Shown here: one piece after another, positions 1 through 64,000 of the stretch | Numbering within the stretch: the stretch's first letter is position 1 | Layout: each line of letters begins with the position of its first letter | Assembly: GCA_024672315.1 (NCBI GenBank) | Contig: GCA_024672315.1_4714.1 | Strand: one strand, 5' to 3' | Source: a phage | DNA: 64,000 bases | Program-made: the position numbers and the translations under genes | The notes under the pieces: generated by a model | What the model was told of the DNA's origin: nothing | Database searches by the model: none | The model's input: the letters and a program-made list of their open reading frames with translations, nothing else

Positions 1-222
1 TTACTGGCGTTAAAAGCGTGGTTATTGGAGCTTCAGTTCGAAAGAGACGGCTTCTCATATCGGCGTCCGGCTGAACCGCTGATCGTTGCAATTCCTCCGG
101 TTGGTTCTGGCTGCGGTAATATCGGCTACGGACAATCCGAAACAATCCAGCCTCAATGGGTACGCGCACAAATCAAACAGTATCTTGCCACCGTGCCAAA
201 CGTTCATTTCTACTTGTTCTAA
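1..222 (+). CDS. hypothetical protein, C-terminal part only (gene begins upstream of window)
   Basis: Frame open from position 1 to stop at 220-222; track ORF starts with TTG at 25; followed by hairpin 238-271. Confidence 0.3.
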   Translation, partial: LLALKAWLLELQFERDGFSYRRPAEPLIVAIPPVGSGCGNIGYGQSETIQPQWVRAQIKQYLATVPNVHFYLF

Positions 223-237
223 TGTAAAGGTAACATA

Positions 238-271
238 GCCCTCTCCCTTCCCTTACGGGTTGGGAGAGGGC
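238..271. terminator. GC-rich hairpin at convergent junction, probable bidirectional terminator
   Basis: gccctctccc / gggagagggc arms with inner ccc-ttac-ggg; lies between + stop (222) and - stop (288); TATG follows on both strands. Confidence 0.5.
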
Positions 272-287
272 TTATGCTGTTATGTTA

Positions 288-662
288 TTAATGTTCGTTC
301 CAGATGGCATCTTCCGGTGGAACAATAGGATCTTTCTTCGGCATTGATGGCACTTCATGACGATGCTTACGGAACTGCCTATCAATAACCTCACGAAGCC
401 GGTACGCGTCAACCCACGTTGATTTATTGAACAGCTCCAATGTCACAGTTAATCGTGTTCTCGACATTGAATAGCTTTTCTTTGCAATCAAATTGGGATA
501 ATTCAGTTGAGCGAACCACGCACGTATTTGTGCTTCGGTAAAAGCGATGCTGTAATAACTAAGTTTACCGTCATTAAAATCGTGCGCGTGGGTGTAACGT
601 CCAGCGTAACGCCAGACAAGATGCACATTCAGATCGATCCATGGTGGGGTGGTATCAGCCAT
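288..662 (-). CDS. hypothetical protein (124 aa)
   Basis: Long ORF, last gene of leftward block, ends 17 nt before hairpin. Confidence 0.5.
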   Translation of the reverse strand: MADTTPPWIDLNVHLVWRYAGRYTHAHDFNDGKLSYYSIAFTEAQIRAWFAQLNYPNLIAKKSYSMSRTRLTVTLELFNKSTWVDAYRLREVIDRQFRKHRHEVPSMPKKDPIVPPEDAIWNEH

Positions 663-671
663 GTGTTACCC

Positions 672-1241
672 TCAACGATTCTTCATCACTTTACCCAGGC
701 TTTCGATATTATCCCAAAAGCGATTTTTACTTGGCGCATCGCCGACGATAACCGACATCAAATCACGACGTTCGCGACTGATGATGCCTTGTGATTTCCA
801 GATCACCATCGTCCAGCAAGCAGCCAGAACGAACAGATGGTTAATGCTCGGTTTGGTTTGTGCGACGAACGCAAGCCATGCCCAGATACCGGTATATACC
901 AACGTCACTAAAAAGAGAGAGATTGTTGCAACGACGACAACGAAGTTTTGGACAGCGGGCTGATTAGCCTTATCATGAATAGCGGTAAGATCAGGAAGAT
1001 TACCTTCAACTGAACTCGTTTCATCGATTTCCAATTCTTCGATTTCTTTTCGTGTGTCAGGAGCTAATCCAGCATCATCGAGATAGTTTTTTAACCGCTG
1101 AATACTTAATCGTTGACCGACAGGAATGTTGATGTTGTCGTAACTATTAAGCGCATCGACCAGTGAGCGCCCGTCAACGAGAACCAAGCTCGCAGTACCC
1201 ATCGTTTGCGGTTTTATTTTGTAAAGGTCTTTTACTTTCAT
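672..1241 (-). CDS. hypothetical membrane protein (189 aa)
   Basis: ORF with hydrophobic helices in C-terminal half (VVVVATISLFLVTLVYTGIWAWLAFV, LFVLAACWTMVIW). Confidence 0.5.
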   Translation of the reverse strand: MKVKDLYKIKPQTMGTASLVLVDGRSLVDALNSYDNINIPVGQRLSIQRLKNYLDDAGLAPDTRKEIEELEIDETSSVEGNLPDLTAIHDKANQPAVQNFVVVVATISLFLVTLVYTGIWAWLAFVAQTKPSINHLFVLAACWTMVIWKSQGIISRERRDLMSVIVGDAPSKNRFWDNIESLGKVMKNR

Positions 1242-1262
1242 CTAGACACCACCTCCAACGTG

Positions 1263-3875
1263 TTAAGCGTCCGGCGTAAAATCAAAAGGAATGTCCGTAC
1301 GAATGATATCATAACGTTTTCCGAGGAAATAAAACTCTTCGGGAACCTGGCCTGGAATGATGCTATCACCGATGAACTGCGGATACGCCCAGATGTACTG
1401 AGTGAGTCCTTCGAACATATCCAGGTTATTTGCGTGGTTACCCATGATACGTTTCCAGAGTTCGCGTTTATACGGCGTTTTAACATCGAACCCATAAAGC
1501 GGTGCAAGATCTTCACCAGGAACAAATCCCAGGTAATAGTGGATCTGACTAACCGGGAAACCAAGCGTATCTCGCGGAATGGTGATCGCTTGCTCAGCCT
1601 TGGTGACATGCGTCTCAATAATCCAGTCATAGCACTCCGAATAGAACCGATCGAATTTCTCTGGATTATACCATGCTTTGGGAAGATTGAGTTTCTCCGT
1701 GAACGCATTCGACATGATCGTCGGTAAGAACGGAAGAATACCGGTTTTGATCTGCGTGTATTTCGATTTTACCCGGTTAACGAGATTCCAGCAACTGTAT
1801 CCTAATTGGTCGTTACAAAACTCAACGTAGAGATCGTAGTCACCGCCGGATAATGGGTTGTTGATGTCACCGATGTCTGCGGCATATTTGTTGGGATATC
1901 GGTTATTGAAAGCCAGTTTGGTTTGGTAATCGTAGATACACGGTTTGTTGTTCGCTGTATTGATCCACCACCAAGGTTCACCTACCTGCACACAAATGTC
2001 CTGGACATGAGGGTAGATGATATCAGCAAATGCGGTTAACACATCCCCTAACCACGCCATCGCCTGTTGGTTACACGGAGACAACAACCAAGACGGTGGC
2101 GTATATCCGGTTGCTGCGATGTTTCCTTCCCAATCCTGCTGCGCCCATTCGAACGGGCATGCGGTACTCATCAATTCGTAACTTAAACTGATAGTGACAG
2201 AGAAATGGTGTTTTGCAGCATATGCAGCGAAAGCTTCATGCCACGCGATACAGGGCGGATTTAATACATCCGTGGTGTTCACCAGTAACTTACCCGCACT
2301 TGGTGTCCAGACAGTATCGTAGAAATGCGACATGCCAACATAATGCACTAATTCATCCTGATATCCCGCATAAACCAGGTTCTCAAATACACGCTCCGGC
2401 GTGATGTTGTAATGGTCATCATAAGCGGTTATCGCACGAAGTTCGTGTGGCGTACAGTGGTGGCGATTAACCGTCATTTCCTGATACACCCCATCGATAG
2501 GAAGAATCTCGATGGTTAAGCCGAGGTCGATCGGTGTTTCCAGATAGGTCGTTTCAGTCGCATCTTCCTTATAATGTCGAGAACTCATGCTGAACATCAA
2601 CGACGTTACCGATTCGAGTTCGATAGGTTCGTCAGCATAGAACCCCGCCATTGCGTCGTTGAAATCGATCGTTACGATTGCGCTTCTACCGTCTTCAGAG
2701 ACATCTGTCGCATATCGGGTTAATGAGATATACTGACGGCTATCGTCTTTGTGTACAACGGTTAAAACCGGCGGGTGTTCGGTATCTGCAAAGTTACGCT
2801 GATCGCCAGTAAACGTGATCTTCGCTTTAAAGATCAAACCAAGCAACGACGTCATGGGATCATACGCAATACAGCCGTGATCCAGCGTATCCGTTGTCCG
2901 CCATTCTATCCCGACCAACCCGTTAGCGGTATGGCATCGCATATACGCATTAAGTACCATGTCTTCACTGACAACCGCGAAGTTCTCTGTTGACTGACCG
3001 TTGATAATCCAATACATCGGCTGCCAGAGGTTACGCGTACCTTTTGCGTAGCGGTAGGTTGGTGCGCCTTTAGGGTTGCCGTTATTGAGATGGAATACGG
3101 CAGTACCTTGATAATGGTCGTTCGTATTAATCGGAACACTGTAAGCATCACCGAGGTCCGTACGTTCCACCTTCGTGATTGTTGCGTTTTCAAATAACCT
3201 ACGTAGCGCGGGTAAACCGATATCTTCAGGCGCGTTTTCTCGACGAATCGCATCCGCGATGCGGTGGGCTAAGGCGGGGTAAATGACTTCACCCTGTTGT
3301 AGGTTTGCAAGACCTACAAAGCGATCGGGGCCGATACCAGCAATCAATAACTCGACACCACCCTTCGTTCTATCGTCGTTAAGATATTTCAGTCCGGTAA
3401 GGTCAAGATGCTGAATAAGCGACAACAGGTTGTAATTACGGTTCTCAACAGTTAGTACAAGATCGCCCGCCCAAACCAAACTTCCCTCATCCGCTGTTAC
3501 TTTAACGGATTGTCGGCCTGTTGTAGACGTTGTTGTCGTTTTATTTAATTGTCCTTGTAGGAAGTCGGTTGCGAGGTCAAAGGCAATACCGTAACGGTCA
3601 GCGACCGCTTGCATGATTTCACGTAACTGGGTATCTTCTTCAATGATAATCTTGACAGGTATTCCCAAGAACGCTTTAGCAAGGTCTCGTTTAACCAACG
3701 AGACGAATACGGATTTGTAGTATCGGCTTCCATCTTTCCCTTTAAAAAGAATGGAGGTTGTTTCGGGTGCCGATAGAACACGTGCAAATACAACATCGTC
3801 GGAAGTAAGAGAAAGTCCGTTTTTCTCGTTGACCAATCTTAGTATTTCATTTTGCGCGGTTTCATGTAACTTCAT
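1263..3875 (-). CDS. tail fiber/tailspike protein (870 aa) with conserved N-terminal fiber domain and large enzyme-like C-terminal region
   Basis: N-terminus shares motif SLVKRDLAKAFLGIPVKIIIE with ORFs 9064-9591, 13408-14238 and 49364-50815; long aromatic-rich ORF. Confidence 0.65.
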   Translation of the reverse strand: MKLHETAQNEILRLVNEKNGLSLTSDDVVFARVLSAPETTSILFKGKDGSRYYKSVFVSLVKRDLAKAFLGIPVKIIIEEDTQLREIMQAVADRYGIAFDLATDFLQGQLNKTTTTSTTGRQSVKVTADEGSLVWAGDLVLTVENRNYNLLSLIQHLDLTGLKYLNDDRTKGGVELLIAGIGPDRFVGLANLQQGEVIYPALAHRIADAIRRENAPEDIGLPALRRLFENATITKVERTDLGDAYSVPINTNDHYQGTAVFHLNNGNPKGAPTYRYAKGTRNLWQPMYWIINGQSTENFAVVSEDMVLNAYMRCHTANGLVGIEWRTTDTLDHGCIAYDPMTSLLGLIFKAKITFTGDQRNFADTEHPPVLTVVHKDDSRQYISLTRYATDVSEDGRSAIVTIDFNDAMAGFYADEPIELESVTSLMFSMSSRHYKEDATETTYLETPIDLGLTIEILPIDGVYQEMTVNRHHCTPHELRAITAYDDHYNITPERVFENLVYAGYQDELVHYVGMSHFYDTVWTPSAGKLLVNTTDVLNPPCIAWHEAFAAYAAKHHFSVTISLSYELMSTACPFEWAQQDWEGNIAATGYTPPSWLLSPCNQQAMAWLGDVLTAFADIIYPHVQDICVQVGEPWWWINTANNKPCIYDYQTKLAFNNRYPNKYAADIGDINNPLSGGDYDLYVEFCNDQLGYSCWNLVNRVKSKYTQIKTGILPFLPTIMSNAFTEKLNLPKAWYNPEKFDRFYSECYDWIIETHVTKAEQAITIPRDTLGFPVSQIHYYLGFVPGEDLAPLYGFDVKTPYKRELWKRIMGNHANNLDMFEGLTQYIWAYPQFIGDSIIPGQVPEEFYFLGKRYDIIRTDIPFDFTPDA

Positions 3876-3897
3876 TAAAAACCTCAGCCCTTTAGAA

Positions 3898-4539
3898 TTA
3901 GATGTACTGCTTACCGCCCACGAAGGAAGTTAACCAGTTCCCGCTGACGAGTTGTGATACCCAGCCTGGAACGGCTCTACCATTCTGGCTCATGATGTTA
4001 CCACACCAACCAGGGAATCCGGGACGGATGTAATAGAAAGTTAAATTGTAGAGATGACAGTTCCATACCGCAACGTTATGTTTACCAGAAACCGCTTTAA
4101 AGACAAACGCGACAGGTAAAGGAGACGATAACAATTCGGTCACAGGGACGGCTGACCAGTTCGCATTCGCGTTCCACGGCTGCCAGGTATGACTACGCGA
4201 GTCGCAATATACGTTACCGTTGTTACCGCGCCCACCCGCATGCCACCACAGCGACGGACTCATGTTCTTAAGTGAGGTAAATTGTTGCGGTGGAATATTA
4301 GGAATAATAACAGGGTTGGTACCTTGTCCATGTTTCTTTTCTTTTGCGTTCACATACCCGCTTATCGATTCGAGGTATTTGGTACCAGGATAATTGTTCT
4401 GGACTTGTGTCGCAATATCACGAACGTCGAACGTCCAGCAGATCATGGTGTTATAGTAAGCGTCGGTGTTATCGTGCCATGAGTTACCATCTTGTAAACG
4501 TGCGCCGCTATTCGGTGTTTTATCTGTACTTATAGCCAT
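3898..4539 (-). CDS. hypothetical protein (213 aa), Gly/Trp/Asn-rich, possibly virion-associated
   Basis: ORF between tailspike and lipoprotein genes; 139-nt leader contains palindrome GTGAAC-N6-GTTCAC. Confidence 0.45.
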   Translation of the reverse strand: MAISTDKTPNSGARLQDGNSWHDNTDAYYNTMICWTFDVRDIATQVQNNYPGTKYLESISGYVNAKEKKHGQGTNPVIIPNIPPQQFTSLKNMSPSLWWHAGGRGNNGNVYCDSRSHTWQPWNANANWSAVPVTELLSSPLPVAFVFKAVSGKHNVAVWNCHLYNLTFYYIRPGFPGWCGNIMSQNGRAVPGWVSQLVSGNWLTSFVGGKQYI

Positions 4540-4678
4540 GGTCTTGTCCTATACGTTGGTGGTTGAGGTGACGGATATCGGATGCGTGCTGGACGTGAAC
4601 CCTATAGTTCACGCTATCGCCATTTTCTACCTCGTTTCTATTCTCAAAAAGGAAATTTCATACGATGACGCCATAGCA

Positions 4679-4708
4679 GCTCCTCCTTCCCTGACGGGTT
4701 GGAGGAGC
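4679..4708 (-). terminator. hairpin downstream of lipoprotein gene
   Basis: gctcctcc-N14-ggaggagc; followed on minus strand by TGCTATGG. Confidence 0.5.
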
Positions 4709-4716
4709 ATACTTAA

Positions 4717-5223
4717 TTACTTACTGATAACCTCAACGGAGTTGGGATCAGCGATCAATGCACGGTCGGTAGAACAATTGAAGAAGACCATCCCAACACC
4801 ATCGCCGTTCGAGTTCAGGGTTGAACTTGCGTAAGACAATGTTGGTTTGTTCATGCGGTAGAAGCGTTCGCTGGTTGCGGTATTGAACCCCAGGTCAACG
4901 TAGTCTTTCACCGTGGTATACAACTGGGTGGACTCGAAAACGGTTACCGGAGAGTCAACGGTAAACTGACTGCCTTCATCCACAACCAGAACTTTATCGT
5001 TCCAGATTTCAGTGGTTGAGAACTTCGGTTTCCAATGTTCGAATTCCTGGGTTGCGCCCCAGCAAGAATACACAGCGAGATTGCTGTTCTTCTCAACAGG
5101 TTTCAAACCCACCAGTTGCGTCAGGTCTTTATCCAGGTTCGGTAAACCTTCCAGCGTAGCACACCCACCCAGAGAAAGCACCATCAACATACCAAGAACG
5201 ATCGCGCAAAGTTTCTTCATCAT
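4717..5223 (-). CDS. putative lipoprotein (168 aa)
   Basis: N-terminus MMKKLCAIVLGMLMVLSLGGC: signal peptide with lipobox-like LGGC; embedded in tail fiber cluster. Confidence 0.6.
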   Translation of the reverse strand: MMKKLCAIVLGMLMVLSLGGCATLEGLPNLDKDLTQLVGLKPVEKNSNLAVYSCWGATQEFEHWKPKFSTTEIWNDKVLVVDEGSQFTVDSPVTVFESTQLYTTVKDYVDLGFNTATSERFYRMNKPTLSYASSTLNSNGDGVGMVFFNCSTDRALIADPNSVEVISK

Positions 5224-5277
5224 CGGATTTCCTTATGTGTTAACGGAAGTGATTTCCATAAGAATAATCGTCCGATG

Positions 5278-8200
5278 TTAATATCCCTGGTTTGTAGCTC
5301 CTGCTGTACCTGCGAACTTCAGCCATTGCCCTTCCGGCGACAATGCGCTCCGATAATGATACACTACAATCATATTTGTCAAACCGCTATAATCTGCTTT
5401 ATGTTGCGTAGTAATACGTATCGTATAATCCAACCCGTTAGGGAAGTTGAATACTTCAATGATCGTACCGGCGAGCTGGAGAGCACCGAACCCGGTGATT
5501 GTTCCTGTGCTTCCGGCGTTCATGCCCATCGCATCGCCGAATCCAATCCAGTAGCGTTTCCGAAACGCACCTTCGCTTTTCAGATAGTTGATGAAGTCAC
5601 TAAACGACATGTTCATACCACCAGATGAAAGCGTGGATGTTTTAATCGCCATGTTAGGGATATCGCTACTGGATGCTTTATATCCTAATTTCGTATCGAT
5701 TTCTGACTTCGTATACGTAGACAGATCCGCCGCAGTTAACGTGATATTCGCCGAACCATCGAACGCTTTCCCGTTGATCGTACGCGCAGTCCGCAACTTC
5801 GTTGCCGTTGCTGCGTTTCCTGAAGTATTCTGATTACCAGCGGTGTTGACACCTGGTAGGTTAATATTAGCGCTGCCGTCAAAAGACACTCCGCCTATTG
5901 TCCGGGCCGTCTTTAACTTGGTCGCTGTCGCCGCATTTCCTGTGGTATCTTGGTTACCTGTGGTATTAACACCAGGTAAGTTGATGTTTGCTGTACCGTT
6001 GAATGATACCCCACCTATCGTTCTTGCCGTTTGAAGCCTTGTCGCTGAAGCGGCATTACCCGTCGTGTTTTGGTTACCTGTTGCATTCACACCCGGGATA
6101 CTATCCTTAGATGTGTAAATCTGTGCCCATTCCGACCATTTCGCATCGGTTGTATCGCGACGTGAACGTAAATAAGCTGGAGCGTGCGCGCCCGAGGTAC
6201 CCGACCATCCAATGAGGATTTCACCTTCACCAACCGATGAAGCACCTTTAAGATGAACAATGTTACCGTAGGCTGTAGGGTATCCGTTATTGTACACTTC
6301 ATACATCTGAATACCCGTATTGCTGCCCTGGGTCGCATTAGCTAAAGCGGTGACCCGTCCCTTGGAAGCGAGCACGTTAATGCTAAAGCTAATATCAGTT
6401 GTACCGTCAAAGGCGACCCCATTAATCCTCCGCGCCGTTTGGAGTTTCGTGGCAGTAGCCGCATTACCAGAGGTACTCTGATTACCCGCTTTGTTCACAC
6501 CCGGTAAATCAATGTTGGCGGTCCCATCAAAGGACACACCCCCTATGGTTCTCGCCGTCCGAAGTTTTGTTGCTGAACCAGCGTTTCCGGAAGTGCTTTG
6601 ATTCCCCGACGCGTTGACACCCGGTAGGTTAATGCTCGCAGAACCATCAAAAGAAACTCCGCCGATCGTGATCGGTGTTTGCAGCTTCGTGGCTGTCGCA
6701 GCATTACCCGTCGTATTCTGATTGCCAACCGCATTAACGCCTGGTAATGCGATATCGGCCGTACCATCGAACGCAACACCACCGATTTTACGGGCGGTCT
6801 GTAGCTTGGTCGCTGTCGCCGCGTTGCCGCTGGTATTTTGCGTGCCCGCTTCATTTACGCCTGGTAAATCAATGTTCGCAGTACCGTCAAAAGAAACACC
6901 CCCGATGGTTCTCGCGGTCTGCAACTTCGTTGCACTTCCTGCGTTTCCGCTGGTGCTTTGATTTCCCGCTGCATTAACACCTGGTAGACTGATGCTGGCT
7001 GAACCATCGAAACTCACACCACCGATCGTAACAGCGGTTTTCAATTTCGTGGCGGTTGCTGCGTTACCGGTTGTATTTTGGTTGCCTGTCGCATTCACGC
7101 CAGGTAATGCAATATCCGCTGTTCCGTCAAAGGCAACGCCACCGATTTTACGTGCAGTTTGTAGCTTGGTTGCACTAGCAGCGTTACCGCTGGTATTCTG
7201 GGTGCCCGCTTTGTTAACACCGGGGAGATCGATGTTAGCAGAACCATCGAAGCTGACGCCACCTATCGTTCTTGCGGTAGCGAGTTTAGCTGCTGTGGCT
7301 GCATTATTACCCACTTTCAGCCAATCATCCCATGGACCATCCTGGCCGTTCCATGATGCCGTTAAACTACGTACGTAAATATTGCCGGTACGTACAGTGT
7401 AACGTTGCGTTCCACCGAATTGCCCGGTTGGGAGCACTTCAATGTAACCTGCGGCGTTTGCTTCAGGGAAATTGTGGGCGATGTCCGCGTTCGTTGTTAC
7501 TGGTTTAGACCAAATACCCACAGACGCTTCGACTGGGCCGAAGGTATTCAGATTTGCGTCTATCGCCATAGCGCCATTAAATTTCAGGTATGTCTCTGAC
7601 GATAACCCGATCGTTTTAGCAAACGCAGCTTTATCTACGATATCACTACCGTTATTCCCTGCTTGCAACGCCGTCTTAGCTGCCTTTATGGTTTCGGTCA
7701 ATCCAAGATACTGTAAGATCGCATCAACGCTTCCTTTGTTTAGCAGATTCAGACCTGTTGACGTTACGTTAGTTAGTCCGATTTGGTTCCGTCCAGTAAA
7801 ATAAGGGAGTTTATTCGCTTCTGTTGTTAGGTTAGACCACGCAGTCAACAACGCGTTCAAAGGCTGTTTACCCGCCAACGCATTGGTTACTGTCGTTGCG
7901 AAATTAGGATCGTTCCCTAAAGCTTGAGCCAGCTCATTAAGCGTATTTAGCGCTTCTGGAGACGAGTCGATCAGCGATGCGATAGCGCGCATCACAAATT
8001 CCGTGTTGGCAATCTGTCGACTGCTATCGTTCTCTGCAGCCGTAGGCGCTGCCGGGATACCGGTGAACACGGGGCTATTAAGATCTGCCTTGAGCGCGAT
8101 GAGACGTTTAAGTGCGTCGACATCGACTTTCAGGTTTTCCCACCCGATGAGAGAACCACCACTGCTGGCATGATAACGGTTATACCAGAAGTCACCGTTA

Positions 8201-9057
8201 ATGCCTAAAAAGAATATTCCCTTCTCTTCGTTTTGTGGGCCAGAACTGTTCCGTGACGAGCTGATGTAATTGATTTCAATAAGACCGGTAAACGTCACTC
8301 CTGGAATTATTTTATTGTCTCCAGCTGACTGTGATACCTGGTAAATCCCCGGGGTTGCGGCTTTAACCCATGTTAAGAATTCTGTTACTCCAGCGGTGCC
8401 GCTAAAATTCTTAACGTCGGTAAGTATTGCCCCATAACCGAACATACCGGGTAGAGCCACTCGTCCGCTGGTACGATCACGAATATCTGTTGCAACAACA
8501 GGCAATTGTTTACGAACGGCATTAACCGCTTTAGGTGTAGCCGATTTTGTCTCGTCGTCGCTATCGGTTGCATTACTTAGAATAGTTAAACCGCGCGTAG
8601 CAGTCGTTGCATCAGGAAGAAATGCGTTATCCAACACCTTAAGCTGTACTGCACTCGTATTACTAACAACGACATGCACTTGACAGTTAAGAACGCTGGT
8701 TGCGCCTTCGGCAGGCGTAGGCTTATATCTTTCTGGTGCACTGCAGACGGCAATCAGAACACCTTGGTCATCATACAGACCGATCTCACGTACCCAGAAC
8801 CCACCTTGACCAGCAGGAATAATACCCTCAACGATAATCCTGGTTGTGCTGTCACCATCCGCATGGATATTAGAAACTTCCCCACGATAAACTTCGTGAA
8901 CAAGCGCTGTTTGGCTGGCGGTCGGAGTTGGGATCGAGCCGTTACCATCACCAACGGCAAAGTGTGTGATTTTTAGTTTCTCACCGTCGGGAAGTAACGC
9001 GGCGGTGATACGTTCTGCTCCTTTATCGGTAACTACCGTTATATATGCTGTACTCAT
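5278..9057 (-). CDS. tail fiber protein (1259 aa), P2 gpH-like N-terminal domain plus tandem fiber repeats
   Basis: N-terminus ITVVTDKGAERITAALLPDGEKLKITHFAVGDGNG...GGFWVREIGLYDDQGVLIAV matches the conserved N-domain of P2 gpH/Stf-type fibers; more than ten ~45-aa repeats of type GGVSFDGSANIDLPGVNxAGNQNTSGNAATATKLQTAR. Confidence 0.8.
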   Translation of the reverse strand: MSTAYITVVTDKGAERITAALLPDGEKLKITHFAVGDGNGSIPTPTASQTALVHEVYRGEVSNIHADGDSTTRIIVEGIIPAGQGGFWVREIGLYDDQGVLIAVCSAPERYKPTPAEGATSVLNCQVHVVVSNTSAVQLKVLDNAFLPDATTATRGLTILSNATDSDDETKSATPKAVNAVRKQLPVVATDIRDRTSGRVALPGMFGYGAILTDVKNFSGTAGVTEFLTWVKAATPGIYQVSQSAGDNKIIPGVTFTGLIEINYISSSRNSSGPQNEEKGIFFLGINGDFWYNRYHASSGGSLIGWENLKVDVDALKRLIALKADLNSPVFTGIPAAPTAAENDSSRQIANTEFVMRAIASLIDSSPEALNTLNELAQALGNDPNFATTVTNALAGKQPLNALLTAWSNLTTEANKLPYFTGRNQIGLTNVTSTGLNLLNKGSVDAILQYLGLTETIKAAKTALQAGNNGSDIVDKAAFAKTIGLSSETYLKFNGAMAIDANLNTFGPVEASVGIWSKPVTTNADIAHNFPEANAAGYIEVLPTGQFGGTQRYTVRTGNIYVRSLTASWNGQDGPWDDWLKVGNNAATAAKLATARTIGGVSFDGSANIDLPGVNKAGTQNTSGNAASATKLQTARKIGGVAFDGTADIALPGVNATGNQNTTGNAATATKLKTAVTIGGVSFDGSASISLPGVNAAGNQSTSGNAGSATKLQTARTIGGVSFDGTANIDLPGVNEAGTQNTSGNAATATKLQTARKIGGVAFDGTADIALPGVNAVGNQNTTGNAATATKLQTPITIGGVSFDGSASINLPGVNASGNQSTSGNAGSATKLRTARTIGGVSFDGTANIDLPGVNKAGNQSTSGNAATATKLQTARRINGVAFDGTTDISFSINVLASKGRVTALANATQGSNTGIQMYEVYNNGYPTAYGNIVHLKGASSVGEGEILIGWSGTSGAHAPAYLRSRRDTTDAKWSEWAQIYTSKDSIPGVNATGNQNTTGNAASATRLQTARTIGGVSFNGTANINLPGVNTTGNQDTTGNAATATKLKTARTIGGVSFDGSANINLPGVNTAGNQNTSGNAATATKLRTARTINGKAFDGSANITLTAADLSTYTKSEIDTKLGYKASSSDIPNMAIKTSTLSSGGMNMSFSDFINYLKSEGAFRKRYWIGFGDAMGMNAGSTGTITGFGALQLAGTIIEVFNFPNGLDYTIRITTQHKADYSGLTNMIVVYHYRSALSPEGQWLKFAGTAGATNQGY
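5610..7290 (-). repeat. in-frame tandem coding repeats (~135 bp period) inside tail fiber gene, interrupted by a non-repeat segment
   Basis: Near-identical DNA units visible (e.g. gttaacacctggtaggttaat...gccgtc recurring); boundaries approximate. Confidence 0.7.
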
Positions 9058-9063
9058 GTTGTT

Positions 9064-9591
9064 TTATCCTGGATAAATAGTGATGATATCACCAATGACG
9101 GTTGTGGCACCGGCGTAAAGATGAGCCGGAGATACATCGTGTTGGTTTGTCACAGTAAGATCCAATCGACCACGCCAAACCATGGAGGTATTCGCGATGG
9201 GGATAGAAATCTTTTTGGATATATCGTCACGAAAATCAATAACAGTGGCAAGGGTAACTGCATCAAAATCAACGTCGGGATCAAAGACGAACCCGTATTG
9301 ATCTGAAATCGCCCGAATAATCGCATGTATAGTTGTTGTCTCAACGGACTCTAAAACGATTTTTACCGGTATTCCTAAAAATGCCTTCGCGATATCGCGT
9401 CGAGCGTAAACGATAAAACTTTCACCGCACCACTTTGTTCCTTCATTTGCTGTGACGATCACTTTTGCCCTGTTAGCACCAGAACTCCCATCCAAGGTTA
9501 ATGTAAGATCGGAGCTGCTGAACACGCTACCGTTACGTTGGTTTATCAACGTAATCAGTTCGTCTTTCCATGGCGGGTAAAGTGAACGCAT
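9064..9591 (-). CDS. short fiber N-domain paralog (175 aa), encoded immediately upstream of the 1259-aa fiber
   Basis: Contains IVYARRDIAKAFLGIPVKIVLE motif shared with 870-aa, 276-aa and 483-aa proteins; 7-nt gap to next gene. Confidence 0.6.
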   Translation of the reverse strand: MRSLYPPWKDELITLINQRNGSVFSSSDLTLTLDGSSGANRAKVIVTANEGTKWCGESFIVYARRDIAKAFLGIPVKIVLESVETTTIHAIIRAISDQYGFVFDPDVDFDAVTLATVIDFRDDISKKISIPIANTSMVWRGRLDLTVTNQHDVSPAHLYAGATTVIGDIITIYPG

Positions 9592-9705
9592 AAGCGCAAC
9601 CCTCCTCCAACAGTCAAATTAAATTGTAAAACTCCTCGAGATCAGAGTGCGATTCGAGGTAAACGTAAACAGTCCAGACGACCGCATAAAATTCCGCGCA
9701 TATTG

Positions 9706-9737
9706 CCCCTCTATCTCGCTTTGTCGAGATAGAGGGG
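9706..9737 (-). terminator. 13-bp-stem hairpin
   Basis: cccctctatctcg-ctttgt-cgagatagagggg; followed on minus strand by ...TTTTATGCGG. Confidence 0.55.
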
Positions 9738-9773
9738 AGGATAATACGATTATGCTGCCGCACTCCAAAGTTC

Positions 9774-9794
9774 ATGGGGCGGTAACCGCCCCAT
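9774..9794 (-). terminator. hairpin immediately after stop of 1198-aa gene
   Basis: atggggcgg-taa-ccgccccat. Confidence 0.45.
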
Positions 9795-9797
9795 CGG

Positions 9798-12700
9798 TTA
9801 AATGGTTGGTTTTACATCACGTAATAAGGCAATATAATAGCCTAATCCTCGGAGGATCTCCCCACTCCAGAAACCAAAATACATTCCGTCTCTGCCGAGA
9901 TTAGCGCTATCTGGTGCAGGACTCCACCCACCATTCATTACGTCGTCAACAGTGTAATGGTTGATGTAGTTCTCAACGATTTCGTTATAAGCATTAACCG
10001 CAACAGAATAGCCTTTATCGTTGGGATGTCCGTACAACATTGCTAACGACGCACCCGCCAACCATAATCCCGCCATGTGACCAGTAAAGTCATTAGGGAT
10101 AAAAGCAGGGGGTTTATCCATCGGAAAATCCGTAGGGGATTGATAAGCGTTTTCCTGTTGATACGTAAACAAGAAATCGATCCAATGACTGATGTAAGTG
10201 GTTAATTTCTCAGGGACAGCCAAACCATGATCAAGCAGTCCAGCATAAAGCCTCACCGCTGAGAAGAAAGCCCTCGGCTGATAACCGGACCATGCCGTCT
10301 GATCGCCGAAGTGGTACATCGTAAAATCGTTAACTTTTGATCCGCTTGGCGCATCCCAACGATCCCACACGTACGCACTTGCCCCTGGCCCTAAAACCCC
10401 GAATTTCTGATAATACCACTGTTGTGAGTCATACCAGAAATTCACAACGTTCTGAATCATGAGGTCACGTCGTTCAGTCGGTACTTCCATATCCAGGAAG
10501 ACCCATGGATGTTGGTAGCCGGGATAAGGCTGACCACGCCAACTGTCGAACGTCGGTGCGTTAGGGATATAGTTGTTCGAGAACGGAATAATACCAGGAG
10601 TATAAGGCAGTGGGTCAAGACGTTGGTTGACAATCGTGCAATCGCCAACACGTAATGTTCCCTCTGCCTCAAAGGTTGCTTTTAACGTAAACAACATGGT
10701 ATATCCGTCATCCGTGGTGTAAGTTGACGGTGGATTGTTGATGGCGTAAAGCTTAAATACCCCTTCAGCGATATCGCTGTCGTCAGGCAAGAACAGAATT
10801 TCAGTTGAGCCATCGCCCCACACAGGTGCAGAAGGTTTAGGGTCAGTATCAGCGTGGCCCGGTTGATACCCTGAAAGCGTCCATCCGTTCACCGAAAGCG
10901 TCAACGTATTTCTTGCCGTGGTGGCCGGTAGCATATACCACCATCGCCAACCATTTGCATCTTCTACACGAACGTTGTAGTCAATCGACGCGAAATAACT
11001 GACCTGTCTTACGATCTGTTTTGCTGTTGGATTGAATTCAAATTGCCCGCCTGCTGCAGTAAGCTGCGCTTTTAGGAACAACCCATCCCAGGAATCTTCC
11101 ACCGCTTCGCTGAATTCTGTTGTGATGGCGACATCATCTTTCCAGCCGACTTTATCAGCCGATATCAACACAGAACCTGTAACAACATCACCGGTTGGTG
11201 TTGAAGCTTCATCAACCGCATCGGCAGGAATCAACGAGCCTATTTTGAAATCCCATTCTTTCGGTTCAGCGCTGGAAGGTAGTACCAGTTTGTACGTTTT
11301 GGCGTTCGCTTCGGTTTTGTCCAAAGAAAGCGATAATGAGATCTCAACCGGAATTGCAACACCTGCTGTATCTTTACCTCCGCAGGTTACACGAAGAATT
11401 GAATCACGATTGACGCGGAACGGAATGGCCTGCTGCTCAAGGTAAATTTGTGCTGAAGATGCTTGAATCACGATCCAGCCATCGGTATCACGCGTGATTG
11501 TAAACGGTGCTTTCGATGGGTATGTATACGTGTAAGCGATACCGTCGGTGTCGTAACGATCGGTTCCTTTTACCTGACGGAAGAACTTATCATTGGCGTC
11601 GATACGGGTATATTCTTCAATCGTAAACAACGATGCCTTGTACGCTTTCTGATAACGCTCCTGCTGCGTTAAACGGTATAAGGTGTAGGCTGCTTCACAA
11701 AACCACTGTTCAGCGTCTGACGCGTTTCCCATGTAGTCTCTGGTGACCGGCACCTGGATCGGTCGGTTATGCTGACATTCGTTCGTTTTGATAAGGTATC
11801 CGCCATATTCAACAGGAACACGGGGTGCCCATGCAACCAAGTAAGAACCGTTGACGGATTTATCTTTGAGTACGATAGTACCTACTTCATCGTCAGTACA
11901 CGCTTCAAGATCGTCTCCGTCAGCACTTACGTAACGTTTTGTGCGTAACGCAACTTTCTCGATAGGGAACACCGTACCCTTTGTATCCCAGTCAATTGTC
12001 CCATCATCATTGGTTTTGAACACATCCGCGTTCAAATTCTGCCAGCCGAGTTTACCCTCATAGACCTGAACAACAAGATCCATGTATTCCCCGAACGTTG
12101 GCGCACCGTGTGTTATTTTTCCGATACCGTTGGTGAATGTAACCGCTGTGTCATGGAAACCGCCATGTGTTGGGTAATCGTCTTTTGCAAGAGGATAATG
12201 GGCCAACACAGGTTGTTTACCATTAACAATCCAGTTAGCGATCCAGCGTGCTGGTGTATCCGGTGGTTCAAGGCCTGCATAGAACGCATTTATATACGCA
12301 TCGAACGATGCCTCCGCTAATGTGAGATAATGCGCTTTAAGCTTGGTATCATCCGTTGTATGACTGAATATACCCGCACCCAGAATTAACAACGACTGTC
12401 CTTCTGTTGTTGCGTCACCGTCCGGTTGTGCTTCTTGTCGTGTTGCTGCAATGAAATGACGGTTGTTTACCATGACTCCGCTTTCATTTAACACGTAATG
12501 ATCGGTTTCTGGATCGGTAAACGTTCCTGTGTTTCGGGTTAAGAATCTTGCATGACCATAACCAACGAAATTAACCGGCGACGCCGTAAGCACCCATTTA
12601 CCGATAAGTTGAGCGACGTCATTATAACGCTCCGATGCGGTGATTTGTTTCACGTACCAATCTTTACGGTTAAATGTCCAGAGCAGGAAGTAATAGGTTG

Positions 12701-13394
12701 TATTGATTTCCATCACTGGGAACGTCGGCGTTAACGGCTCCAGCGTTAAGTAGTTGCTCCAATCAATCTGTCCACCAACCACCGATGGGGTAATCTCTAA
12801 TAACTGACACCATTCATAACGGTTCGGTACACTACCGGACGTTGTTGGTAAAGGTAACTTGTATACGCCAGTACGATTCAGATCGAACGCTTTTCTAGCC
12901 GATCCTAAATCAACATAAATACTCGATGATGCGCTTGCATCAGATGCCTCCAAAGCACCTAGCGTTGACCGATACATTGAGATGAACAACGTATCTTTCC
13001 AGTAAGGGTTATCCTCGGTTGGTTCTAAAGCGATTTGTGCGGAGATGCTGTTCCATGTCCCTAACTGGTATGCTGCATTTAAAGATTCTTCCGTGAAATA
13101 ACTTTCCGCAATCGCCAGATGGAACTGTTCATTCAATAACGCGAGTGCACTGCGACCGGTAACATCCTCGTTACCGGTTTCTTTTTTCATGATCGCGCCG
13201 AACGGAAACAGTGTCGCGAATGACCGTTTTGGTTTATTAACCGTAACCGTCCCCGTGTATTTTCCAACACCATCAAGTTTTTGACTATCGCCAACAGCAG
13301 TGACTGCGATACCATCAACCGGGATATCTGTTTTATTTAGTATATTGAGTTGGTCAACCAGATCCTGCTTATCGTCAGGTAAGAATGTCGCCAT
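9798..13394 (-). CDS. large virion/tailspike-like protein (1198 aa)
   Basis: Very long ORF in fiber cluster, aromatic-rich, preceded by a fiber N-domain paralog gene; function not assignable from sequence. Confidence 0.55.
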   Translation of the reverse strand: MATFLPDDKQDLVDQLNILNKTDIPVDGIAVTAVGDSQKLDGVGKYTGTVTVNKPKRSFATLFPFGAIMKKETGNEDVTGRSALALLNEQFHLAIAESYFTEESLNAAYQLGTWNSISAQIALEPTEDNPYWKDTLFISMYRSTLGALEASDASASSSIYVDLGSARKAFDLNRTGVYKLPLPTTSGSVPNRYEWCQLLEITPSVVGGQIDWSNYLTLEPLTPTFPVMEINTTYYFLLWTFNRKDWYVKQITASERYNDVAQLIGKWVLTASPVNFVGYGHARFLTRNTGTFTDPETDHYVLNESGVMVNNRHFIAATRQEAQPDGDATTEGQSLLILGAGIFSHTTDDTKLKAHYLTLAEASFDAYINAFYAGLEPPDTPARWIANWIVNGKQPVLAHYPLAKDDYPTHGGFHDTAVTFTNGIGKITHGAPTFGEYMDLVVQVYEGKLGWQNLNADVFKTNDDGTIDWDTKGTVFPIEKVALRTKRYVSADGDDLEACTDDEVGTIVLKDKSVNGSYLVAWAPRVPVEYGGYLIKTNECQHNRPIQVPVTRDYMGNASDAEQWFCEAAYTLYRLTQQERYQKAYKASLFTIEEYTRIDANDKFFRQVKGTDRYDTDGIAYTYTYPSKAPFTITRDTDGWIVIQASSAQIYLEQQAIPFRVNRDSILRVTCGGKDTAGVAIPVEISLSLSLDKTEANAKTYKLVLPSSAEPKEWDFKIGSLIPADAVDEASTPTGDVVTGSVLISADKVGWKDDVAITTEFSEAVEDSWDGLFLKAQLTAAGGQFEFNPTAKQIVRQVSYFASIDYNVRVEDANGWRWWYMLPATTARNTLTLSVNGWTLSGYQPGHADTDPKPSAPVWGDGSTEILFLPDDSDIAEGVFKLYAINNPPSTYTTDDGYTMLFTLKATFEAEGTLRVGDCTIVNQRLDPLPYTPGIIPFSNNYIPNAPTFDSWRGQPYPGYQHPWVFLDMEVPTERRDLMIQNVVNFWYDSQQWYYQKFGVLGPGASAYVWDRWDAPSGSKVNDFTMYHFGDQTAWSGYQPRAFFSAVRLYAGLLDHGLAVPEKLTTYISHWIDFLFTYQQENAYQSPTDFPMDKPPAFIPNDFTGHMAGLWLAGASLAMLYGHPNDKGYSVAVNAYNEIVENYINHYTVDDVMNGGWSPAPDSANLGRDGMYFGFWSGEILRGLGYYIALLRDVKPTI

Positions 13395-13407
13395 TATTTA
13401 CTCCACC

Positions 13408-14238
13408 TTAATCGTAACTAAAATAAAGTTTGCTGCTGACGCCGCTATCGGAATGAGGTTTTAACACCAGAACAGAGCTTCCGAACGACGGAAGTATTGG
13501 AACATTTAAATCGTTTGCGTCGGCAACTTTTCCATTATAAACGACACTGGCTGTTGTGATGAGTTCCCAAGCCGAGGCATAACTCATTGAAATCAGCGAT
13601 GAGGCTAAACGGAATGCGTTGTATCCTTCGGGAGTATCTCCAACCGACATCGAACGTATCGCATCTTGCGGCGGTAAATTTAGCTTGATGCCGTATGTAC
13701 TGAATGTGTGGAAATCCCCTTGTTTACTATCTTCTGGATAATACGAGGTTAGTGGTTCTCGTACCGTAAACAGTTCGCTAATATCGGCACTTACATCTTT
13801 TCGTGCGAGGAATTGAAACGTACCGTACCACGATGCTGACGCGTCAGAAAGAACGGGAACAGATATGGTTTTCTCGCCGCTTTCAAATTTAACCTGTGAC
13901 GCTAACGCTGAAGAATCAAAGATCGTTAAATCGATCTTCAACCCATACTTCTTAAACAGCTGCGTTAAGCAGTCTGCTGTCGTCGTCTTATCAGCAACGA
14001 CAATAAAAGGTTGGTGTTTGATAAAGAGCTTATTAATATCGCGACGTTGAAGATAAACCTGTACGGGGTCTTCGACGTAGTAAACCGATTGTGGTGTGGG
14101 GGCTATAGAAAGGCGTAACCGACCTGATGCACCATACCAGGCTGGCGTTAACGTAATGTCTGACAGAGACAGCGGATGCTGGAGATAAGCGTTTATTTTA
14201 GATAACGCTTCTTCCTGCCACGATGCTTCAGGATACAT
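13408..14238 (-). CDS. fiber N-domain paralog (276 aa)
   Basis: Motif YLQRRDINKLFIKHQPFIVVADKT aligns with RRDIAKAFLGIP family; directly upstream of 1198-aa gene. Confidence 0.55.
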   Translation of the reverse strand: MYPEASWQEEALSKINAYLQHPLSLSDITLTPAWYGASGRLRLSIAPTPQSVYYVEDPVQVYLQRRDINKLFIKHQPFIVVADKTTTADCLTQLFKKYGLKIDLTIFDSSALASQVKFESGEKTISVPVLSDASASWYGTFQFLARKDVSADISELFTVREPLTSYYPEDSKQGDFHTFSTYGIKLNLPPQDAIRSMSVGDTPEGYNAFRLASSLISMSYASAWELITTASVVYNGKVADANDLNVPILPSFGSSVLVLKPHSDSGVSSKLYFSYD

Positions 14239-14320
14239 ACTGACCTCATAGATGATCGTTGATAGGAAAGAAACCTAATTCATACCATGGGAACCTCAAA
14301 AAAAAACGAAAAATAGGAAA

Positions 14321-14353
14321 ACGGTGTTCATCCCTAAAAAGGATGAACACCGT
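14321..14353 (-). terminator. intrinsic terminator (13-bp stem plus T-tract)
   Basis: acggtgttcatcc-ctaaaaa-ggatgaacaccgt, followed on minus strand by TTTTCCTATTTTTCGTTTTTTTTT. Confidence 0.75.
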
Positions 14354-14372
14354 GTACCGTTATATCGAACGA

Positions 14373-14948
14373 TTAGTAAGGAATCAGATCGTTAAGCTTT
14401 TCTTCTTCAATGACAAAGAAGTTGTTCTGGTCGTCTAAATCTGTTAACAGGACTTGTCCGACAGTAAAGCAAGTGCCGCCCTTCTTAGGCATCCATACCG
14501 GCTCATTCGTTACCTTATCGGGATACCATTTGAAACGATTGGTGTCTAAGAAGAACGCTGCTTTGTTCGCTTTATCGGTTGAACGATAGCTAACCAATGC
14601 AGGCCACTCAATCCAGGTGTTTGTGCACGGCACATGTAAAGGATACCATGCGCGCCAGCGTTTGCCTGGCCTGTTAGGATCAACCCAATACTCGGCAGTC
14701 AATACAGCATCTTTATAATGTTTCTGCATTAACATTTCGAGCACAAGCTCATTGCCTTTAGACGCATCTAAAGTCACTTCCGTCATATAAAGCGATTTAG
14801 GTAATTCAGACTGTTTTGCGGGTGTTACAACACCGGTAACCAACGGTCTGCTCGGTTTACGTTTCTGTTCTTTCCGACGTGTGTAAAAGAATAGTCCGAT
14901 AGATACAGCAACAAGGATAATAAACAACACTACCTTAATCCAATTCAT
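14373..14948 (-). CDS. membrane-anchored protein (191 aa)
   Basis: N-terminal TM helix MNWIKVVLFIILVAVSIGLFFY followed by basic stretch. Confidence 0.5.
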   Translation of the reverse strand: MNWIKVVLFIILVAVSIGLFFYTRRKEQKRKPSRPLVTGVVTPAKQSELPKSLYMTEVTLDASKGNELVLEMLMQKHYKDAVLTAEYWVDPNRPGKRWRAWYPLHVPCTNTWIEWPALVSYRSTDKANKAAFFLDTNRFKWYPDKVTNEPVWMPKKGGTCFTVGQVLLTDLDDQNNFFVIEEEKLNDLIPY

Positions 14949-15712
14949 TCGTCAATATCTCCTTCTACAAACAGAGTCAATTTGATTTCAGGATCATAGA
15001 ACATGGTAATCACATCATCTTGCTCTACTGAACGCTGTGCTGTCCATATTAACTGTTCATCCCGAATATCAAATTTATGTCGTTCGTCACTCACCACAGC
15101 TTCCGCATCAACGTAATGGTAAACATCACCGAGAGGATTCTCAATCCAGCCGCGTACCATCAAACGTTCTTTTTGTTTACGTGTAAAGAAGCGATAAGGA
15201 TCTTCGCATGTGCGCCATACGTCCCCGTTCTCGTTAACCAGTTCATCATAAACTTTAGAGAGTTCGTCAGGTACCGGAATCAAAATGTTATCTTGATAGT
15301 TCGACCAGAAACGACGTACATCTTGGATCAACTCGTCGCCCGGGAGTTTAGTCGCTATGTTACTATAATCGATTTCAACAGTATCGATATCAAGACGGGT
15401 AAACGGAAGAGCGTCTAGGTTTCCCACCATGACCTCGATACCATCATGATGGACACGAATCCATCCGTCGAACCATCTGTACCCATCAGCTTGATATAAC
15501 GTTGTGTGATAAGTGACGACGTTAATATCCTCGAACGATTCTAATAAGGCTTTAGCGGCTAAAAGCGGCGAAAAGTTCTTCGATTGTCCTGGTTTACGTA
15601 TTTCTTCTTTGATGAACAATTTACCAAGCGTCGGGTGTTCAACAACAAAACCACAGGAAAGCATGATGCTTCCTTGATAACGTGCTTCTTGCATTTTCCA
15701 TTCCTCAAACAA
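14945..15712 (-). CDS. hypothetical protein (255 aa)
   Basis: ORF, 4-nt overlap with downstream gene. Confidence 0.5.
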   Translation of the reverse strand: MFEEWKMQEARYQGSIMLSCGFVVEHPTLGKLFIKEEIRKPGQSKNFSPLLAAKALLESFEDINVVTYHTTLYQADGYRWFDGWIRVHHDGIEVMVGNLDALPFTRLDIDTVEIDYSNIATKLPGDELIQDVRRFWSNYQDNILIPVPDELSKVYDELVNENGDVWRTCEDPYRFFTRKQKERLMVRGWIENPLGDVYHYVDAEAVVSDERHKFDIRDEQLIWTAQRSVEQDDVITMFYDPEIKLTLFVEGDIDE

Positions 15713-15771
15713 AAGATTGTCTTTTACGCGACATGATTACTAATACACAGGTTACTGAATTTCTGTAAAAG

Positions 15772-16302
15772 TTAATGTTTGTTCTTTACGAACTCTACCG
15801 CTTCCAGAATAGCAGCGTTTAATCGTTGACCGCGTTCCTCCATTGTCCCGCCATCGCGATGTTTGAAATTAACCGAGTGGATATCCCAAGCCCAGTAATG
15901 TGTCTCCGGCGTGTCGTCTTCTTTGGTGGGATCGCTCAATCTGTTAACCCCGATTCGCCAAATATAATCAGCGGGTTGTCGTCGTAAGCATTCACCTATA
16001 GCGTCTATATAAGACAACCCTTCGGTCGTCACAGCGACGATAACGTGCGGATGCTTACGAACAACCTTTGTGCTTGTTTTCCCATCAACGACCACTTTAC
16101 GGGTTACATTATCGTGTCCTTCGCATGACCACATCGGTGCAATACCAGGCGCATCTAACAACGCCTGGCACGCGGGTAATATTCCGGGTTCAATGACTCC
16201 TTCCTTGATAGCCATCCATGCACGTTCTTTGAATATCGCTAATTGTTCTTCGCTGACAACAAAAGAAAACATAATTACTCCTTTCTGGTTCTTCCCCTCC
16301 AC
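15772..16302 (-). CDS. hypothetical protein (176 aa)
   Basis: ORF; start uncertain. Confidence 0.45.
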   Translation of the reverse strand: MEGKNQKGVIMFSFVVSEEQLAIFKERAWMAIKEGVIEPGILPACQALLDAPGIAPMWSCEGHDNVTRKVVVDGKTSTKVVRKHPHVIVAVTTEGLSYIDAIGECLRRQPADYIWRIGVNRLSDPTKEDDTPETHYWAWDIHSVNFKHRDGGTMEERGQRLNAAILEAVEFVKNKH

Positions 16303-16344
16303 AGCCTCAGGAAGAGAAGAACCGTTTGCTAAGTTGCTAAGTAA

Positions 16345-16602
16345 TTAAAATGCGTTGATTGGGTTGTTCAGCGCTTTATCGCGGATTTGAATCGCCGCCA
16401 ACATCGCTTTCTGGTACGAATCGTAAGCATCAACAGAAACCGTCATATCAACCAATTTCTCTAATACGGATTCAGCCGCTTTTACACGAACGCGGAACTT
16501 GGTGATGGCGTTATCTTTGTTACGGTAAACCGTGATATGGTGCAGCGGCTGAACGTTAGTTTTATTTGTTTTAACGGATTTAGTTGCTTTGATCGTTTTC
16601 AT
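16345..16602 (-). CDS. hypothetical protein (85 aa)
   Basis: ORF with AGGAA-type RBS upstream of ATG. Confidence 0.45.
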   Translation of the reverse strand: MKTIKATKSVKTNKTNVQPLHHITVYRNKDNAITKFRVRVKAAESVLEKLVDMTVSVDAYDSYQKAMLAAIQIRDKALNNPINAF

Positions 16603-16656
16603 GATGATTTCCTTCTTTATTAGGATGATTACATTTAGTCAGTTTAACAGCATAAA

Positions 16657-16681
16657 CCCTTCCTGCGTAATGCAGGAAGGG
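16657..16681 (-). terminator. hairpin downstream of endolysin gene
   Basis: cccttcctgc-gtaat-gcaggaaggg; followed on minus strand by GTTTATGCTG. Confidence 0.55.
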
Positions 16682-16695
16682 CATACGGATTTGTT

Positions 16696-17193
16696 TTACG
16701 TGTGACGTCGTTTACCAAAGAAAATGTGACTGTCTACCACGGTGATATTGGTAGCATGTTTTCTGAAATGTTTAGGGCGAAGATGTTTCGCGTTAAAGAA
16801 TACGGCTCCTCGTGTTGGGTCGGCTTTATGGTAAGCCGCAATGTCAGTATAACGTAATGTTGCGACCTCTCGCGCTATTGCTCTTGCTCGCTCAAAAGCA
16901 GCATGATCGCGTATGATAATACGCCTTTGTTTTGTCCAGGGGAATTGACCTCTTTGCAGTACGACGTCTTTGACGTTCGTAGGGAATCGGTAGTCCATAG
17001 ATCGATTATGTATTAAAAACGCCACGGAGTATTGCCCTTTTACAGATTCGCCTCTGGCTTCCATATACACAGCGCATGCGACGATCTCTTTCCGGCAATC
17101 GATTCTAGGTCCTGCGTTCACTGATGCTTGACTGAACGGTGTGATAAGCAACATAACAAGCCCTAAAATCAACGTGTGTAAAATACCTTGCAT
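16696..17193 (-). CDS. cell wall hydrolase, SleB/CwlJ (Hydrolase_2) type endolysin with N-terminal signal peptide
   Basis: Core AVYMEARGESVKGQYSVAFLIHNRSMDYRFPTNVKDVVLQRGQFPW matches the SleB-type hydrolase signature; N-terminus LILGLVMLLITPFSQASV is a signal peptide. Confidence 0.75.
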   Translation of the reverse strand: MQGILHTLILGLVMLLITPFSQASVNAGPRIDCRKEIVACAVYMEARGESVKGQYSVAFLIHNRSMDYRFPTNVKDVVLQRGQFPWTKQRRIIIRDHAAFERARAIAREVATLRYTDIAAYHKADPTRGAVFFNAKHLRPKHFRKHATNITVVDSHIFFGKRRHT

Positions 17194-17445
17194 CTTAATA
17201 ACCTCACGATAAGGTGCTGTCCACTGGCGTCTTGATAACGCATCCCATCATCGGGTTGTTCTATTCAGCGGGCAGCAGGTTAGCGTCAGATGTTTGCCCG
17301 ACATCCACGACAGAAATAAGCGGTACTGAAATTACGGTCTCCTCTGGTTTGGCAATAAACATAACGTTGGATAACAGAACCCATTTCCCGCATCCAACGC
17401 GGTAAAGGTGTACATCGTTTGAATTCATATAGTTTCTCAAAGATG

Positions 17446-17766
17446 TTAACCTCTACCGTCAAGCCATAGGTTGTATTTATCCCGAACATACGGATCGCGA
17501 TAAATACGTCGATAGACTTGATGTGGTATAAACTCGCAATGTACGAGTTCGTCGCTTAATTTATGACGTCGCTCCATACCGTTGTGTATACGACGTATCT
17601 CCCGGATATTAAAGGTTGTTTTATTCAAGAGAATAGACATAATGGCGGATCGATGATCCAGATTAAAGATCGCCATCACGCTTCGTATCTCACGTAAAAC
17701 AACTTCTCTATCGACAAGGATGCGATTAGTTAACTTAAGATTCTCCGTGATACCCATAACCTTCAT
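17446..17766 (-). CDS. hypothetical protein (~106 aa)
   Basis: Track ORF 17446-17814 trimmed to internal Met to reduce overlap; start uncertain. Confidence 0.35.
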   Translation of the reverse strand: MKVMGITENLKLTNRILVDREVVLREIRSVMAIFNLDHRSAIMSILLNKTTFNIREIRRIHNGMERRHKLSDELVHCEFIPHQVYRRIYRDPYVRDKYNLWLDGRG

Positions 17767-18106
17767 CCTCGACACGTCGACACATCGGTAAAAATAAACA
17801 CCAGCTTGTTGCACTGAGGATCGCTGTTGCGATGATATTTGCGATATCGCTCAGTCGAGCATCGACCTGCCACATAACAAGCATAAAAAGAACGTACGCG
17901 AACCCATACACAACAAACCGTTTGATGTTACGCGTCGACCATGTACAAATATACAAAAGGGGAAGCTGCCCTATAACACAAACGATGGTTCGGATAACGT
18001 AATAAACGCGTTCCGTCGTTGTTTCAAAATCGATATTCGCTGCAGAAATCCCAATCATTATAAAAGTGAAAATGAAATAGATTTTTGCGTATGTCTTTAA
18101 ACTCAT
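17735..18106 (-). CDS. membrane protein (123 aa), lysis-associated candidate
   Basis: Multiple hydrophobic helices (IYFIFTFIMIGISAA, FAYVLFMLVMW, IIATAILSATSWCLFL); near endolysin. Confidence 0.45.
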   Translation of the reverse strand: MSLKTYAKIYFIFTFIMIGISAANIDFETTTERVYYVIRTIVCVIGQLPLLYICTWSTRNIKRFVVYGFAYVLFMLVMWQVDARLSDIANIIATAILSATSWCLFLPMCRRVEDEGYGYHGES

Positions 18107-18122
18107 GGTTTTTCCCGATCGT

Positions 18123-18356
18123 TTATTTGTGTTTTCCTACATTCCTCAACAAGGTAACGATAACGAATACCGCTATCATCAAGAAGACGAACCATAACCC
18201 TACGTTAATTCGGGCAGCAGGTTCATCGACCATGAAGAACATCATCCCACAAAACCCAATGACCATCCATGCTAGAACCATCCCCGTTAATCCCCGTAGT
18301 AGCATATGTCCCATCATGAACTCCTTCTTACTTTTTCTGATAAAGCGATGATTCAA
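18123..18356 (-). CDS. small two-TM membrane protein (77 aa), holin-like candidate
   Basis: Two hydrophobic segments (GMVLAWMVIGFCGMMFFMV; LWFVFLMIAVFVIVTLL) and basic C-terminus. Confidence 0.4.
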   Translation of the reverse strand: MNHRFIRKSKKEFMMGHMLLRGLTGMVLAWMVIGFCGMMFFMVDEPAARINVGLWFVFLMIAVFVIVTLLRNVGKHK

Positions 18357-18490
18357 ATTTTAGAAACATCACTAATGCGAATGCGAGTAATAACGCACGT
18401 ACCCACATACCTCCTTGATAACTGTTGTACAACATAAAGACCAGAGCGATGCCGCCCATATGCAGGCGGCACTTATCGAACAGTGTTGGT

Positions 18491-18718
18491 TTATACATAA
18501 GTGATTAAACGTTGAATGATTTTTACTTTGCCTTTACCTGGACCTTTCTTGCGGCGATTCAACAGACGGATACGGGTTCGAGTTACAACGTCGCCGTCAT
18601 AATCAGCCTGGAACTGTGATAAAAAAGCAGGCTGTATCGGATCGACACCAGGATTGCTATAGAAAGGATTGAGACCTAAAAGAGGGTTAACTGGAATCAT
18701 CGCATTGTCCTTACTCAA
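18491..18718 (-). CDS. small basic protein with KKGPGKGK motif (75 aa)
   Basis: C-terminus RIRLLNRRKKGPGKGKVKII; paralogous motif in ORFs at 34968-35533. Confidence 0.45.
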   Translation of the reverse strand: MSKDNAMIPVNPLLGLNPFYSNPGVDPIQPAFLSQFQADYDGDVVTRTRIRLLNRRKKGPGKGKVKIIQRLITYV

Positions 18719-19069
18719 TTATTTACCCAGATAGAGGTATTCACCACCCTGAACAACACCGGTTGCTGGATCAACAAGTATACGAACCCGTGCGTAGGTC
18801 TTGAAAGAGGGGTTGAAAACTTCGAAGTCTGCCACTTTCAATTTCACGCTGGGGTTGGTAGGGTTCTTAACTCCGGGAAGTTCTTTCGGGGTACCGAAAT
18901 CAACACCACATTCTTCAAGGTCTGCTGGCGTCATGCTCTCCATGGCCATGTAGATTGCTTTTGCTTTATCGTAAACCTCTGGGCTATCCAGCAATCCAGC
19001 CTGTGCTGAACCGACAACACTACCGAACAGAATAGCAACAGCAACAAACAATTTAGTTAACGTTTTCAT
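18719..19069 (-). CDS. secreted protein (116 aa)
   Basis: Signal peptide MKTLTKLFVAVAILFGSVVGSAQA. Confidence 0.55.
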   Translation of the reverse strand: MKTLTKLFVAVAILFGSVVGSAQAGLLDSPEVYDKAKAIYMAMESMTPADLEECGVDFGTPKELPGVKNPTNPSVKLKVADFEVFNPSFKTYARVRILVDPATGVVQGGEYLYLGK

Positions 19070-19105
19070 GATATTTTCCTCGAAAGTAAAATGTTACAAT
19101 ACCTA

Positions 19106-19528
19106 TTAACGTACGGCCGCTACGCTGTTAGCGCATGCCTGAATATCATCGGTATTTACGATGATGGTTTCGTTAAACGCACGAATACGCGCACGACGTG
19201 CTTCTTTAAGGCTGGCGATTGCGCTAGTAGCTTGATCTGTATTCGCAAGGCTAATAACCGGGATCAAACGCATGTCAGGACTGCAGATATTCAATGCTTG
19301 GTATACACGTCCATTGATTCCTACGGTATCAGACATCGGATAGTGCGCACGGCATTGAAATTGACCCATGACAACAAGCGAACGATCGGAGATACCAATC
19401 TGATAACGACCGTCTTCGCTGTAGGCGTAACAGTTATTCCCACGAGCCATCCAGTTAGCCTGTGCTTGCGTGCTAACAAAAGCCAGAGTGGTGACGATAG
19501 CGAATACGATATTTTTGAACAGTTTCAT
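19106..19528 (-). CDS. secreted protein (~140 aa)
   Basis: Start reassigned to ATG at 19528 (MKLFKNIVFAIVTTLAFVSTQAQA signal peptide) with GAGGA RBS; track start 19573 lies in hairpin. Confidence 0.55.
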   Translation of the reverse strand: MKLFKNIVFAIVTTLAFVSTQAQANWMARGNNCYAYSEDGRYQIGISDRSLVVMGQFQCRAHYPMSDTVGINGRVYQALNICSPDMRLIPVISLANTDQATSAIASLKEARRARIRAFNETIIVNTDDIQACANSVAAVR

Positions 19529-19562
19529 GATAAAGATCCTCGTTGAAATAAAATCGGTATAA

Positions 19563-19585
19563 AGGCCCCCCATTTAGGGGGACCT
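19563..19585 (-). terminator. hairpin
   Basis: agg(c)ccccc-attta-ggggg(a)cct; followed on minus strand by CTTTATACCG. Confidence 0.4.
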
Positions 19586-19587
19586 GA

Positions 19588-19905
19588 TTAGTTTGCGCGT
19601 AAGAAACGACCCAGAACCGTTACGATTGGAAACAGCCCTGTAACAGTATCATCGCCCGAAAACATCATCATTGTTCCGTTAACGGTGATGAAACGGATGT
19701 CTGTTGCGGACCCATCGATAGCGACAAAACGCATCGAGTTCGGTGGAAGGTCCTCAACCACTTCCACGAGATACTCGCGATTGTCAAAGGCTTCTTTAAC
19801 ACGACGCATGAAACGAATCAATGTTCCTTCCGCGTCGGCTTCCAAATGACCTAAGATATCGCGATTATTACGAATAGCAAATACAGCCATTTTAAACATA
19901 CACAT
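19588..19905 (-). CDS. hypothetical protein (105 aa)
   Basis: First ORF downstream of the 25-bp TATATTAC element. Confidence 0.45.
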   Translation of the reverse strand: MCMFKMAVFAIRNNRDILGHLEADAEGTLIRFMRRVKEAFDNREYLVEVVEDLPPNSMRFVAIDGSATDIRFITVNGTMMMFSGDDTVTGLFPIVTVLGRFLRAN

Positions 19906-19970
19906 CTTGACATCCTTTTATATCGGATTGATTGCTAATAATTCAAGGTGAAGCTGATTACTGCATTGCT

Positions 19971-19995
19971 TCACCTAAGTAATATAGCCGTGAAA
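19971..19995 (-). promoter_or_regulatory. candidate phage promoter element, copy 1 (minus-strand reading TTTCACGGCTATATTACTTAGGTGA)
   Basis: 25-bp match (24/25) to element at 47014-47038; both 40-90 nt upstream of leftward genes. Confidence 0.45.
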
Positions 19996-20013
19996 ATTAA
20001 TGTATTAACCTAT

Positions 20014-20970
20014 TCACGCTTTTGCTAAGTAGGGTTGGATCTCATTAATCCGTTTAACCACAACTTCAGGGAAAAGTTTGAGTATTTCATCAGGTGGTAT
20101 TGAACCTTCTGTCCAACGATAGCGTTCAACCATCTCGATGCGCGGACTCCCTCCGACGTCAGCGATACGAAAGATACAGGCGATGCCTAAATCGAAACAT
20201 ACGCTGTAAATATCTTCCGTACCTCCTTTATCAGCAAGTATTTTCGCAAAATGCTCGTTATCGGGAAGAATGGCTAAATTACGGATACACCAAACATTAT
20301 TCCCCATTTCTTCAAGTTTTGGGTAGGTTAAAGTGTGCCCGTATTGCGTTAACCATCGATGATTTTCGAGGTAGAAGTCCTTATCCCCTGGCCGATAACC
20401 CAGTATCACTCCCGTGTAGAAGAAATTGGGCATATCAAGCAGTTCTTGCACTGTCGGGCCGGTATGCTCCCAAAGACAGATTTGTTTACGGTCTATATCG
20501 TAATCTGTGACGTTACTCACCTCCCAACTTATCGTAAGTTCATCGGCAACGTGCCAACCTAAAGCGTGTTCGCCGCCAAGCAGATTAACAATGGTTGACA
20601 CTTCATACTTGTCAAATACGCCTAAATTACGCGGTGGTTGCATCGTACGTAATGGCTCCCACAACACACTGTAATCATAGAGCAAATGGCGACATAAACT
20701 TTTTGTTAGGGGCGTCTGTTCAGTGAACAGGGGAAGAATCACCGTATCCAATAACGGGCGTAACGGATGATCGTTCGGTGGTAACGGGGTAGCCAGCCGA
20801 CCTCCTTCTTTGGGGTAATCGAGACCAAACCCGTAACGCTCCGAAATGAGTGCAATCAGCACTTTTGCTACGCGGTTACGTAGTATGCGATGGATATCAT
20901 CACTGTAACTGAATTTCGGTTTATTACCGCAAACGAAGGTGAAGTATCTGGGCGTTAGCACAGCCATCAT
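20014..20970 (-). CDS. hypothetical protein (318 aa)
   Basis: ORF. Confidence 0.5.
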   Translation of the reverse strand: MMAVLTPRYFTFVCGNKPKFSYSDDIHRILRNRVAKVLIALISERYGFGLDYPKEGGRLATPLPPNDHPLRPLLDTVILPLFTEQTPLTKSLCRHLLYDYSVLWEPLRTMQPPRNLGVFDKYEVSTIVNLLGGEHALGWHVADELTISWEVSNVTDYDIDRKQICLWEHTGPTVQELLDMPNFFYTGVILGYRPGDKDFYLENHRWLTQYGHTLTYPKLEEMGNNVWCIRNLAILPDNEHFAKILADKGGTEDIYSVCFDLGIACIFRIADVGGSPRIEMVERYRWTEGSIPPDEILKLFPEVVVKRINEIQPYLAKA

Positions 20971-20977
20971 CTTTCCC

Positions 20978-21424
20978 TCAATCTAAATAGTACGTGATGG
21001 ATAGGTCTTTTCCATCGAATACAATATCCGTGCAGTCGTGAATGGTCGGTAATACCATTTTTGCTGCTATTGGGACGTATGCCTGCAGTTCCATGAAGTT
21101 ATTCATGCGGAACGCACGACGTACCATCAGCGGTGTTAGCGTAAACGTTACGCTGACGTTACCGCTTGGAAGCAGGTGCATTATCGCATGTCCGTGATCG
21201 CACCAGCAATGGTTTTCGATCCATCCGGTGTAAATCAGAATGTCTTTATCTTCGTCGTAATAAGCAATGCCGGTCTGCTTTAGATGACTAGTGAATCGAG
21301 AGGCTTGCTCGTAGCCTGCACGCAACATTCGAGCAACCAGTCGAGTATTGTTAGCGATTCGATTCTGTTCGTTGGTTTTTGTGGTTTTGAAAATTTCGAT
21401 ACGTTCTGCTTTTGTAATTTGCAT
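20978..21424 (-). CDS. hypothetical protein (148 aa)
   Basis: ORF. Confidence 0.5.
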   Translation of the reverse strand: MQITKAERIEIFKTTKTNEQNRIANNTRLVARMLRAGYEQASRFTSHLKQTGIAYYDEDKDILIYTGWIENHCWCDHGHAIMHLLPSGNVSVTFTLTPLMVRRAFRMNNFMELQAYVPIAAKMVLPTIHDCTDIVFDGKDLSITYYLD

Positions 21425-21502
21425 GATTACTGTCCTTTTGAAATATGTTTAGATAAGGAGGATTTACCCGGTATTAAAAGTTATTTGGTGTATGTAATGT
21501 TT

Positions 21503-22102
21503 TTACTTAGGTTCCAGTATTGGTCCGAACAACCAGAATGTCAGACGCTGGTAAACCTGTTCGATGACTGCAGCTTCTGTTTGCTCTTCTAGTGCTTTCC
21601 CTTTCTTATGTTGTATTTCTGGCGGGATGTCGCCGTTGTAAACATACCCTGTTGAGAAGTCCCACGCCAACCGTTTACCGAAAGTGGGTAAGAACACCTC
21701 TTCGAATCGGAACGCTTTCGAATTCCAATGAAGCAGCTGATCGGATTCAACATGTAAGGCTTTATTACGTTTGCTTGGCGTGTTTCCGAAGTACTGAACG
21801 ATAGCTGATTTCATAACCCGATCGGCGAAGTCTTTGGCTTCGGCCTCATCGAGGGGAGGCAGACGATGTGATAGATTCAGCTTGCGTTGTTCAACATCAA
21901 TCTTACGCATCGCTTTAATCAAATCACCAGGAACGATTTTACCCTTATGGCCTTCCTGTCGGTGTACGAAACACCCCTGGAATAGCACGCAAAGTTCTTG
22001 AGGTGCGCTACTTTCCATTCGCCCATAAGCAACAATCACCGATCGACGACGATCAATAACTTCGCGGATAAACCGCGGCTCAGTAATACTCACCACTGTC
22101 AT
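21503..22102 (-). CDS. hypothetical protein (199 aa)
   Basis: ORF. Confidence 0.5.
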   Translation of the reverse strand: MTVVSITEPRFIREVIDRRRSVIVAYGRMESSAPQELCVLFQGCFVHRQEGHKGKIVPGDLIKAMRKIDVEQRKLNLSHRLPPLDEAEAKDFADRVMKSAIVQYFGNTPSKRNKALHVESDQLLHWNSKAFRFEEVFLPTFGKRLAWDFSTGYVYNGDIPPEIQHKKGKALEEQTEAAVIEQVYQRLTFWLFGPILEPK

Positions 22103-22146
22103 TTAAAGCCCTCTTTATCTTTTTCCATTTCTCTTTACATAACCAC

Positions 22147-22851
22147 TTAAGACGTTGCCATCTTACCTTCCAGAGACTTCTTCGGTAAACCATGGATAAC
22201 TCCTTCCGGGGTTAAGAACACACAGTCTGGATTCTGCGTTCGTGAACGGTCGTCTGGACTGTTCAACGAAAACAGCAATGCAGAAATACCTTTTGTCCGA
22301 TTTAACGTTGCGACGATCACATCAAGCTGCCGTAGCGCATCCGATACTGTTCGATGTGGAACGATTCGCGACTGTTTGAAGCTGGCTAACCGCCAAGTCT
22401 CGAACAAACAACGCAGTTTAAACACGTCGGACGGAATAGCTGTAGATCCCTGTTCGATAACCTCAACCCGATCCGCTTCAGGATAACCTACAGCAACCGC
22501 ACTAAAGTGTTTTACCCCATTATGAAAATCATCGATAGACGCTTCAGCGTATTTACATACCGTGCCAGAAACGACCATCACTTTTGCTAAACCGCGATAA
22601 TTGATCGTTAACGGAATACGAAATACGCGTAAAGCATGTTCCGGATTTAATGAGACGTCATTCACTTTCGCAGATACCAGCGCACCTCGTTCATATCGAG
22701 CTTTGAACGGCAGCCCATTATAAACGGGATTGATCACAACGCCCCCTGGGGAGGCGTTAGCGTTAAGATGGGTGTTAAGCCAATCGGATACTTCCTGTCT
22801 GCTGGTTACGATTAACATAAAACGGTCCTCCATTTCTTTTCCTTCATTCAT
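22147..22851 (-). CDS. hypothetical protein (~234 aa)
   Basis: Track ORF 22147-22872; start trimmed to internal Met, uncertain. Confidence 0.45.
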   Translation of the reverse strand: MNEGKEMEDRFMLIVTSRQEVSDWLNTHLNANASPGGVVINPVYNGLPFKARYERGALVSAKVNDVSLNPEHALRVFRIPLTINYRGLAKVMVVSGTVCKYAEASIDDFHNGVKHFSAVAVGYPEADRVEVIEQGSTAIPSDVFKLRCLFETWRLASFKQSRIVPHRTVSDALRQLDVIVATLNRTKGISALLFSLNSPDDRSRTQNPDCVFLTPEGVIHGLPKKSLEGKMATS

Positions 22852-23494
22852 GGCGCATATCTTCCAAATCATCCTTTTGTTTTGTAAATTCTGATTGCTT
22901 GCGATAAACCTCCCATGAGTCGTATATACCGTAAAAGTTCAAATGGCGTGCATTTAAGTTCACAGTAAATTCTTCCACAGAGGCAAAATCCGAACGAAGC
23001 ATCGAATGGAAGGTGTCATCTCCAGTGCAGCCTCCGTATCCTTCACCCTGATAGACCAAAAGCTGGTGAGGTTGGATACGTGCGGCAACCAATGCAGCTT
23101 GTGGTTCGTCGTAAGGTGGCCATGACAGTAGAATAACGTCGTACTGTGAAAGATCGATGTTTGTGTAGTCGGCTTGCTGAATGTCCTCGATAAACGGGTG
23201 GGGATGTAATTCCGTATCGTAAGCGGTAATATCCTCAACACCGAGTTTACGTAACACGTAAGTCAGGTAACCTGTCCCACAACCCAGGTCAGCGACGCGT
23301 CGCCCGTAACAGATGCTCGCTAACTGGAGCGCGGTATCCATGGTTAACAATGACCACCCGATGCGCTGGGTATATTCTTCACGCACGATCCATTGTTGAT
23401 GGTGCGTCATTGGTTCTAAGATAGCAGCAAGCTGCTGGTACGGCAACGGCATTTTGGTTTCGCCTTGCGTGACTAATGCAATAACGTCGTTCAT
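22844..23494 (-). CDS. SAM-dependent methyltransferase (216 aa)
   Basis: Motif I VADLGCGTGYLTYVL; AAGGAAAC RBS upstream. Confidence 0.6.
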   Translation of the reverse strand: MNDVIALVTQGETKMPLPYQQLAAILEPMTHHQQWIVREEYTQRIGWSLLTMDTALQLASICYGRRVADLGCGTGYLTYVLRKLGVEDITAYDTELHPHPFIEDIQQADYTNIDLSQYDVILLSWPPYDEPQAALVAARIQPHQLLVYQGEGYGGCTGDDTFHSMLRSDFASVEEFTVNLNARHLNFYGIYDSWEVYRKQSEFTKQKDDLEDMRHE

Positions 23495-23519
23495 TTTGTT
23501 TCCTTTTTATCGGCATAAG

Positions 23520-23538
23520 CCCTCCCATGCCGGGAGGG
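23520..23538 (-). terminator. hairpin CCCTCCC/GGGAGGG
   Basis: ccctccc-atgcc-gggaggg; followed on minus strand by CTTATGCCG about 20 nt before methyltransferase ATG. Confidence 0.5.
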
Positions 23539-23636
23539 TACAATTATTCATTTATGTGGGTAAAGGTGTGGATCGGCAGCCGTTGAGGCGATAACGCAAT
23601 AGAACGGCCGTTCATTAATAACTACTGTTTTGATGC

Positions 23637-24143
23637 TCATGCTAAAATTCCCTCATTACCTAACAGTCGATTACGATGACGTCGGTACATTTGACAAAGT
23701 GTTGTGATTTGATAATGTTTGTTGTAGCGTACCTCGATACGTTTTTGCACCTCTTTCCATGGAAGTTTATCGTATTGTCGATAACGATGGATTTCATTTA
23801 ACATACGAAGACGAGTAGGATCGGTGTTCTTTATCGTCGTGAGCTTCACGCGTTGATATCCACGCTGTAGTCCCGATTCGGAATACGTGACATCAAACTC
23901 ATCCTGAATGATGGTGATGATCTCCCGCCACCGACGGTTCTCGCCATCACGTAAATGGACAACCCGCGATAAGATATCGTTCCGATTACGATGACTCAGT
24001 TTGATGTTAAGCATTGAAGCAATCGCGCTAATTGCTCTCTGACTCCGTCCTAACGCTTCACCGATTTCTTTCGATGTCATGACGCCCGCGTTTCGGCGTA
24101 TGAATGCGATTTCGGTTGTTGTGTATTCTTTACCTACTGCCAT
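23637..24143 (-). CDS. Myb/SANT-like HTH repeat protein, paralog A (168 aa)
   Basis: Repeated units of type TSKEIGEALGRSQRAISAIASML; C-terminal QxY/RW-type ending shared with paralogs. Confidence 0.5.
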   Translation of the reverse strand: MAVGKEYTTTEIAFIRRNAGVMTSKEIGEALGRSQRAISAIASMLNIKLSHRNRNDILSRVVHLRDGENRRWREIITIIQDEFDVTYSESGLQRGYQRVKLTTIKNTDPTRLRMLNEIHRYRQYDKLPWKEVQKRIEVRYNKHYQITTLCQMYRRHRNRLLGNEGILA

Positions 24144-24607
24144 TTCTTACCACGTGTGTTATAATAGTAACGCTGACAAAGATGTGTGTGACGATACTCC
24201 CGTTTGAACTCGACGCTGATAATGCGAGCAACTTCTCTCCAGTTAACCCCTTCACGTCGAAGTGCTGTAATACGGTCTGAAATTCTGCACCATTCATCCG
24301 GGTCGTATCGTCGTAGCTTGAGTCGTCGTATTACGGAGGCGACGCTCGCTCTCGATCGGCCAAGATGATTTGACAGCTGTTTGACCGAGTATCTGTGGAT
24401 ATTGTCGCGAATATAGGAAATCTCGTTGTCCGTATATGCCTCATTGGTTCTCGACGAAGGGAACAGCATATACAGCTTATTCTTAATCGCGCTTTCTGTG
24501 CGTTGAAATACAGCAGCCAGCTCACTAACCGGTGGTCTGGGTATCCGGTCCGCGTAATCCTCGAGGCGTGAGAGTTCCTCATCTGTCCAGCGATGGTACT
24601 TGCGCAT
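24134..24607 (-). CDS. Myb/SANT-like HTH repeat protein, paralog B (~158 aa)
   Basis: Start reassigned to ATG 24607 (MRKYHRWTDEELSRL) with AAGGAG RBS; W-x-EEL...RTESAIKNKL repeat. Confidence 0.5.
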   Translation of the reverse strand: MRKYHRWTDEELSRLEDYADRIPRPPVSELAAVFQRTESAIKNKLYMLFPSSRTNEAYTDNEISYIRDNIHRYSVKQLSNHLGRSRASVASVIRRLKLRRYDPDEWCRISDRITALRREGVNWREVARIISVEFKREYRHTHLCQRYYYNTRGKKWQ

Positions 24608-25082
24608 GGGCAACTCCTTTGTTTTTCGTGTAGTAACACCAACGTTGATACAACGCATGTTTATTCGTTGTAATCCCAAATTTAACAACAACGTCGTAGG
24701 TAATAACATCCCAATTTTGGGTGACGTTAAGTCGTTCCGCGATAAACGCGATAATCGCTTCCCGTTCTTGCTTGGTTAGCGCACGACGAATTCCATTAAG
24801 CCGTATAAACTGACGAACCGAGTCATACGAACGGTTTAAATCGTACGCAATCTCCCGCAGCGATTTTTGTCTGATTACCGACTTGATGTACGCACGTTCT
24901 TCTTCCGTATACGGCCGATGCTTTTGACGTTGACGTATTCCTAAGCGTCCCAGACGCGCGTCGACGCTGGCGCGTGTTCGTCCTGTCCGTTGCGCGATTT
25001 CATCAATCGTCATCGACGTGTTCAAATACAGATGCGTAACATCTTTCAGCTCGTCGTCACGCCACGGTTGAGATCGTCCCAT
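24579..25082 (-). CDS. Myb/SANT-like HTH repeat protein, paralog C (167 aa)
   Basis: PWRDDELKDVTHLY...IDEIAQRTGRTRASVDARL and second repeat YTEEERAYIKSV...LREIAYDLNRSYDSVRQ. Confidence 0.5.
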   Translation of the reverse strand: MGRSQPWRDDELKDVTHLYLNTSMTIDEIAQRTGRTRASVDARLGRLGIRQRQKHRPYTEEERAYIKSVIRQKSLREIAYDLNRSYDSVRQFIRLNGIRRALTKQEREAIIAFIAERLNVTQNWDVITYDVVVKFGITTNKHALYQRWCYYTKNKGVAHAQVPSLDR

Positions 25083-25560
25083 CTTGTATCCCTCTTTTCT
25101 TTCTATGATGCCACCAACGCTGATAGACAGCCTGCTTCGTACGTGTTATACCGAAATGCGCATTAACCCGTTCAGCAATGTGGTGCCAATCCTGCGTTTC
25201 TTCCAACAATGTATCAACGAAGGCTATGAAGATCTTAGTATCAGCCTCGCTTAACCGCTTGAAACCATGACGATGTGCTATCGTTCTGATACTGTTTGGA
25301 TCCCTGTTTAAATCGCGCGCGAGCTGTTTATAACTTTTGTGTTTGCAGTGCACTCTGATGTATTCCAACTCATCGACACTGAAACGTTTATGCGGTTTAC
25401 GACGTTCAACATTTAAGTATATCAACCTCGATTTAATTGCACCGTACGTTGTTTCCATGATTTCTGCGATTTCACGGATTTTTAATTTCGGGTGACGATA
25501 GTACAATTCCAGCAACTGTTCATCATCCTTACGATTCCATCGTCGTACTGGAGGTTTCAC
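25057..25560 (-). CDS. Myb/SANT-like HTH repeat protein, paralog D (167 aa)
   Basis: RRWNRKDDEQLLELYY...IREIAEIMETTYGAIKSRL; GTG start with AGGAGA RBS. Confidence 0.5.
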   Translation of the reverse strand: MKPPVRRWNRKDDEQLLELYYRHPKLKIREIAEIMETTYGAIKSRLIYLNVERRKPHKRFSVDELEYIRVHCKHKSYKQLARDLNRDPNSIRTIAHRHGFKRLSEADTKIFIAFVDTLLEETQDWHHIAERVNAHFGITRTKQAVYQRWWHHRKKRGIQDGTISTVA

Positions 25561-25573
25561 AACGAGATTTCTC

Positions 25574-26041
25574 CTATTCTACGCGTTTTAATGCTTGAGT
25601 GTAGTAGAGGCTATGAACACCGCTTAACGTGTAATGGGTGTTAAATTCGTTATTGATGATATTCCGTATTCTCTCCCAGGTGTTATTCTCTTTTCTAAGC
25701 GTATGTATTCGATAATAAATCATCTCTCGACGTTGCGCTTTGCATGCAACAATACCGTAACGGTAGCAGAGTTTAGCGATTGCGTCCACGCTACGGTTGA
25801 ACATCGCTGCAGCTTCTTTTACGCTATGCGTCTTAAGATAATCGGCTAACATCACGCGTTCTTCGAAACAGCAATAGCGGTGACGCGACATGAGTTTCCA
25901 GCGCTTGCGATTACGGTTAATTCGACCTTGAACAGAGCCTTCTGTTCGGTCAAGCCGTGCCGCAATCTCTTGCATCGGGATACCGTTTCGGTACAGGGTA
26001 ATCAATATCGCGTCTTCTTCGGGTGTCCAGTCCTTGACCAT
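25574..26041 (-). CDS. Myb/SANT-like HTH repeat protein, paralog E (155 aa)
   Basis: DWTPEEDAILITLYRNGIPMQEIAARLDRTEGSVQGR. Confidence 0.5.
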   Translation of the reverse strand: MVKDWTPEEDAILITLYRNGIPMQEIAARLDRTEGSVQGRINRNRKRWKLMSRHRYCCFEERVMLADYLKTHSVKEAAAMFNRSVDAIAKLCYRYGIVACKAQRREMIYYRIHTLRKENNTWERIRNIINNEFNTHYTLSGVHSLYYTQALKRVE

Positions 26042-26053
26042 AGTGCCACCCCA

Positions 26054-28789
<2,736 letters not shown>

Positions 28790-28824
28790 GATGGGAGGGA
28801 CACAGGCAATACGCTTTTATTTCG

Positions 28825-29457
28825 TCACGACTTCACGACGCATTCGACTTCGTCGTTCATATAAGCTTCGTATAACGACAGCACTTCCTTCATTTTAATT
28901 TCAGGTAACGCGACGGAACGAATCGCTTTCAGGATATTCCGTGTTTGATGGTGTTTAACCTTCGCTTCACGGGATTTACAGAATTGACGGATACAGGTAT
29001 TAACCTTACCCCCTTCAGCACGTTCGAGGGCGACATGCAGTTTCAGGTCAAGTAATACTTCTGTGAGTTCCTGGGTGGCAGGATCGTTACGAATAAGCCG
29101 CACCGTCCGTTCATCTGGATTCAGCATCTCGAGGAACTGAAGCTTGATCTGTTCAGGTACGGGTTTCGTGTTCATCATGATGGCATCAAGCTGTTCCTTA
29201 ACACCCGGCTCATTAAACACGTAACGTTCGATGCTTACGACGTGTTCTTTTCCTGACTCGCCATAAACCGCCATCGCACGATAGTCATCAAACAGCACGG
29301 CATACAACAAATCCTGTTCCGGTCCGATGGTACCATCGATGAGCTTCGGCGCGTGCTTCTTCAGGAAGCCATAGCGAACAGCTTCATCCGGCATGAGCGT
29401 CCACGCATTAACGGGTTGCTTTACGAGTTCCATGTAACACCTCATCAAGATTATCAC
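28825..29457 (-). CDS. hypothetical protein (up to 210 aa; start uncertain)
   Basis: ORF; overlaps upstream ORF at track start. Confidence 0.45.
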   Translation of the reverse strand: MIILMRCYMELVKQPVNAWTLMPDEAVRYGFLKKHAPKLIDGTIGPEQDLLYAVLFDDYRAMAVYGESGKEHVVSIERYVFNEPGVKEQLDAIMMNTKPVPEQIKLQFLEMLNPDERTVRLIRNDPATQELTEVLLDLKLHVALERAEGGKVNTCIRQFCKSREAKVKHHQTRNILKAIRSVALPEIKMKEVLSLYEAYMNDEVECVVKS

Positions 29458-29728
29458 TTACACCTGGCGGTACCACGATACCGGTACGAATCACGGCAGC
29501 AACTTCCTGCATGCCTTTACCCTTCAACGCATAGGTTTCATGTACCGTATTACGTCGCGTCGTTAACCCAACAAATTTACATACAACCATGTTGTTTTCT
29601 GAAAGGTAAGCGGTGTCGAGTTCACCATGCAACAATTCTTTCTCTTTGGTATCAATACCCAATAACGCAATTTGATAAGCTGAAAGTTTCCAATAGCGCA
29701 TGTTATCACCCAAACTGTTAAGAAGCAT
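29408..29728 (-). CDS. hypothetical protein (106 aa)
   Basis: ORF. Confidence 0.4.
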   Translation of the reverse strand: MLLNSLGDNMRYWKLSAYQIALLGIDTKEKELLHGELDTAYLSENNMVVCKFVGLTTRRNTVHETYALKGKGMQEVAAVIRTGIVVPPGVSDNLDEVLHGTRKATR

Positions 29729-30134
29729 CCTGTTTAATGTTGATGAGTATTTCCGTTCGAACCGAATTAGTCAGCACAGCACGCATACGTTCAAGCATCA
29801 TCGGGTTATCCGTAACCACCACATCGGCGTAACACAACGGATGGCTTTCGAATGCTTCGGTGTCACTTACTAACAGAACACCCATCACATTTACGTATTG
29901 CGGTATGCGTCCACGGATGCGTTGCCACATGTCTTGAGTAAGGTCTTCGTTTTCTAATGCGACCACGATAACAGGGCTGATATTTACCGGGAAACGCGGA
30001 TGCACCGTGCGGCGAAAGGTTACCCAGCTTTCGACGTGGGATAATGCAAGTTCGAGAGAACAGCACTTTGGAGAAATCTGTATGTTTATTTGCTGAATCA
30101 ATGAAAGGGGGTTTTGTACAGTCGCTTCAGCCAT
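29718..30134 (-). CDS. hypothetical protein (138 aa)
   Basis: ORF. Confidence 0.45.
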   Translation of the reverse strand: MAEATVQNPLSLIQQINIQISPKCCSLELALSHVESWVTFRRTVHPRFPVNISPVIVVALENEDLTQDMWQRIRGRIPQYVNVMGVLLVSDTEAFESHPLCYADVVVTDNPMMLERMRAVLTNSVRTEILINIKQDAS

Positions 30135-31112
30135 TTACTTTTTCCTGAAAATTAATGTCGGTAAGCCGTTTCTTACAGCATAATACAACACTAAGAGGTT
30201 AATCTTGCCAGCGGATACCGTAAGCATTTTACGACGACGTGGTAAACTAACCGGTACGGTAGATGCCATCGTTGCGCTGTTCTTGAACGTTTGGGAATAA
30301 CGTCGCAGCGACGCTTCACCTAACAATGGAAGGAACAGATCCTCGGTAAGAATATCATCGCAGATATACGTAATCGCAAGTAACGGCGGATTCCATTCGT
30401 TCAGGAACTCGAAAATCTCGTTTGCGATACCCATCGCGTTATTGGGAAGCGGAACCTCACGAACGTATTTCTGATTGCCTTTATCCAACAGGATTCTTGA
30501 CATACAGTAGTCGTGGATTATACCCGCAACGTCATCCGCTGTTTCTGCGTTCTGCATCAACGCTCGTGCTTCTTCCCAGGTCAGTTGACGTTTTGTTTCG
30601 TAGTAGGTTGGTTTCAAAACCGCGTAAAAATCGTGGATTAAGCGACCAACATCCCCACGGGTTTTCTCCGCCAACGCGATCGCGTACGCTTTCTTCTCCG
30701 CATCCGTTAAGATCTGATTACGCCACAGCTCGTATTCGTCTAACAGCTCGGTGTATTTGGCTGTCCATTCAGAGGAAAGATAATAACCAATACTGTCAAT
30801 CAATGCGTGCGTTAAAACACCCAGACGCTCGCGTCTTGGATCGACCGACGGCTCATAGACAAAAGGTAGCTTCGGTTTTTCAAAGCCGCTGGCTACGACG
30901 GTATCTGAAAAAGCGTTAGCGAAAACACCCATCGGTTTCCATGACGTAAGGAGATCCTGATACAGCATTGGATGAACGTTATTAATCGCTGTGAGTTTAT
31001 CATCGAAAAGACTCACGCTTGGATGTTCGGCATTCGCAAGCTCAAAATAAATTCTTTCGAGCAACGCCTTTACCGCATCGCGTGTCTTATCGATTGGGCC
31101 AACAGAAGCCAT
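30135..31112 (-). CDS. hypothetical protein (325 aa)
   Basis: ORF. Confidence 0.5.
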   Translation of the reverse strand: MASVGPIDKTRDAVKALLERIYFELANAEHPSVSLFDDKLTAINNVHPMLYQDLLTSWKPMGVFANAFSDTVVASGFEKPKLPFVYEPSVDPRRERLGVLTHALIDSIGYYLSSEWTAKYTELLDEYELWRNQILTDAEKKAYAIALAEKTRGDVGRLIHDFYAVLKPTYYETKRQLTWEEARALMQNAETADDVAGIIHDYCMSRILLDKGNQKYVREVPLPNNAMGIANEIFEFLNEWNPPLLAITYICDDILTEDLFLPLLGEASLRRYSQTFKNSATMASTVPVSLPRRRKMLTVSAGKINLLVLYYAVRNGLPTLIFRKK

Positions 31113-31126
31113 GTAAATTATCCTCG

Positions 31127-31393
31127 TTAAAAAGTACCCATGATCGATAGGGCAATATGGTCTTTATTCGCACGCGCTTGTAACGACATATCAAGACCGC
31201 TTTTCTTAATATGCCAACGTGCCACCAGTTCCGGTTGGTCAACGGAATACAGCCCTTCTCGATGTTGATTCAACCATTTAGCAATTGGATGCAATTTATC
31301 AGGATCGACCACACCCAATTCCAACCCACCGGGTGTTAATGGTTTAGAATAAAAGTCAAGTGCGTTCCGTAAAAAGTCATCCTCGATGCTCAT
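31127..31393 (-). CDS. hypothetical protein (88 aa)
   Basis: ORF; start overlaps stop of small upstream ORF (ATGA). Confidence 0.45.
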   Translation of the reverse strand: MSIEDDFLRNALDFYSKPLTPGGLELGVVDPDKLHPIAKWLNQHREGLYSVDQPELVARWHIKKSGLDMSLQARANKDHIALSIMGTF

Positions 31394-31506
31394 CGTAGCA
31401 TACCTACCATGCCAATTACGGCAAACAGTACGCCGACGGCGCTATACGCAAGCAGCGCTTTAGCAACCCAAGATTTTATTTCCGTAAGCTCGTCATTATT
31501 CACCAT
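31390..31506 (-). CDS. small single-TM protein (38 aa), not in ORF track
   Basis: ATG at 31506 with GAGGTG RBS; MVNNDELTEIKSWVAKALLAYSAVGVLFAVIGMVGMLR; stop overlaps next start. Confidence 0.4.
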   Translation of the reverse strand: MVNNDELTEIKSWVAKALLAYSAVGVLFAVIGMVGMLR

Positions 31507-31558
31507 GTTTCACCTCGTTCGGTTATTGTCTGATCTCATACCTTTACCTAAGCGTATC

Positions 31559-31577
31559 CCCCGTCATTAAGACGGGG
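31559..31577 (-). terminator. hairpin
   Basis: ccccgtc-attaa-gacgggg just downstream of stop at 31584. Confidence 0.45.
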
Positions 31578-31583
31578 TGCTTA

Positions 31584-31958
31584 TCACCAGAGACGATTAC
31601 CTTCCTCATCCCACCAAGCAATCGCTTGTGTCGACTCGAATGCATTAGGGCGTAACGTCATGCCCTTGTGGTCAACGATTAACCGCAACTCAGTACCGAA
31701 CCACTCAATCGAGATAAACAAACCCTTCCGAATGATTGCTTGATAACCTGATAGCCGGTCAAAGAGTCGTTGAAAGATTTCATCATGCTCACACGACACT
31801 AATGCTTCTGAATAGCGTCGCATCGATTTTGCATCGCTAGGTAAGCGTGTTTTACAGTCCCACCATAACACAGCGTACATCAATGCGGCATTACGCAATC
31901 GTAACGATTGAACTGGCGTTAGCTGCCGTCCTTCAACATCATCGATAATAACGTACAT
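31584..31958 (-). CDS. hypothetical protein (124 aa)
   Basis: ORF. Confidence 0.5.
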   Translation of the reverse strand: MYVIIDDVEGRQLTPVQSLRLRNAALMYAVLWWDCKTRLPSDAKSMRRYSEALVSCEHDEIFQRLFDRLSGYQAIIRKGLFISIEWFGTELRLIVDHKGMTLRPNAFESTQAIAWWDEEGNRLW

Positions 31959-32191
31959 TGCGTCTTATTCCGCGTTTGTTTCCTTAACATGGACACATTC
32001 CGCATCGATAGTCACACCGGTAGAACGACTGGTCTCGTGGGTAGAATCAAATCCGCTGTTGAACAACATGGCGAACGTGTTATTATCCATACGAGCAAAG
32101 GTCTCCGCAATACGATCGGGATGAAAATCGGTGCGGTTGATGGTCGATTTCACAAAAACTCCTATAAACGATTTAATTATTGGTATTAAGA

Positions 32192-32677
32192 TTAAAGCAG
32201 GATCTGCGGACAGCAGCATGATTCGTAACCACCTTCATGGGGTAACGTATTGCTGGTGTCAGGCCAAACGAGCTGAATACCTGCAACTTTTTTACCATAT
32301 CGAGCGAAAGCCGCTATCGCATACACTTCGTTGAAGGATTCAATATCCTCGATTTCGCGCACGTCAAGACGCAAGGTTTCACCCGTACCTTTCAAAGTCA
32401 GATTGCCATCGAACGCGCCTAACGGGATGGTCTTTGCCTTCACCATGAAGTTACCCAGTTTGTTGATTGCTGAACCAAGGGCAGGGCAGTAACCGGATAC
32501 GAAGATTTCCGGCATTCCGTGTTCGGTTAGACCAACAGTATACATATAGCCAGGCTCGTCGCTTCCCTCATCAGGAGCGACACTGATAATAGCCCATTGC
32601 TTTTTCTCGATATATTCTTCGATAAAATCGTCCATTTTTGAAAAATTGTTTTCATTAAGTTTAACTGTGTTACTCAT
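32192..32677 (-). CDS. hypothetical protein (161 aa)
   Basis: ORF; segment GYMYTVGLTEHGMPEIFVSG loosely resembles a DUF4262-type domain (unverified recollection). Confidence 0.45.
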   Translation of the reverse strand: MSNTVKLNENNFSKMDDFIEEYIEKKQWAIISVAPDEGSDEPGYMYTVGLTEHGMPEIFVSGYCPALGSAINKLGNFMVKAKTIPLGAFDGNLTLKGTGETLRLDVREIEDIESFNEVYAIAAFARYGKKVAGIQLVWPDTSNTLPHEGGYESCCCPQILL

Positions 32678-32963
32678 GTTCTTTATCCTTTAAAGCGTTT
32701 TCTAACCAGCGGACATAACTTTCACGATAAAGGTGAATATGTCTTTTACCGTCGCGAAAGTTAGGGTCAATAAGATGAATCGCAGCATGGGTTGAAGTCA
32801 TCGCATGCTGTAAATGTTTTCGTGTTAATCGTCCAAGTTTTACCCAGCGTTGAATATACCGCGCGTCTGCCGCTAAACAGGTACGTTCGTCGATGAAAGG
32901 TACCAATACCTGAACGATACTACCGTAATACACCATCGAGCTGTTGAACATCTGCGTCTCCAT
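32670..32963 (-). CDS. hypothetical protein (97 aa)
   Basis: ORF. Confidence 0.45.
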   Translation of the reverse strand: METQMFNSSMVYYGSIVQVLVPFIDERTCLAADARYIQRWVKLGRLTRKHLQHAMTSTHAAIHLIDPNFRDGKRHIHLYRESYVRWLENALKDKEHE

Positions 32964-32981
32964 GCAAATGGATGGGGCGGA

Positions 32982-33290
32982 TTAGTGAAGAATTACCGTT
33001 TGCGACCCTTTCTCATACTCGGTAAGTAACTCGTCATATCGACGATCGACCGCCTTGATTGCATTATCGATCTCTGTCGTGTCTGATACAACAGATCGTT
33101 TCGCTTCCAGTCGATATACTAACGCATCACGCATACCCTCGGCAGCAGCGAGTTCACAGGTTGCTTGATGTTTATTATCCGAAAAGACGAAGAATGGTTT
33201 GTTCTCTTCATCAGCCAAGAAGTAGTCACGAATCGCAACCAACCTTTCTTCTGGAACCAGTTCACAATTGTTTTCGTTCATTCTCATCAT
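32982..33290 (-). CDS. hypothetical protein (102 aa)
   Basis: ORF. Confidence 0.45.
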   Translation of the reverse strand: MMRMNENNCELVPEERLVAIRDYFLADEENKPFFVFSDNKHQATCELAAAEGMRDALVYRLEAKRSVVSDTTEIDNAIKAVDRRYDELLTEYEKGSQTVILH

Positions 33291-33295
33291 CTCTC

Positions 33296-33628
33296 TTAAA
33301 GTTTTAACGTATTGACGCCGCTTATAAAGGCGTTGATTTCATTGTCGATGTTACCGGTTTGCTCGATAATCTTCTCCACCATCAATCTTGGTTTGTTATA
33401 AGCAATGCTTACAGCATCGGGACCATTTCCATACATGCTCGCGACGTAAATTCGAAGTTCTTTTAAACGATCAAGTAACAACTGCGCGATTTCCAGAACT
33501 TCTTCTGTGGCGGTCTGTGTGTTGCATTCGCGTAACTTGTGCTCTAACAGCGAAGTCGCAGCATCGAGCATGGATGTGTATTTACGATAGTTATAAATAT
33601 CAATTATAGCTGTCTGATTCATATACAC
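33296..33628 (-). CDS. hypothetical protein (110 aa)
   Basis: ORF. Confidence 0.45.
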   Translation of the reverse strand: MYMNQTAIIDIYNYRKYTSMLDAATSLLEHKLRECNTQTATEEVLEIAQLLLDRLKELRIYVASMYGNGPDAVSIAYNKPRLMVEKIIEQTGNIDNEINAFISGVNTLKL

Positions 33629-33633
33629 GTTGT

Positions 33634-34002
33634 TTATTTATCGGGGTCTGGAAAATAGTAAAATCGCCAATGTAACATAGAAATCGCATTTCTTATTCGA
33701 TTCGCACGAACACAGCGTCCGAGAAAGGACTTGTAGCAAGAATCGCGATCCATAAACAACTCGTGGCTCGATTTCATCAGAACCACGATGTCTCTTATAT
33801 ACGAATTGCAGTACTCGATAAACGGATCTGTATCGTACGTATATTTCCTCGCACTACCTATCCCCAACTCCCTATTTAACTCACGACAATTTATCATGAG
33901 CTTCACATAACGGATAAGCCGAACGAAGTCACGTAAATTACGATTAAACCAATATCGATACCAAAATGACTGTATACCCCAACCAGTTCTATTTAACTTC
34001 AT
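33634..34002 (-). CDS. hypothetical protein (122 aa)
   Basis: ORF. Confidence 0.45.
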   Translation of the reverse strand: MKLNRTGWGIQSFWYRYWFNRNLRDFVRLIRYVKLMINCRELNRELGIGSARKYTYDTDPFIEYCNSYIRDIVVLMKSSHELFMDRDSCYKSFLGRCVRANRIRNAISMLHWRFYYFPDPDK

Positions 34003-34633
34003 TGATACCTTCTATTAGTTGTACAGCAACTTCTTTTTCGGTGCTATAAAAGAACTTGCGGTGGAACTGAACAAGAAGCTTTTCGAATTTACATTGAACG
34101 ATCTTTTTGCGTTCAATATGGCCTAGGGAGAGCAAAGCACCCATACAGCGTACCGCTTGTTCGAGAACCTGTTTCGCGGTATCGTGATCGTCCGGTAACG
34201 GTAAATCTTCCTCATCATCTTTAGCGATAAGACGTCTAATGATGTTATCGATACGTATCTCATCACCGTTAATAAAAGCCCCCTTCTCCCATTCATCAAA
34301 TCGTTGATGGATTCGACGTTGTAAATTGGCCCTGTCTTCCATTAACTCTTTTAACTGGCTTTCTAAGTGGGATATGGTACGGCGGTCGGTATCAGTAAAG
34401 TTTTCCGATTCTTTGTACCACCAATCATTACGCGCTTGTAAGTCATTGATGCGAGAAATCGTCCGACGACACTCGTTAACAAACACATCACCGTTCGATA
34501 GCTCTGTACCGAAATAGCATTTGTATTTATAACGCATGACACGGATTAAACGTTTCGCTAGAAAACCTTGTTTCTCTAGTTTCTTCTTCAGTTGGGTGTA
34601 TTTCTCTTCTTTTGTTTCCGCGATATCTTTCAT
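33989..34633 (-). CDS. hypothetical protein (214 aa)
   Basis: ORF. Confidence 0.45.
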   Translation of the reverse strand: MKDIAETKEEKYTQLKKKLEKQGFLAKRLIRVMRYKYKCYFGTELSNGDVFVNECRRTISRINDLQARNDWWYKESENFTDTDRRTISHLESQLKELMEDRANLQRRIHQRFDEWEKGAFINGDEIRIDNIIRRLIAKDDEEDLPLPDDHDTAKQVLEQAVRCMGALLSLGHIERKKIVQCKFEKLLVQFHRKFFYSTEKEVAVQLIEGINEVK

Positions 34634-34980
34634 GCCATATTCTCCGTTATATGCTTTAAACTGTTACGTACACTTTTCAATCGATGGTTAAATCCGGAAC
34701 GATAACATTTCCGTACAACCCATGGCGCTCGCGCTTTATTCGCCTGATGAAGCTGTTCATTGACCTGCGACGCTATACGTAAACGCTCTAATAAAGACCT
34801 CAACCGAACGACAACCAACGGCTGTTCTTTCACCTTCTCTAGTTTGAGTAAAGAGTCAATATGAAACTTTATTTCGATAATCTGATTCCTGTTTTTGCGG
34901 TACTGATGAATATACCAGCATCGACGAAAATAAGTGATGCTAAGCATAGGGTAGATCCTCTTCAACGCTATCTCCAACAA
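34630..34980 (-). CDS. hypothetical protein (116 aa)
   Basis: ORF. Confidence 0.45.
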   Translation of the reverse strand: MLEIALKRIYPMLSITYFRRCWYIHQYRKNRNQIIEIKFHIDSLLKLEKVKEQPLVVVRLRSLLERLRIASQVNEQLHQANKARAPWVVRKCYRSGFNHRLKSVRNSLKHITENMA

Positions 34981-35165
34981 TACATCGGATTAGGTGCTTT
35001 ATGGCATTTATAAATACCTACTTTCTTCTGTCTGCCTTTACCTGGGCCTCGTTTAATACGTTTGTTATAAACACGATCCAAATATCGAGTGGCGATAAAT
35101 CGGGATGAATACATCGGGTCGATATATTCTAGCGTACCTGCTTCTGTCACTTCGAGACATTGCAT
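34968..35165 (-). CDS. small basic protein with KRGPGKGR motif (65 aa)
   Basis: YNKRIKRGPGKGRQKKVGIY; paralogous motif with 18491-18718 and two neighbours. Confidence 0.45.
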   Translation of the reverse strand: MQCLEVTEAGTLEYIDPMYSSRFIATRYLDRVYNKRIKRGPGKGRQKKVGIYKCHKAPNPMYCWR

Positions 35166-35190
35166 GCGTAACCTCTCTTTCCTCTAAAAG

Positions 35191-35394
35191 TCAGTCCAAC
35201 ATAAGCCACGGCATCGCTTTCGCGATAGAATCCACCGCAGCATTTGCGATCCTTCGTTCAGTCGTTGGTACCACATGCGCCACGAACCGTTTTCCTTTAT
35301 TGCAACCTTTCTTGTGTTTTCCTTTGACCAAACGAACGCCAATCATGTCGTTGATAACATGATTTAGTATATGGCGCTGTAGAGAATTAATCAT
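35191..35394 (-). CDS. small basic protein with KGKHKKGCNKGK motif (~67 aa)
   Basis: IGVRLVKGKHKKGCNKGKRF; ATG at 35394. Confidence 0.45.
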   Translation of the reverse strand: MINSLQRHILNHVINDMIGVRLVKGKHKKGCNKGKRFVAHVVPTTERRIANAAVDSIAKAMPWLMLD

Positions 35395-35533
35395 CACTTT
35401 TACTCCAGGCAGAGAAGATTCTCGGTTTTAGTTCTATCTGTCCGTATATCCAGGTGTATCTCCATTTACCTTTACGAGGACCTTTCTTATTTTTAACACC
35501 TATCAGAATACGATAGGGGTATGACCAGGCCAT
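35387..35533 (-). CDS. small basic protein with KNKKGPRKGK motif (48 aa), not in ORF track
   Basis: ATG at 35533 with AGGAG RBS; MAWSYPYRILIGVKNKKGPRKGKWRY...; stop overlaps next start. Confidence 0.4.
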   Translation of the reverse strand: MAWSYPYRILIGVKNKKGPRKGKWRYTWIYGQIELKPRIFSAWSKSDD

Positions 35534-35563
35534 TCTAAACTCCTAAAATAAATCTCGATATTC

Positions 35564-35857
35564 TTAATGCAATTGCTTCTTAAAACCTAATTTAAGAAGC
35601 GTCATTCTCTTGTCGATGGTATCTAATGCTTCCAGCAAGGATTTACGCTGCTCCTTTGTAAGCATATCGACGCGTAGACGTTCGTTAATTTCCGCTTTAA
35701 GCTGTATAGGAAGGGTTTGTGTAAGTATGCTATCAGCCTCCATCTCGTAACTATTTTTCGGTGTGGGTAATGCTTCAGTAACACCAGTGAGATAAAAACC
35801 GATAGTGGTTACTCGTTCATCCATTGCTTCTAGCAGTTCAGAACTTACCTCATCCAC
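35564..35857 (-). CDS. hypothetical protein (~97 aa; start uncertain)
   Basis: Track GTG start at 35890 lies inside a hairpin; GTG at 35857 has GGAGAA RBS; ATG at 35824 is an alternative. Confidence 0.35.
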   Translation of the reverse strand: MDEVSSELLEAMDERVTTIGFYLTGVTEALPTPKNSYEMEADSILTQTLPIQLKAEINERLRVDMLTKEQRKSLLEALDTIDKRMTLLKLGFKKQLH

Positions 35858-35874
35858 GATAGTTCTCCGTATTA

Positions 35875-35892
35875 GGGTGGGCGTACCCACCC
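35875..35892 (-). terminator. hairpin downstream of thymidylate synthase gene
   Basis: gggtgg-gcgtac-ccaccc. Confidence 0.45.
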
Positions 35893-35904
35893 TCAGTTGT
35901 TAAT

Positions 35905-36924
35905 TTACACCGCCACCTTAGCCTTGATAGCCGGATGTGATTGATATCCAACAAACACAAAGTCTTCGTAACGGTAATCCGTAATACTTTCCGGTTTACG
36001 TACGATTGTTAGCTTCGGTAATGGATACGGCTCACGACTGAGCTGCTCTTTAACCTGTTCGAAGTGGTTGTGATAGATGTGGCAATCTCCACCCGTCCAC
36101 ACGAACTCACCAACGTCCATATTCAGCTGTTGGGCAAGCATATGTGTTAACAACGAATATGATGCGATGTTGAACGGTGTTCCAAGCAGCGCGTCCTGCG
36201 ATCTCGCGATCAGCATACACGACAAGGCACGTGTTGGTACGTTATGCGCATTCAACCAAAGTTCCGTTTCACTGTGTCGTACGTCATCCGTAACCCACTG
36301 GGTTCTTAATACGTCATTGTGCTGGACATAATCAACACGTTCATCGATCGTGAGTTCGTGGGTATAGAACTGATAAAATGAATGGCACGCGGGAAGCGCC
36401 ATATCGTCTAAATCACCTACGTTCCACGCGCTAACGATGATCCGTCGAGAATCAGGATCTTCTTTAAGCTGACGCATCACGTTTGCAATCTGATCGTGAG
36501 GTTTAACATACACGAGGTGTTTTAGCATACCGCCATCAAGAATGCCGCAATATTCATAGCCGCGTTGCATCAACTCACGAGTACGTTCTGTATCGTGCGG
36601 AACAACCACTTTGTAGTCGATCCATTCCCGCCATTGTTTGCCGTAAATCGGTCCTAGATTCCCTTCTTCGTCAGCCCATTCATTCCAAATACGAACACCG
36701 TTATCTTGAAGATAAGCAACGTTTGTGTCGCCGTTAAGAAACCAGAGCAGTTCGTGGATAACGCTCTTAAGGTGAATCTTCTTGGTGGTTACCAGCGGAA
36801 ATCCTTTCTTCAAGTCAAAACGCATTTGACGCCCGAATACAGAACGGGTCCCGGTGCCCGTGCGGTCGGCCTTATCGCGACCGTTATCCATGATGTCTTG
36901 CAAAAGGTCCAAATACTGTTTCAT
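35905..36924 (-). CDS. thyA: thymidylate synthase (339 aa) with two insertions
   Basis: Near-identical blocks to bacterial ThyA ([37 protein letters not shown] catalytic Cys, [20 protein letters not shown]); extra segments at ~residues 102-143 and 191-233. Confidence 0.85.
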
Positions 36925-37124
36925 TTTAATCCTCTAAGTGTTTCGAATAGTTCCTGAAATTTATAACGATATTTAGGATCGCTTAACGTGTAACAGCAAC
37001 CATGTAACACGTTATACGCGTAATCAACTTGTAAACCACGAACCTTCGGATCCAATGATAGATTCAACGGCGCATCATCAAAAATCCACGCTTCAATGTT
37101 CTTCTTGGATTCCTTCGTTAACAT
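36921..37124 (-). CDS. hypothetical protein (67 aa)
   Basis: ORF; stop overlaps thyA start. Confidence 0.4.
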
Positions 37125-37257
37125 CGTTTTTCACCTCGTCGTAAAAGTAAATAGAGTTTTGTCGAGACGCCCTAATTACTTACAACGTCGGTTCTCCCGG
37201 CTTCAGAGAATTCTTAAAATCCGTTAGTTTTGATAGATAGGGTAAGACGGCATAAAA

Positions 37258-37276
37258 GCCTCCCATTACGGGAGGC
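37258..37276 (-). terminator. hairpin plus T-tract
   Basis: gcctccc-attac-gggaggc followed on minus strand by TTTTATGCCG; 14 nt after stop at 37290. Confidence 0.6.
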
Positions 37277-37289
37277 TCTATTAATCAGC

Positions 37290-37838
37290 TTATTTCACAA
37301 GAACAGCGAATTCGAGAACATGAATAGCTTCATCGTCCATCGGATTTGTCGTGGTATAACCGACGAAGCAATAGCCCATATCCACGATAAACTCTCTAAG
37401 TTTATCGATGACTGATGCCCCGATACGATCGTCAACAGACAGGCGACATTTACGGGTTATGTTTTGCCCGCGAGGAACGCCAGCTAACACGGATAGGAAA
37501 TGTACGATCTGGTTATTGGTTGCGAACTGCACGTAATCATCGTAGTGCTTAAGGTCTTTCATCGCAGACTCTACCGTCATACGACGACCAGGTGACACAT
37601 ACTCAGAATAAGAATAAGCTGCAATCGTGCGGCGGTCTTCAGTGAGGTAAGTATTCCCATCAGGATGATAACTCTCGATTGTTCCGTCTTCATAAGCGAC
37701 GGTCACAACAGGTGCGCCGTACTCGTCGCGACCAAAATCAATTTTACATTTATCCGAAAGCGGTAGAACCGTGCAAGGCTTTGCGTTGTTCTCATCTGGA
37801 AGATCGTAACCGCTCATCATTTTCAAAAACATAGACAT
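37290..37838 (-). CDS. hypothetical protein (182 aa), paralog of 37925-38458
   Basis: N-terminus MFLKMMSGYDLPDENNAKPCTVLPL similar to VIVKVMANCDTSDRNNAKPFTLHVV of neighbour. Confidence 0.5.
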   Translation of the reverse strand: MSMFLKMMSGYDLPDENNAKPCTVLPLSDKCKIDFGRDEYGAPVVTVAYEDGTIESYHPDGNTYLTEDRRTIAAYSYSEYVSPGRRMTVESAMKDLKHYDDYVQFATNNQIVHFLSVLAGVPRGQNITRKCRLSVDDRIGASVIDKLREFIVDMGYCFVGYTTTNPMDDEAIHVLEFAVLVK

Positions 37839-37890
37839 AATAGAACCTCATGATAATAGATAATAGAAATGATAGATAGTACAACAAATT

Positions 37891-37914
37891 GAGGGGGTAT
37901 TATCCCACCCCCTC
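37891..37914 (-). terminator. hairpin
   Basis: gagggggt-attatccc-accccctc, 11 nt after stop at 37925. Confidence 0.5.
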
Positions 37915-37924
37915 GTAGGGATTA

Positions 37925-38458
37925 TTATCTGACGACTGCGGTGATTTTGCCATCCATGCCGTCGTAATATGCTGTTAACTTACCAGTAAACAACTCTTCT
38001 AAAAGATGATTTACATCACTAACAAAGTTAGGATTGCCCGCTTTTACAAACTCGATATGACGCGTTTGTTTTACATCACGATCGATTAAACGGATTTCCA
38101 ACAACGCACAAATAAGGCTATCGTTAAGTTTGCCATTCAAATCCAACGCTTTCCCATACGTCGTAGCACGGACGTCTGCATACATACGGTCAACATCATC
38201 CTTCCCAAAACCACAGGAATAGGCGTACGTTGCGATGGTATTACCATTGTCCATTACATAAACGTTACCGCCTGGGTAATCGATGAATCGTTGATCCTTA
38301 TCGCCATGAGCGACGAACTCCAGTGTCGGTCTACCTAGTGAATCACGATTGAATTCGATTGTGGTCAAGCGATCTGGTACCACATGTAACGTAAACGGTT
38401 TTGCGTTGTTACGATCGCTAGTATCGCAGTTAGCCATTACTTTTACAATAACACTCAT
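37925..38458 (-). CDS. hypothetical protein (177 aa), paralog of 37290-37838
   Basis: See paralog; ORF. Confidence 0.5.
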   Translation of the reverse strand: MSVIVKVMANCDTSDRNNAKPFTLHVVPDRLTTIEFNRDSLGRPTLEFVAHGDKDQRFIDYPGGNVYVMDNGNTIATYAYSCGFGKDDVDRMYADVRATTYGKALDLNGKLNDSLICALLEIRLIDRDVKQTRHIEFVKAGNPNFVSDVNHLLEELFTGKLTAYYDGMDGKITAVVR

Positions 38459-38532
38459 GTTTTATTCCTTAGTAGTCCTAGTAGTAGTATTGAGGAATTT
38501 CACCTCATTAGATAGTCTAATTTAGTAATGTT

Positions 38533-38832
38533 TTACTGAAACAAGACATTAAATTCGACGAGATATCCATCGGCTCTATCACCGCGATATCTGTTGCAGA
38601 AAACACCGAATTTCATCAAGAACGCACATAACTCTTCGGCTTTGTATAACGGAATACGATTTTCGTCGAGCAGAGGACACTTATGGCTAACCCGCTCCGA
38701 CGAATCAACGCAACACAAATAAAGAAGGAATCGAACAATAGCTTGGTTCTTAGTGAAGCTCTCGAATTGACCCGCGGTTCTGAACTCATCGAGGAGCTTT
38801 GTCGTTTTCTTCAATCGTTCACGATCAAGCAT
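38533..38832 (-). CDS. hypothetical protein (~99 aa)
   Basis: Start reassigned to ATG 38832 (MLDRERLKK) with GAGGT RBS; track start 38865 lies inside hairpin. Confidence 0.45.
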   Translation of the reverse strand: MLDRERLKKTTKLLDEFRTAGQFESFTKNQAIVRFLLYLCCVDSSERVSHKCPLLDENRIPLYKAEELCAFLMKFGVFCNRYRGDRADGYLVEFNVLFQ

Positions 38833-38854
38833 GTTAACCTCAATACGAACATAA

Positions 38855-38886
38855 CCCTCCTCCAACCCAACAGGGAAGGAGGAGGG
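38855..38886 (-). terminator. hairpin
   Basis: ccctcctcc-N14-ggaggaggg, 10 nt after stop at 38896. Confidence 0.5.
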
Positions 38887-38895
38887 AATATGCTG

Positions 38896-39210
38896 TTATT
38901 CTGTTTTCGGTGTTGAACCGTTCTTCTTGAAGTCGGATTCGTATTTCACGTTAGAATCGAGAACCTCACGAACGGTTTTATCTGTACAACCACGAGCGAT
39001 GTACGCATTAAGATCGTCGCGTAATTTACGCATCGTTGTTTTATCAGCATCAGAAATATCTGACTTGGTAAGACGGAATGCAATTGCATCACGAACTTTA
39101 TTCAGCGTTGCTGGGTTATTACGCTGTTCTGCAAATACTGCTTTGATGAATGTACCGCTATCTTTCGAAGCGACGGCTGCATCAAGAATCTCAATATGCT
39201 TTTCAGACAT
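38896..39210 (-). CDS. hypothetical protein (104 aa)
   Basis: ORF. Confidence 0.45.
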   Translation of the reverse strand: MSEKHIEILDAAVASKDSGTFIKAVFAEQRNNPATLNKVRDAIAFRLTKSDISDADKTTMRKLRDDLNAYIARGCTDKTVREVLDSNVKYESDFKKNGSTPKTE

Positions 39211-39243
39211 CTTCTTTCCTTTAATAAACGATCATCGTCATAT

Positions 39244-40464
39244 TCATTTAGACACCGCCATGCTTCGCGCCATCGCAACGTCATACGCATCCATGATTGC
39301 ATCACCGATAGCGGTATGACGGATCAACGGAATACCCATATCTGGGTACTCTTTGGTGCCTAAGATGGATACCGGTTTGTCTTGATACGCGGCAATCATC
39401 GAACGAATATCCTGAACCTGGTTATAACGGCAGATTGGTTTGAAGCCCGCCTTACGGAACCAATGCTCCAATTGAGGCCAATCTGTTTCGCCACGAGCAA
39501 GATAATAGAAGGTATCTTTACCGTAGTAATCAGTAAACACTTCACGAATTGTATTAATAAACTCGTTTACTTCGGCGACGGCTTCTTTATAATCCATCAC
39601 TTTACTATGTTGAAAACAATAGTCACGCGCTTCCTTCGGTGCTTTGGTTTGCCACCATTCTACCGTTGATTCACTGATACGACCACCGTCAACGATTTGA
39701 CCGTGAACGTCAGGGAAGATATCTATACGTGGGCCGTTAGCAACGGATTCCGGATTAGCTAGATCAAAGAACACAATACCGATTTCCAGCAGTACCCCGT
39801 TCTTTTCCAGACTGAGATTCTCAACATCCAGACAAAAAGCGGGTTTCTCTACCGCCGATAAATCAAAACGTCCTTCATATCGTGGAGCTAGCTCAGCACC
39901 GAGGAACGTCTCTCGGATGAACTGGGAGAATGTTATATTCTCTGCTACTAAATCAATACCTAATTTACTTAGCAGAGGTATAAGTTCACGGTCGTTCTGC
40001 TTAATTAGCAACATCACTTGGTCGTTGACACAACAACTAATTGAGTAAAAGAGATGAACGATATCTAACGGTTTGTACGGAGCCTCAAAAATATGAGTCT
40101 GGAACGATTGGGCTAGCGCCTTATGCGTTTCTTCACGATGATTCATCAGTTGGAAAATAGCACAGCGCAGATAATGTCGAAGTGTTATCCCGTGAAGATG
40201 CGACGTATCTTCTTGAAATAACGTCATGAAACCGTGATACGTATAATACTCTCCTCTTTTAATTTCTTCGTGGAGTTCTTTGTTCCCCTTTATTTCCTCT
40301 GGTGTTATCGGTTCGATTTGATCGAGGATAATGTTGAGCAGGTCACTGCCGTGTACCTTAAACAGTTTTTCAACGGCAAGATTAGGTAATGTCGCAATCG
40401 CTGCGTACATTAATGTTTCTGCGGGATTAAGTTCTTTATTGTCAATTGTGATGGTTAAAGCCAT
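39244..40464 (-). CDS. DEDDh-type 3'-5' exonuclease with ~200-aa N-terminal extension (406 aa)
   Basis: Exo I FCLDVENLSLEKNGVLLEIGIVFFD (DxE) and Exo III HTAIGDAIMDAYD in C-terminal half; start set to ATG 40464 with GAGGT RBS. Confidence 0.6.
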   Translation of the reverse strand: MALTITIDNKELNPAETLMYAAIATLPNLAVEKLFKVHGSDLLNIILDQIEPITPEEIKGNKELHEEIKRGEYYTYHGFMTLFQEDTSHLHGITLRHYLRCAIFQLMNHREETHKALAQSFQTHIFEAPYKPLDIVHLFYSISCCVNDQVMLLIKQNDRELIPLLSKLGIDLVAENITFSQFIRETFLGAELAPRYEGRFDLSAVEKPAFCLDVENLSLEKNGVLLEIGIVFFDLANPESVANGPRIDIFPDVHGQIVDGGRISESTVEWWQTKAPKEARDYCFQHSKVMDYKEAVAEVNEFINTIREVFTDYYGKDTFYYLARGETDWPQLEHWFRKAGFKPICRYNQVQDIRSMIAAYQDKPVSILGTKEYPDMGIPLIRHTAIGDAIMDAYDVAMARSMAVSK

Positions 40465-40489
40465 TTTATTATACCTCATCGAAATCAAA

Positions 40490-40831
40490 TTAGTTCAGTT
40501 CTGGTTTATCAGCAGCCAGACCAAGTCCAGCTAATATCACGTAGTCGTACCAAGCTTTTACTTTTGCTTTCGCTTCATCTAAACTATCAGCGTTGATGTG
40601 CGGAAACTCCTCGTTGACTGGGAAAGGTAAATCGCAGTCGTAGCTGGTATAATCCTTCCAACCTTTCCATTCGATAGTTAAAGAACCAAAAACGGTCTCA
40701 GCGACAATATGGTTATAGCGGCATTCTTCACATGGCGCGCGCTCTCCCGACCAAACAAGCTCATGCTGCGCTAAAAGTTGTTGTACGACCGATAACGGCT
40801 GCTCTTCATTAAGTTCGATACTGTCTATCAT
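40490..40831 (-). CDS. hypothetical protein (113 aa)
   Basis: ORF. Confidence 0.45.
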   Translation of the reverse strand: MIDSIELNEEQPLSVVQQLLAQHELVWSGERAPCEECRYNHIVAETVFGSLTIEWKGWKDYTSYDCDLPFPVNEEFPHINADSLDEAKAKVKAWYDYVILAGLGLAADKPELN

Positions 40832-41424
40832 CGCATACCCTCCTTTTCCTTATCGTAATCGCTGCAAATATTGACAAACGCCGTATTATCAGACAGCCTG
40901 CTGACCATCTGACGGATTGCGACCAATGGTTCAAGTTTAGGATTGATTGATTCACCAGTCAACGCGCTTATTGCTCGTGTGATCTCAACCAAATCAACGT
41001 TCGGGTCTTTGTCATCGATAATAAGCAGACTCTTCGTTGGTTTCTGACGACGTTTGATGATCAACAAATACGTGATGAGGTTCTCACGCCAAGCGTCAGA
41101 ATCCAGATTACGTATTACGGTTAACGCGCGACGTTCTTCCGCCCATGATGGTTTCTCACGGATAACGGGCATGTAAGATAATTGCTCAGCAAGCCCTTTC
41201 AAACTGACCCGGTTGGTGCCACCGGGGTGCTCACTAATCCGCAACATCTCGGCTAACAGACGGACATAGGCGGTCGTTGTCGAAACGCCTCGTAACGGCA
41301 AGAACACATTATGTCCCGGAACCCCATCGTGACTCAGCGGTGCGATATATGCCATGAATCGCCGAATATCATCGTCGGTCTGTTCTCCAGCAACGAACTT
41401 AAACGCTTCCCGTAGAACGCTCAC
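40828..41424 (-). CDS. hypothetical protein (198 aa)
   Basis: ORF; ATGA-type overlap. Confidence 0.45.
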   Translation of the reverse strand: MSVLREAFKFVAGEQTDDDIRRFMAYIAPLSHDGVPGHNVFLPLRGVSTTTAYVRLLAEMLRISEHPGGTNRVSLKGLAEQLSYMPVIREKPSWAEERRALTVIRNLDSDAWRENLITYLLIIKRRQKPTKSLLIIDDKDPNVDLVEITRAISALTGESINPKLEPLVAIRQMVSRLSDNTAFVNICSDYDKEKEGMR

Positions 41425-41710
41425 TATGAAGTCTCCTTAATGTTTCTTGTATACGCAGTCTCTCCGGCAGGTACAGACGTTTGTATAGATCAACTAACAG
41501 ATAACGCATAACGGAAGCAACCACCAGGTATTCGCCTTCGGCTTCCGAGTAGCGTATCATGTTAATCGGGTAGTTCAAATAAGAATAAGAAAAGAGATCA
41601 TCGTTGGTGAGGTGATGATCTTCAAGATACTGACGAAACAATTTTGCTAAGGCATCGTACTCCATTCCGTAATAACACAACGACACCTGTCTTGCAGATA
41701 GTCGTTTCAT
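41399..41710 (-). CDS. hypothetical protein (103 aa)
   Basis: ORF. Confidence 0.4.
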   Translation of the reverse strand: MKRLSARQVSLCYYGMEYDALAKLFRQYLEDHHLTNDDLFSYSYLNYPINMIRYSEAEGEYLVVASVMRYLLVDLYKRLYLPERLRIQETLRRLHSERSTGSV

Positions 41711-42549
41711 GCTGGGTTACCTTTTAGTTTTCCGCGTATCATGTCGACAACGCGTGAGGGATCAGAAATAACATTGGCGATAAGATGATCGATAGGTAGG
41801 TCGAGAACGATTTTCTTCAGCTGGAAAATCGTATCTTTACGACGTACGCCATAGAACACGCCATCTTTAAACACAACCTCGTACGAAATGGGGAGCTGGC
41901 TGATAATCGTGTTAGCGTAATCACCCAACCACATCGACCCCGCCATCAGATGCGCACAAACCGCATGACTAATACGCACATCTTTGTTCTTCTGGCTAAC
42001 GTCTTTGATTTTCGACATGGTGACCAGAAGCTCACCGATCTTACAGAGCATATCGTCATATACCCCAAAGAACTTAATCAGTTGTCGGGCACCTAACGAT
42101 ATATATGTTTCTCGCGGTAAGACACAACACACTTGCGGTAACGTTCCAACCCCATAGACACAACTGTGTGGTGACAATGGGAGCAATTCAGCAACCGCGT
42201 TTTTGATGTTGTTATACTCAACGATATCATTGAACGGTGAAAGGCCTTTCGTAATCGGTTTATCAAGCGTTACATCAAACTCTGCGAATGTCCATGCTGC
42301 TTTACGGGGTTCCCCCTTCTGGTACGGTGGAGCCAATACCGCAACAACGCGAAGCCGATATTCATGGGTATCACGTAGCTTAAGTTGGACCCCCTCATCG
42401 TCTCCTTCACGCACCAGTATGTAGCGGCTTGCGCAGTCATCACATACCACCGTTGGTTCGTGTTGGCCGTATGCTGCAAGCATCGGTTTACTAAGATCTT
42501 TATCACAGTGTTTACAGCGATGATCCTGTTCCTGATAACTGATTTTCAC
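41707..42549 (-). CDS. zinc-ribbon-containing protein (280 aa)
   Basis: N-terminal CKHCDKDL...VVCDDC Cys4 motif. Confidence 0.5.
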   Translation of the reverse strand: MKISYQEQDHRCKHCDKDLSKPMLAAYGQHEPTVVCDDCASRYILVREGDDEGVQLKLRDTHEYRLRVVAVLAPPYQKGEPRKAAWTFAEFDVTLDKPITKGLSPFNDIVEYNNIKNAVAELLPLSPHSCVYGVGTLPQVCCVLPRETYISLGARQLIKFFGVYDDMLCKIGELLVTMSKIKDVSQKNKDVRISHAVCAHLMAGSMWLGDYANTIISQLPISYEVVFKDGVFYGVRRKDTIFQLKKIVLDLPIDHLIANVISDPSRVVDMIRGKLKGNPA

Positions 42550-42564
42550 ACCGAGACCCCTTTG

Positions 42565-43521
42565 TTAATGCAAGACACGATCTGCTGGAATTATCGAGGC
42601 ATTGCTGTCGGACAGATTCGTCGCTTTACGATCGGGACTGAATCGACGAGCGTTCTCTTCATGGTAGTTGACGGGGTTATCCTGTTTTAACAGTTCCATT
42701 GCCTCATCAAACGTTAGTTCCCGAAATCCTCTTGGATAGAGGAACAGGGGTTCATCAACATCCAACCCTTTAACAAACCCGTGCGACAACCAGACGCTAC
42801 CATCAGCACTGTAAAGAACCGGCTCAACGTCATAATCCAAGACGTATTGATACCAATAATTAAACAGTTGAGCAATCCACCGATTACGTAATAAGTAATC
42901 GATCGTAACCGCACTACGCACGCTGTGGCACCAGCCGATCTTACCATCAACTTTCTGCAACAACGTACCCTCATTTGCTTGATGAATAACCGCATTAAAT
43001 AACCACGCAAGATCGGTTGCGAAAAGTGCGGCTTCTTGAATATCGCTAATGTAACGCATGGGTATCGTCAGATGCGTGCGGTAATGCGACATCGCCTCTT
43101 CGTAGTTGTCTCCTTCGATGCAGAGAGTCCCGTTTGGTGACAGATGCCCCTGATTCAACGACTGACCAATATAAAGATCAGCGATCGCATTAATATGTTC
43201 GACGGTACCCAAGGTTAACTCGGACATAAAACAATCGACATCAACAGCCATCGATGTACTGGAAACAAACGGATTGGCTGGGCGAGTTGTATTAGAGAAA
43301 ATAATCGACCAAATCGCTTCGTGTTTTTCATCCGATGGCAAAAACGAAATATGGCGTTCTGCGCTGTTATCGACAACAAATACCTTTACGGTTTTCAAAC
43401 AGCTAGTACAAACATAGCACGTGTTCGGCAACGGCATATCCGAAAACATATCGTAACGAATCGATGCCAACGAAATATCATGTCCGCAATGAGGGCATGT
43501 CGTATCAATAAGCGTTTTCAT
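42565..43521 (-). CDS. zinc-ribbon-containing protein (318 aa)
   Basis: N-terminal CPHCGHD...CYVCTSC Cys4 motif. Confidence 0.5.
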   Translation of the reverse strand: MKTLIDTTCPHCGHDISLASIRYDMFSDMPLPNTCYVCTSCLKTVKVFVVDNSAERHISFLPSDEKHEAIWSIIFSNTTRPANPFVSSTSMAVDVDCFMSELTLGTVEHINAIADLYIGQSLNQGHLSPNGTLCIEGDNYEEAMSHYRTHLTIPMRYISDIQEAALFATDLAWLFNAVIHQANEGTLLQKVDGKIGWCHSVRSAVTIDYLLRNRWIAQLFNYWYQYVLDYDVEPVLYSADGSVWLSHGFVKGLDVDEPLFLYPRGFRELTFDEAMELLKQDNPVNYHEENARRFSPDRKATNLSDSNASIIPADRVLH

Positions 43522-43751
43522 TATTGAATTCCTTTTGATAAGAATAACTGAATATCGGTAAACTGTTCTTCAGGAACATCGTCAGCAGCCGTTAGAACCT
43601 TAGAGCCATGTTCATTGAGGTAAGCTTCCCGTAGACAACGATGACGTCGATTGGCTTCCTGGAACTCAGTGTCCGTCATGTAAACCAGCGTAAACTTCGA
43701 ACGTTTATTCGGATTATATCTCTTATTACGTTTCTTTGGTTTCTTCGCCAT
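43521..43751 (-). CDS. small protein with highly basic N-terminus (~76 aa)
   Basis: Start reassigned to ATG 43751 (MAKKPKKRNKRYNPNKRSK); track start 43784 lies inside hairpin. Confidence 0.45.
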   Translation of the reverse strand: MAKKPKKRNKRYNPNKRSKFTLVYMTDTEFQEANRRHRCLREAYLNEHGSKVLTAADDVPEEQFTDIQLFLSKGIQ

Positions 43752-43762
43752 AATAGCCTCGT

Positions 43763-43792
43763 GAAGGTGGATGGGTGTACCCATCCACCTTC
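43763..43792 (-). terminator. 13-bp-stem hairpin
   Basis: gaaggtggatggg-tgta-cccatccaccttc, 8 nt after stop at 43800. Confidence 0.55.
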
Positions 43793-43799
43793 CTCCATG

Positions 43800-44321
43800 T
43801 TAAAGTGCGTTCATTTCTTCAGGTGTACGTACGGTACGCGTGTTGGGATCAACCATTGCTGGCACACCCGCTGGGCATTTACGGACATCGATTCGCATCT
43901 CTGGTTCTATCGGACGAACGCGATACGTTTTTCCATCATCGGTTAACACCGAAATGGTCAACGCTTGATTCAACTCACTAACGAAGTTCACTAAACGCTG
44001 TTGTCCGCCCTTCGACCAGAAGTTAAGATCGGTTTCTCCATTGAAATAACTGATTCCATCAGCGGTTCCAATCGTGATTTTAACGATACCTGGATAGTCA
44101 CGAAGAAGAGGTGCCTGATAACCTTCATCTTCCGTATCCAGTTTTACCCACGCGCCTCCCGTAGACAAGCAGTTAACTTCCAAGGCGGTTGGTGCGCTGA
44201 CTTCTGCTGATGACCAGGTATACATCGTGCCTAGTTTGGCGTGTCCAGTTTCCAGTTCGCTATAATCCCAAGCATGTGCTGAAGCTGTAATAAATAAAGC
44301 CGCAAGAAACAACTTTTTCAT
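43800..44321 (-). CDS. secreted protein (~174 aa)
   Basis: Start reassigned to ATG 44321 (MKKLFLAALFITASAHA signal peptide) with AGGAA RBS. Confidence 0.55.
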   Translation of the reverse strand: MKKLFLAALFITASAHAWDYSELETGHAKLGTMYTWSSAEVSAPTALEVNCLSTGGAWVKLDTEDEGYQAPLLRDYPGIVKITIGTADGISYFNGETDLNFWSKGGQQRLVNFVSELNQALTISVLTDDGKTYRVRPIEPEMRIDVRKCPAGVPAMVDPNTRTVRTPEEMNAL

Positions 44322-44376
44322 TCTTTCGATTCCTATTAAAAAGTGACCGATTTCTGTGGTCGAGATTGCTAATAAA

Positions 44377-44838
44377 TTAATTCCGGTTTTGTTTCCGTAT
44401 TGCACGGTTACGTTTACGTTCTTGGTCCTTGATGGTACCAAGAAACTTCTTTAATTCTGACGGTTCGAGCGTACCCTCACGTACCACACCGTTTTGTTCG
44501 ATATGGTACGACCAATAACCAACTTCAGCCGTTAAGGATAACGTTGTCGGTTGTTCGTCAGGTAACGATCGGGGCGAGAAAATAAAGAGTAATTCAAAGG
44601 GCGTTTCTCGGCTGATGGTGGGACGGATACTCACATCAAGCCCCTCCCATCGCTGAGGTTTAAATATTCCTCCGGCGGCGATGATTGTCTCCGAGCGCTG
44701 GTCTACAAGCTCAGCTAATTCACGATCATCATTGAAATAAATATCGTGAAGGATATCCGTATCGATAAAAAACCCGCGATCCGAATCGTGACGAACAATG
44801 GAATTCTTCATTCTAACGCCTTTGTTGTTTGTTTTCAT
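44377..44838 (-). CDS. hypothetical protein (153 aa)
   Basis: ORF. Confidence 0.45.
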   Translation of the reverse strand: MKTNNKGVRMKNSIVRHDSDRGFFIDTDILHDIYFNDDRELAELVDQRSETIIAAGGIFKPQRWEGLDVSIRPTISRETPFELLFIFSPRSLPDEQPTTLSLTAEVGYWSYHIEQNGVVREGTLEPSELKKFLGTIKDQERKRNRAIRKQNRN

Positions 44839-44885
44839 GTCCTATACGAACATGAAAAACCGTTAATTTTTACCGTAGTCGTGTG

Positions 44886-45161
44886 TTAAAAATCCACACC
44901 GCGACCCGTCATCGACGAAGGAACCGCGTGATAATAGAAGTAGATGTAATGGTCACGATGGCTAAAACAGTTTTTGCAAGCATAGAACTCTCCAGATCCA
45001 ATGAATGATTTAATACGTGTAACTTGAGGGTGTCGTGCGATTAACGCCTGTAAAACGATTTCCATTTGGTGTGCGCTCAGGCCCGGTCGAGCTGCGACAT
45101 GATAATGAAGCTCCTTAAGAAATCGCTTCCAGGGGTCAGGTTGTGTCGATGATCGAGGCAT
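44886..45161 (-). CDS. hypothetical protein (91 aa)
   Basis: ORF with AAGGAGA RBS. Confidence 0.45.
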   Translation of the reverse strand: MPRSSTQPDPWKRFLKELHYHVAARPGLSAHQMEIVLQALIARHPQVTRIKSFIGSGEFYACKNCFSHRDHYIYFYYHAVPSSMTGRGVDF

Positions 45162-45199
45162 CTTTATCTCCTTAACGGGTGCTGGTAACGCAGCATAAA

Positions 45200-45217
45200 C
45201 CCTCCCCGAAGGGAGGG
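45200..45217 (-). terminator. hairpin CCCTCCC/GGGAGGG
   Basis: ccctccc-cgaa-gggaggg; followed on minus strand by TTTATGCTG about 30 nt before next ATG. Confidence 0.5.
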
Positions 45218-45227
45218 CGGTTAACGA

Positions 45228-45785
45228 TCACTCCATCCATACTTCTTCGTCGTAATGATTTTCTATCGCATTACGCCAAAAACGCACGGTGTCCAAACTA
45301 ATCGGCGCATAGAAATGCTGATCAACGCCGACATTAAGTCCGTTAGCTTTCGCTAACATACAGCGATGAATATGACCGAATAAATTAAAGTAGCCTGGGT
45401 TTCTTTCGCTGGGCTTATGGCATAGCCAGTAGGATTCGTCATTGCTAATCGGCAACACCAACGGATGTTCATAAACCGCAGCAAACCCCATACCGAGCAA
45501 TTTATCACGCCACGCTTCAAAGCTTAATCCTGTCGCTTTGTATGCGTCTTCGTCCCAATTCCCCATCACCAATTGAACCTGGATATCAGAACGAATGGCT
45601 TCCACGAACTCGAACTTACCCCAATCACCTAAATGCCATAACACACTGTTCTTTGGAAGATTGTTGATGGCTTTCAGCATATGCTGGTTCATATCGGCGA
45701 CGCTTGCGAACGGACGGCGTGAATACGTCCAGGTACGCTCGCTATCAAAATGGGTATCCGACGTAAAGAAGATGGCCGGGGTCAT
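45228..45785 (-). CDS. metallophosphoesterase / Ser-Thr protein phosphatase-like (185 aa)
   Basis: Calcineurin-like motifs SDTHFD, HLGDWG, GNWDE, GHIH. Confidence 0.65.
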   Translation of the reverse strand: MTPAIFFTSDTHFDSERTWTYSRRPFASVADMNQHMLKAINNLPKNSVLWHLGDWGKFEFVEAIRSDIQVQLVMGNWDEDAYKATGLSFEAWRDKLLGMGFAAVYEHPLVLPISNDESYWLCHKPSERNPGYFNLFGHIHRCMLAKANGLNVGVDQHFYAPISLDTVRFWRNAIENHYDEEVWME

Positions 45786-46264
45786 TGATTTAATTGCTCC
45801 AGAAACGCACGTCCCGATTTACTTGCTTTTAAATGCTGTTCTGCGGAAGTAAGCAGAAGATCGGTTGGCGTGTATGCAGCGCCACCTTTCCATGCTGTTT
45901 TCAGTTTACCCTTTTCGATACTGAACTGAATCAGTTGTTGGGTACCGAAGTTAAGCGTGTTCGTCGCAGCACTAAATACACCACCCATCATGCTGTAACC
46001 AAAGACTTTCACGTTTTCCGTGTAGAAGTCATTGTCGATCAATTTGTTCTGAAGCTCGAGTTGGTCGGACGGTAGCAATCCCCCATCAAAGACGCTTAAA
46101 ATACCAGCCAGGCGATACATACTCACCTTTCCTGAAACGCCCACCACGTAATTGCCATACAGGGTTTCTTCCAGTTTAGCAACAACGGTGCGATCGTCGG
46201 AGGTTTTCATCGAAACCTCAATACCATCACCAACTTCTGTTAACGTTAAATCAACGATACTCAT
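45782..46264 (-). CDS. hypothetical protein (160 aa)
   Basis: ORF; ATGA-type overlap with phosphatase gene. Confidence 0.45.
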   Translation of the reverse strand: MSIVDLTLTEVGDGIEVSMKTSDDRTVVAKLEETLYGNYVVGVSGKVSMYRLAGILSVFDGGLLPSDQLELQNKLIDNDFYTENVKVFGYSMMGGVFSAATNTLNFGTQQLIQFSIEKGKLKTAWKGGAAYTPTDLLLTSAEQHLKASKSGRAFLEQLNQ

Positions 46265-46286
46265 TCATTATTCTCCGCTTTCATGT

Positions 46287-46973
46287 TTAACACATGATTT
46301 CACCATGTTTCTTTTCAACATACGTATAAACGTCATCCAAATAAGCAATGAGTTTATCACGATCCCCACACAGCGATTTAATCACCGCAATCTCTTTCAT
46401 ATAAAGCTGCTGACCTAACGCTGGATACGTAATCCAAGCGTAGCCGTCAGGCGCAAATTTAGAAATAAGATAATCGGCGGTTTCCTGTAATGCGAACTCT
46501 TTGCTCATCTGGCCGTAACGATGTTCGATTGCACGGATACCAAAACGTTCGCTATCGAGACGACCCATATCCGCCAGACGAAGCACCTGAGAAGCAACCG
46601 AACTACGTGGACCAGAGTACGATGCACGATGTTCAGCAATAAGTACGCGTATCTCCTCGATGTCTTCCGGTGTGAAAATATGCTGCTCGTTACGAAGCAG
46701 GATAACCGACGCACGAATACCCCCGATAAGGTGGTGGTATGTTCTGTTTTCGTGGCAAGCGATATCATGCATAAAAGCAGCGGTTAATAGACGACGACGT
46801 TCCGTGGGTCTGATGATCCCAACCACATCAGCAAGTTCATTTGCCAGTTCAACAACGGCAAGCACATGTTCTTCTTGATGTGCAAGATCGTTCTTCCGAA
46901 TATTTTCAATTACTTCAGCGCGTGTTTCCTGAGATAAAAAATTTAAACAATCCAACGAATATAAAGATTTCAT
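46287..46973 (-). CDS. HD-domain phosphohydrolase (228 aa)
   Basis: H...HD...D pattern (HQEEHVLAV ... AAFMHDIACH); first gene downstream of TATATTAC element. Confidence 0.55.
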   Translation of the reverse strand: MKSLYSLDCLNFLSQETRAEVIENIRKNDLAHQEEHVLAVVELANELADVVGIIRPTERRRLLTAAFMHDIACHENRTYHHLIGGIRASVILLRNEQHIFTPEDIEEIRVLIAEHRASYSGPRSSVASQVLRLADMGRLDSERFGIRAIEHRYGQMSKEFALQETADYLISKFAPDGYAWITYPALGQQLYMKEIAVIKSLCGDRDKLIAYLDDVYTYVEKKHGEIMC

Positions 46974-47013
46974 CGCACGTACCTCTTTGAATCTATTAAT
47001 AAATTTTCTTTAC

Positions 47014-47038
47014 TCACGTAAGTAATATAGCCGTGAAA
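47014..47038 (-). promoter_or_regulatory. candidate phage promoter element, copy 2 (minus-strand reading TTTCACGGCTATATTACTTACGTGA)
   Basis: 24/25 identity with 19971-19995; sits in divergent intergenic region 41-65 nt upstream of HD gene. Confidence 0.45.
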
Positions 47039-47117
47039 GGATTTGTGTTGGTCCGTCTCGATGCCCATCGTATTTTATGGATTGTCGAATGACGTCATTT
47101 TAAGGGACATCCCCGGC

Positions 47118-47151
47118 CTCCTCCCCAGGAAAGGTGTGGGGAGGAGTTTTT
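47118..47151 (+). terminator. hairpin plus T5 tract upstream of helicase gene
   Basis: ctcctcccca-ggaaaggtg-tggggaggag-ttttt; no upstream + gene within window, so role ambiguous. Confidence 0.4.
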
Positions 47152-47181
47152 ATCATACATTCTATTAAATCGAGCGCGATT

Positions 47182-49263
47182 ATGTTGGATAGAATCAATC
47201 GTTTAATGAACCGAATAGCGGTTAAAAATCAGAGTAACAACACCGTGCATATCGGGGGTATCGATGCCTGGCGTCTTTCAGATGACATTCAGCGAATATG
47301 GGGTACCTCCCGATTTATGAAACATATGTTTCGTAATTTCTCTTCTAGTGGACTCAGTCTCCACAACTTTTACCTTCCCGATTTCGTTTATATTCTCGAA
47401 ACGATCATCGAAGCAAAGAATACCCGCAGTAATAAACGCATGCTGAAACACCTTATTGAGGTACTGCTGCAGGAAACCTGGTTGCAAAATACCACAATCG
47501 AGCAACCTGCAATCCTCGATAAAGCACGCATGAACAAAATGCTAACGCTCTCTTTGTTCGATTATCAAGATGAGTTTATCGACATCTATAACCGTAACGT
47601 ACCTAAATACCGACTGAAAGGATACGTGTGCGCAATGGGTGCCGGTGCGGGTAAAACAATCACCGCATTGGCTTTAAGCGCTGCAATGAACGTCGACGTA
47701 TTTGTGGTCTGCTGTCCTAAGAACACCATGCGTTCAGCATGGCAATCCGATGTAAACAAAGCCATCGTTGACCCTGCAACAGAAACCGCGTTCTGGTCAG
47801 ATACAATGCCCCCATCACAGCTGCAGAAAAGCGATAAGTATTATTTTCTGCATTACGAGTCGATGGGTTTATTAAACGATGTGATGATCAAGCATAAACG
47901 CACAGCGAAGCGCGTGTTGATCGTGGTTGACGAAAGCCATAACTTCAACGACAAGAACAGCCAACGTTCCCAACGACTGGTTGATCTCGTACAGACGATG
48001 CGTCAGACCATGAATGCGGATGTGCATGTCTTGTTTATGTCGGGTACGCCCGTTAAACAGATGGGTTCTGAGATGATCCCCTGTTTAGGTTGTATCGACC
48101 CGATGTTCCAAGGACAGGTGGTCGATAGCTTCAAAGCAATTTACGGTTTAACCAGCAGTCGCGCTAACGATATCCTCAGACATCGTCTTGGGTTCATGAT
48201 GCATGTCGTACCTAAAGAGGCTTACCGTAAAACCCGTCCGGAAGTTCAGGATGTTTACGTGAAGCTCCCTAACGGTAGCGATTATACCATCTCAAGTATC
48301 CGTGACGACATGGCGATATTTGTACGCGATCGGGCGAAGTATTACAAGGATAACTGGGGGCATTACAGAAAGATTTTTGATGATGCCTTGGACTACTATC
48401 GTAAGACTATTCGTACCGACGGAGAACGTAAAGAGCTATCTCGATACGAATCGATTGTTGCTCGTTTCCAGAAGGGTTACGACCCTGTCAGAGACAAAGA
48501 AGATGCGATGTTCTGCAACGCGTTTGAAAAACGTTCCATCATGCCGGTTCTTCCTTCTGATTTAAGGGTTGCTTTCAAAGACGCCAAGAGCGTCATCAAG
48601 TACGTTGGGTTGAAAATTCAGGGTGAAGCGTTGGCGCGTGTTCTAGGTGCAGCCCGCATTCGGTGTCATGTCGACATGGTGGAGTACATCGACTTCGAAG
48701 GGTACATCAACAACGCTGAAGCCAAAGTGTTGATCTTCACGTCGTACGTTCAGGTGGTTGAGCGCGTCGACAACATGCTTCGTGATGCGGGTTTCTTACC
48801 GGAACCCATTTACGGGAAGACCAACAAGAACATCAACCAGATACTTGCTCGTCTACGCGATGATCCTGACAGCGGTCCCGCTATCGCAACATTTGATAGC
48901 TTAGCTGAAGGGGTTCCAATGCTGATGTGTAATGTGGGTCTTTTCCTGAACAACCCATGGCGTTCATCCGATGAAATCCAAGCCATCAGTCGTCTCGATC
49001 GTGTAGGGCAAACGCAACCTGTTCGGATCTATCGTTTCATGTTGGATACAGGAAGCGAGGGTAACGTTTCTACACGTAGCCACGAAATCATGGAGTTAAG
49101 TCGACAGCTTGTTGAAGAAATCACGGGTGTCAAATACGTGGTGAACAAGCAAGACGATGTTAACTTGCAGGAAACGTTGGCGATGGAAGGATACGATCAA
49201 TACGTTACCGTAAACACCACGGAATACGATATTAAACCACGACCTGCGTTCTTGGAATGGTGA
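47182..49263 (+). CDS. SNF2-family ATP-dependent helicase (~693 aa)
   Basis: Motif I GAGAGKT, motif II VVDESHNF, SNF2-type motif VI QAISRLDRVGQTQPVRIYRF; start set to ATG 47182 (track start 47134 lies in hairpin). Confidence 0.7.
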   Translation: MLDRINRLMNRIAVKNQSNNTVHIGGIDAWRLSDDIQRIWGTSRFMKHMFRNFSSSGLSLHNFYLPDFVYILETIIEAKNTRSNKRMLKHLIEVLLQETWLQNTTIEQPAILDKARMNKMLTLSLFDYQDEFIDIYNRNVPKYRLKGYVCAMGAGAGKTITALALSAAMNVDVFVVCCPKNTMRSAWQSDVNKAIVDPATETAFWSDTMPPSQLQKSDKYYFLHYESMGLLNDVMIKHKRTAKRVLIVVDESHNFNDKNSQRSQRLVDLVQTMRQTMNADVHVLFMSGTPVKQMGSEMIPCLGCIDPMFQGQVVDSFKAIYGLTSSRANDILRHRLGFMMHVVPKEAYRKTRPEVQDVYVKLPNGSDYTISSIRDDMAIFVRDRAKYYKDNWGHYRKIFDDALDYYRKTIRTDGERKELSRYESIVARFQKGYDPVRDKEDAMFCNAFEKRSIMPVLPSDLRVAFKDAKSVIKYVGLKIQGEALARVLGAARIRCHVDMVEYIDFEGYINNAEAKVLIFTSYVQVVERVDNMLRDAGFLPEPIYGKTNKNINQILARLRDDPDSGPAIATFDSLAEGVPMLMCNVGLFLNNPWRSSDEIQAISRLDRVGQTQPVRIYRFMLDTGSEGNVSTRSHEIMELSRQLVEEITGVKYVVNKQDDVNLQETLAMEGYDQYVTVNTTEYDIKPRPAFLEW

Positions 49264-49268
49264 TTAAG

Positions 49269-49296
49269 AAGCTCTGTCTGACATCAGACAGAGCTT
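49269..49296 (+). terminator. 13-bp-stem hairpin after helicase stop
   Basis: aagctctgtctga-ca-tcagacagagctt followed by TATGTTG. Confidence 0.55.
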
Positions 49297-49363
49297 TATG
49301 TTGTATTTGTTGCAACAATCGTATGACGTATACGCGTTGTACTTATTTAATAAGGCAGAATAA

Positions 49364-50815
49364 ATGAAACTTAAACAAAGCTGGAAAGACGAACTTCTCG
49401 CGTTAGTAAACAGCAAAAACAGCTTACAGCTGACATTAGACGACGTAAAATTTGAACTAACTGAACCGGTAAGCGAAGTGCCCGGAACGGTTGTCGTTAC
49501 GATCAAACCGAACGATGATAGCCGTTACTTTAACGAGCAGTCTCTGACCTACATCCGTCGAGACATCGCTAAAAACTTCACCGGGATCCCGTTACGCGTT
49601 ATCGTTAAAAATGATACCGCTGTAAGGGATATCATCAACACGATCGCTGAACGTTACGGATTGGTATTTGACACAACCGTCGACTTCCTCGAATCCGAGC
49701 TGAATAAACAAATTACGTTCGAAGACACCGGTATTAAAGACATTACGGTTCCGGTTGCAAACACGTCTTATGTTTGGGCTGGTAATCTTCAGTTCAATAT
49801 CGCTAACGATACGTTGAGCTTGATTACGATCATCAAGCAAACCAATCTTACGAATCTGGTTTATCTGGATGGCGTTGAAGCTGACACATCGGGTTCGTTA
49901 CTGTTAGCAACGACCTCGGTTATCGGCGAAAACGGAAATGCCGAAACAACTGAAGGTGTCCTTGCCGCCACGTACTTCCAGAATATCCTGAACGTCATGG
50001 TTCGTTATGGTGATATTACCAGCGAACAAATGCAACAAGCAATGCAGACAATTAACGAAAGCGAAGACGCTCGTAGAGTAGAGGTGCGGTCATACGGTGA
50101 CGCCGAGTTACTGGTAACCACCAAGAAAGATTGGGTTATCGGTAGCCTTAAGGGTGCTATGGTTGTTGGTCACGCTTCACCTAAACCAATCCAATACATT
50201 CTTAAAACAAAAGGCGGCAGCATTATATTGTCATTAGATGGTTGGACAAATGTCAATATCGATTGGGGTGATGGGAATAAGACGACGGAGACCTCAGGCG
50301 ATAATGAATATCGACACAATTATGCGGACACTACAGAACGTACGATCGTCGCTACGGGTACCCCTACCAACGTTGAAGATACAGAGGTACAGCAAAGCTT
50401 CACCGGTGGTAACATCACTGAAATCGTTGACTGGAACAACGGATTACCTAAGGCCCCATCATTCCTTGCGGCGAACAGTTTAACTAAGGTTCCTGATTAT
50501 ATCCCGGCATACTGGACATCGTTAGAAGGTATGTTTACGCGATGCAGCGCTATTAACAACGTGAACATCACCAAATGGAACACCCGCAACATTACTTCAA
50601 TGAAGGACCTCTTCTACGGTTGCGCTACATTCAACCAACCGATCGGTTCGTGGGATGTTTCGTCTGTTAAGAATGCAGACAATATGTTGTCTGGGTGCTT
50701 CGCGTTCAATCAGGATCTGAGCGGTTGGACGTTCCCGGCAGGCACTTCACACGTCAACTACGACGCCATGACCGCCGCATGGCAGGCTGGTTATAAACCA
50801 CACTTCGCCGAGTAA
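49364..50815 (+). CDS. tail fiber protein (483 aa) with shared N-terminal fiber domain
   Basis: SWKDELLALVNSKNSLQLTLDDV...TYIRRDIAKNFTGIPLRVIVK matches the N-domain of three leftward paralogs. Confidence 0.65.
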   Translation: MKLKQSWKDELLALVNSKNSLQLTLDDVKFELTEPVSEVPGTVVVTIKPNDDSRYFNEQSLTYIRRDIAKNFTGIPLRVIVKNDTAVRDIINTIAERYGLVFDTTVDFLESELNKQITFEDTGIKDITVPVANTSYVWAGNLQFNIANDTLSLITIIKQTNLTNLVYLDGVEADTSGSLLLATTSVIGENGNAETTEGVLAATYFQNILNVMVRYGDITSEQMQQAMQTINESEDARRVEVRSYGDAELLVTTKKDWVIGSLKGAMVVGHASPKPIQYILKTKGGSIILSLDGWTNVNIDWGDGNKTTETSGDNEYRHNYADTTERTIVATGTPTNVEDTEVQQSFTGGNITEIVDWNNGLPKAPSFLAANSLTKVPDYIPAYWTSLEGMFTRCSAINNVNITKWNTRNITSMKDLFYGCATFNQPIGSWDVSSVKNADNMLSGCFAFNQDLSGWTFPAGTSHVNYDAMTAAWQAGYKPHFAE

Positions 50816-50835
50816 AAAAAAAATAGATAGTATAT

Positions 50836-50868
50836 CTTCCTCCCTACCCATAACGGGCGGGGAGGAAG
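50836..50868. terminator. bidirectional terminator at convergent junction
   Basis: cttcctccc-N13-gggaggaag; A9 run on + side gives T-tract for minus transcript; TTTATGTGG follows on + side. Confidence 0.65.
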
Positions 50869-50885
50869 GTTTATGTGGTTATGAC

Positions 50886-51224
50886 TTAGAACCAGAGTTC
50901 TTTCATGAAGTAGGCTTCCATATCGTAGATAAGCCACTCGTCAGGGATTTCTAAAGGATCGTCTTCGGTTAAGGTCAGCATGTGTAGGGCGAACGCACGC
51001 TTAATATCGTTCAGCAGTTTCTCGTCGTCGTAACCTTCAGGTAACTTACGGTCAACCAGCTGGGTTTGTTTATAGACATCGCGGAACGCTTCAGGGCTGT
51101 GTTTGTCCATCGGAAATTGTTCAGCGGCCTGAACCATCGAAAGCGTCCAGCTTACAACATTGTAACGCTCACCGTTAATTTCACTGAACTGATCATCGAT
51201 TAAACAGATTTGTTGTACGTTCAT
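50886..51224 (-). CDS. hypothetical protein (112 aa)
   Basis: ORF. Confidence 0.5.
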   Translation of the reverse strand: MNVQQICLIDDQFSEINGERYNVVSWTLSMVQAAEQFPMDKHSPEAFRDVYKQTQLVDRKLPEGYDDEKLLNDIKRAFALHMLTLTEDDPLEIPDEWLIYDMEAYFMKELWF

Positions 51225-52114
51225 TCATTTTCTCCATTCTTATCTTGATCGCAATCACACTCTTCGTTGTTCTTCTTACTTAAACGTAAGACACTGAGTG
51301 CAGCATGCTTAAGTTCTTGCAACGCGCTTTTCAGCTGACCTTCTTCATCGAAATCAAAATACTTCTCGTTGTAGCTTAACGCTGGAATCATATTTACGAG
51401 AGGTTCGATGGCAGGCATTAGCATTTCAATGACGACCTTAGGATCAACAAAGCGTTCAAACCCTTCAGGAAGTTTGCTCGCTACAACCTTATCGTTCTTG
51501 ATGTAGAATTTGTTCTTGAACAGATCGTCAAGAATAGCGTTCTCTTCATCCGTACGTTTTGCGTGAGGACGATCGATCATCTGCACAAACACGCCGCTCA
51601 ACGCTTCAGGCACGGTCGGATTTTCACGAAGATAAGTTCCAGCTGGAATTTCAATATCGATCTTCGTCCACTCAACAACCTGGTGGTCTCGCGTATAGAT
51701 GACGTCAACTTCCCATGCTAGACCATCAGCGCTTTCTACGGTGTAACGTGTTTTCGCCTGGCCTTCAGGAGCCATACGTTCGATCGCGTCAAACATCTCG
51801 ACTGGGATTTCGACTTCGCTTTCCGTTGCGTCACCTGGACCACGATACACCTTCGTGGTCATGATGTATTTCGGCTCTTCGTTATCGATCTGTATCGCAC
51901 GTGCGCGCACCTGACCTTTCACACCACCAACGGCCGTGTTATCAAACAACCATTGATGTTGCACCATATGTTCAATTTTTGATGCAACCTGACGAAGACG
52001 TTCAACACCGTCTTCAGCCAGTTTACCAAAGAAGACCAGCTCACGTTCCTGCTGTGTCTCACCACTTAACATCATTAAATTGGCGATTTGTTTCACGCCT
52101 CTTACTTGTGACAT
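51221..52114 (-). CDS. hypothetical protein (297 aa)
   Basis: ORF. Confidence 0.5.
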   Translation of the reverse strand: MSQVRGVKQIANLMMLSGETQQERELVFFGKLAEDGVERLRQVASKIEHMVQHQWLFDNTAVGGVKGQVRARAIQIDNEEPKYIMTTKVYRGPGDATESEVEIPVEMFDAIERMAPEGQAKTRYTVESADGLAWEVDVIYTRDHQVVEWTKIDIEIPAGTYLRENPTVPEALSGVFVQMIDRPHAKRTDEENAILDDLFKNKFYIKNDKVVASKLPEGFERFVDPKVVIEMLMPAIEPLVNMIPALSYNEKYFDFDEEGQLKSALQELKHAALSVLRLSKKNNEECDCDQDKNGENE

Positions 52115-52131
52115 ACATGCTCCGGTTATAA

Positions 52132-52149
52132 GGGCCTACATCGAGGCCC
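52132..52149 (-). terminator. hairpin
   Basis: gggcct-acatcg-aggccc after helicase stop; CTTATAACCGG follows on minus strand. Confidence 0.4.
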
Positions 52150-52182
52150 CTCATTGATTTTTGATTCCACCAAACGCTATCG

Positions 52183-54813
52183 TTACAATTCAAAATCTTC
52201 ATCGATAACACGCTGGGTAAGCACTTTGTCGCTGAAGAACTCCACCTTGCGCTGATGGTATTTACGGTGCGCTTCGATAGAAGTACATACCAGATACCAG
52301 AACGTTGGCGTCATTCCTTCAAACTTCCCTTTCAGCTGACGCAGTCGTCCCAACACCTGAATGTTACCGGTTCGTGACCCCATCGCTAGCGTCATGAACG
52401 TCATCACCAAGTCAGGAAGGTCGATACCTGTACCTGCTGATTTCACGGTTGTAACGCTAATATCGTTATCCAGCAAGACCATGAAATCTTCTTCAGCAGT
52501 ATAAGGACCGATCTCTAACTCAGGAATACGCTCACTGAGATAGTGCGACAACGACTTACACATATCAACGGTTGCACAATACACCAGCATCTTCATGCCT
52601 TCCTGATACTGGTTCATGAAACCCTTGATAATAACGGTATAGATGAAGTTAAAGTACGCGAGTTTGAGTTGCTTGTTCTTCATGATAGACTGTTCGAATA
52701 TCGTGTGTGAATAAGCTCCGCCAAACCCTTTGTATCTGACTTTATCTGTACTGCGTAGTCGATATGTTACCGCATTTACCGCAATGTATTTCTTGTATTC
52801 GCCTTTCGCATAACGGGCTTCTTTCGGATACATCAAATACAACATCTGTTCGATAAACGGATCATCGGATACCGCTGTTGCCGACAGATAAATGATTTCC
52901 GGAATATTGGCGTAACACTTGACCTTAAACAAGAAATGCAATGCTTCGTGACACTCGTCATGAATCAGCAAACCTATGCCGGTCTTTTCCCAAAACTCAG
53001 CGGGATGGAAGGCATATGGTGCAACGCAATTATTCTTCTCGTAGTCCGCAATGTAACGTTGGAACATGTTCAAGGAGAACAATGCGATTTTGAAGTCGAG
53101 CTCACCTTGTTCAACCAAGGTTTGAAACTCCAACATACTGTAACGAGGAATGTCGGGATGCGGTGGATCCTCCTTAGCGTTCCCGCGTATCTCGATAACG
53201 TCCCCTGGTTCCATCCCGAAGAAGTTCAGCAGTGAGCTTCGCCAACCTGGCATGTATCTCGGCGACAGAATGATACCCGTCCGTACACCACGTCTAAACA
53301 CGATTTCCTGTGACATCGCGGTGTTATGCGTGACGATAAAGTCTTTCACCACAAACAACGCTGAAGGATCATCGATCGTAATGCAACGTGCATCCGCAAC
53401 ACGGGAAGGTTTAATTGACAGTACACGTAGCATACTTTCGAAGTATTGTCCGTCAACAGGACAGCGTTCCAGCTTCTTCGGAAGCGTAACGATTTCATGC
53501 GGACGTTTATACCGTATCGTAACCATGTACGCTAGCCGTCCCTTATGTCTCTCCCCCTTGTAGGTGTAATACGGTTGTTTAATACGTAGACGAGCATACC
53601 CACCAATCGAACGAACCAAGTAGATAACGTCATCTGAAAGCTGTTTGCTCGAAGTACAGAAAACAATAGATCCTCCCTTCTCCACCGTTCCGTCGGTATC
53701 GATAAGACCTGCGAGTATTTCGCAACGTTGTCTGTGTGACGCCATCATGTACTGTTTCGGAACAAACTTCTCCCAGGATCGTTTACCCATCAACCCCAAC
53801 TGATCAAGCGCTAATGCCGTCTCTGACCGCCCACCGTAATTGATTAACGTTGCGGCAGGCGTCTTCGTTACCGCATAGTCGTATTTCTCGCGGTACTGTA
53901 TTTCACAGTCATCCGGAAGACGACTTAACACCTTATTCAAGATGAAATCGTCAGGAGTTGTGATTATCGGGGATGTTGATAAATGACCATCCCCTAACAG
54001 AACACCAAGCACGTACGGATCAAGCGGTAGATCTGCATCAGGAGTATGCTCAGACTCACAGTACGGAATGTAAAGTCGTTTATTGGACAGCTCCAGGATA
54101 CGAATCATCTCAAGTGTATTGATAACCCGCATGGGATAAGGATTGTTTTTGTCCCATCCCCAGTTAGGTCTCATACATGCCCAGAGATGCTCGCCGCAGG
54201 CTTCAACACGGCGACCGTCAGCAAAGACAATCTCATAGAGCTGTTTTGCTTTATGGTCGAAGATATTGGTTACCTTCGTTGGTCGGCCATTAGCAGCCGT
54301 GATGGTATCACCTATCTTCAAATCGCCTAATTGACGCCATCCGCCAGGGACTTTTACGAGCGTGGTAAGCGGATTTGCTTTACCCGACCCCGTTTGAGCG
54401 GTGTTTAGGCTCATTCTGAAGGGGGTATCCTTACCCCCGTCCATGTACTCCAACCATTCTTGCTGATCTTCACGCCATGGAAACTTCCATTTCTTTACGA
54501 ACTCCACTTCTTTACCTGGCACCGGATCGTGATAAACGATTTCCAACCACTCTTTTCGTATCCCTCGGGAAAAGATAAAATCCAAAAACGATTTCAATTG
54601 TTCACGGAGTAAGTATACCTCGCTATAATCGCTTCTCGCTGCGGCATACGTGTTTATGGTATCGGTAACCATTCTCCGTGTACGAGGGTCACGCCGTTTC
54701 CTCAGATGCAAACAACGGTCTCGAAGGTAATGGCCGATAAGATGGGCAAATCGAAGTCCGTATCCGCTCAGCCTCATGCCATGCGAGAAGACGTCGATAC
54801 GAGCTAACTTCAT
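52183..54813 (-). CDS. DExH-box SF2 helicase interrupted by an intein (876-aa precursor; ~524 aa after splicing)
   Basis: Motif I AQTGSGK|T split by insert, motif II LLIHDECHE, motif III YLSATAV, motif V TVKSAGTGIDLP, motif VI QVLGRLRQ. Confidence 0.7.
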   Translation of the reverse strand: MKLARIDVFSHGMRLSGYGLRFAHLIGHYLRDRCLHLRKRRDPRTRRMVTDTINTYAAARSDYSEVYLLREQLKSFLDFIFSRGIRKEWLEIVYHDPVPGKEVEFVKKWKFPWREDQQEWLEYMDGGKDTPFRMSLNTAQTGSGKANPLTTLVKVPGGWRQLGDLKIGDTITAANGRPTKVTNIFDHKAKQLYEIVFADGRRVEACGEHLWACMRPNWGWDKNNPYPMRVINTLEMIRILELSNKRLYIPYCESEHTPDADLPLDPYVLGVLLGDGHLSTSPIITTPDDFILNKVLSRLPDDCEIQYREKYDYAVTKTPAATLINYGGRSETALALDQLGLMGKRSWEKFVPKQYMMASHRQRCEILAGLIDTDGTVEKGGSIVFCTSSKQLSDDVIYLVRSIGGYARLRIKQPYYTYKGERHKGRLAYMVTIRYKRPHEIVTLPKKLERCPVDGQYFESMLRVLSIKPSRVADARCITIDDPSALFVVKDFIVTHNTAMSQEIVFRRGVRTGIILSPRYMPGWRSSLLNFFGMEPGDVIEIRGNAKEDPPHPDIPRYSMLEFQTLVEQGELDFKIALFSLNMFQRYIADYEKNNCVAPYAFHPAEFWEKTGIGLLIHDECHEALHFLFKVKCYANIPEIIYLSATAVSDDPFIEQMLYLMYPKEARYAKGEYKKYIAVNAVTYRLRSTDKVRYKGFGGAYSHTIFEQSIMKNKQLKLAYFNFIYTVIIKGFMNQYQEGMKMLVYCATVDMCKSLSHYLSERIPELEIGPYTAEEDFMVLLDNDISVTTVKSAGTGIDLPDLVMTFMTLAMGSRTGNIQVLGRLRQLKGKFEGMTPTFWYLVCTSIEAHRKYHQRKVEFFSDKVLTQRVIDEDFEL
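53323..54378 (-). other. intein with LAGLIDADG homing endonuclease domain (~352 aa) in helicase P-loop
   Basis: Begins ANPLTTLVKV after GSGK, ends ...FIVTHN before T; two LAGLIDADG motifs LGVLLGDGHLS and LAGLIDTDGTVEK; excision recreates AQTGSGKT. Confidence 0.65.
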
Positions 54814-56816
54814 AACGTGATTACATCCTCCGGTTTAGGTTCTTTACGCGGTAACAGCATGTAGTCGATCGGATGATCCGGCTTCATGGTTGGGATATAA
54901 CTGTTCGGGTTTTGGAACGCATCCAGCTGCTCTTGGTGAGCGAACTTCATACTCAAGGAGCGCATGTTCATGTTCTTCTTGAAGGTGCTGAAGTATCGTG
55001 TTGTTCCCTGTTTCGGCATGCGATAATCTTTCGTGTGTGGCGAACGAATCATGCTGGCGTAGAGAATAACATCGAGATGCGAAAGGTTCATTCGCAGACG
55101 CTGGGCACACAGACGATGCCAATAGTACAGCACGTTTGCAACTTCCTCCGGTGTTGCTTCGTCTTCCGAGAGGAATCCGGCACTGAAAGAACCTTTCCCG
55201 AATTTGAACTCACGTTCGATTTCTTTTGCGTACTCCATCATGTTTTTGTGGATTAACGGCATCTGGAATAACGTACGTGAATTGTCCCAATGTTTCAAGT
55301 CGAAAATCACAATCCCGTCAGACGTCACTTCCCAGCTATGGCGTTTGAGATAACGGATAAACGCTTTACTCGGTACAACAGGACGGCCGCAGAAATCGAA
55401 ATTGACTTTGAGTTTACGATAGCTTTCATCTTTCCTGTCGTAAATCTCCATATCGCAAAGCGTCATGTTAAACAGACGTTGCGGTATCAACGAACTGATT
55501 TCTTCCGCTTCCGCTACGTCGTACAACATGTTCGCAAGACCTAACTTCATCTTAATCAGCACATGTTTACCTTTCAGCTCACGTGCGAGTTTGATGTCGT
55601 TCATGTTCTGGCTGTAGCGAAGGATATGTTGATATTCCGGTGGGATTGGTGCTGTGGATACCGTTGACGAACCATCGTGGTGTTTGGTAGAAAGAATGTT
55701 CTGCGTTACCTGTTGCGAACAGGTACGCGCTGCACCGTCGCCGACATTATCAGTCAATGCGAAGTTATGACTTAATTCACCGTAACACGTCGTACATACC
55801 CCAGCAGGATCGGGATGATGACAATAGTTAACGGAGCGCATACGCACTGTGGTGCCGATCAATTCTTTCATGTGTGGCTGTATCGCTACCAACGAACCGT
55901 CATCACGAATAATGAATCGACCGTGGAAGCCACGCAGGTCAGTCTCATCACGGATTGGCATCGGGATGGTCTCTTTACTACCACAATCACCAGGATGGAG
56001 TCGTTGTACAACCGCTGTCGCTATCTGAAGTTCACGACCGAAATATTCAGACTTTTTAATCTGCTCTTTGTTGAACAGCAACGATTTCGCCGCAGAACGA
56101 CTTTCTTTCAAGCTGTCAGGAAGAGAGATCAAACCGGCTGCATACGACCGCATTACCGGATCGCGGAATATCTCGGAGTTAATATCGGTCAAGAATCCAC
56201 GCATCCCAATACACTGTAGCACCTGCCCAATCGAAACGTGTTCGGTTCTTACCGCACGTGCGATAGGGTTTGCATGTAACGTTTTATCGGTGCTCAGTAC
56301 CTTTGTCAGTTTCTTGTATGCGCTTTCGATACCTTCGCGGGTGGGTTCCGCTTCAGCGATGATTTTCTTAACTTCGGGGTGTACGGTAATCTGATAAAAA
56401 TCGTCCGCGCAAATCGTTGTTACGTATTCCTCCAACGCATACGTAAAGAAGTTATACACATTGTTAAACATATCGAACAGTGCTTTCCAGAGAACCTCAC
56501 GATTCTCTTGTGGATAAGCATACATGCATTGACGATACGCGGCGCTTTGCAACGCAACCGATGAACCCGCTGTGAACTTGCGTTTATCAACCAGGTTCTC
56601 TTTTGTCAATGGTGTCTCAGGATACATGCGATGCACAGACCAGTGCATGTAACTAAAGAAAATGCGTCGTGCACGCAATTCATGAACGCCATCGTCCATC
56701 TCGATATACACACGGTCATTAGGTTGTGCCCACTCGAACACCTCATCAACCGGCCAATGCATAAGCTCGCGTGCCCTCACACGACGTTTCGTGGTGGTTG
56801 TCTGTGTTGTAATCAT
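54810..56816 (-). CDS. multisubunit RNA polymerase beta'-like subunit fragment (668 aa)
   Basis: RSVNYCHHPDPAGVCTTCYG matches universal beta' segment (E. coli RSVVSCDTDFGVCAHCYG); upstream HPGDCGSKETIPMP matches EDDCGTHEGIMMTP; trigger-loop-like segment follows. Confidence 0.6.
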   Translation of the reverse strand: MITTQTTTTKRRVRARELMHWPVDEVFEWAQPNDRVYIEMDDGVHELRARRIFFSYMHWSVHRMYPETPLTKENLVDKRKFTAGSSVALQSAAYRQCMYAYPQENREVLWKALFDMFNNVYNFFTYALEEYVTTICADDFYQITVHPEVKKIIAEAEPTREGIESAYKKLTKVLSTDKTLHANPIARAVRTEHVSIGQVLQCIGMRGFLTDINSEIFRDPVMRSYAAGLISLPDSLKESRSAAKSLLFNKEQIKKSEYFGRELQIATAVVQRLHPGDCGSKETIPMPIRDETDLRGFHGRFIIRDDGSLVAIQPHMKELIGTTVRMRSVNYCHHPDPAGVCTTCYGELSHNFALTDNVGDGAARTCSQQVTQNILSTKHHDGSSTVSTAPIPPEYQHILRYSQNMNDIKLARELKGKHVLIKMKLGLANMLYDVAEAEEISSLIPQRLFNMTLCDMEIYDRKDESYRKLKVNFDFCGRPVVPSKAFIRYLKRHSWEVTSDGIVIFDLKHWDNSRTLFQMPLIHKNMMEYAKEIEREFKFGKGSFSAGFLSEDEATPEEVANVLYYWHRLCAQRLRMNLSHLDVILYASMIRSPHTKDYRMPKQGTTRYFSTFKKNMNMRSLSMKFAHQEQLDAFQNPNSYIPTMKPDHPIDYMLLPRKEPKPEDVITL

Positions 56817-56961
56817 TATTACTTTCCGATTTAAATGGTTTTATCATACGGTTTACCAATTCCGTTGGAATTTACTATCGCCATGATAGCATCGGGAATC
56901 CCTTCTCTTAGGTTATGTAGGTGTTAATATATCTCCACTGCCGGAGTAAAAGTCGGCAACA

Positions 56962-57447
56962 TTACCCGGCTTTCTGTCGTAGAGCGTACGGATCCATAGC
57001 GTCTGACATATCCGAAACAACCGTGAGAATGAAGCCCTTTATCTGTCTCACTTCGGTCACACGCAATCCTTTATCGTTACGATATACGTTTTCTTCACCA
57101 ACCAACTTTGGTCGGATAACATAAACGCCATCAACAAACGGGAATGTCGAATACGGATAAACACCAATAGAAATGATGTTTGGATGATCGCCTCGAAGGT
57201 CACGTCCGAACTTATCGACTCGACCATAAATCGTTCCATCCGCACCCTCCACTTCAATGAGGTCGTTACGAATATCCTGAAATAGCTGTTCTAAGGTGTT
57301 GGCAGGGTACGTATATGCGACGCCTAACGCTGGATCCTCGATCGTTTTGACATTGAATCCGTTAAGCCAAACAATCCGTTCATTCGCCCATGTTTCTTCA
57401 TATACCGTTAATCCATCGCCGTATATGTTGGCGTGTGCTATCTCCAT
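56962..57447 (-). CDS. hypothetical protein (161 aa)
   Basis: ORF. Confidence 0.5.
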   Translation of the reverse strand: MEIAHANIYGDGLTVYEETWANERIVWLNGFNVKTIEDPALGVAYTYPANTLEQLFQDIRNDLIEVEGADGTIYGRVDKFGRDLRGDHPNIISIGVYPYSTFPFVDGVYVIRPKLVGEENVYRNDKGLRVTEVRQIKGFILTVVSDMSDAMDPYALRQKAG

Positions 57448-57561
57448 AATCTCATTTCCTCTTCTACGTAGAAATAGATGACATGTTGGATATACGTTGC
57501 CTTTGCATATATTGCTTTATTTCCGTCAGAAATAACGGAAAATAAAAACAACAACATAGTT

Positions 57562-57591
57562 CCCTCCCACCTCCACATGGGAGAGGGAGGG
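57562..57591 (-). terminator. GC-rich hairpin
   Basis: ccctccc-N16-gggaggg; followed on minus strand by AACTATGTTG. Confidence 0.45.
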
Positions 57592-57604
57592 CTATACGTG
57601 TTTA

Positions 57605-57967
57605 TTACTCGATGCTGTCTTCTTCCGTATCTTCCTCTTCAGAACCATCGAATGTTTTCATTGTGGCGGTGGTATCCCAGTTAGCTGCGTAATCAGCCAT
57701 CGCTTCGCGCAGTGCTTCTTCACCAGCATCACCAGCCAGGTCAAGTACAACCAAACCCTGTGCGACGTTTTGAGCGACGGTATCAATAACGGTTGCATCT
57801 TCTTCAAAACTACGTACGGGTTCAATGGTACCTACATCAACAGCGTAGTTCGTGGTTGCTGTAAACACGGCGACTTGTAGCGCATTGCTATCTTCATCAT
57901 GCAGTGCTGCCTCAATACCGATTGGACGAGCCAGTTCTTGCAGTGTTAATTTGCGAATTAAGTTCAT
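57605..57967 (-). CDS. small acidic protein (120 aa), member of a 3-gene paralog set
   Basis: Acidic C-terminus DGSEEEDTEEDSIE; N-terminal NLIRKLTLQELAR resembles NNLILQDLAR of neighbour. Confidence 0.5.
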   Translation of the reverse strand: MNLIRKLTLQELARPIGIEAALHDEDSNALQVAVFTATTNYAVDVGTIEPVRSFEEDATVIDTVAQNVAQGLVVLDLAGDAGEEALREAMADYAANWDTTATMKTFDGSEEEDTEEDSIE

Positions 57968-58000
57968 TATGTTTTTCCTCAGGTGAATGTTAGCAATCGT

Positions 58001-58348
58001 TTAAAACTTTAAAACTTTTTCGATACGATGGTTGACGAATTCATTGAACGACTCTTCGGCTTGTTCGATAATTTCATCAACATCGATATCTAATTGTTGG
58101 GGTTGGATAACATGCTCTTTCATGGTTTCCAGCCAGTATTCGGCTTTAACCATAACGTTAGCGACGTGTTCGACCTGGCTGCGTATGTCGACGATCTGGC
58201 AATCAGGATTGTTAATATCGATGATGTGTCCGTGGTGTTTGATAAACCCTAACTTATTCGACGCCCTTACCGCATCGCGGGCAAGGTCTTGCAAGATTAA
58301 ATTATTGACGTAGTTCACTGCTATGGAACGATTTTCTTTATCACTCAT
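58001..58348 (-). CDS. small protein (115 aa), paralog set member
   Basis: ORF; N-terminal similarity to 57605-57967. Confidence 0.5.
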   Translation of the reverse strand: MSDKENRSIAVNYVNNLILQDLARDAVRASNKLGFIKHHGHIIDINNPDCQIVDIRSQVEHVANVMVKAEYWLETMKEHVIQPQQLDIDVDEIIEQAEESFNEFVNHRIEKVLKF

Positions 58349-58427
58349 ACCAGGGATCCTCTTTTAAGTGTTCACATTCTAGTGTTAAGCAGTTAAAATA
58401 AACCGTCCCTTTAATCAGCATAAACAT

Positions 58428-58456
58428 CCTCCTCCCACCACATGGGCAGGAGGAGG
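58428..58456 (-). terminator. hairpin
   Basis: cctcctcc-N13-ggaggagg; followed on minus strand by ATGTTTATGCTG. Confidence 0.5.
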
Positions 58457-58467
58457 CGTAATATGCA

Positions 58468-58878
58468 TCAGAAAGGAGGACGATCTTTAAATTCTAGCAA
58501 TGTATCTTCGAAGCAAGCGATAAGTTCAGACTGCAATTCGGTACGGCCTTGTTCACCGAAGAGTTCCAGCAACATTAACCCCCGAGCGGTCTTCGTAGCA
58601 ACCTCTTCGCAGATGCGGAGATCGCGAACTTCATCATCGCCGACATCTTTACGTAACTGCGCTGCAATGGGCTTAAGATTGCCGTTTTCATCGTGTTCGT
58701 CACGAAATGCATCATAAGCCGCATCGATGTTCGCGATCCGTGTCAATCCTTCAGAATCCCGCCAGTCTCGATATAATCCAAGCAGACGGTTATGATTCTT
58801 CGTTTTGACGTTCGGTGCTGGAAGGTTGCGCAACAGATGTGGTGTAATCATTGCTATCACGCTATCCGAATGATCCAT
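58468..58878 (-). CDS. small protein (136 aa), probable paralog set member
   Basis: C-terminal ATKTARGLMLLELFGEQGRTEL resembles AQNVAQGLVVLDLAGDAGEEAL of 57605-57967. Confidence 0.45.
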   Translation of the reverse strand: MDHSDSVIAMITPHLLRNLPAPNVKTKNHNRLLGLYRDWRDSEGLTRIANIDAAYDAFRDEHDENGNLKPIAAQLRKDVGDDEVRDLRICEEVATKTARGLMLLELFGEQGRTELQSELIACFEDTLLEFKDRPPF

Positions 58879-58889
58879 CGTATACCTCG

Positions 58890-61058
58890 TTAGCTTTCGC
58901 AGTCATCTGCGTCGATGATTTGTCCGCCAGCAACGTTCAGCTGATGATACAGGATCCTCAACGCACGGTTGCCGCCAATGGGATACTTCTCGAAGTTGGT
59001 CGCAATAGGAATCGCTGACGGCTTATCGGTCGCATAGATGCTTTCAGTGATGCTATCCACCTGTTTTGGATTGTTCGCATAGTCCATAAAGACGCTTGCG
59101 AACCATCCGCCAGCAAAGGCGGTAACTTCGCGATGTTCAGATTCACCACAGTAACGAGTCGGTTGCTCTTTACCAGGGGAACTGTATTTATCGCTATTAC
59201 TGAGTTTCGACGGTAATCCGTGCGCTTGCAGTTTAGGAATACCCACAGCTGACCAGTCGTTCGCCGTCTTCTCCAACATCATGATGTACGTGTCACCGAT
59301 CGCAATATCGTTCTTGGTTGTCCGCCATTGCCCGGAACGCCCACGATACCGTACAGGACCTTTCTTCAACGGGAACTCACGAATCAGATTCTCCATACGT
59401 TCTGAACCTGCTGCGATACTGTCCGTCGGGATATAAACTTCCGTACCGTGGCGTTGTACGTACCGTAAATGATCCCATTTATCCTCATCCGTGATACAGT
59501 ATTTTTCAACAACCTGTTCCACGAACTCAGGACTGACGATATAGTAGTAGCGCATCAGTGTGTTCCAAGCGGTCTCCAGATCGCCTGCATCCATCACCGG
59601 TTTCAGTTCACGCATGATCTGATCACCAACACCGTTGATGTATGGCGCATTAACACGACTCAAACTCATCCTTTTGATTACCGTGCTATCGTCGAACATA
59701 AAGTCCGCAACATTACCCCATTGGTCAACCGGCATTTCATCGTCTTCCATGATGTCGGTTACGACGAATTTATCACCCGCCATACCGGTGAATTTAAACC
59801 CGATACCTGGAACAACGTCGTACGTGTAGGTGATGGTCACACGCCAATCATCGAGATTCTCTTTGCGGTAATCGCGGGTTGGTAACACATGACGTAGCTG
59901 TCCGTTCGGATTGCGGATATCGATACCGTGTTCAGCATCAGCCAGGTTCAACCACCACATCACCGTTTGATGATGACGTATCGGCGTACCAACGCGTTCA
60001 CGTTCGTACTTACGAACAGCATCCTGAATTCGGGTGTAAAGCAAACCGATTGCGTTTTCATATTTCAGGAATTGACGATACGGAGGACGCATCTTCTCTT
60101 CCATCATAATCGCACGCTCGCGGGCTTGACGTCCAGAACGACGATGTCGATCGCTGACAACATCGATATCCGTTACACGCGCATTCGGTTCAGCGTAAGT
60201 GAGATCATCGTAAACATAATCCACACGCTGAAGGTTACATGTCATCATGTCAACAACGCTAAGAATAGGATCGATTTCGCGTGTTGCTGCAAGTAACCCA
60301 TCTTTACGAATACGCTCACCGTTCTCGGGTATTGCTTGATATACCTCGTCATCACCGTAGAGATTGATTGGGTATCGTGATTTACCTGACGTGATTGTTC
60401 GCTTCTCAATACCTGTGCTGGTGAAATGCTTCAATACACCACGACGGGCAACACCACCATCCTCGATACACTGATAGAAGCTACCGAAACACACTTTGCA
60501 ATCGCGACCGTAACCCCACTCGCGTGTTTCTTGATTGATCGCTGGGCTTTCCATCAAACGAGAATATCGCGGTACGATCTGGCCTCGACGGAGGGAATGG
60601 AACAAGTTGGTTGGTCGAAAACGGAAACCGTACTGCTGATGCATGATGTGATGCTCAGGCACTTCAAGCAAGCGTAGCTCGTGACGGTTACCATCCTCTT
60701 GGTTTTCATACAGCACGTAATGCATCGTGTTTGTTTTGATGCTGTTTGCTGTATGCCCCGGTTGGAAACGTGGGATGATATCTATGATGCGAGATTCGAC
60801 TGGAAACTCTACTGACCACGTGTTCTGTCCGTACTGGTATTCGATCCCCGTCGTCAGTCGGGACGGTTTCGCATCTTTGATAACCAACGCTTGGCTAAGA
60901 TGTCCACCAAACATCGCAGCGCGCTGTGCTGAGTTATAATGCAGTAGCCCGTTAAGTCCAGTCCCTACGCCAGTATACTCCTGTTTAATGGGAATGATTT
61001 TACCTTCAGCGATTGCCTGCTTCACAGATTCATAAAGAGGTTTTTCTTTATAATGCAT
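58890..61058 (-). CDS. probable multisubunit RNA polymerase beta-like subunit fragment (~722 aa)
   Basis: AGDKF...IMEDDEMPVDQWGNVADFMFDDSTVIKRM resembles beta GDKMAGRHGNKG...[25 protein letters not shown] but lacks RHGNKG; later RYCGESEHREVTAFAGG resembles RFGEMEVWALEAYGAA; start set to ATG 61058 with AGGAAG RBS. Confidence 0.45.
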   Translation of the reverse strand: MHYKEKPLYESVKQAIAEGKIIPIKQEYTGVGTGLNGLLHYNSAQRAAMFGGHLSQALVIKDAKPSRLTTGIEYQYGQNTWSVEFPVESRIIDIIPRFQPGHTANSIKTNTMHYVLYENQEDGNRHELRLLEVPEHHIMHQQYGFRFRPTNLFHSLRRGQIVPRYSRLMESPAINQETREWGYGRDCKVCFGSFYQCIEDGGVARRGVLKHFTSTGIEKRTITSGKSRYPINLYGDDEVYQAIPENGERIRKDGLLAATREIDPILSVVDMMTCNLQRVDYVYDDLTYAEPNARVTDIDVVSDRHRRSGRQARERAIMMEEKMRPPYRQFLKYENAIGLLYTRIQDAVRKYERERVGTPIRHHQTVMWWLNLADAEHGIDIRNPNGQLRHVLPTRDYRKENLDDWRVTITYTYDVVPGIGFKFTGMAGDKFVVTDIMEDDEMPVDQWGNVADFMFDDSTVIKRMSLSRVNAPYINGVGDQIMRELKPVMDAGDLETAWNTLMRYYYIVSPEFVEQVVEKYCITDEDKWDHLRYVQRHGTEVYIPTDSIAAGSERMENLIREFPLKKGPVRYRGRSGQWRTTKNDIAIGDTYIMMLEKTANDWSAVGIPKLQAHGLPSKLSNSDKYSSPGKEQPTRYCGESEHREVTAFAGGWFASVFMDYANNPKQVDSITESIYATDKPSAIPIATNFEKYPIGGNRALRILYHQLNVAGGQIIDADDCES

Positions 61059-61089
61059 AGGACTTCCTATTATCGAATTGAGGTACGTC

Positions 61090-61443
61090 ATGTCTAACAC
61101 GCCCCTGAACGACTTTCTTAAGACAAACCCCGATGACCTCATCCACGATCTTGATTTCAGGAACGTTGTTGAGATGCATCTGGAATATTTCAAAAATGCC
61201 GGACTGGTCTCTACGATAGACATACCACCCGAACGCGCCTACGAATTCGATGGTAACTTTTATGGATTGTGTCGTGTTCTGCTCGGTGAGGGCAGTGAAC
61301 CAATGCACTGGATAACCATGAGACTCAATGGTTATCGTGACCCTACGGAATACACCGCCGATGTTCTAACCATGAAGATTGTCGATACAAGCGCAATCAA
61401 CACATTAAAACAACAGTACCGCACAATCCACTACAGCGCTTAA
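61090..61443 (+). CDS. hypothetical protein (117 aa) on opposite strand
   Basis: ATG 61090 with GAGGT RBS; ORF ends 5 nt before hairpin 61449-61477; preferred over antisense track ORF 61048-61308. Confidence 0.4.
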   Translation: MSNTPLNDFLKTNPDDLIHDLDFRNVVEMHLEYFKNAGLVSTIDIPPERAYEFDGNFYGLCRVLLGEGSEPMHWITMRLNGYRDPTEYTADVLTMKIVDTSAINTLKQQYRTIHYSA

Positions 61444-61448
61444 GATAA

Positions 61449-61477
61449 CCCTCCCACAGCGTAAAGCGTAGGGAGGG
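61449..61477. terminator. hairpin at convergent junction
   Basis: ccctccc-N15-gggaggg followed on + strand by CATTTATGCCG. Confidence 0.5.
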
Positions 61478-61508
61478 CATTTATGCCGTCGTTCGATGAC
61501 TTAATACA

Positions 61509-62789
61509 TCAGAAACGATTTACAGTACGTCCTGTCCACGCGCTCAGGATGTTGTTACGTTCCATCTCAGCACGACGACGTAAACCGTTTGGCGACTGCG
61601 GTGCTTGCGGCATCCCCCATCCAGCAGGTTGCATGCCCATGCCCGGCCAAGCAGCGTTATTGAACATCGTACCGTTACGTTCAGCAACACGGTTCATCAA
61701 CGCATCAAACGTGCTATTACCTGCCGGTTGGTTACCACCACTTTCCCACTGATTAGGTTGGACAGGTGCGGTTTTACCTAACAGGTTATCGATCACACTG
61801 CCTGTTGAAGCAGGACGCGGTTGCATACCTTCATGTGCAGCTGCTGATGGATTCGGCTTAACCGTCGGCTGTGGACGACTGTTCAGCGTTACACCCATGT
61901 TGTATTTCGCTGGCGGAATTTGACCACGATGTTGATTAATCGGTTCAAAATCCTCGACCCAGGTAACATCACAATAACCGTTCTCTTTACCGTCGTACTT
62001 ATCACCAAACAGTTTGATGAGATGGTTCAGCGGTTCCATCAGCTTAGCGAAGCTGTGGATAAGACAATCGAAATACGGGGCATGAGGGTCGCTTGACCCA
62101 GCGTTGTACGTTTCACTTACCTCACCCGCGTGCGGGATAACGTACTCAACCAGGTTTCTCAGCATGTTAAGATCTTTCTTGGAAATCTCAACACCGCACC
62201 AGTACGTTTTCTTATCTTTCGTGCTGATATGTTCTTCTTCCATGAACGGGAAAGTAACGACCGCAACACGGGTCATCTTCTTACCCATGTAGGTTGCACC
62301 AGTACGACGAAGATAGATTTTGGACAGCGTATACGGCGTGTCACGTTTCAGCCAAACGGTGACCAGTTTGCCCAGGGTCGTTAATGTTTTATCGCTGGCG
62401 TCCGCAAGGATGTTGAAGAACTCTTTTTGCTTCGGTCCGAAACGTTTTGCTTCTTTAGGATTGATTGCGGTTTCAACCATCCAAATCAGCATGGAGCATA
62501 GCGTGGCGTTAAAACGAACAACCATCGCACGACGCAGGAACTGAAGTACTTCCGATTCGCCGTTCATCACGTCTTCACTTAGCGGATGGAACAGCACGCG
62601 TTCAGCCAGCTGATTTCCGGTACGAACTTCGGAAACCGGCATCAGCAACGGCATGCTTTCCACGGTAGCGGCAACCGCAACAACTTTACCATCCCCATCC
62701 GTAAAACGATATTCTAATTCGTGGGCGTCATTCTCAAAATAGTTAACGCTCTGTAGTGCTTTGCGATAAGCTTCGATAAGCTTCGACAT
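61509..62789 (-). CDS. hypothetical protein (426 aa) with Gly/Pro/Gln/Met-rich low-complexity C-terminal region
   Basis: ORF with AAGGAAAT RBS; C-terminus GMQPRPASTG...AAWPGMGMQPAGWGMPQAPQSP. Confidence 0.55.
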   Translation of the reverse strand: MSKLIEAYRKALQSVNYFENDAHELEYRFTDGDGKVVAVAATVESMPLLMPVSEVRTGNQLAERVLFHPLSEDVMNGESEVLQFLRRAMVVRFNATLCSMLIWMVETAINPKEAKRFGPKQKEFFNILADASDKTLTTLGKLVTVWLKRDTPYTLSKIYLRRTGATYMGKKMTRVAVVTFPFMEEEHISTKDKKTYWCGVEISKKDLNMLRNLVEYVIPHAGEVSETYNAGSSDPHAPYFDCLIHSFAKLMEPLNHLIKLFGDKYDGKENGYCDVTWVEDFEPINQHRGQIPPAKYNMGVTLNSRPQPTVKPNPSAAAHEGMQPRPASTGSVIDNLLGKTAPVQPNQWESGGNQPAGNSTFDALMNRVAERNGTMFNNAAWPGMGMQPAGWGMPQAPQSPNGLRRRAEMERNNILSAWTGRTVNRF

Positions 62790-62816
62790 ATTGTATTTCC
62801 TTTTCTTTACGTCAAC

Positions 62817-62838
62817 GGTCCCCCTACAACAGGGGACC
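62817..62838 (-). terminator. hairpin
   Basis: ggtcccc(c)t-acaac-aggggacc between stop at 62845 and start at 62789. Confidence 0.45.
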
Positions 62839-62844
62839 TATGGA

Positions 62845-63996
62845 TTAGAAGTTGCCTTTGGTAGTTACCGCATCCACCAGGTTAAACAAATCAACGCTCA
62901 GCTTATACACCTCCTGCTGACTACGGTTGAGCAGCGGGCTGTATGCAGATGGGTTGATGTTCGGCATGGTGTACGGAATCGGTGCAGAACCGTCAACGCT
63001 GATCTTGAACTGGCTATCCAGGAACAGGTTAATCGCGCCGCTCACCATAACCGCGTTCGGGTTGTTGCCCAACATGGAGGGTAGGATATTGGTAATCATG
63101 TCAGAACGCATTTGTTCAGCAGCACGGTTACAATCGTATCCTTTAATGAACGGTACAGCGTCGGTAACCGCAACAGCCCACTGACCAGGCATGATACCGA
63201 GTTCTGGGTGACCGTGGTTGTCAGCAATGAAACGGAACGACTCCAACATGCGATAGGTCATCGCAGCAGGCATCATTGCAGCAAGCGATGAACAATACAG
63301 CGTTGGATAATCGATCACGTCCCAGCTCTGGCTATCGGTCGGCATCCAACCAAACTCGGTGGTTGCTGACGTACCGCGACGAGCTTCCACATACGGGAAT
63401 AACGTTAAGACATCACGGATATGTTCACCGAACATCCGTTTCATGTCTGCCCAACTCAGGCTACCGCTGAAAGCGAATCCTTCATCACGCATAATCGCAC
63501 CGAATACCGGATGCGCAACCAACGGTTCTTCACGAACAGCTTGAGCGGCTTCCACGTAAATATCCTCGTTCTCCGCGCTACCTGGATGAGACCCGCTTTC
63601 GTACGTCTGACGAATAGCCCCAACATTATCGAAGGCTTTTCTTAGATAGATGGTTGGGATGTTCGTATCAGCACTAGCGGGTTTGATTTTCTCTGTTGCG
63701 AAACACATTGCTGCTTCCACACCACGGAAAACCGGTTCCGGCTGTGGTGGATAGGATGTACGATGAACCACGTCAGCGTAGGCGGGATCGAACTGCTGCA
63801 TCACGTTCTGCATCGCTGGGTCCATGAACTGGTTATCAAAACCGCCATTGCCTACCCAACGTGCTGTTGATGCATAAGTCAGCGTATCCTGAACACGAGT
63901 ACTGAACTGAACATCGCGATTAACAGGGTCGTATGCACCAGTCAGCAGGTTCGTTGCATCCATCGGGGTTGCACGAACGATTTGCTTACCGAACAT
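62845..63996 (-). CDS. hypothetical protein (at least 383 aa; start may lie beyond window end)
   Basis: ORF with ATG at 63994-63996; upstream codon in frame is not a stop, so N-terminus may extend past position 64000. Confidence 0.45.
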   Translation of the reverse strand: MFGKQIVRATPMDATNLLTGAYDPVNRDVQFSTRVQDTLTYASTARWVGNGGFDNQFMDPAMQNVMQQFDPAYADVVHRTSYPPQPEPVFRGVEAAMCFATEKIKPASADTNIPTIYLRKAFDNVGAIRQTYESGSHPGSAENEDIYVEAAQAVREEPLVAHPVFGAIMRDEGFAFSGSLSWADMKRMFGEHIRDVLTLFPYVEARRGTSATTEFGWMPTDSQSWDVIDYPTLYCSSLAAMMPAAMTYRMLESFRFIADNHGHPELGIMPGQWAVAVTDAVPFIKGYDCNRAAEQMRSDMITNILPSMLGNNPNAVMVSGAINLFLDSQFKISVDGSAPIPYTMPNINPSAYSPLLNRSQQEVYKLSVDLFNLVDAVTTKGNF

Positions 63997-64000
63997 ATCC

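What the first reader, a model, noticed from the sequence alone, without database searches (positions are those of the whole stretch)
238..62838. Family of more than 20 GC-rich hairpins, many followed by a conserved TTTATGCYG motif
Almost every intergenic gap carries a hairpin whose arms are variations of CCCTCCC/GGGAGGG or CCTCCTCC/GGAGGAGG. In transcript orientation many are followed within 0-10 nt by TTTATGCTG (16647, 45186, 58410), TTATGCCG (23511, 61480), TTTTATGCCG (37249), TTTTATGCGG (9683), TTTATGTTG (49297), TATGTTG (57555), or the variants TTTATACCG and TTATAACCGG. Some are classic intrinsic terminators (14321-14353 with T9; 50836-50868 with T-tracts on both sides), but a conserved ATGC after a 3-nt T-run is more than a U-tract needs. 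One reading is a composite terminator-promoter unit in which TATG is a phage-RNAP late-promoter core (a TATG late consensus is reported for phiKZ, to my recollection). The ATG in the motif is usually not in frame with the downstream gene.
Basis: partly seen in the sequence, partly recalled or inferred. Interest (0 to 1): 0.65.

Follow-up and report, generated by a model that had tools for sequence, protein, structure and literature searches.

The report
Conserved jumbo-phage transcription terminators with TTATGYYG tail
The GC-rich hairpins followed by TTTATGCYG are the conserved transcription terminators already described in phiKZ-like nucleus-forming jumbo phages, here seen in a close relative of E. 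coli phage Goslar. The TATG in their tail most likely helps to end transcripts rather than to start them.

Summary
The window is a 94.8%-identical relative of Escherichia phage Goslar (Chimalliviridae). It has 25 strong hairpins in or next to gene gaps, usually 3-34 nt after a stop codon.

TATG lies within -3..+6 nt of the stem end in 15 of 28 sense-strand cases, against 3 of 22 antisense cases and a 5% background. The tail consensus is T-TAT-G-Y-Y-G.

This matches the published phiKZ terminator motif, BCCYCCCCHWWDGGGRRGGBYTTATKYYGT, reported for 61 terminators (Putzeys 2024). The 3' half of that motif hits the window 15 times against 2.1 expected.

- **Sense-RNA structure:** there are ten G.U pairs in the sense strand and none in the antisense strand. 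Compared with Goslar, stems diverge 2.6% and loops 15.8%, and one stem pair changed in a compensating way.
- **Terminator reading:** supported.
- **Composite terminator-promoter reading:** not supported. The full tail also occurs at three convergent gene ends. In phiKZ's published maps, RNA 3' ends fall within 3 nt of the TTATK in 8 of 8 sites checked. None of 119 mapped start sites uses that TATG.

This is a new member of a known kind, of modest interest. One idea stays open: the phage RNA polymerase pocket that reads TATG at late promoters may also read it here as a pause or release signal.

The parts
231..279 (.). Bidirectional terminator hairpin (stem 238-272) between convergent genes 25-222(+) and 288-662(-). 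The + tail is TATGCTG and the - tail is TATGTTA.
   Evidence: Folding energy is -29.8 / -27.8 kcal/mol and the stem starts 16 nt from both stops. Goslar annotates a terminator at the matching site. The centre of the hairpin is inverted relative to Goslar.
4669..4708 (-). Hairpin GCTCCTCC..GGAGGAGC with tail TGCTATGGCG.
   Evidence: Folding energy is -22.2 kcal/mol and the stem starts 9 nt after the stop of 4717-5223. It is identical in Goslar.
9680..9737 (-). Hairpin CCCCTCTATCTCG..CGAGATAGAGGGG with tail CAATATGCGCGG and a second TTTTATGCGG.
   Evidence: Folding energy is -24.1 kcal/mol. In Goslar the loop is inverted, and two A>G changes keep pairing only as G.U in the sense RNA.
9774..9794 (-). 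Hairpin ATGGGGCGG..CCGCCCCAT, 4 nt after the stop of 9798-13394, with no TATG tail.
   Evidence: -16.3 kcal/mol.
14290..14353 (-). Classic intrinsic terminator: a 13-bp stem followed by a T-rich tail (TTTTCCTATTTTTCGTTTTTTTTT).
   Evidence: It is the only one of the listed hairpins in 1-20000 that the built-in terminator scan flags. Folding energy is -22.9 kcal/mol.
16287..16323 (-). Hairpin without a TATG tail. It abuts the ribosome-binding site of gene 15772-16302.
   Evidence: Folding energy is -21.9 kcal/mol in the sense strand against -13.5 in the antisense strand, with 2 G.U pairs.
16648..16681 (-). Hairpin CCCTTCC..GGAAGGG with tail TTTATGCTG.
   Evidence: The stem starts 15 nt after a stop and folds at -18.7 kcal/mol. 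The only change against Goslar is in the loop.
19555..19585 (-). Hairpin AGGTCCCCC..GGGGGGCCT with the variant tail TTTATACCG.
   Evidence: The stem starts 3 nt after a stop. Folding energy is -18.5 kcal/mol in the sense strand against -13.4 in the antisense strand.
23511..23538 (-). Hairpin CCCTCCC..GGGAGGG with tail CTTATGCCG.
   Evidence: Hairpin and tail are identical in Goslar.
28765..28807 (-). Hairpin GCCTGTGTCCCTCCC..GGGCGGGCACGGGC with tail GTTATGCTG.
   Evidence: Folding energy is -23.5 kcal/mol and the stem starts 18 nt after a stop.
31559..31577 (.). Hairpin CCCCGTC..GACGGGG without a TATG tail.
   Evidence: about -13 kcal/mol.
35874..35893 (-). Hairpin AGGGTGGG..CCCACCCT without a TATG tail.
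   Evidence: -14.6 kcal/mol.
37248..37277 (-). Hairpin AGCCTCCC..GGGAGGCT with tail TTTATGCCG.
   Evidence: The stem starts 13 nt after a stop. Goslar annotates a terminator here.
37891..37914 (-). Hairpin GAGGGGGT..ACCCCCTC with the degenerate tail AATTTGTTG.
   Evidence: The stem starts 11 nt after a stop. Goslar annotates a terminator here.
38847..38896 (.). Hairpin CCCTCCTCC..GGAGGAGGG. The - tail is TTATGTTCG and the + tail is AATATGCTGT.
   Evidence: Folding energy is -26.6 kcal/mol. The + strand tail matches the phiKZ consensus.
43763..43792 (-). 13-bp hairpin at a gene junction, with no TATG tail.
   Evidence: -24.0 kcal/mol.
45191..45217 (-). Hairpin CCCTCCC-TTCG-GGGAGGG with tail TTTATGCTG.
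   Evidence: The stem starts 11 nt after a stop. It has 1 mismatch to the 3' half of the phiKZ consensus.
47118..47158 (+). Hairpin CTCCTCCCC..GGGGAGGAG with + strand tail TTTTTATCATAC, in a divergent gap.
   Evidence: Folding energy is -19.6 kcal/mol. Goslar annotates a + strand terminator here. No + strand gene lies upstream, so its role is unexplained.
49269..49303 (+). 12-bp hairpin with tail (T)TTATGTTG, between + strand genes 47134-49263 and 49364-50815.
   Evidence: The stem starts 6 nt after a stop. A compensating T-A to C-G change against Goslar keeps the pair. The tail in Goslar is TTCATGCTG.
50810..50878 (.). Bidirectional hairpin (50836-50868) between convergent genes. The + tail is GTTTATGTGG and the - tail is ATATACTATCTA followed by T10.
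   Evidence: Folding energy is about -23 kcal/mol and the stem lies 21 / 18 nt from the two stops.
52122..52149 (-). Hairpin GGGCCT..AGGCCC with the variant tail TTATAACCGG.
   Evidence: -10 kcal/mol. Only loop positions differ from Goslar.
57552..57592 (-). Hairpin GCCCTCCCTCTCCC..GGAGGTGGGAGGG with tail AACTATGTTG.
   Evidence: Folding energy is -21.7 kcal/mol in the sense strand against -19.4 in the antisense strand. The stem starts 13 nt after a stop.
58416..58457 (-). Hairpin GCCTCCTCC..GGAGGAGG with tail ATGTTTATGCTG.
   Evidence: Folding energy is -22.9 kcal/mol in the sense strand against -17.6 in the antisense strand, with 2 G.U pairs.
61449..61488 (.). Hairpin CCCTCCC..GGGAGGG between convergent genes: 61078-61443(+), the homologue of Goslar gp172, and 61509-62789(-). 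The + tail is CATTTATGCCG and the - tail is TTATCTTAAG.
   Evidence: Only inner-stem and loop positions changed against Goslar.
62817..62838 (-). Hairpin GGTCCCC..GGGGACC without a TATG tail.
   Evidence: The stem starts 7 nt after a stop. Folding energy is -15.4 kcal/mol in the sense strand against -13.3 in the antisense strand.

Best explanation
These are factor-independent transcription terminators of the type conserved in phiKZ-like nucleus-forming jumbo phages.

**Proposed steps.**
1. As the phage's multisubunit RNA polymerase passes a stop codon, the nascent RNA folds into a C-rich/G-rich hairpin.
2. The next 5-8 nt, UUUAUG(Y)(Y), form a weak RNA:DNA hybrid.
3. The transcript is released about 6-9 nt past the stem, at or just after the G.

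**Role of the tail.** The conserved tail T-TAT-G-Y-Y-G is part of the terminator, not a promoter. It replaces the long U-tract of ordinary bacterial terminators. It probably adds a sequence-specific pause at a pyrimidine followed by G, just before release.

**Bidirectional sites.** Hairpins between convergent genes work in both directions and can carry a tail on each side.

**Shown here:** the structure, the tail, its position after stops, its strand-specificity and its conservation.
**Shown by others in phiKZ:** RNA 3' ends lie at the tail.
**Inferred:** the same happens in this phage, and the pause mechanism.
For: **Identity of the phage.**
- The window is 94.8% identical to Goslar, a member of the Chimalliviridae.
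- Goslar's record already labels several of these hairpins 'putative transcriptional terminator'.

**Match to the published motif.**
- The published phiKZ terminator motif is BCCYCCCCHWWDGGGRRGGBYTTATKYYGT, found in 61 terminators (PMC10914365).
- 201phi2-1 has a closely similar motif A in 59 terminators, and eight 201phi2-1 terminators were tested in vivo in a terminator trap (PMC11512511).
- The 3' half of the phiKZ consensus hits the window 15 times against 2.08 +/- 1.28 expected.
- The tail logo from the window is T TAT G Y Y G.

**Position and orientation.**
- Hairpins start a median of about 12 nt after a stop codon.
- The tail is locked to the sense orientation: TTATG in 11 of 28 sense instances and 0 of 22 antisense instances.

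**RNA-level structure.**
- There are 10 G.U pairs in sense folds and 0 in antisense folds. The sense fold is more stable in 10 hairpins, equal in 9 and less stable in 1 (Wilcoxon p=0.004).
- Against Goslar, stems diverge 2.6% and loops 15.8% (Fisher p=1e-8).
- One stem pair changed in a compensating way, and two changes gave G.U pairs only in the sense RNA.

**Published phiKZ transcript ends, re-analysed.**
- Transcript 3' ends lie -3..+2 nt from the K of TTATK at 8 of 8 sites checked. The nearest start sites are 25-49 nt downstream.

**Breadth.**
- The same tails follow hairpins in 50-kb samples of Goslar, phiKZ, 201phi2-1 and Erwinia RAY, but not in T4.
Against: - No transcript ends have been mapped for Goslar or for this phage.
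- About 10 of the 25 hairpins lack the tail, so the tail is not obligatory.
- The tail has only 2-4 U, so it fails a canonical terminator scan.
- The 10 nt after the stem are not more conserved against Goslar than other flanks (5.2%). Divergence is too low for that to mean much.
- Nanopore 3' ends cannot separate true termination from trimming back to a protective hairpin.
- The motif was absent from the 50-kb samples of SPN3US and EL, so it is not universal in the family.
Confidence: 0.8

Rival explanations
1. Composite terminator-promoter. Transcripts end at the hairpin, and the non-virion RNA polymerase starts new transcripts at the G of the adjacent TATG, the late-promoter core.
For: - TATG with G as +1 is the phiKZ late-promoter core and is necessary for transcription.
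- Most tails lie 20-140 nt upstream of a same-strand gene.
- In phiKZ some late start sites sit only 5-10 nt beyond a terminator tail (P049, P075).
Against: - The full tail is present at three convergent junctions, where a start would be antisense.
- YYG is conserved after TATG, unlike in phiKZ late promoters.
- In phiKZ, 0 of 119 inspected start sites use a terminator's own TATG, and 8 of 8 tails carry a 3' end instead.
- TATG alone is not sufficient for a promoter, and it occurs 223 times in the coding sense strand of this window.
Confidence: 0.1
2. The hairpins are protective 3' stem-loops or RNA-processing sites. On this reading they are not sites of polymerase release. Transcripts read through and are trimmed back to the hairpin, and the tail is a nuclease or RNA-binding-protein signal.
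For: - Nanopore 3'-end maps cannot tell termination from processing.
- The phage encodes a 3'-5' exoribonuclease homologue (Goslar gp147).
- Only 2-4 U follow the stems.
Against: - The conserved YYG lies beyond the mapped 3' ends in phiKZ, so it would have to act before trimming.
- Eight 201phi2-1 terminators, chosen for high termination efficiency in the sequencing data, were tested in vivo in a reporter trap.
- The distance of 6-9 nt from stem to 3' end is the classic intrinsic-terminator geometry.
Confidence: 0.07
3. The hairpins are DNA-level palindromic repeats, either REP/MITE-like selfish elements or binding sites for a dimeric DNA-binding protein. They would be unrelated to transcript ends.
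For: Many copies share CCCTCCC/GGGAGGG arms and are confined to gene gaps. The centres of two hairpins are inverted between the window and Goslar, as happens in DNA cruciform-like palindromes.
Against: - Stem sequences and lengths differ widely between copies.
- G.U pairs occur only in the sense strand, 10 against 0.
- The tail is orientation-locked to the upstream gene.
- All copies sit at the orthologous Goslar positions, with no sign of mobility.
Confidence: 0.03

Closest known systems
phiKZ conserved intrinsic terminator motif, 5'-BCCYCCCCHWWDGGGRRGGBYTTATKYYGT-3' (Putzeys et al. 2024, PMC10914365)
   Same: - It has a C-rich 5' arm and a G-rich 3' arm.
- It has a short spacer, then TTAT, G/T, YYG(T).
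- It lies after stop codons.
- Bidirectional copies carry a tail on both sides. Compare phiKZ T012/T013, AACAGCATAAGCCCTCCC..GGGAGGGCATTATG, with window 223-287.

Sources.
   Different: - The host and genus differ: E. coli Goslarvirus against Pseudomonas Phikzvirus.
- Stems here are often longer, up to 15 pairs with internal loops, and loops run 4-9 nt.
- The K position is G in 15 of 18 aligned tails here.
- No transcript ends have been mapped in this phage.
201phi2-1 terminator motif A (PMC11512511)
   Same: The authors describe it as strongly resembling the phiKZ motif. My 50-kb sample shows tails such as CCCTCCCTTCGGGGAGGG-CTTTATGCCG.
   Different: Five motif classes and combined A/B hairpins are described there. 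I did not look for those classes here.
phiKZ late promoter of the non-virion RNA polymerase (TATG, G = +1; PMC4666361, PMC12809450)
   Same: It uses the same four-base word, TATG, on the non-template strand.
   Different: - Late promoters show no conservation after TATG and no upstream hairpin requirement.
- Here YYG follows TATG and a hairpin precedes it.
- In phiKZ the terminator TATG marks 3' ends, not 5' ends.
Canonical bacterial intrinsic terminator (GC hairpin plus a U-tract of 7-9 nt)
   Same: It has a GC-rich hairpin just after a gene, followed by an A/T-rich stretch. Release occurs 6-9 nt past the stem, which is shown for phiKZ.
   Different: Only 2-4 U occur before a fixed A, then G-Y-Y-G. 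Only 14321-14353 and the - side of 50836-50868 have real T-runs.
Elemental pause consensus G(-10) Y(-1) G(+1) of multisubunit RNA polymerases (from my own knowledge; a lead, not a test)
   Same: If release is at the second Y of TATGYY|G, then Y is at -1, G is at +1 and the G-rich stem end is near -10. Several phiKZ 3' ends fall at +1/+2 from the K.
   Different: This has never been tested for phage non-virion or virion RNA polymerases. The 3'-end maps have a resolution of a few nucleotides.

Membership tests
phiKZ-type conserved terminator | GC-rich hairpin with a C-rich 5' arm (CCYCC-like) and a G-rich 3' arm | tested here: met
   About 15 of the 25 hairpins have CCYCC/GGRGG-type arms. Folding energies run from -10 to -30 kcal/mol.
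phiKZ-type conserved terminator | Tail BY-TTAT-K-YYG(T) directly after the stem | tested here: met
   The 18-mer GGGRRGGBYTTATKYYGT with up to 3 mismatches gives 15 hits against 2.08 expected, and 0 of 100 shuffles reach that. TATGYYG is next to a hairpin in 11 cases.
phiKZ-type conserved terminator | Lies downstream of a gene, in that gene's orientation | tested here: met
   The stem starts 3-34 nt after a stop in 25 of 28 sense instances. TTATG occurs in 11 of 28 sense and 0 of 22 antisense instances.
phiKZ-type conserved terminator | Transcript 3' ends map to the tail | not testable with these tools
   No transcriptome is available for this phage. In phiKZ, 8 of 8 sites checked have a published 3' end within -3..+2 nt of the K.
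Canonical intrinsic terminator | U-tract of at least 5-6 U within 8 nt after the stem | tested here: not met
   The built-in scan of 1-20000 flags only 14321-14353 among the listed hairpins. Most tails have 2-4 T.
phiKZ late promoter (non-virion RNA polymerase) | TATG word on the non-template strand | tested here: met
   TATG is present in 15 of 28 sense instances.
phiKZ late promoter (non-virion RNA polymerase) | Transcription starts at the G of TATG | not testable with these tools
   No 5'-end data exist for this phage. In phiKZ, none of 119 start sites inspected uses a terminator-tail TATG.
phiKZ late promoter (non-virion RNA polymerase) | Lies upstream of a gene on the same strand | tested here: inconclusive
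   This holds for most - strand copies. It fails at the three convergent junctions at 273-279, 50871-50878 and 61481-61488.
REP/MITE-like palindromic repeat | Near-identical copies spread without regard to gene orientation; structure at the DNA level | tested here: not met
   Stems differ in sequence and length. G.U pairs occur only in the sense strand. All copies are orthologous with Goslar.
Any Rfam family | Match at the gathering score | tested here: not met
   There were 0 matches in the window.

The most novel reading that the evidence does not exclude
The word TATG may mark both the starts and the ends of transcripts in these phages.

[quoted passage not shown] The same pocket would bind the TATG of the terminator tail when the transcription bubble reaches it. 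That would hold the polymerase 6-9 nt past the hairpin long enough for the hairpin to release the RNA.

The tail would then be a promoter-mimic pause signal. This is analogous to sigma-dependent or core-recognition-element pauses in bacteria.

It would also explain why an A and a G are fixed inside what would otherwise be a U-tract, from Pseudomonas phages to E. coli and Erwinia phages.
Probability: 0.2. Interest if true: 0.7.

Novelty: new member of a known kind. Interest (0 to 1): 0.33.

Why it matters
- **Annotation.** These terminators give a ready map of transcription-unit ends for Goslar-like phages, which have no published transcriptome. Standard terminator finders miss most of them because the tail has few U.
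- **Conservation.** The tail T-TAT-G-Y-Y-G is conserved across four sampled genera: Goslarvirus, Agricanvirus, Phikzvirus and Serwervirus. Their hosts and base compositions differ. This points to a requirement of the phage RNA polymerases rather than of the hosts.
- **Link to promoter recognition.** The tail contains the late-promoter core word. The papers that describe the terminator motif do not contain the word TATG (one search counts it 0 times in PMC11512511, one search counts it 0 times in PMC10914365). This makes a simple question testable: does promoter-recognition chemistry also serve termination in these unusual polymerases?

Tried and rejected
- **Built-in scan.** Promoter-like sites are fewer than in shuffles. 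The terminator scan misses the family because it demands a T-run.
- **Perfect-stem scan.** It missed the imperfect hairpins, so I replaced it with a sliding-window fold.
- **Rfam.** Nothing was found.
- **Goslar-specific transcript maps.** None is held. The ChmC eCLIP paper used PhiPA3 and reports no motif.
- **Supplements.** The journal versions of the phiKZ and 201phi2-1 papers have no supplements held as text. The bioRxiv version of the phiKZ paper had the tables.
- **Depletion of TATG in genes.** I tested whether TATG is avoided on the coding sense strand, which might indicate a signal. Observed/expected is 0.71 on the sense strand and 0.63 on the antisense strand, so there is no strand-specific avoidance and the test is uninformative.
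- **Conservation of the tail against Goslar.** The tail diverges 5.2%, no less than other flanks. Overall divergence is too low for the test to have power.
- **Early versus late tail types.** I considered that T-rich tails serve the virion polymerase and TATG tails the non-virion polymerase. The early region of phiKZ shows several TTTATTTT tails. But here an operon behind an early-promoter-like element ends in TTTATGCTG at 45191-45217, so I did not adopt the idea.
- **Not run.** I did not build a covariance model or scan the public contig collections. The published consensus and direct sampling of six phages answered the question.


Full report
**What the window is**

An 8-kb stretch of the window is 94.8% identical over its whole length to Escherichia phage vB_EcoM_Goslar. 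Goslar is a nucleus-forming jumbo phage of the Chimalliviridae, and it was the only phage matched in the collection.
- Window position 1 corresponds to about 93.8 kb of Goslar.
- Nearly all genes run on the - strand. The exceptions are 47134-50815 and a few small + strand genes.
- By my gene map, 92.6% of the window is coding.

**The observation**

A sliding-window fold of both strands shows how strongly stable hairpins concentrate in the gaps. At -20 kcal/mol or below there are 26 strand-instances in the 7.4% non-coding part and 9 in the coding part.

I curated 25 hairpins in or next to gene gaps.
- In 25 of the 28 hairpin/strand combinations that have an upstream gene on the same strand, the stem begins 3-34 nt after the stop codon.
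- 'Almost every gap' is an overstatement. Only 20 of 37 gaps of at least 30 nt hold a listed hairpin.

**The tail**
- TATG starts within -3..+6 nt of the stem end in 15 of 28 sense instances and 3 of 22 antisense instances. The background is about 5% per ten positions in non-coding sequence.
- TTATG occurs in 11 of 28 sense and 0 of 22 antisense instances.
- Aligned on TATG (18 tails, TATA variants included), the logo is a G-rich stem end, 0-2 nt, then T, TAT, G (15/18), Y (16/18), Y (16/18), G (13/18).
- TTATGCYG occurs 12 times against 3.7 +/- 2.0 in shuffles.
- Of 53 TATGYYG words in the window, both strands counted, 11 touch a hairpin.

**Structure acts in the sense RNA**
- I folded the same coordinates on both strands. 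The sense fold is more stable in 10 hairpins, equal in 9 and less stable in 1 (Wilcoxon p=0.004). Sense folds contain 10 G.U pairs and antisense folds none.
- Against Goslar, paired positions differ at 2.6% and loop or bulge positions at 15.8% (Fisher p=1e-8).
- Hairpin 49269-49296 has a compensating T-A to C-G change.
- Hairpin 9706-9737 has two A>G changes in Goslar that keep pairing only as G.U in the - strand transcript.

**What it is**

[quoted passage not shown] It reported this for 61 terminator regions (PMC10914365).
- The 201phi2-1 study found a motif A in 59 terminators that 'strongly resembles' it. It also tested eight terminators in vivo in a terminator trap (PMC11512511).
- The window's hairpin+tail is this element. 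The 3' half of the phiKZ consensus, allowing up to 3 mismatches, hits the window 15 times against 2.08 +/- 1.28 expected, and most hits are at the curated hairpins.
- Bidirectional copies also look alike. Compare phiKZ T012/T013 with window 223-287.
- Goslar's own record labels six of these sites 'putative transcriptional terminator'.
- Using one simple rule (perfect stem of at least 6 pairs, TATKYYG within 13 nt), I counted tails in 50-kb samples, except that the window is 64 kb and Goslar and phiKZ were each sampled twice:

| Sample | Tails found |
|---|---|
| Window | 7 |
| Goslar (two samples) | 6 and 7 |
| phiKZ (two samples) | 9 and 3 |
| 201phi2-1 | 8 |
| Erwinia phage RAY | 7 |
| SPN3US | 0 |
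| EL | 2 (unconvincing) |
| T4 | 0 |

**Terminator or promoter?**

- Its G is +1, each base is needed, and TATG alone is not sufficient (PMC4666361).
- The non-template TATG is held in a pocket of the beta-like subunit GP123 (PMC12809450).

Four things argue that the tail TATG is not a promoter.
1. **Convergent junctions.** The full tail follows + strand genes at three convergent junctions: 273-279; 50871-50878; and 61481-61488, which lies after the homologue of Goslar gp172. A start there would run antisense into the next gene.
2. **Downstream conservation.** The tail keeps YYG conserved after TATG. phiKZ late promoters show no conservation downstream of TATG.
3. **Published 3' ends in phiKZ.** I located hairpin+TTATK sites in phiKZ 1-100 kb and compared them with the published end positions (bioRxiv 10.1101/2023.10.13.562163, supplementary tables S3 and S4). 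All eight GC-hairpin sites in the stretch covered by both tables have a 3' end at -3..+2 nt from the K. None has a start site closer than 25 nt.
4. **Published start sites in phiKZ.** In the 119 upstream sequences I read (P008-P126), none ends in hairpin+TTATG. Two (P049, P075) start at a second TATG 5-10 nt further on. Several early, middle and late promoters sit 25-50 nt beyond a terminator tail.

So terminator and promoter are often neighbours, but they are separate elements.

**Mechanism**
- **Shown here:** a sense-strand RNA hairpin just after the stop codon, followed by UUUAUGYYG.
- **Shown in phiKZ by others and re-analysed here:** RNA ends at about the G, 6-9 nt past the stem.
- **Inferred:** the short A/U-rich hybrid plus a pyrimidine-G step acts as the release and pause site for the phage polymerases. 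This replaces the long U-tract of ordinary terminators, which is why the standard scan misses these.
- **From my own knowledge, not tested:** the match to the elemental pause consensus (G at -10, Y at -1, G at +1).

**Open idea**

An A and a G are fixed inside the tail across four sampled genera, and the word equals the late-promoter core. The pocket that reads TATG at promoters may therefore also read it here as a pause signal. I give this 0.2. The two papers that describe the terminator motif do not contain the word TATG.

**Limits**
- No transcript ends are available for this phage or for Goslar.
- About 10 hairpins lack the tail.
- Divergence from Goslar is too low to test conservation of the tail.
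- I read 33 of 132 phiKZ 3' ends and 119 of 149 start sites.
- The 3'-end maps have a resolution of a few nucleotides.

**Verdict**

This is a new member of a known kind of element, with interest 0.33.

Noticed in passing
window 19965-19995 and 47008-47038 (- strand); Goslar L001:20788-20801, L001:49791-49804 and L002:23060-23073: A 24-nt element, TTTCACGGCTATATTACTTA[G/C]GTGA, sits in two gaps upstream of - strand genes (19588-19905 and 46287-46973). It is conserved in Goslar, which has a third copy. Its core, TATATTAC, equals the core of phiKZ early (virion polymerase) promoters listed in the phiKZ supplementary table. These are probably early promoters.
   Followed up: partly
window 238-272 and 9706-9737, compared with Goslar: The central part or loop of these two hairpins is the reverse complement of the Goslar version (TTCCCTTACGGGTT against AACCCAGCAGGGAA; ACAAAG against CTTTGT). 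This is a 'flip' of the palindrome centre that leaves the stem intact.
   Followed up: no
window 37232-37240, 37871-37879 and 50822-50830 (- strand): CTATCTATC (or CTATCTATT) lies 5-25 nt downstream of three terminator hairpins. It could be a promoter word, but its count in the window is not significant: 16 against 10.4 expected with one mismatch.
   Followed up: partly
window 47118-47158 (+): A terminator-like hairpin with tail TTTTTATCATAC lies in a divergent gap, just upstream of the + strand helicase gene, with no + strand gene before it. Goslar annotates it as a terminator. It could stop antisense transcripts or act as a leader attenuator.
   Followed up: no
L006 (SPN3US 100-150 kb) and L008 (EL 100-150 kb): The hairpin+TATKYYG tail was absent or nearly absent from these two Chimalliviridae samples. 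It was present in Goslar, RAY, phiKZ and 201phi2-1. The terminator tail may therefore be lineage-specific within the family.
   Followed up: partly
L003 (phiKZ 1-12 kb): Hairpins in the early-gene region of phiKZ mostly carry TTTATTTT tails (3735, 7334, 8928), while later regions carry TTATGYYG. This may be a difference linked to the polymerase class, but the sample is too small to tell.
   Followed up: no
window 5278-9057, compared with Goslar 98471-102861: The tail-fibre region differs from Goslar. The window has one ORF of 1259 aa. Goslar has a 1324-aa tail fibre gene plus a separate tail fibre assembly gene. A host-range module may have been exchanged.
   Followed up: no

Follow-up and report, generated by a model that had tools for sequence, protein, structure and literature searches.

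The closest described systems are found in two nucleus-forming jumbo phages, vB_EcoM_Goslar (hereafter Goslar), which infects E. coli, and phiKZ. Ten Goslar proteins are reported to have a DUF7941 domain, including gp86, gp91, gp92, gp93, and gp161, as compared to at least three in phiKZ (gp126, gp127, and gp143 are named). The Goslar domain has been proposed to be a baseplate-anchored, chain-forming unit with host-recognition domains, and the cargo in the set includes carbohydrate-binding, hydrolase, and LRR domains (Basu et al., April 2026; bioRxiv 10.64898/2026.04.21.720040). These proteins were detected in purified virion preparations, which also held chimallin and PhuZ, so that virion association is not strict; copies per virion estimated by LFQ-MS were ~4.5 for gp86, ~1.2 for gp91, ~4.9 for gp92, ~4.8 for gp93, and ~111 for gp161, with ~112, ~577, and ~2144 for the paralogs gp33, gp22, and gp23 and ~43 for the tail fiber (same preprint). 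The gp91 value is near noise, and some five copies, as for gp86, gp92, and gp93, would be as compatible with six fixed baseplate sites as with decoration of filaments. Head-to-tail dimers have been reported from AF3 predictions, with the published evidence for such association covering only Goslar gp22 and gp23 and phiKZ gp126-gp127; filaments were seen by negative-stain EM for gp22 only, in vitro, and the Goslar baseplate showed no resolved density for DUF7941 (bioRxiv 10.64898/2026.04.21.720040). In the structure of the phiKZ outer peripheral baseplate (PDB 9XQD; Xiao et al. 2026, PMC13250141), each star lobe contains a single gp127, which sits where the gp139 band ends. Because nucleus-forming jumbo phages escape many defenses that target DNA, they attract interest for phage therapy, and telling anchoring modules from host-recognizing ones would permit host-range engineering.

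The stretch of DNA considered here (64,000 nt, referred to as the window; NCBI GenBank assembly GCA_024672315.1) is 94.7–95.8% identical to Goslar at the nucleotide level, with gene-for-gene correspondence. By this measure, its source is a Goslar-like, nucleus-forming (chimallivirus) jumbo phage of E. coli; consistent with this, all of the named relatives of its DUF7941 proteins are phiKZ-like. An IMG/VR search for related loci returned Goslar-like contigs only. Five window proteins are orthologs of Goslar gp86, gp91, gp92, gp93, and gp161, with amino acid identities of 96–99% for the first four and 98% over the N-terminal domain for the last (Goslar gene at 145134). Gene order and domain architectures of the set are alike in the two phages, and while the window represents a separate isolate, its DUF7941 genes differ from those of Goslar in nothing of kind. 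The shared module is thus the DUF7941 of nucleus-forming jumbo phages, and both the family and these five proteins were already known from the Goslar preprint. The value of the window is confirmatory, in that a second Goslar-type phage proves to have the same family and the same gene cluster, in conserved form; what the comparison adds is a fifth, divergent copy of the domain (recognized without reliance on the preprint), a conserved linker motif, forms of the cluster with deletions and insertions in metagenomic relatives, and a mosaic boundary in gp92.

A preliminary description of the window, made from the sequence alone, had named six ORFs, all of which exist where it placed them, and had proposed that four of the encoded proteins (870, 483, 276, and 175 aa) share an N-terminal domain of ~90 aa. 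With each of the four N-terminal domains used as a BLASTP query against all ORFs in the window, their similarity proved significant (pairwise E values of 1e-8 to 1e-40), but it extends over ~150 residues, the size of the actual globular domain. Two of the direct pairings are weak; the 870- and 276-aa proteins match with an E value of only ~0.1 and are connected through the other two. Chance similarity was considered and rejected, the BLASTP E values being far beyond it. The proposed core motif, (R/K)RD(I/L)(A/N)K..F..GIP, is present, except that the 276-aa protein departs from it and reads RRDINKLFIKHQP. All four proteins score above the 27-bit gathering score of the Pfam DUF7941 model (PF25613), at 143 bits for the 870-aa, 87.1 for the 483-aa, 57.9 for the 175-aa, and 37.2 for the 276-aa protein. 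Searching the PDB with a sequence profile of the domain gave no match, and a profile built from the four window domains alone found no further copy within the window.

The 870-aa protein (gp86 ortholog; 1263..3875, minus strand) matches the entire 276-position Pfam model over aa 2–277, while in the 276-aa protein (gp93 ortholog; 13408..14238, minus strand) the match covers model positions 62–274 and the N-terminal domain (aa 1–160, nt 13759–14238) is covered by the family's own profile (E 1.4e-37). Together these matches indicate that each has an N-terminal domain, a linker, and a C-terminal domain. Phmmer searches from the regions following the domain in these two proteins found close relatives only, so that no separate profile for the C-terminal domain could be built. 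Beyond its DUF7941 region the 870-aa protein has an NCTSP_N domain (aa 285–442, 40.9 bits) and a TIM-barrel_NCTSP domain (aa 476–837, 286 bits), and its sequence matches in the PDB are 9lc0 Gp64 and a “non-contractile tail sheath,” a term for which a literature search turned up nothing useful. It had been labeled a tailspike, but no tailspike or beta-helix (pectate-lyase-type) Pfam family was matched. The “fiber” label given to the 483-aa protein (gp161 ortholog; 49364..50815, plus strand) is likewise a loose one, since the part following its N-terminal domain and linker (aa 1–187) is a BspA-type LRR domain (DUF285, 77.4 bits).

The 175-aa protein (gp91 ortholog; 9064..9591, minus strand) consists of the N-terminal domain (aa 7–150, nt 9142–9573; AF2 pLDDT ~80) and a 25-aa tail, predicted to be disordered (pLDDT < 50 over aa 153–175), that ends in a conserved GDIITIYPG. 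A homolog search with it found close orthologs only. Among these, 29 of 35 matches are near full length and remain at 175–176 aa throughout, down to 60% identity; in these 29 the tail and the domain are conserved to about the same degree, and ITIYPG is invariant. Comparison to Goslar gives dN/dS values of 0.15–0.16 for the two short genes (0.16 for the 276-aa gene, whose product is 96% identical to gp93), within a range of 0.06–0.16 over the genes tested. These substitution ratios indicate purifying selection on both short genes, which are therefore not remnants.

The preliminary description treated the 1198-aa protein (gp92 ortholog; 9798..13394, minus strand) simply as a large downstream neighbor of a short gene. 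There is a fifth copy of the domain within it, at aa 1–142 (nt 12969–13394). This copy scores just 16.1 bits with PF25613, below the threshold, and was found only with a profile of 150 family representatives (E 2.5e-7, model positions 1–148); the Goslar and L002 orthologs (L-numbers denote metagenomic relatives) match the same profile with E values of 6.7e-8 and 6e-12. The AF2 model of the region has a pLDDT of 65, with secondary structure elements in the same order as in the 175-aa model except that one strand is absent. The sole PDB match for this model was 9xqd_0 (E 5e-4), on which it superposes poorly (TM 0.36), to be read in light of the low confidence of the model and of an input alignment that included its paralogs. 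A homolog search with the first 330 aa returned three fragments only. Most of the remainder (aa 279–1190) is assigned to the PHROG “tail protein” family phrog_2871. In comparison to L002, the cargo is ~95% identical, while the first 200 aa of gp92 are at 60–84% and gp93 is at 60%, which places a mosaic boundary in gp92 where the N-terminal domain meets the cargo.

The other giant, a 1259-aa tail fiber (gp90 ortholog; 5278..9057, minus strand), is included for context only. The 150-representative DUF7941 profile does not match it. It belongs with the P2 gpH, P1 S, and Mu-type fibers, with an N-terminal Phage_tail_fib domain (PF12571, 142 bits over aa 1–141), Phage_fiber_2 repeats (PF03406), and matches to PHROG tail fiber families, and is unrelated to DUF7941. 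Identity to Goslar gp90 is 90% over aa 1–1113, beyond which the C-terminal tip is unrelated. Goslar also has a separate tail fiber assembly (chaperone) gene, which the window does not.

When 1.84 billion representatives were scanned in full with HMMER, the family at large numbered 327 members. The domain is N-terminal in 141 of 150 representatives, with total lengths from ~150 to 2581 aa, and the commonest size classes are 140–210 aa (48 of 150) and 210–330 aa (32 of 150). Tblastn matches were all in phages of 212–307 kb, and of 73 fold matches in BFVD every named one is from a phiKZ-like jumbo phage. Across the family the domain is followed by a conserved linker motif, roughly L-x3-I-x4-L-x-G-L-x-Y-P. 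There are also natural fusions of two to three tandem N-terminal domains per polypeptide, at a spacing of ~175–190 aa, which is that of one gp91-like unit. DUF7941 proteins appear to be a major lineage-specific component of the adsorption apparatus in nucleus-forming jumbo phages.

When the AF2 model of the 175-aa protein was compared to the PDB with Foldseek, there was one significant match, 9xqd_0 (E 1.3e-6, probability 1.00), with TM scores of 0.56/0.64 over all 150 residues of the chain; this entry was reached by fold comparison only. The chain fits residues 1–150 of phiKZ gp127, going by its length and by the residues reported as modeled (bioRxiv 10.64898/2026.04.21.720040). On this model, the 175-aa protein is predicted to have a fold like that of the gp127 N-terminal domain, although sequence identity is only ~14%. 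In overall layout gp127 (~290 aa, with N-terminal domain, linker, and C-terminal domain) resembles the window's 276-aa protein, and gp126 and gp127 have consecutive gene numbers much as the window's genes are adjacent. Unlike the window and Goslar, phiKZ has no described members that bear a large cargo.

The best explanation for the window is probably the chain mechanism proposed for Goslar and phiKZ, to which a probability of roughly 0.7 may be given. Each protein consists of a globular N-terminal domain of ~150 aa followed by the conserved linker, and then by nothing (175 aa), by a small C-terminal domain (276 aa), or by a large cargo, namely the gp92 “tail protein” domain, a TIM-barrel NCTSP-type domain, or a BspA-type LRR domain. 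In the proposed chain, a protomer would dock through its linker, alone or with the C-terminal domain, onto the N-terminal domain of the next. The resulting flexible chains would begin at the outer peripheral baseplate, at the gp139 band end where the phiKZ gp127 N-terminal domain sits; short members would lengthen or link them, and long members would furnish them with carbohydrate-binding, hydrolase, or LRR domains that recognize the host surface. For the window's own five proteins we infer head-to-tail docking, as well as any pairing of specific neighbors, the docking on the basis of published AlphaFold predictions; the linker motif, the conserved disordered gp91 tail, and the tandem fusions lend it indirect support. 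Virion association, copy numbers, and gp22 filaments come from the Goslar literature. The earlier suggestion of a shared virion module mounting different distal domains in a multi-receptor apparatus agrees well with the Goslar publication and with the 9XQD fold match, with the difference that head-to-tail chaining is proposed rather than simply a common socket.

The same baseplate match could be taken to mean that the 870-, 1198-, and 276-aa proteins each bind a six-fold peripheral site of their own through the N-terminal domain, like phiKZ gp127, giving branched six-copy appendages and not long filaments. Goslar copy numbers for gp86, gp92, and gp93 are near six, phiKZ has exactly one gp127 in each lobe, and the window's N-terminal domain fold matches a chain of that very structure. 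However, only one DUF7941 site per lobe is seen in phiKZ; gp161, gp33, gp22, and gp23, at their much higher copy numbers, cannot each have a fixed site; and both the conserved linker motif and the natural tandem arrays suggest that association is serial. Such an arrangement is unlikely, though with a real chance of being correct. Branched assemblies of tailspikes or fibers built from N-terminal adaptor modules do exist, as in the TSP1-4 complex of CBA120/ViI and gp63.1/gp66 of G7C. These resemble the window in having conserved N-terminal modules, several receptor-binding proteins with different distal domains per virion, and clustered, mosaic genes, but the fold is unrelated and the complex is trimeric, fixed, and branched. 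We know of no head-to-tail polymer proposed for them, nor of module-only proteins present at hundreds to thousands of copies.

The position of the short genes led to another suggestion, that they encode dedicated adaptors, the 276-aa protein mounting the 1198-aa protein and the 175-aa protein mounting the 1259-aa fiber. Gene spacing is tight, with 13 nt from the end of the 276-aa gene to the 1198-aa gene and 6 nt from the end of the 175-aa gene to that of the fiber, and the 175-aa gene precedes the fiber in the window, Goslar, and L002 to L005. Gp93 and gp92 have matching copy numbers in Goslar virions, occur together in Goslar, L002, and L007 and are missing together from L005, and have diverged together relative to L002 as described above. 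On the other hand, co-occurrence of adjacent genes in close relatives is weak evidence, and the co-divergence could equally reflect a recombination block. For the 175-aa protein and the fiber the pairing is disfavored by the Goslar stoichiometry (~1.2 to ~43), by L008, which keeps the gp91 gene and lacks the fiber, and by the fiber having a P2-type N-terminal attachment domain of its own and no DUF7941. Taken as a whole, dedicated pairs seem rather improbable.

A variant of the chain mechanism would make it an ordered and specific relay, in which the genes follow the order of assembly and each short member has a linker or C-terminal domain suited to the N-terminal domain of one particular partner. 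In that case the 276-aa protein would co-evolve with the N-terminal domain of the 1198-aa protein, and distal cargo would be exchanged freely between lineages, which would explain why identities to L002 are so much lower in these parts than in the cargo. This is put forward as a speculation that probably goes too far; if true, receptor binding in these phages would be a programmable, plug-in system.

That the short ORFs are non-functional leftovers of fiber-gene recombination, N-terminal fragments remaining after distal swaps, was also suggested and is effectively refuted: true fragments do occur in relatives (a 215-aa truncated gp93 and a 255-aa piece of gp92, aa 929–1170, in both L003 and L004; an 85-aa gp93 stump and gp92 aa 742–1198 in L008), but both of the short genes in the window are full length, have the low dN/dS and, for gp91, the constant ortholog length and invariant C-terminus noted above, fall in the commonest size classes of the family, and have Goslar counterparts that were both detected by MS in virion preparations.

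Among the metagenomic relatives generally, gains and losses of genes in the cluster are modular. A scan for sigma-70 promoters was uninformative for this phage, with 19 sites as compared to 26.7 in shuffled controls. Just upstream of the 276-aa gene, at 14321..14353 on the minus strand, there is a terminator-like hairpin, identified by consensus match only, with a 15-bp stem followed by a T run; this candidate may be the boundary at which a transcription unit of the cluster's own begins.

The nucleotide identity of the window to Escherichia phage vB_EcoM_Goslar is 94.7–95.8%. Goslar belongs to the genus Goslarvirus and is a nucleus-forming jumbo phage with a genome of 237 kb; its gene numbers (gp) are used here for orthologues as well. 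All of the ORFs named in a preliminary description are present where it placed them. On the minus strand are the orthologues of gp86 (870 aa, 1263–3875), gp90 (1259 aa, 5278–9057), gp91 (175 aa, 9064–9591), gp92 (1198 aa, 9798–13394) and gp93 (276 aa, 13408–14238); the plus strand carries that of gp161 (483 aa, 49364–50815). As described, each short gene lies directly upstream of a giant one, with gaps of 6 nt (175/1259) and 13 nt (276/1198).

The N-terminal similarity proposed for the 870-, 483-, 175- and 276-aa proteins is significant by both BLASTP and Pfam, although the common domain is ~150 rather than ~90 aa long. With the N-terminal 170 aa of each as query against all window ORFs of at least 50 aa, the other three were found at E values of 1e-8 to 1e-40 over ~150 residues, and the next-best matches had E values of 0.03 or worse. 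The direct match between the 870- and 276-aa proteins is weak, this pair being joined via the other two. All four exceed the gathering score of the Pfam family DUF7941 (PF25613) and match PHROGs 1037 and 2935 (“virion structural protein”). The 870-aa protein aligns to the complete 276-position Pfam model and the 276-aa protein to positions 62–274, its N-terminal domain being covered by the rebuilt profile described next.

A profile made from these four domains found no further copy among the window ORFs. A small profile scanned against 1.84 billion representative proteins identified 327 relatives at E ≤ 0.001, and a family profile rebuilt from 150 of them matched residues 1–142 of the 1198-aa protein (E 2.5e-7, model positions 1–148) and no window ORF beyond this and the original four. 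Its orthologues in Goslar (E 6.7e-8) and a metagenomic relative (E 6e-12) match as well; the Pfam model gives 16 bits for this region, below threshold. An AF2 model of the domain (pLDDT 65) has the helix and strand order of the 175-aa model with one strand fewer. Its sole PDB match is 9XQD, a phiKZ outer peripheral baseplate entry, with poor superposition (TM 0.36); because of this, and because paralogues were included in the model's alignment, the fold match counts as weak support. The 870-, 175-, 276-, 483- and 1198-aa proteins are, with hardly any doubt, members of DUF7941. In the N-terminal 330 aa of the 1198-aa one (12405–13394), a stretch of ~50 aa is 63–69% identical to two bacterial-database proteins (P0185 and P0186, one labelled Enterobacter asburiae), and may be a module shared with prophage tail proteins.

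The other giant has a Phage_tail_fib N-terminal domain (142 bits) and fibre repeats by Pfam and PHROG, and DUF7941 is absent from it by both Pfam and the rebuilt profile; it is a tail fibre of the P2 gpH/P1 S type. Over aa 1–1113 it shares 90% identity with Goslar gp90, and its tip (~150 aa, 5261–5737) has no similarity to Goslar, which looks like a swap of a receptor-binding-tip cassette. The window has no counterpart of gp89 (Caudo_TAP), a separate gene for tail-fibre assembly in Goslar, and has a 54-nt gap at 5224–5277. The fibres of four metagenomic Goslar-like contigs (L002–L005) have a different tip again, containing a Peptidase_S74 chaperone domain. Also within this cluster is the gp88 orthologue (168 aa, 4717–5223, minus strand), which matches no Pfam family and no DUF7941 profile; gp88 is present at ~737 copies per virion by mass spectrometry of Goslar (10.64898/2026.04.21.720040).

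In an AF2 model, the 175-aa protein forms a compact alpha/beta domain (residues 7–150, pLDDT ~80) with a disordered tail (153–175). The modelled fold is that of a 150-residue chain of 9XQD, the only significant PDB match (E 1.3e-6, TM 0.56/0.64; entry code given as 9QXD in 10.64898/2026.04.21.720040). The chain is probably gp127, as its length fits gp127 residues 1–150 as described in the same preprint; in the phiKZ structural atlas each “star lobe” of the outer peripheral baseplate has a single gp127, located where the band of gp139 dimers ends (PMC13250141). Among predicted viral structures there were 73 fold matches, all named ones from phiKZ-like jumbo phages (Goslar, Eowyn, PhiEaH1, RisingSun, PhiPA3, EL, Moabite, RAY and Aeromonas PS1), and tblastn against 50,697 phage records gave matches only in phages of 212–307 kb.

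The domain is N-terminal in 141 of the 150 family representatives, of which 48 are 140–210 aa long, 32 are 210–330 aa, 38 are 450–700 aa and nine exceed 1000 aa. A few family proteins have two or three tandem N-terminal domains ~175–190 aa apart, the length of one gp91-like unit, as would be expected if DUF7941 units associate in series. Two database proteins with three such domains each at this spacing, P0073 (556 aa) and P0079 (519 aa), read as natural concatemers of the stand-alone unit. Right after the domain comes a conserved family linker motif, roughly L-x3-I-x4-L-x-G-L-x-Y-P, present in the 870-, 483- and 276-aa proteins, altered in the 1198-aa one and truncated in the 175-aa one. In 29 orthologues of the latter, the tail predicted to be disordered shows roughly the same conservation as the domain and has an invariant ITIYPG end, which fits a putative docking peptide. 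All four clustered genes are under purifying selection (dN/dS against Goslar: gp91, 0.15; gp93, 0.16; gp92, 0.09; gp86, 0.06). Arrays of paralogues are general in the family. Serratia phage PCH45 has four. In Erwinia phage EarlPhillipIV, 16 kb contain at least 13 (5528–21698; gp136–gp145, gp148, gp151 and gp152), most annotated “virion structural protein”, a far larger expansion than Goslar's.

The feature is already known, having been published for the window phage's closest relative with the same orthologues named. A preprint describing the Goslar virion (bioRxiv, 22 April 2026; 10.64898/2026.04.21.720040) defines DUF7941 as a chimallivirus-specific family with ten Goslar members (gp22, gp23, gp31, gp33, gp34, gp86, gp91, gp92, gp93 and gp161), the module being a globular N-terminal domain followed by a disordered linker and, optionally, a C-terminal domain. 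AlphaFold3 predicted dimers arranged head to tail, the linker or C-terminal domain of one protomer docking on the N-terminal domain of its neighbour, and purified gp22 formed filaments in negative-stain EM. The preprint proposes a “DUF7941 fiber cloud” with its anchor at the peripheral baseplate, in which gp86, gp92 and gp161 would recognize the host through carbohydrate-binding, hydrolase and LRR domains. Orthologues of all five window proteins were present in virion preparations; approximate copies per virion from label-free mass spectrometry were gp23, 2144; gp22, 577; gp33, 112; gp161, 111; gp34, 27; gp31, 8.5; gp92, 4.9; gp93, 4.8; gp86, 4.5; gp91, 1.2; and, for the tail fibre gp90, ~43 (same preprint).

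A head-to-tail display mechanism is the favored reading, at a probability of about 0.55–0.6. The linker of each DUF7941 protein would dock on the N-terminal domain of another, so that chains would extend outward from the peripheral baseplate. Among the window proteins, those of 175 and 276 aa would link or lengthen the chains, and those of 870, 1198 and 483 aa would display glycan-directed or LRR domains towards the surface of the host. A live alternative is that the low-copy members gp86, gp92 and gp93 occupy fixed six-fold sites; at ~5 copies each, they are as compatible with six such sites as with filaments. The preliminary description had suggested dedicated adaptor pairs, which 276/1198 may be. 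The 175/1259 pairing is disfavored by the unequal copy numbers in Goslar (1.2 vs. 43), by the fibre's own P2-type attachment domain, and by the metagenomic contig L008, which keeps gp91 and gp86 without the fibre, so that the 175-aa gene is independent of it. The further idea that the short genes are remnants of fibre shuffling is rejected for those of the window, though true remnants occur in L003, L004 and L008. Apart from this and the 175/1259 adaptor, the original picture of a multi-receptor attachment module was right in outline.

The Goslar-like cluster is modular, and its genes are exchanged as modules. In L002 the order is gp93, gp92, an additional gene (584 aa, DUF7941+DUF285), gp91 and fibre. 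This additional gene shares 47% identity with the 483-aa gene, which lies far away in the window, and its site corresponds exactly to the window gap between the 1198- and 175-aa genes (9592–9797; 206 nt, non-coding, with three hairpins). The gap may be a scar left by insertion or excision, or may have a regulatory role. L003 (6635–8054) and L004 (6099–7518) have one deletion joining gp93 aa 215 to gp92 aa 928; L008 (2224–3848) has another, from gp93 aa 81 to gp92 aa 742; and L005 lacks gp93 and gp92 entirely, keeping gp91 and fibre. With these losses, each of the giants proves dispensable in some lineages. The large deletions in L003, L004 and L008 take out the C-terminal part of gp93 and most of gp92, and make the cluster appear to be a hot-spot for deletion. 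Compared with L002, the window shows 72–96% identity in flanking genes, 60% in gp93 and 65% in gp91. In gp92 (window 9798–13394, L002 4506–8102) the first ~200 aa are 60–84% identical and the remaining ~1000 aa ~95%, a step marking a mosaic boundary near the junction of N-terminal domain and cargo; this could reflect co-adaptation of gp93 and the gp92 N-terminal domain or a plain recombination block.

Elsewhere, the window is without Goslar gp108 (417 nt; ~21456–21503) and ~860 bp around gp112/gp113 (~23553), small indels between the two phages. Near the 483-aa gene is an 876-aa ORF (52183–54813, minus strand) in which aa 353–435 comprise LAGLIDADG and Hom_end homing-endonuclease domains; it is probably an intein or a homing endonuclease inserted in a larger gene.

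Follow-up and report, generated by a model that had tools for sequence, protein, structure and literature searches.

Four short genes with a common Lys/Gly-rich motif

The window analysed here, 64 kb of phage DNA, comes from a ~95% relative of Goslar, a nucleus-forming jumbo phage. On its minus strand, the window sequence contains four short ORFs with a Lys/Gly-rich core, as the initial annotation had described, and we refer to them as A, B, C, and D (Table 1). They correspond to Goslar gp102 (A), gp137 (B), gp138 (C), and gp139 (D), every one of which is annotated as a hypothetical protein. The predicted products measure 48–69 aa (5.8–7.8 kDa), with a pI of 9.8–10.7 and a net charge of +7 to +9, and no signal peptide or transmembrane segment was found in any of them.

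Table 1. Coordinates of the four motif genes and of the GluRS-like segment in the 64-kb window
Feature	Position	Strand	Motif codons (pattern search)	Remarks
Paralog A (Goslar_00102)	18491..18700	-	18527-18550	69 aa, pI 10.4
Paralog B (Goslar_00137)	34968..35165	-	35031-35054	65 aa, pI 9.8; motif KRGPGKGR; own GAGG site
Paralog C (Goslar_00138)	35191..35394	-	35290-35313	67 aa, pI 10.7; start ATG overlaps D stop
Paralog D (Goslar_00139)	35387..35533	-	35465-35488	48 aa, pI 10.2; aromatic-rich (WSYPYRILIGVKNKKGPRKGKWRYTWIYGQ...); AGGAG site
GluRS-like segment of C (residues 31-67)	35194..35304	-		gap-free alignment to E. coli GluRS residues 30/31-67

Two gene models required revision. A had been started at a TTG codon (18718, 75 aa); the ATG at 18700 is the most likely start, with AAGGA located 7 nt upstream and orthologues beginning with MIP.... 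D was recognized initially but was missing from the underlying ORF list; it is annotated in Goslar, and gene calls on metagenome contigs include it as well.

D, C, and B belong to a long transcription unit that runs leftward behind the thymidylate synthase gene (thyA) and are presumably co-transcribed; their order behind thyA is fixed across four divergent contigs. The trio is contiguous, as first described, while the translational coupling attributed to all three genes holds for D and C, the sole overlapping pair (8 nt, ATGATTAA). Since B is separated from the C stop codon by a 25-nt gap and has a ribosome-binding site of its own, strict translational coupling is confined to D and C. A sits apart from the trio, among genes for membrane and secreted proteins, with gp103 and gp104, both signal-peptide proteins, on one side and a series of small membrane proteins on the other; a SleB-like cell-wall hydrolase is encoded approximately 1.7 kb away. 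A conserved 56-aa ORF, unannotated and with a transmembrane-like segment, begins in overlap with the A stop codon. All of the conserved neighbors are orphans.

Motif statistics and coding constraint

A search of the window in all six frames gave exactly four matches to [KR][KR]G..[KR]G[KR], one in each of the four ORFs, and the stricter pattern [KR][KR]G[PC].[KR]G[KR] likewise yields exactly four occurrences. Across 100 simulated windows (second-order Markov), the loose pattern appeared 0.04 times on average and the strict one 0.0 times; with four observed against at most 0.04 expected, a compositional artefact, which the initial annotation had named as one outcome that would undo its proposal, is ruled out. 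A 33-column HMM of the core, searched against all six frames, recovered only the four ORFs (E = 3e-19 to 8e-15), the next match having E = 3.6. The motif was found in 101 of 107 family sequences. In C it reads KKGCNKGK, some relatives having Tyr or Val in place of the Cys. The motif is encoded by purine-rich DNA that is similar among the copies (AAGAAAGGTCC..GTAAAGG), and its codons vary synonymously while the encoded amino acids stay constant; the motif is under protein-level constraint.

Each gene is preceded by a Shine-Dalgarno site, and all of the contigs examined, as well as >100 sequence clusters, keep the reading frames intact, B alone being represented by >55 orthologue clusters. The dN/dS values are mostly 0.2–0.4 (0.16–0.62 for B, 0.04–0.40 for C, and 0.09–0.6 for D), and the core of A has a pN/pS of about 0.15–0.3. 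The C-terminus of C (...AKAMPWLMLD) is invariant. Judged by these signatures of coding sequence, the four ORFs are genuine genes, which would be translated and serve as accessory genes specific to the lineage of Goslar-like nucleus-forming jumbo phages. That they are instead chance ORFs, decaying remnants, or a DNA-level repeat translating to a Lys/Gly string has a very low probability and is already disfavored: the ORFs are indeed very short and orphan, and the copies of the purine-rich motif DNA resemble each other, but dN/dS well under 1, synonymous variation around invariant residues, intact frames, good ribosome-binding sites, and the lack of other gltX fragments nearby (see below) argue against it.

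Distribution and relationship of the four proteins

The profile search seeded with the four sequences, which had been proposed as a check, returned only orthologues of A, B, C, and D from Goslar-like phages. In its word-indexed form many of the matches lay on contigs of ~235–249 kb, and an exhaustive hmmsearch of 1.84 billion protein representatives gave eight clusters, each of the A, B, C, or D type, with no fifth paralog. With B and C as tblastn queries against 50,697 phage records, Goslar was the sole match. The family is thus confined to Goslar-like jumbo phages of enterobacteria and has exactly four members. The four genes are not mentioned in the literature and supplements searched, and none of the four proteins is found among the rows listed from the Goslar virion mass-spectrometry table.

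The designation "paralog family" applies to a shared module and not to whole proteins. Profile–profile comparison between the subfamilies (hhalign) detected similarity over 11–20 columns centered on the motif (E = 4e-5 to 0.07), and none for B versus C. The conserved module of ~20 residues is read as an amphipathic segment, an exposed K-K/R-G-(P/C)-x-K-G-K/R loop, and a hydrophobic beta-strand; outside it, the four proteins differ, and their N-termini are evolutionarily labile. In A, a variable Pro/Asn-rich N-terminus precedes a conserved C-terminal module, ADYDGD-x6-IRLLNRRKKGPGKGKVKIIQRLI(T/S)YV; across relatives, the 5' half of the gene is divergent and the 3' half conserved, and three N-terminal forms occur (63/69, 96, and 47 aa). 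D is N-terminally extended to 93–96 aa in some relatives.

An AlphaFold2 model of C (pLDDT 68) comprises a helix (residues 2–18), two strands (21–26 and 36–41) joined by a loop (27–35), and a second helix (44–60), with the motif in the loop between the strands, where the prediction is most confident (pLDDT 77–80). The model of B is poor (pLDDT 52), containing only a helix at residues 17–35, and here a helix, not a strand, precedes the motif. A motif hairpin is predicted, with moderate confidence, for C only.

The initial annotation did not recognize the family, and neither do Pfam, PHROGs, NCBIfam, or PDB for any of the four; fold searches also gave no match. The proteins fit no described family. 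Short basic sequences of this type draw spurious weak matches, such as ICMT and RecR_C for B and SWIRM for A. SWIRM (PF04433) was rejected: the A profile reached E = 0.24 against the LSD1 SWIRM domain (hhalign 56%), the Pfam SWIRM model matched 0 of 13 A members, and the value fell to 0.8% against a profile of SMARCC1, SMARCC2, RSC8, and LSD1.

A GluRS-like segment in paralog C

Over its final 37 residues, C can be aligned gap-free to residues 30–67 of glutamyl-tRNA synthetase (GluRS), with no offset relative to Met1 of the enterobacterial enzyme, the two sharing the pattern GG-x-F-V-x-R...T-x-x-x-R...A-I-x-x-I...M-x-W-L-x-L-D/E. In an hmmsearch against PDB with C, the only matches were two GluRS structures (E = 0.047 and 0.22), a match of borderline significance at the database level that was followed up post hoc. 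Pairwise comparison with E. coli GluRS gave P = 1.2e-4 by hhalign and E = 1e-4 by BLASTP, with 2 of 20,000 shuffles. Against a GluRS profile, hhalign returned 92.4% (P = 5e-7; reversed control 0.1%), and against single GluRS sequences 80% (E. coli), 69% (Thermus), and 39% (Bacillus), all in one register and with reversed controls of 0.1%. BLASTP paired residues 32–67 of C with residues 32–67 of GluRS; zero offset from Met1 is one diagonal of about 470, which provides independent support for a GluRS ancestry of C. C is the best GluRS match within the window, which holds no further gltX-like segments. Pfam and NCBIfam sequence-versus-profile scans reported the GluRS family for 0 of 13 C orthologues.

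The matched part of GluRS is strand beta2 and helix alphaB of the N-terminal Rossmann fold, and the predicted strand 36–41 and helix 44–60 of C presumably coincide with these two elements. The Lys/Gly loop would then occupy the alphaA–beta2 connection (ARNHGG in E. coli GluRS). Unlike GluRS (gltX; a class I aminoacyl-tRNA synthetase, Pfam tRNA-synt_1c) with its 471 residues, C has 67 and ends without full catalytic and anticodon-binding domains. The HIGH motif (H[ILVM]G[HGNT]) occurs in none of the 107 family sequences, C having ...VINDMIG... at the corresponding place; KMSKS is absent; and the catalytic RIEDTD of GluRS is replaced by HVVPTT. With such a sequence C cannot be an enzyme, and its resemblance to the beta2–alphaB segment reads as homology by descent, not as membership of the enzyme family. 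We consider it probable that C derives from codons 1–67 of a gltX gene, as an exapted 5' fragment whose catalytic motifs have been lost. A, B, and D show no similarity to GluRS, so that a common origin of all four is a conjecture; A, B, and D may trace back to a C-like gene that was duplicated in tandem and truncated.

Possible functions

Our best guess, which we put forward tentatively, is that the four proteins bind a polyanion or nucleic acid through the basic loop. Four to five invariant Lys/Arg residues on a flexible Gly/Pro scaffold, flanked by aromatic or hydrophobic residues, could form a contact surface for polyanions, and nucleic-acid binding by the four proteins, as proposed initially, is a reasonable reading of this layout. 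RNA or DNA would be the likeliest ligand, that is, phage DNA, mRNA, or tRNA, the last being a candidate because of the GluRS ancestry of C. The differing flanks may direct each paralog to a separate partner or location.

A rather unlikely alternative is that the loop is directed at proteins, the four acting as host-takeover or anti-defense factors that bind acidic surfaces of host or phage proteins, with C mimicking the N-terminus of GluRS, acting as a decoy for it, or interfering with the tRNA(Glu)/GluRS pathway. Small, lineage-specific, fast-diversifying tandem paralogs among orphan genes are typical of phage accessory and counter-defense loci, and the four genes resemble this pattern, with only orphans as conserved neighbors and labile N-termini, A and D each occurring in several versions. 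In its C-terminal half, moreover, C keeps its GluRS-like residues, including the invariant terminus, under purifying selection. However, none of the defense-related or other family libraries searched gave a match, the dN/dS range indicates ordinary purifying selection without the signature of an arms race, and the beta2–alphaB segment is buried within the Rossmann fold of GluRS, with no interaction known to us that uses this segment alone.

It is improbable, on balance, that the proteins, above all A, are cationic membrane-active peptides that act on the host envelope or the early phage vesicle in the manner of disruptin or beta-hairpin antimicrobial peptides. Disruptin (phiKT gp28) is a cationic phage lysis protein resembling antimicrobial peptides; like it, all four products are small and strongly cationic, and the surroundings of A, with signal-peptide proteins, small membrane proteins, the overlapping 56-aa ORF, and the nearby cell-wall hydrolase, would suit such a role. 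Unlike disruptin, they have no detected amphipathic helix and no sequence similarity to it, and three of the four genes (B, C, and D) belong to the thyA transcription unit, away from lysis genes. What is conserved is a Gly/Pro/Lys loop instead of an amphipathic face; the strands, as read from the sequence, are just partly amphipathic; no product carries an export or membrane-spanning segment; and the GluRS-like half of C suggests a soluble alpha/beta protein.

Equally doubtful as a whole is a more specific account, in which a 5' fragment of host gltX was captured and gave rise to the family, with the Lys/Gly loop grafted onto the beta–alpha unit and the product multiplied, and in which the family acts on tRNA, aminoacylation, or translation. 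The proteins might then, for example, shield or sequester tRNA from tRNA-targeting defenses or modulate host GluRS. Alternatively, they could act as phage-encoded nucleoid proteins, a small size or the basic loop as a tag letting them reach the DNA inside the phage nucleus, for which a linear import signal has not been found so far (PMC11087766).

Very improbable is a new type of AT-hook or histone-tail-like binder of the DNA minor groove, the analogy drawn by the initial annotation. Like AT-hooks and histone H4-type tails, the motif is short, basic, and rich in Lys, Gly, and Pro, and it could in principle make electrostatic contacts with DNA; Gly-Pro in a basic context recalls the R-G-R-P core by resemblance only. 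However, minor-groove binding by AT-hooks relies on Arg, and in this motif Lys predominates. A regular-expression search for the AT-hook (PF02178/SMART AT_hook) found neither GRP nor RGR in the four window proteins, and GRP was missing from 105 of the 107 family sequences; the exceptions are two B variants with an incidental Q-to-P change. In Pfam hmmscan, AT_hook matched no paralog even at E ≤ 10. The likeness to histone tails is compositional only, since the motif sits within the protein, flanked on both sides by conserved hydrophobic segments predicted to be structured, and is not a disordered terminal tail; the histone fold itself had no Pfam match.

Other DNA-binding folds were also rejected. 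HU/IHF was assessed by a Bac_DNA_binding profile match and the beta-arm signature R-x-G-R-N-P-x-T-G, and the beta3–alpha fold of MBD, AP2, and the lambda and Tn916 integrase N-terminal domains by sequence-profile or structural similarity; neither was found in the four proteins. The likeness of C to HU/IHF, MBD, AP2/GCC-box, and the Tn916 and lambda integrase arm proteins is conceptual, consisting in a basic loop that, in the predicted model, tips two strands beside a helix. By eye, MBD2 and C share a G-x3-G-K spacing.

Four small basic ORFs share a Lys/Gly motif

Both loci had a sole megablast match, the Escherichia phage vB_EcoM_Goslar (GenBank ID: MK327938/NC_048170), at 95–96% identity over the full query. 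Goslar, with a genome of 237 kb, is the E. coli model among nucleus-forming jumbo phages, and the majority of its genes are orphans. All four ORFs described in the initial annotation were found, each on the minus strand, and are referred to here as paralogs A, B, C, and D, with D-C-B forming "the trio".

Six-frame translation of the whole 64-kb window yielded four matches to the pattern [KR][KR]G..[KR]G[KR], confined to these ORFs, as compared to a mean of 0.04 for this loose pattern and 0.0 for a stricter form with [PC] in 100 second-order Markov simulations. A 33-column HMM spanning the motif with its flanks recovered the same four ORFs (E of 3e-19 to 8e-15; next E = 3.6) and no further family copies in the six frames of the window. 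Among family members, the motif codons swap synonymously (GGT/GGC/GGA/GGG, AAA/AAG, CCT/CCA, CGT/CGC, TGC/TGT) while the residues remain constant; the motif is therefore constrained as protein rather than as DNA. The pattern counts, simulations, and core HMM confirm the observation, and four matches against at most 0.04 expected, together with the synonymous changes, rule out a DNA-level repeat or a compositional artefact.

The four proteins have masses of 5.8–7.8 kDa, pI values of 9.8–10.7, and net charges of +7 to +9. The originally proposed size range of 48–75 aa needs a correction for paralog A, which most likely starts at the ATG at 18700 (69 aa), with AAGGA 7 nt upstream and orthologues beginning with MIP. 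Translational coupling, suggested for the entire trio, holds for D and C, since the D stop codon and the C ATG overlap (ATGATTAA), with an AGGAG site preceding D, but not in the same way for B, which begins 25 nt past the C stop and has its own GAGG site.

Features of the paralog A and trio loci (positions in the window)
Feature	Position	Strand	Goslar counterpart	Remarks
Envelope-type block containing A	~16700–19600	-	Goslar_00098 to _00104	
56-aa ORF (MYKPTLFDKCRLHMGGIALVFMLYNSYQGGMWVRALLLAFALVMFLKFESSLYQKK)	18328–18498	-		conserved, unannotated
GC-rich stem GCCGCC-N8-GGCGGC	~18451–18470	-		perfect
Paralog A	18491–18700	-	Goslar_00102	hypothetical protein
Signal-peptide protein, 116 aa	18719–19069	-	HOV27_gp103	
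Signal-peptide protein	19106–19573	-		155 aa (window listing); ~140 aa (Goslar-like contigs)
Small orphan	33634–34002	-		trio neighbour
Small orphan	34630–34947	-		trio neighbour
Paralog B	34968–35165	-	Goslar_00137	hypothetical protein
Paralog C	35191–35394	-	Goslar_00138	hypothetical protein
Paralog D	35387–35533	-	Goslar_00139	hypothetical protein
Small orphan	35564–35857	-		trio neighbour
Terminator annotated in Goslar	~37257–37277			
Terminator annotated in Goslar	~37891–37914			

Family extent, selection, and the shared module

A word-indexed profile search returned 100 sequence clusters, every one an A, B, C, or D orthologue. Exhaustive hmmsearch of 1.84 billion representative proteins gave eight clusters at E ≤ 1e-3, again all of A/B/C/D type, three of them new and divergent at the same syntenic position; this search found no fifth paralog in the lineage. 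Relatives of B and C were sought by tblastn in 50,697 phage records, where Goslar alone matched. These searches place the family in the Goslar-like lineage alone, with a membership of exactly four.

Many orthologues reside on contigs of ~235–249 kb representing Goslar-like phages (gut or environmental assemblies, with a few enterobacterial ones). Several members, in protein clusters P0074, P0079, P0080, and P0091, were deposited under the bacterial names E. coli, Enterobacter hormaechei, and Salmonella Newport, and their contigs reach ~240 kb. Bacterial isolate assemblies thus contain Goslar-like phage genomes, via a carrier state, pseudolysogeny, or contamination.

In four divergent contigs, thyA was invariably followed by one or two small ORFs, then by D, C, and B, and finally by a 105-aa ORF. 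Across their loci, Nei–Gojobori dN/dS was mostly 0.2–0.4 for B, C, and D, and the conserved core of A had a pN/pS of ~0.15–0.3. These ratios and the synonymous motif codons identify A–D, at the level of sequence comparison, as genuine protein-coding genes under purifying selection. The motif was present in 101 out of 107 family sequences; the exceptions were two truncated sequences and four B clusters in which Ser or Asp replaces the second Gly.

Profile-profile comparison of the subfamilies aligned just 11–20 motif-centred columns (A-B, E = 4e-5; A-D, 1.5e-4; B-D, 1.2e-3; C-D, 1.6e-3; A-C, 0.011; B-C, no alignment). The term "paralog family" consequently describes a motif module common to A–D, with similarity limited to these columns. 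As read from the alignments, the common part is a hydrophobic/amphipathic segment, the K-K/R-G-(P/C)-x-K-G-K/R element, and a hydrophobic strand, and not a whole domain.

N-terminal regions are labile: paralog A is found at lengths of 63/69, 96, and 47 aa, owing to replacement of the 5' half of the gene, and paralog D at 48 or 93–96 aa. The 96-aa A form (L009/L010:2501-2791, cluster P0091) repeats part of its pre-motif segment internally, …RERIRLLVDRKNSDNY… followed by …NSIRLLNRRKKGPGKGK…, the first copy lacking the Lys/Gly loop, which suggests an intragenic duplication of the module. The long D forms of some Goslar-like phages (93–96 aa; comparison loci L006:4001-4291 and L007:2088-2369) carry an acidic N-terminal extension that is followed, ahead of the motif, by a segment predicted to be helix-like (…AAKKAAQRIIERYKAIW…). 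D in the window and in Goslar has no such extension and starts 30 nt after the upstream gene.

Comparison with described families

As the initial annotation anticipated, the family is not a recognised one: Pfam, PHROGs, and NCBIfam had no match above threshold for A–D or their long forms, and the sub-threshold alignment of C with DUF7439 (E = 0.03–0.14 in three of 13 members) was far below the cut-off. A–D are a real and previously undescribed four-member family of mini-proteins, specific to this lineage.

A profile built from A alone matched the SWIRM domain of LSD1 (E = 0.24; hhalign, 56%; 0/20,000 shuffles reaching the score). The signal fell to 0.8% with a profile of real SMARCC1, SMARCC2, RSC8, and LSD1 sequences, and the 13 A members gave no match to the Pfam SWIRM model. 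We rejected SWIRM for A, and for B, where it had been noted by eye, as an LSD1-specific chance match. B members gave unrelated weak Pfam matches to ICMT and RecR_C (E of about 0.005), indicating that short basic sequences easily attract noise; an AF2 model of B was uninformative (pLDDT 52).

Paralog C resembles the N-terminus of glutamyl-tRNA synthetase

Searched against all PDB sequences, a profile of 13 C orthologues had two matches, both glutamyl-tRNA synthetases (GluRS; E = 0.047 and 0.22, borderline at the database level, with the follow-up being post hoc). The alignment was ungapped over 34–35 residues and reached the final residue of C. With E. coli MG1655 GluRS as the reference, hhalign gave 55% (P = 1.2e-4) and BLASTP a pairwise E of 1e-4, placing residues 32–67 on residues 32–67; of 20,000 shuffles, two attained the HMM score of the real sequence. 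A contig scan for diverse GluRS sequences returned only enterobacterial ones (at least 90% identity), and Bacillus and Thermus N-termini were therefore entered by hand and added to 66 real Enterobacterales sequences. This GluRS profile matched C at 92.4% (P = 5e-7; reversed controls, 0.1%). Single sequences scored 80% (E. coli), 69% (Thermus), and 39% (Bacillus); the two hand-entered sequences, Thermus and Bacillus, jointly gave 85.5% (P = 5.7e-6).

All C/GluRS alignments share one register, and in GlnRS and GluQRS the homologous strand or helix is where even the sub-threshold alignments fall. The zero offset from the initiator Met, which singles out one of ~470 diagonals, does not depend on the score. 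Unlike the SWIRM signal of A, the GluRS signal of C rose with family information, and C was the best GluRS match across the whole window. The curated Pfam and NCBIfam models made no GluRS call for C.

An origin of C in the first 67 codons of a gltX gene, followed by exaptation, is probable and is the unexpected element in this family. The Lys/Gly motif of C (residues 24–35) takes the position held in GluRS by the end of helix alphaA and the ARNHGG loop. The GluRS motifs HIGH and KMSKS are absent, RIEDTD is replaced by HVVPTT, and C is not an enzyme. A decayed full-length gltX or co-captured tRNA genes were excluded, as the window holds no other gltX pieces and no matches to tRNA genes or Rfam families. 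In comparison with the GluRS profile, A, B, and D gave no signal, and the idea that they descend from a C-like ancestor is therefore conjectural. If confirmed, C would show cleanly how a phage can make a new mini-protein from a piece of a host housekeeping enzyme, and could indicate an unrecognised link of these phages to tRNA or aminoacylation.

Genomic setting of the paralogs

The minus-strand trio is located downstream of thyA, and a scan from thyA to position 33000 found no minus-strand terminator-like site; co-transcription of the trio with thyA is therefore likely. Apart from thyA and a DUF4262 protein, the conserved neighbours are all orphans. Three of these (see table) are rich in Arg, Lys, and aromatic residues and had no Pfam or PHROG match, and all genes of the block downstream of thyA are uncharacterised and confined to Goslar-like phages.

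Paralog A is flanked by two signal-peptide proteins on one side and a run of small membrane proteins on the other, with a SleB-like cell-wall hydrolase (Hydrolase_2) ~1.7 kb away. The surrounding block of envelope-type proteins, in which the small membrane proteins measure 63 and 123 aa, could represent a lysis or envelope cassette. The 116-aa neighbour of A is listed in the Goslar virion mass-spectrometry table at an estimated 20–46 copies, and none of A–D is among the entries listed. The literature and supplements searched for expression and localisation do not mention the A–D genes or the motif.

Possible functions of the Lys/Gly loop

The conserved element combines four to five Lys/Arg residues, a Gly/Pro scaffold, and aromatic/hydrophobic flanks in proteins of net charge +7 to +9. 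In the most economical reading, which we hold tentatively, it would be the loop through which the proteins contact a polyanion, nucleic acid being the most likely one, and specificity would come from the divergent flanks of each paralog. A less likely alternative has A–D as takeover or anti-defence factors that act on proteins, with C in a role related to GluRS. Membrane-active cationic peptides, suggested mainly by the envelope-type neighbourhood of A, appear improbable. The AT-hook or histone-tail-like binding originally proposed is very improbable: the AT-hook reading fails because the defining G-R-P core is missing and no AT-hook profile matched, and HU/IHF was excluded in the same way. 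That the ORFs are non-functional is hardly credible beside the purifying selection on all four.

The family is conserved across the Goslar-like lineage, and its members are small enough for synthesis and have an obvious loop for mutation, so that four "hypothetical" genes lend themselves directly to tests of localisation and nucleic-acid binding and to knockdown by CRISPRi-ART, a method established for Goslar (PMC11087766). If they prove no more than basic accessory proteins of a generic kind, the finding would be ordinary.

A conserved ORF and GC-rich stem downstream of paralog A

The 56-aa ORF occupies the 176-nt "intergenic gap" between Goslar_00102 and _00101, and its ATG overlaps the A stop codon (tATGTAtaa). 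It is open in all five compared loci, with a pN/pS of ~0.3–0.6; none of the four nucleotide differences within the first 26 codons alters a residue, and further on hydrophobic residues are exchanged conservatively, as would fit a transmembrane-like segment. This pattern points to a probable missed gene for a small membrane protein, translationally coupled to A. Within this ORF, directly downstream of A, the GC-rich stem is kept in 5/5 loci with one loop substitution and no T-run after it, and may represent an RNA processing or stability element or a terminator for a phage RNAP.

Follow-up and report, generated by a model that had tools for sequence, protein, structure and literature searches.

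Both copies of a 25-nt element in the DNA of a Goslar-like jumbo phage are very likely early promoters, recognised by the multisubunit RNA polymerase of the virion (vRNAP), which such phages inject along with their DNA. The DNA analysed here is a stretch of 64,000 nt (the window) that shows 95-96% identity to Escherichia phage Goslar by sequence comparison. Goslar is a nucleus-forming, phiKZ-like jumbo phage with E. coli as its host, and on this sequence identity the window phage is a Goslar-like chimallivirus. According to the Goslar annotation, split β/β' virion and non-virion polymerases are encoded, with the β-type subunits gp078, gp196, gp205, and gp207 in the late class and gp165, gp171, and gp247 in the early class; the window holds homologues of gp165 and gp171, which gave only a weak Pfam Rpb2_6 match.

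Two copies of a 25-nt element upstream of leftward genes

Read on the minus strand, TTTCACGGCTATATTACTTAGGTGA at 19971-19995 (copy 1) and TTTCACGGCTATATTACTTACGTGA at 47014-47038 (copy 2) share 24 of 25 bases, as the original prediction had stated, and both follow the joint pattern TTTCACGGCTATATTACTTA[G/C]GTGA. They are the only matches within three mismatches in the window, while 0.00 were expected from 100 dinucleotide shuffles. On the other hand, the 8-mer TATATTAC by itself is not enriched in the window (2 seen, 2.5 expected), so the significance of the element comes from the 25-nt identity and its context and not from the bare 8-mer. In copy 1 (PWM score 48.9), this core lies at 19979-19986, between a GTGA box at 19971-19974 and a TTTCAC box at 19990-19995; in copy 2 (PWM score 43.6), it lies at 47022-47029. 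From the alignment of the motif family described below and its consensus, we predict an extended promoter at 19969..20010 on the minus strand for copy 1, which takes in an upstream A/T-rich box, TTAATACATTAA, and, from the same alignment, one at 47012..47053 on the minus strand for copy 2. The Goslar site at 113790 is identical to copy 1, and 261 nt around copy 2 show 100% identity to Goslar near 142793.

Each copy lies between genes and points the same way as the gene downstream of it, with copy 1 ending 65 nt before the ATG at 19905 and copy 2 ending 40 nt before the ATG at 46973. The two had been described as lying in non-coding DNA ahead of the first gene of a leftward run. The non-coding position holds for both, but copy 1 does not head a run: it sits inside one long co-directional block, 18 nt past the stop of the upstream gene (20014-20970). 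Copy 2 does lie, as proposed, in a divergent region at the head of an early-type block, between a leftward gene for an HD-domain phosphohydrolase (46287..46973, minus strand; Pfam HD, 5.7e-8; Goslar gp159 homologue) and a rightward SNF2/DEAD helicase gene identified by Pfam (47182..49263, plus strand). The first gene after copy 1 (19588..19905, minus strand) encodes a 105-aa homologue of Goslar gp105 with no Pfam family.

The motif family in Goslar and its match to published early promoters

The search for further copies that the original prediction had called for was made in the full Goslar genome, where we found 13 strong members of the motif, all on the minus strand and all 31-211 nt upstream of co-oriented minus-strand genes. 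Twelve of the 13 are intergenic, although 93% of the genome is coding, which is the opposite of the similar frequency inside coding regions that would have spoken against a promoter. The core TATATTAC occurs 10 times in Goslar, always on the minus strand and within the extended motif in eight cases, and a PWM scan added five sites with the core TACATTAC, the version found in 5/13 members. The family consensus consists of an A/T-rich box, TTTCAcG.C, TAYATTAC, and cT..gTGA. The Goslar GenBank record holds no promoter features, and we found no paper that describes the motif in this phage; the class of element is already known.

The motif matches the early promoters published for phiKZ-like phages. 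Both copies carry exactly the phiKZ early-promoter core consensus, TATATTAC (Ceyssens et al. 2014; Wicke et al. 2021, PMC8244752). The early motif consensus of 201phi2-1 is ...TTTRARR_BTATATTACDWHDGTG (PMC11512511), and the predicted early-promoter consensus of N1M2/OBP is TTTCARRYAKATATTATYWAAGTGWA (PMC7058600); the extended consensi of 201phi2-1, OBP, and N1M2 align over the whole 25-mer as TTTCA...TATATTA(C/T)....GTG(A), downstream GTG(A) included. All of these phages differ from Goslar in host and genus, and OBP and N1M2 have ATATTAT where Goslar-type sites have TATATTAC. A review places such motifs near -10 and regards them as defining vRNAP early promoters, and early promoters of phiKZ and 201phi2-1 are conserved at -10, -20, and -30. 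The alignment of the 13 sites likewise shows an AT-rich, -10-like core, a T-rich box near -20, and an A/T-rich region near -30. Goslar-type sites thus resemble phiKZ early promoters in their identical 8-nt core, their T-rich element upstream of about -19, the A/T-rich region beyond it, and their multiple intergenic copies ahead of co-oriented early operons, the nuclear-shell gene included. They differ from phiKZ in their TTTCAC(G), which takes the place of TTTGAG in the chmA promoter of phiKZ, in the strongly conserved (G)TGA 5-8 nt past the core, in the use of TACATTAC at 5 of 13 sites, and in number and strand: a genome has no more than about 13-14 sites, which share a single strand, compared to 28-32 copies in phiKZ. 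For 201phi2-1, mapped start sites supported only six early-promoter sites (PMC11512511).

As a direct check showed, phages of five other genera carry the core ahead of chmA, their nuclear-shell gene. Three of them, phiKZ, Erwinia RAY, and Proteus phage 10, have it 65-85 nt before the annotated chmA start, with A-rich/TTT boxes upstream of it; in the unannotated record of KpHz_2, the core lies upstream of the chmA match; and in Ralstonia RP12, a core variant, ACATATTAC, lies upstream of chmA. ChmA proteins of these phages are 22-26% identical to that of Goslar. Since an identical 8-nt core precedes chmA while the proteins are only about 23% identical, the recognition element appears to be frozen. 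In IMG/VR, matches to a degenerate pattern fell mostly on contigs of jumbo-phage size.

Together, these findings suggest a tripartite promoter. Its parts are an A/T-rich box around -30, TTTCAC around -20, and TA(T/C)ATTAC as the -10-like core, and 5-8 nt past the core comes a conserved (G)TGA whose G would be the start of transcription. By analogy with the published placement of early motifs near -10, the start is probably the G at 19972 for copy 1 and the G at 47015 for copy 2, and we infer that vRNAP is the polymerase that recognises both elements.

It is very unlikely that the elements are instead host sigma-70 promoters, used by E. coli RNA polymerase at the start of infection and with TATATT for their -10 hexamer. 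TATATT and TACATT do fit the T-A-x-x-x-T pattern of the sigma-70 -10 hexamer, and copy 1 has a sigma-70-like match at 9 of 12 positions (TTAATA-16-TATATT), but chance alone would give 1.2 such matches per 500 nt, and copy 2 has no -35 match, in line with the earlier remark that the spacing is not that of sigma-70. A TTGACA-like -35 hexamer 16-18 nt upstream was not found, and the -35 position is unconserved in the family. The conserved AC, the GTGA box, and the TTTCAC box just 3 nt upstream of the core do not follow sigma-70 geometry, and the motif is common to phages of Pseudomonas, Erwinia, Proteus, Klebsiella, and Ralstonia. Moreover, phiKZ-type transcription is reportedly insensitive to rifampicin, and the Goslar genome after injection is reportedly enclosed in a vesicle together with vRNAP. 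The resemblance is closest to extended -10 promoters, which share a T-A-x-x-x-T hexamer about 7 nt before the presumed start and a polymerase homologous to β/β', but the element differs from them in lacking a -35 element at 16-18 nt and in having its conserved boxes elsewhere. Jumbo-phage RNA polymerases in general are not reported to have a sigma homologue.

The TTCAC/GTGAA inverted repeat that had been noted around the element is present, with 5 bp in copy 1 and 4 bp in copy 2, but across the 13 sites its arms form 2-5 Watson-Crick pairs without compensatory change. Virion RNA polymerase promoters of coliphage N4 are hairpins with a stem of 5-7 bp and a 3-nt loop, used by a single-subunit polymerase. 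Like these, the elements described here would serve a virion-delivered polymerase immediately after injection, but their flanking inverted repeat has a spacer of 15-16 nt and shows no covariation, and an N4-like hairpin promoter with a conserved inverted repeat was rejected. We also give very little credence to the elements being something other than promoters, such as a remnant of recombination or duplication, the binding site of a regulatory protein, or, through a hairpin over the 3' end of copy 1, part of a terminator. An exact 20-mer, non-consensus positions included, is common to four Goslar sites and could reflect duplication or gene conversion. Against this stand the strict orientation, intergenic placement, and gene-upstream position at 13 sites, the core kept upstream of chmA across genera, and expression that goes up, not down, at every site; in addition, copy 2 lacks the hairpin, and no Rfam family matched anywhere in the window.

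Expression across the sites in Goslar

The RNA-seq data compare ChmA knockdown with control in Goslar (Armbruster et al. Sup. Table 2), and are gene-level, possibly unstranded values for this 96%-identical relative and not for the window's phage. Armbruster et al. interpret the knockdown as a state in which only vRNAP transcribes. The genes downstream of the sites are early genes that are expressed in this state: at 12 of the 13 sites, log2FC is +0.93 to +1.32 in the gene directly downstream, and gp200 at the thirteenth has +0.49. Expression rises at every one of the 13 sites. The steepest turns from late to early expression fall at motif sites: when gene boundaries were ranked by their change in log2FC, the top seven and the ninth all carried a motif site, and at the eighth (gp047/gp048) a site lies 47 nt inside annotated gp047. 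Across copy 2, log2FC goes from -5.1 in gp160 to +1.1 in gp159, and read density increases about 80-fold. Across copy 1, it goes from +0.19 in gp106 to +1.08 in gp105, with knockdown reads increasing about 2-fold, from 474 to 1006 per kb, a step that could in principle reflect mRNA stability. These steps, along with the published consensi, the Goslar family, and the chmA upstream cores, support the original suggestion of a phiKZ-type early promoter for the virion polymerase.

Copy 2 would head a long leftward early block, from the HD-domain gene through genes of nucleotide metabolism and DNA repair. This block (20014..46973, minus strand; homologues of Goslar gp159 to gp106) includes metallophosphoesterase, exonuclease, thymidylate synthase, and NAD-dependent ligase genes and keeps its expression in the ChmA knockdown, with log2FC between -0.6 and +1.1. 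Its sole plus-strand ORF, the gp145 homologue, has a log2FC of +1.39, which is probably unstranded read-through. Two annotated terminators in the 27-kb block are crossed without a clear drop in expression, and additional unrecognised promoters may therefore exist. Mid-block genes (log2FC about 0 to 0.5) seem to gain extra transcription in normal infection. The divergent helicase gene (gp160, log2FC -5.1) is of the late class that depends on the non-virion polymerase and is not driven by the element. Copy 1 would act as an internal booster promoter for the final dozen small early genes (14373..19905, minus strand; homologues of gp105 to gp094), whose transcription would roughly double, as the steps in log2FC and read density at copy 1 indicate. 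The boosted unit would stop at a strong intrinsic terminator at 14321..14353 on the minus strand, which has a 15-bp stem followed by TTTCCTATTT; there, log2FC falls from +0.65 in gp094 to -5.4 in gp093 in Goslar.

We consider it improbable that the elements are middle-class promoters of the non-virion RNA polymerase, or that both phage polymerases use them. The apparent extra transcription of mid-block genes would fit such use, and phiKZ chmA (PHIKZ054), where the early motif is present, has both an early and a middle promoter. However, the published middle and late motifs, a TACT with its centre at -22 and a TATG at the start site, are unlike the element, which matches the early consensus, and under blocked nucleus formation relative expression peaks in the genes right after the sites.

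With the elements read as vRNAP early promoters, the motif provides an explicit early-promoter map of about 13-14 sites on one strand for Goslar-type phages, the main E. coli model of nucleus-forming phages, and accounts for the blocks seen in the published early versus late RNA-seq. Although real, the finding is an ordinary one, since promoters of this class are well known in phiKZ-type phages. The presence of the motif in a phage of the tractable host E. coli makes the problem of polymerase recognition easier to test; if the core drives initiation, mutating TATATTAC to TGTGTTAC would affect it. A compact promoter of ~40 bp could also serve to express transgenes from the genome once it is injected, ahead of phage nucleus formation.

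A hairpin at copy 1 and a weak candidate for a third site

A hairpin, GGTGAAGC-N13-GCTTCACC, lies at 19947..19975 on the minus strand, with a 5' arm that shares bases with the GTGA box and the predicted start of copy 1. The 73-nt stretch that contains it (19903-19975) has a folding energy of -15.6 kcal/mol (z -2.0), and the hairpin is conserved in Goslar. The stem at copy 2 is no more than marginal (-1.2 kcal/mol, z +0.96). Of the 13 early promoters in Goslar, 8 have their predicted first or second nucleotide in a base pair, compared to 3.6 expected (P about 0.01). These observations raise the rather doubtful possibility that Goslar-like early transcripts are designed to start in a stem-loop, the 5' arm of which overlaps the conserved GTGA start box. 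Since the stem at copy 2 is marginal, such a stem-loop would be an optional add-on and not part of the promoter. If it is real, a 5'-terminal hairpin could shield mRNAs made in the vesicle against decay that depends on the 5' end, or tag them for export, and the longer stem formed in read-through RNA from an upstream promoter could be an attenuator or insulator.

A degenerate third copy in the window is a weak candidate. It lies at 56902..56943 on the minus strand, with the core TACATAAC at 56912-56919 and a PWM score of 20.5 compared to a maximum of 13.8 in 200 shuffles. This candidate is intergenic and upstream of a non-virion RNA polymerase subunit gene (54810-56816), and the Goslar RNA-seq shows a small rise in expression from gp166 to gp165.

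A repeated intergenic element and its family in Goslar

The window aligns over nearly its whole length, at 95-96% identity, with Escherichia phage vB_EcoM_Goslar (NC_048170, 93207-158707), a nucleus-forming phiKZ-like jumbo phage (Chimalliviridae) whose GenBank record annotates terminators and no promoters. Read on the minus strand, the two copies of the 25-nt element are TTTCACGGCTATATTACTTAGGTGA (copy 1, 19971-19995) and TTTCACGGCTATATTACTTACGTGA (copy 2, 47014-47038), and a search of the window allowing up to three mismatches recovered only these two, against 0.00 expected from 100 dinucleotide-preserving shuffles. Since the 8-mer TATATTAC by itself was not enriched in the window (2 found vs 2.5 expected), what carries the signal is the 25-nt identity together with its context. 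Avoidance of the 8-mer was considered and dropped, as its minus-strand occurrences outside promoters were undepleted relative to a third-order Markov expectation; on the plus strand, the same model indicated mild depletion (1 found vs ~5 expected).

Both copies are intergenic and directed at their left-hand gene, with 65 nt between the end of copy 1 and the ATG at 19905 and 40 nt between the end of copy 2 and the ATG at 46973. The original prediction had both heading leftward gene runs. This is true of copy 2, which lies in a divergent region, as proposed, with a helicase gene beginning rightwards at 47182, but not of copy 1, which sits 18 nt past the stop of a co-directional upstream gene.

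The complete Goslar genome contains 10 occurrences of TATATTAC, exclusively on the minus strand, and 8 of them have flanks like those of the window copies. A position weight matrix (PWM) made from the flank-sharing sites and scanned over Goslar added five sites with the core TACATTAC, for a family of 13 whose consensus is c..tAaT.cAaaa.aTTTCAcG.C-TAyATTAC-cTa.gTGAt. Every member is on the minus strand and precedes a gene on that strand by 31-211 nt, and the non-coding placement noted for two copies extended to nearly the whole family, with 12 sites intergenic in a genome that is 93% coding. The exception, at 49725, lies 47 nt within the annotated start of the tiny gene gp047, a start that is probably mis-annotated.

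PWM scores within the window were 48.9 for copy 1 and 43.6 for copy 2. The matrix also found a degenerate minus-strand site at 56902-56943 (core TACATAAC at 56912-56919, preceded by ATATATTAAC) that scored 20.5, whereas the best score from 200 shuffles was 13.8. This site is intergenic, ahead of a non-virion RNA polymerase (RNAP) subunit gene, and Goslar read density rises slightly at the matching position, from gp166 to gp165. We regard it as a weak promoter-like candidate. Probable early promoters genome-wide in Goslar number 13-14, every one on the minus strand.

Correspondence to the early promoters of phiKZ-like phages

In a published table, the early promoter of phiKZ is TATATTAC, that of 201phi2-1 is TTAWTAVAA_HYWTTTRARR_BTATATTACDWHDGTG, and that of N1M2/OBP is ...TTTCARRYAKATATTATYWAAGTGWA (PMC7058600). 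The 25-mer aligns with these consensi over its full length (TTTCA, core, N4, GTGA). Reviews and transcript-mapping papers center the early motifs at about -10, with extra conservation at about -20 and -30, and take them as promoters of the injected virion RNA polymerase. A reading of the elements as host sigma-70 promoters is extremely unlikely: copy 2 lacks a -35 box and the match in copy 1 is at chance level, the positions of the conserved boxes do not fit such promoters, and the motif is common to phages of unrelated hosts.

The Goslar-like genomes available for phylogenetic footprinting, namely Goslar itself and two IMG/VR contigs, are too similar to be informative; around copy 2, 261 nt are 100% identical, and the three substitutions in the copy 1 flanks all fall outside the element. 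We also fetched the regions upstream of chmA, the gene for the nuclear-shell protein, in five other phages, using Goslar ChmA as the query (22-26% protein identity with its homologues). The annotated chmA start codon has TATATTAC 65-85 nt ahead of it in phiKZ, Erwinia RAY, and Proteus phage 10, with an A-rich tract and TTT(G/A)A on the upstream side of the core. TATATTAC is also present upstream of the chmA match in the unannotated record of Serratia/Klebsiella phage KpHz_2, and Ralstonia RP12 carries the variant ACATATTAC; GGTG follows the core in several of the five regions. An IMG/VR scan with a degenerate pattern returned mostly contigs of 180-315 kb, which is jumbo-phage size.

The original prediction's guess of a phiKZ-type early promoter for the virion RNAP, a multisubunit enzyme injected with the DNA, is very probably correct and is supported by several observations: the existence of the family, its orientation and placement, the match to the published consensi, the conservation upstream of chmA, and the overlap with steps in early expression described below. 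We infer that the virion polymerase recognizes these sites. It would bind the -30, -20, and -10 boxes and initiate ~7 nt past the core, with the G of the invariant TGA as the likely predicted start (window 19972 and 47015; Goslar 113783 and 142786), yielding predicted leaders of 42 nt for copy 2 and 67 nt for copy 1. This promoter class is textbook for phiKZ-like phages, and the literature and annotation yielded no description of the motif for Goslar or its relatives; the Goslar elements thus add to a known class. Although unsurprising, the motif is useful for annotating and engineering the Goslar-type E. coli model phage.

Early expression in Goslar after ChmA knockdown

Armbruster et al. sequenced Goslar-infection RNA at 30 min with and without ChmA knockdown, under which the genome remains in the early vesicle and the transcriptome resembles that of 5-20 min after infection; the authors attribute knockdown transcription to the virion polymerase (bioRxiv 10.1101/2023.09.20.558163). 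In Extended Data Fig. 4 of the Goslar preprint, the displayed sequence begins 91 nt upstream of the ATG. We combined Supplementary Table 2 of Armbruster et al. with the Goslar annotation; the RNA-seq was summarized by gene, may not be strand-specific, and describes Goslar, which is 96% identical to the window's phage. By log2 fold change (log2FC, knockdown vs control), Goslar genes fall into two classes, late (about -3 to -8) and early (about -1.3 to +1.4). The first gene downstream had a log2FC of +0.93 to +1.32 at 12 of the 13 sites and +0.49 at the thirteenth (gp200). When gene boundaries were ranked by log2FC jump, ranks 1-7 and 9 have a site, and rank 8 is gp047/gp048, where the site is just within annotated gp047. 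The read density of gp047 (Goslar 49584-49772) is one third of that of gp046.

Across copy 2, log2FC changes from -5.1 in gp160 (the rightward helicase) to +1.1 in gp159 (a leftward HD gene), and knockdown read density from 6 to 467 per kb. The step across copy 1 is modest (gp106 +0.19, gp105 +1.08; 474 vs 1006 reads per kb), which is the pattern that an internal promoter superimposed on read-through should give. Plus-strand Goslar genes are late except for four. Three of the exceptions sit within leftward early units, and the other, gp245 (log2FC -0.72), immediately precedes the chmA promoter. Early transcription in Goslar is strictly unidirectional. Below copy 2, the 27-kb block shows no clear drop in expression over two annotated terminators, so it may contain additional weak promoters.

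That the sites instead serve the non-virion RNAP as middle promoters, or are used by both phage polymerases, is highly unlikely, as the published middle and late motifs differ and the sites lie at those genes whose expression persists best when nucleus formation is blocked. That the element is a repeat without promoter function is extremely improbable; this would leave unexplained both the orientation and placement of the copies and the rise in expression at every site. An Rfam search of the entire window gave no match to any known RNA family.

RNA structure at the sites and differences from Goslar

The arms of the TTCAC/GTGAA inverted repeat noted in the original prediction do pair, but we reject it as a structural feature because the arms lack covariation (2-5 pairs over the 13 sites, with no compensatory change); it is a by-product of two conserved boxes. 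Separately, at 8 of 13 Goslar sites (3.6 expected, P ~0.01), a local stem-loop pairs base 1 or 2 of the predicted transcript; counted from the conserved G, the stems begin at positions from -4 to +1. These stem-loops include a copy 1 hairpin at 19947-19975. Since copy 2 has only a marginal stem, the start hairpin is not part of the promoter itself. A possible but unlikely reading is that early transcripts are built to begin with a stem-loop whose 5' arm overlaps the GTGA start box.

A very strong intrinsic terminator with a 15-bp stem (14321-14353, minus strand) ends the early unit at the point where the early block gives way to the late tail genes, and log2FC falls there from +0.65 (gp094) to -5.4 (gp093). 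A strong plus-strand hairpin at 47118-47151, an annotated terminator in Goslar, has a 10-bp GC-rich stem followed by TTTTT (-24 kcal/mol for a 66-nt stretch) and precedes the ATG of the late helicase by 30 nt, with ~30 kb lacking any plus-strand gene upstream of it. One possibility is that it terminates antisense transcripts of the early block.

The window's phage differs from Goslar at several loci. Its SF2 DNA helicase gene (gp164 homologue, 52183-54813, minus strand) encodes 876 aa, compared with 524 aa for the Goslar gene; an additional 1050 bp (~53326-54376), in frame and with LAGLIDADG/homing-endonuclease domains, looks from its sequence like an intein absent from Goslar. Also missing, at 21456-21503, 23548-23553, and 26377-26378, are three small Goslar early genes or parts of genes (gp108; gp112 together with most of gp113; gp120), which is indel turnover within the early block. 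The most divergent stretch is the tail-fibre region at 5260-6986 (gp089/gp090 homologues), with an alignment gap and ~85% identity vs ~95% elsewhere, which suggests a difference in host range.
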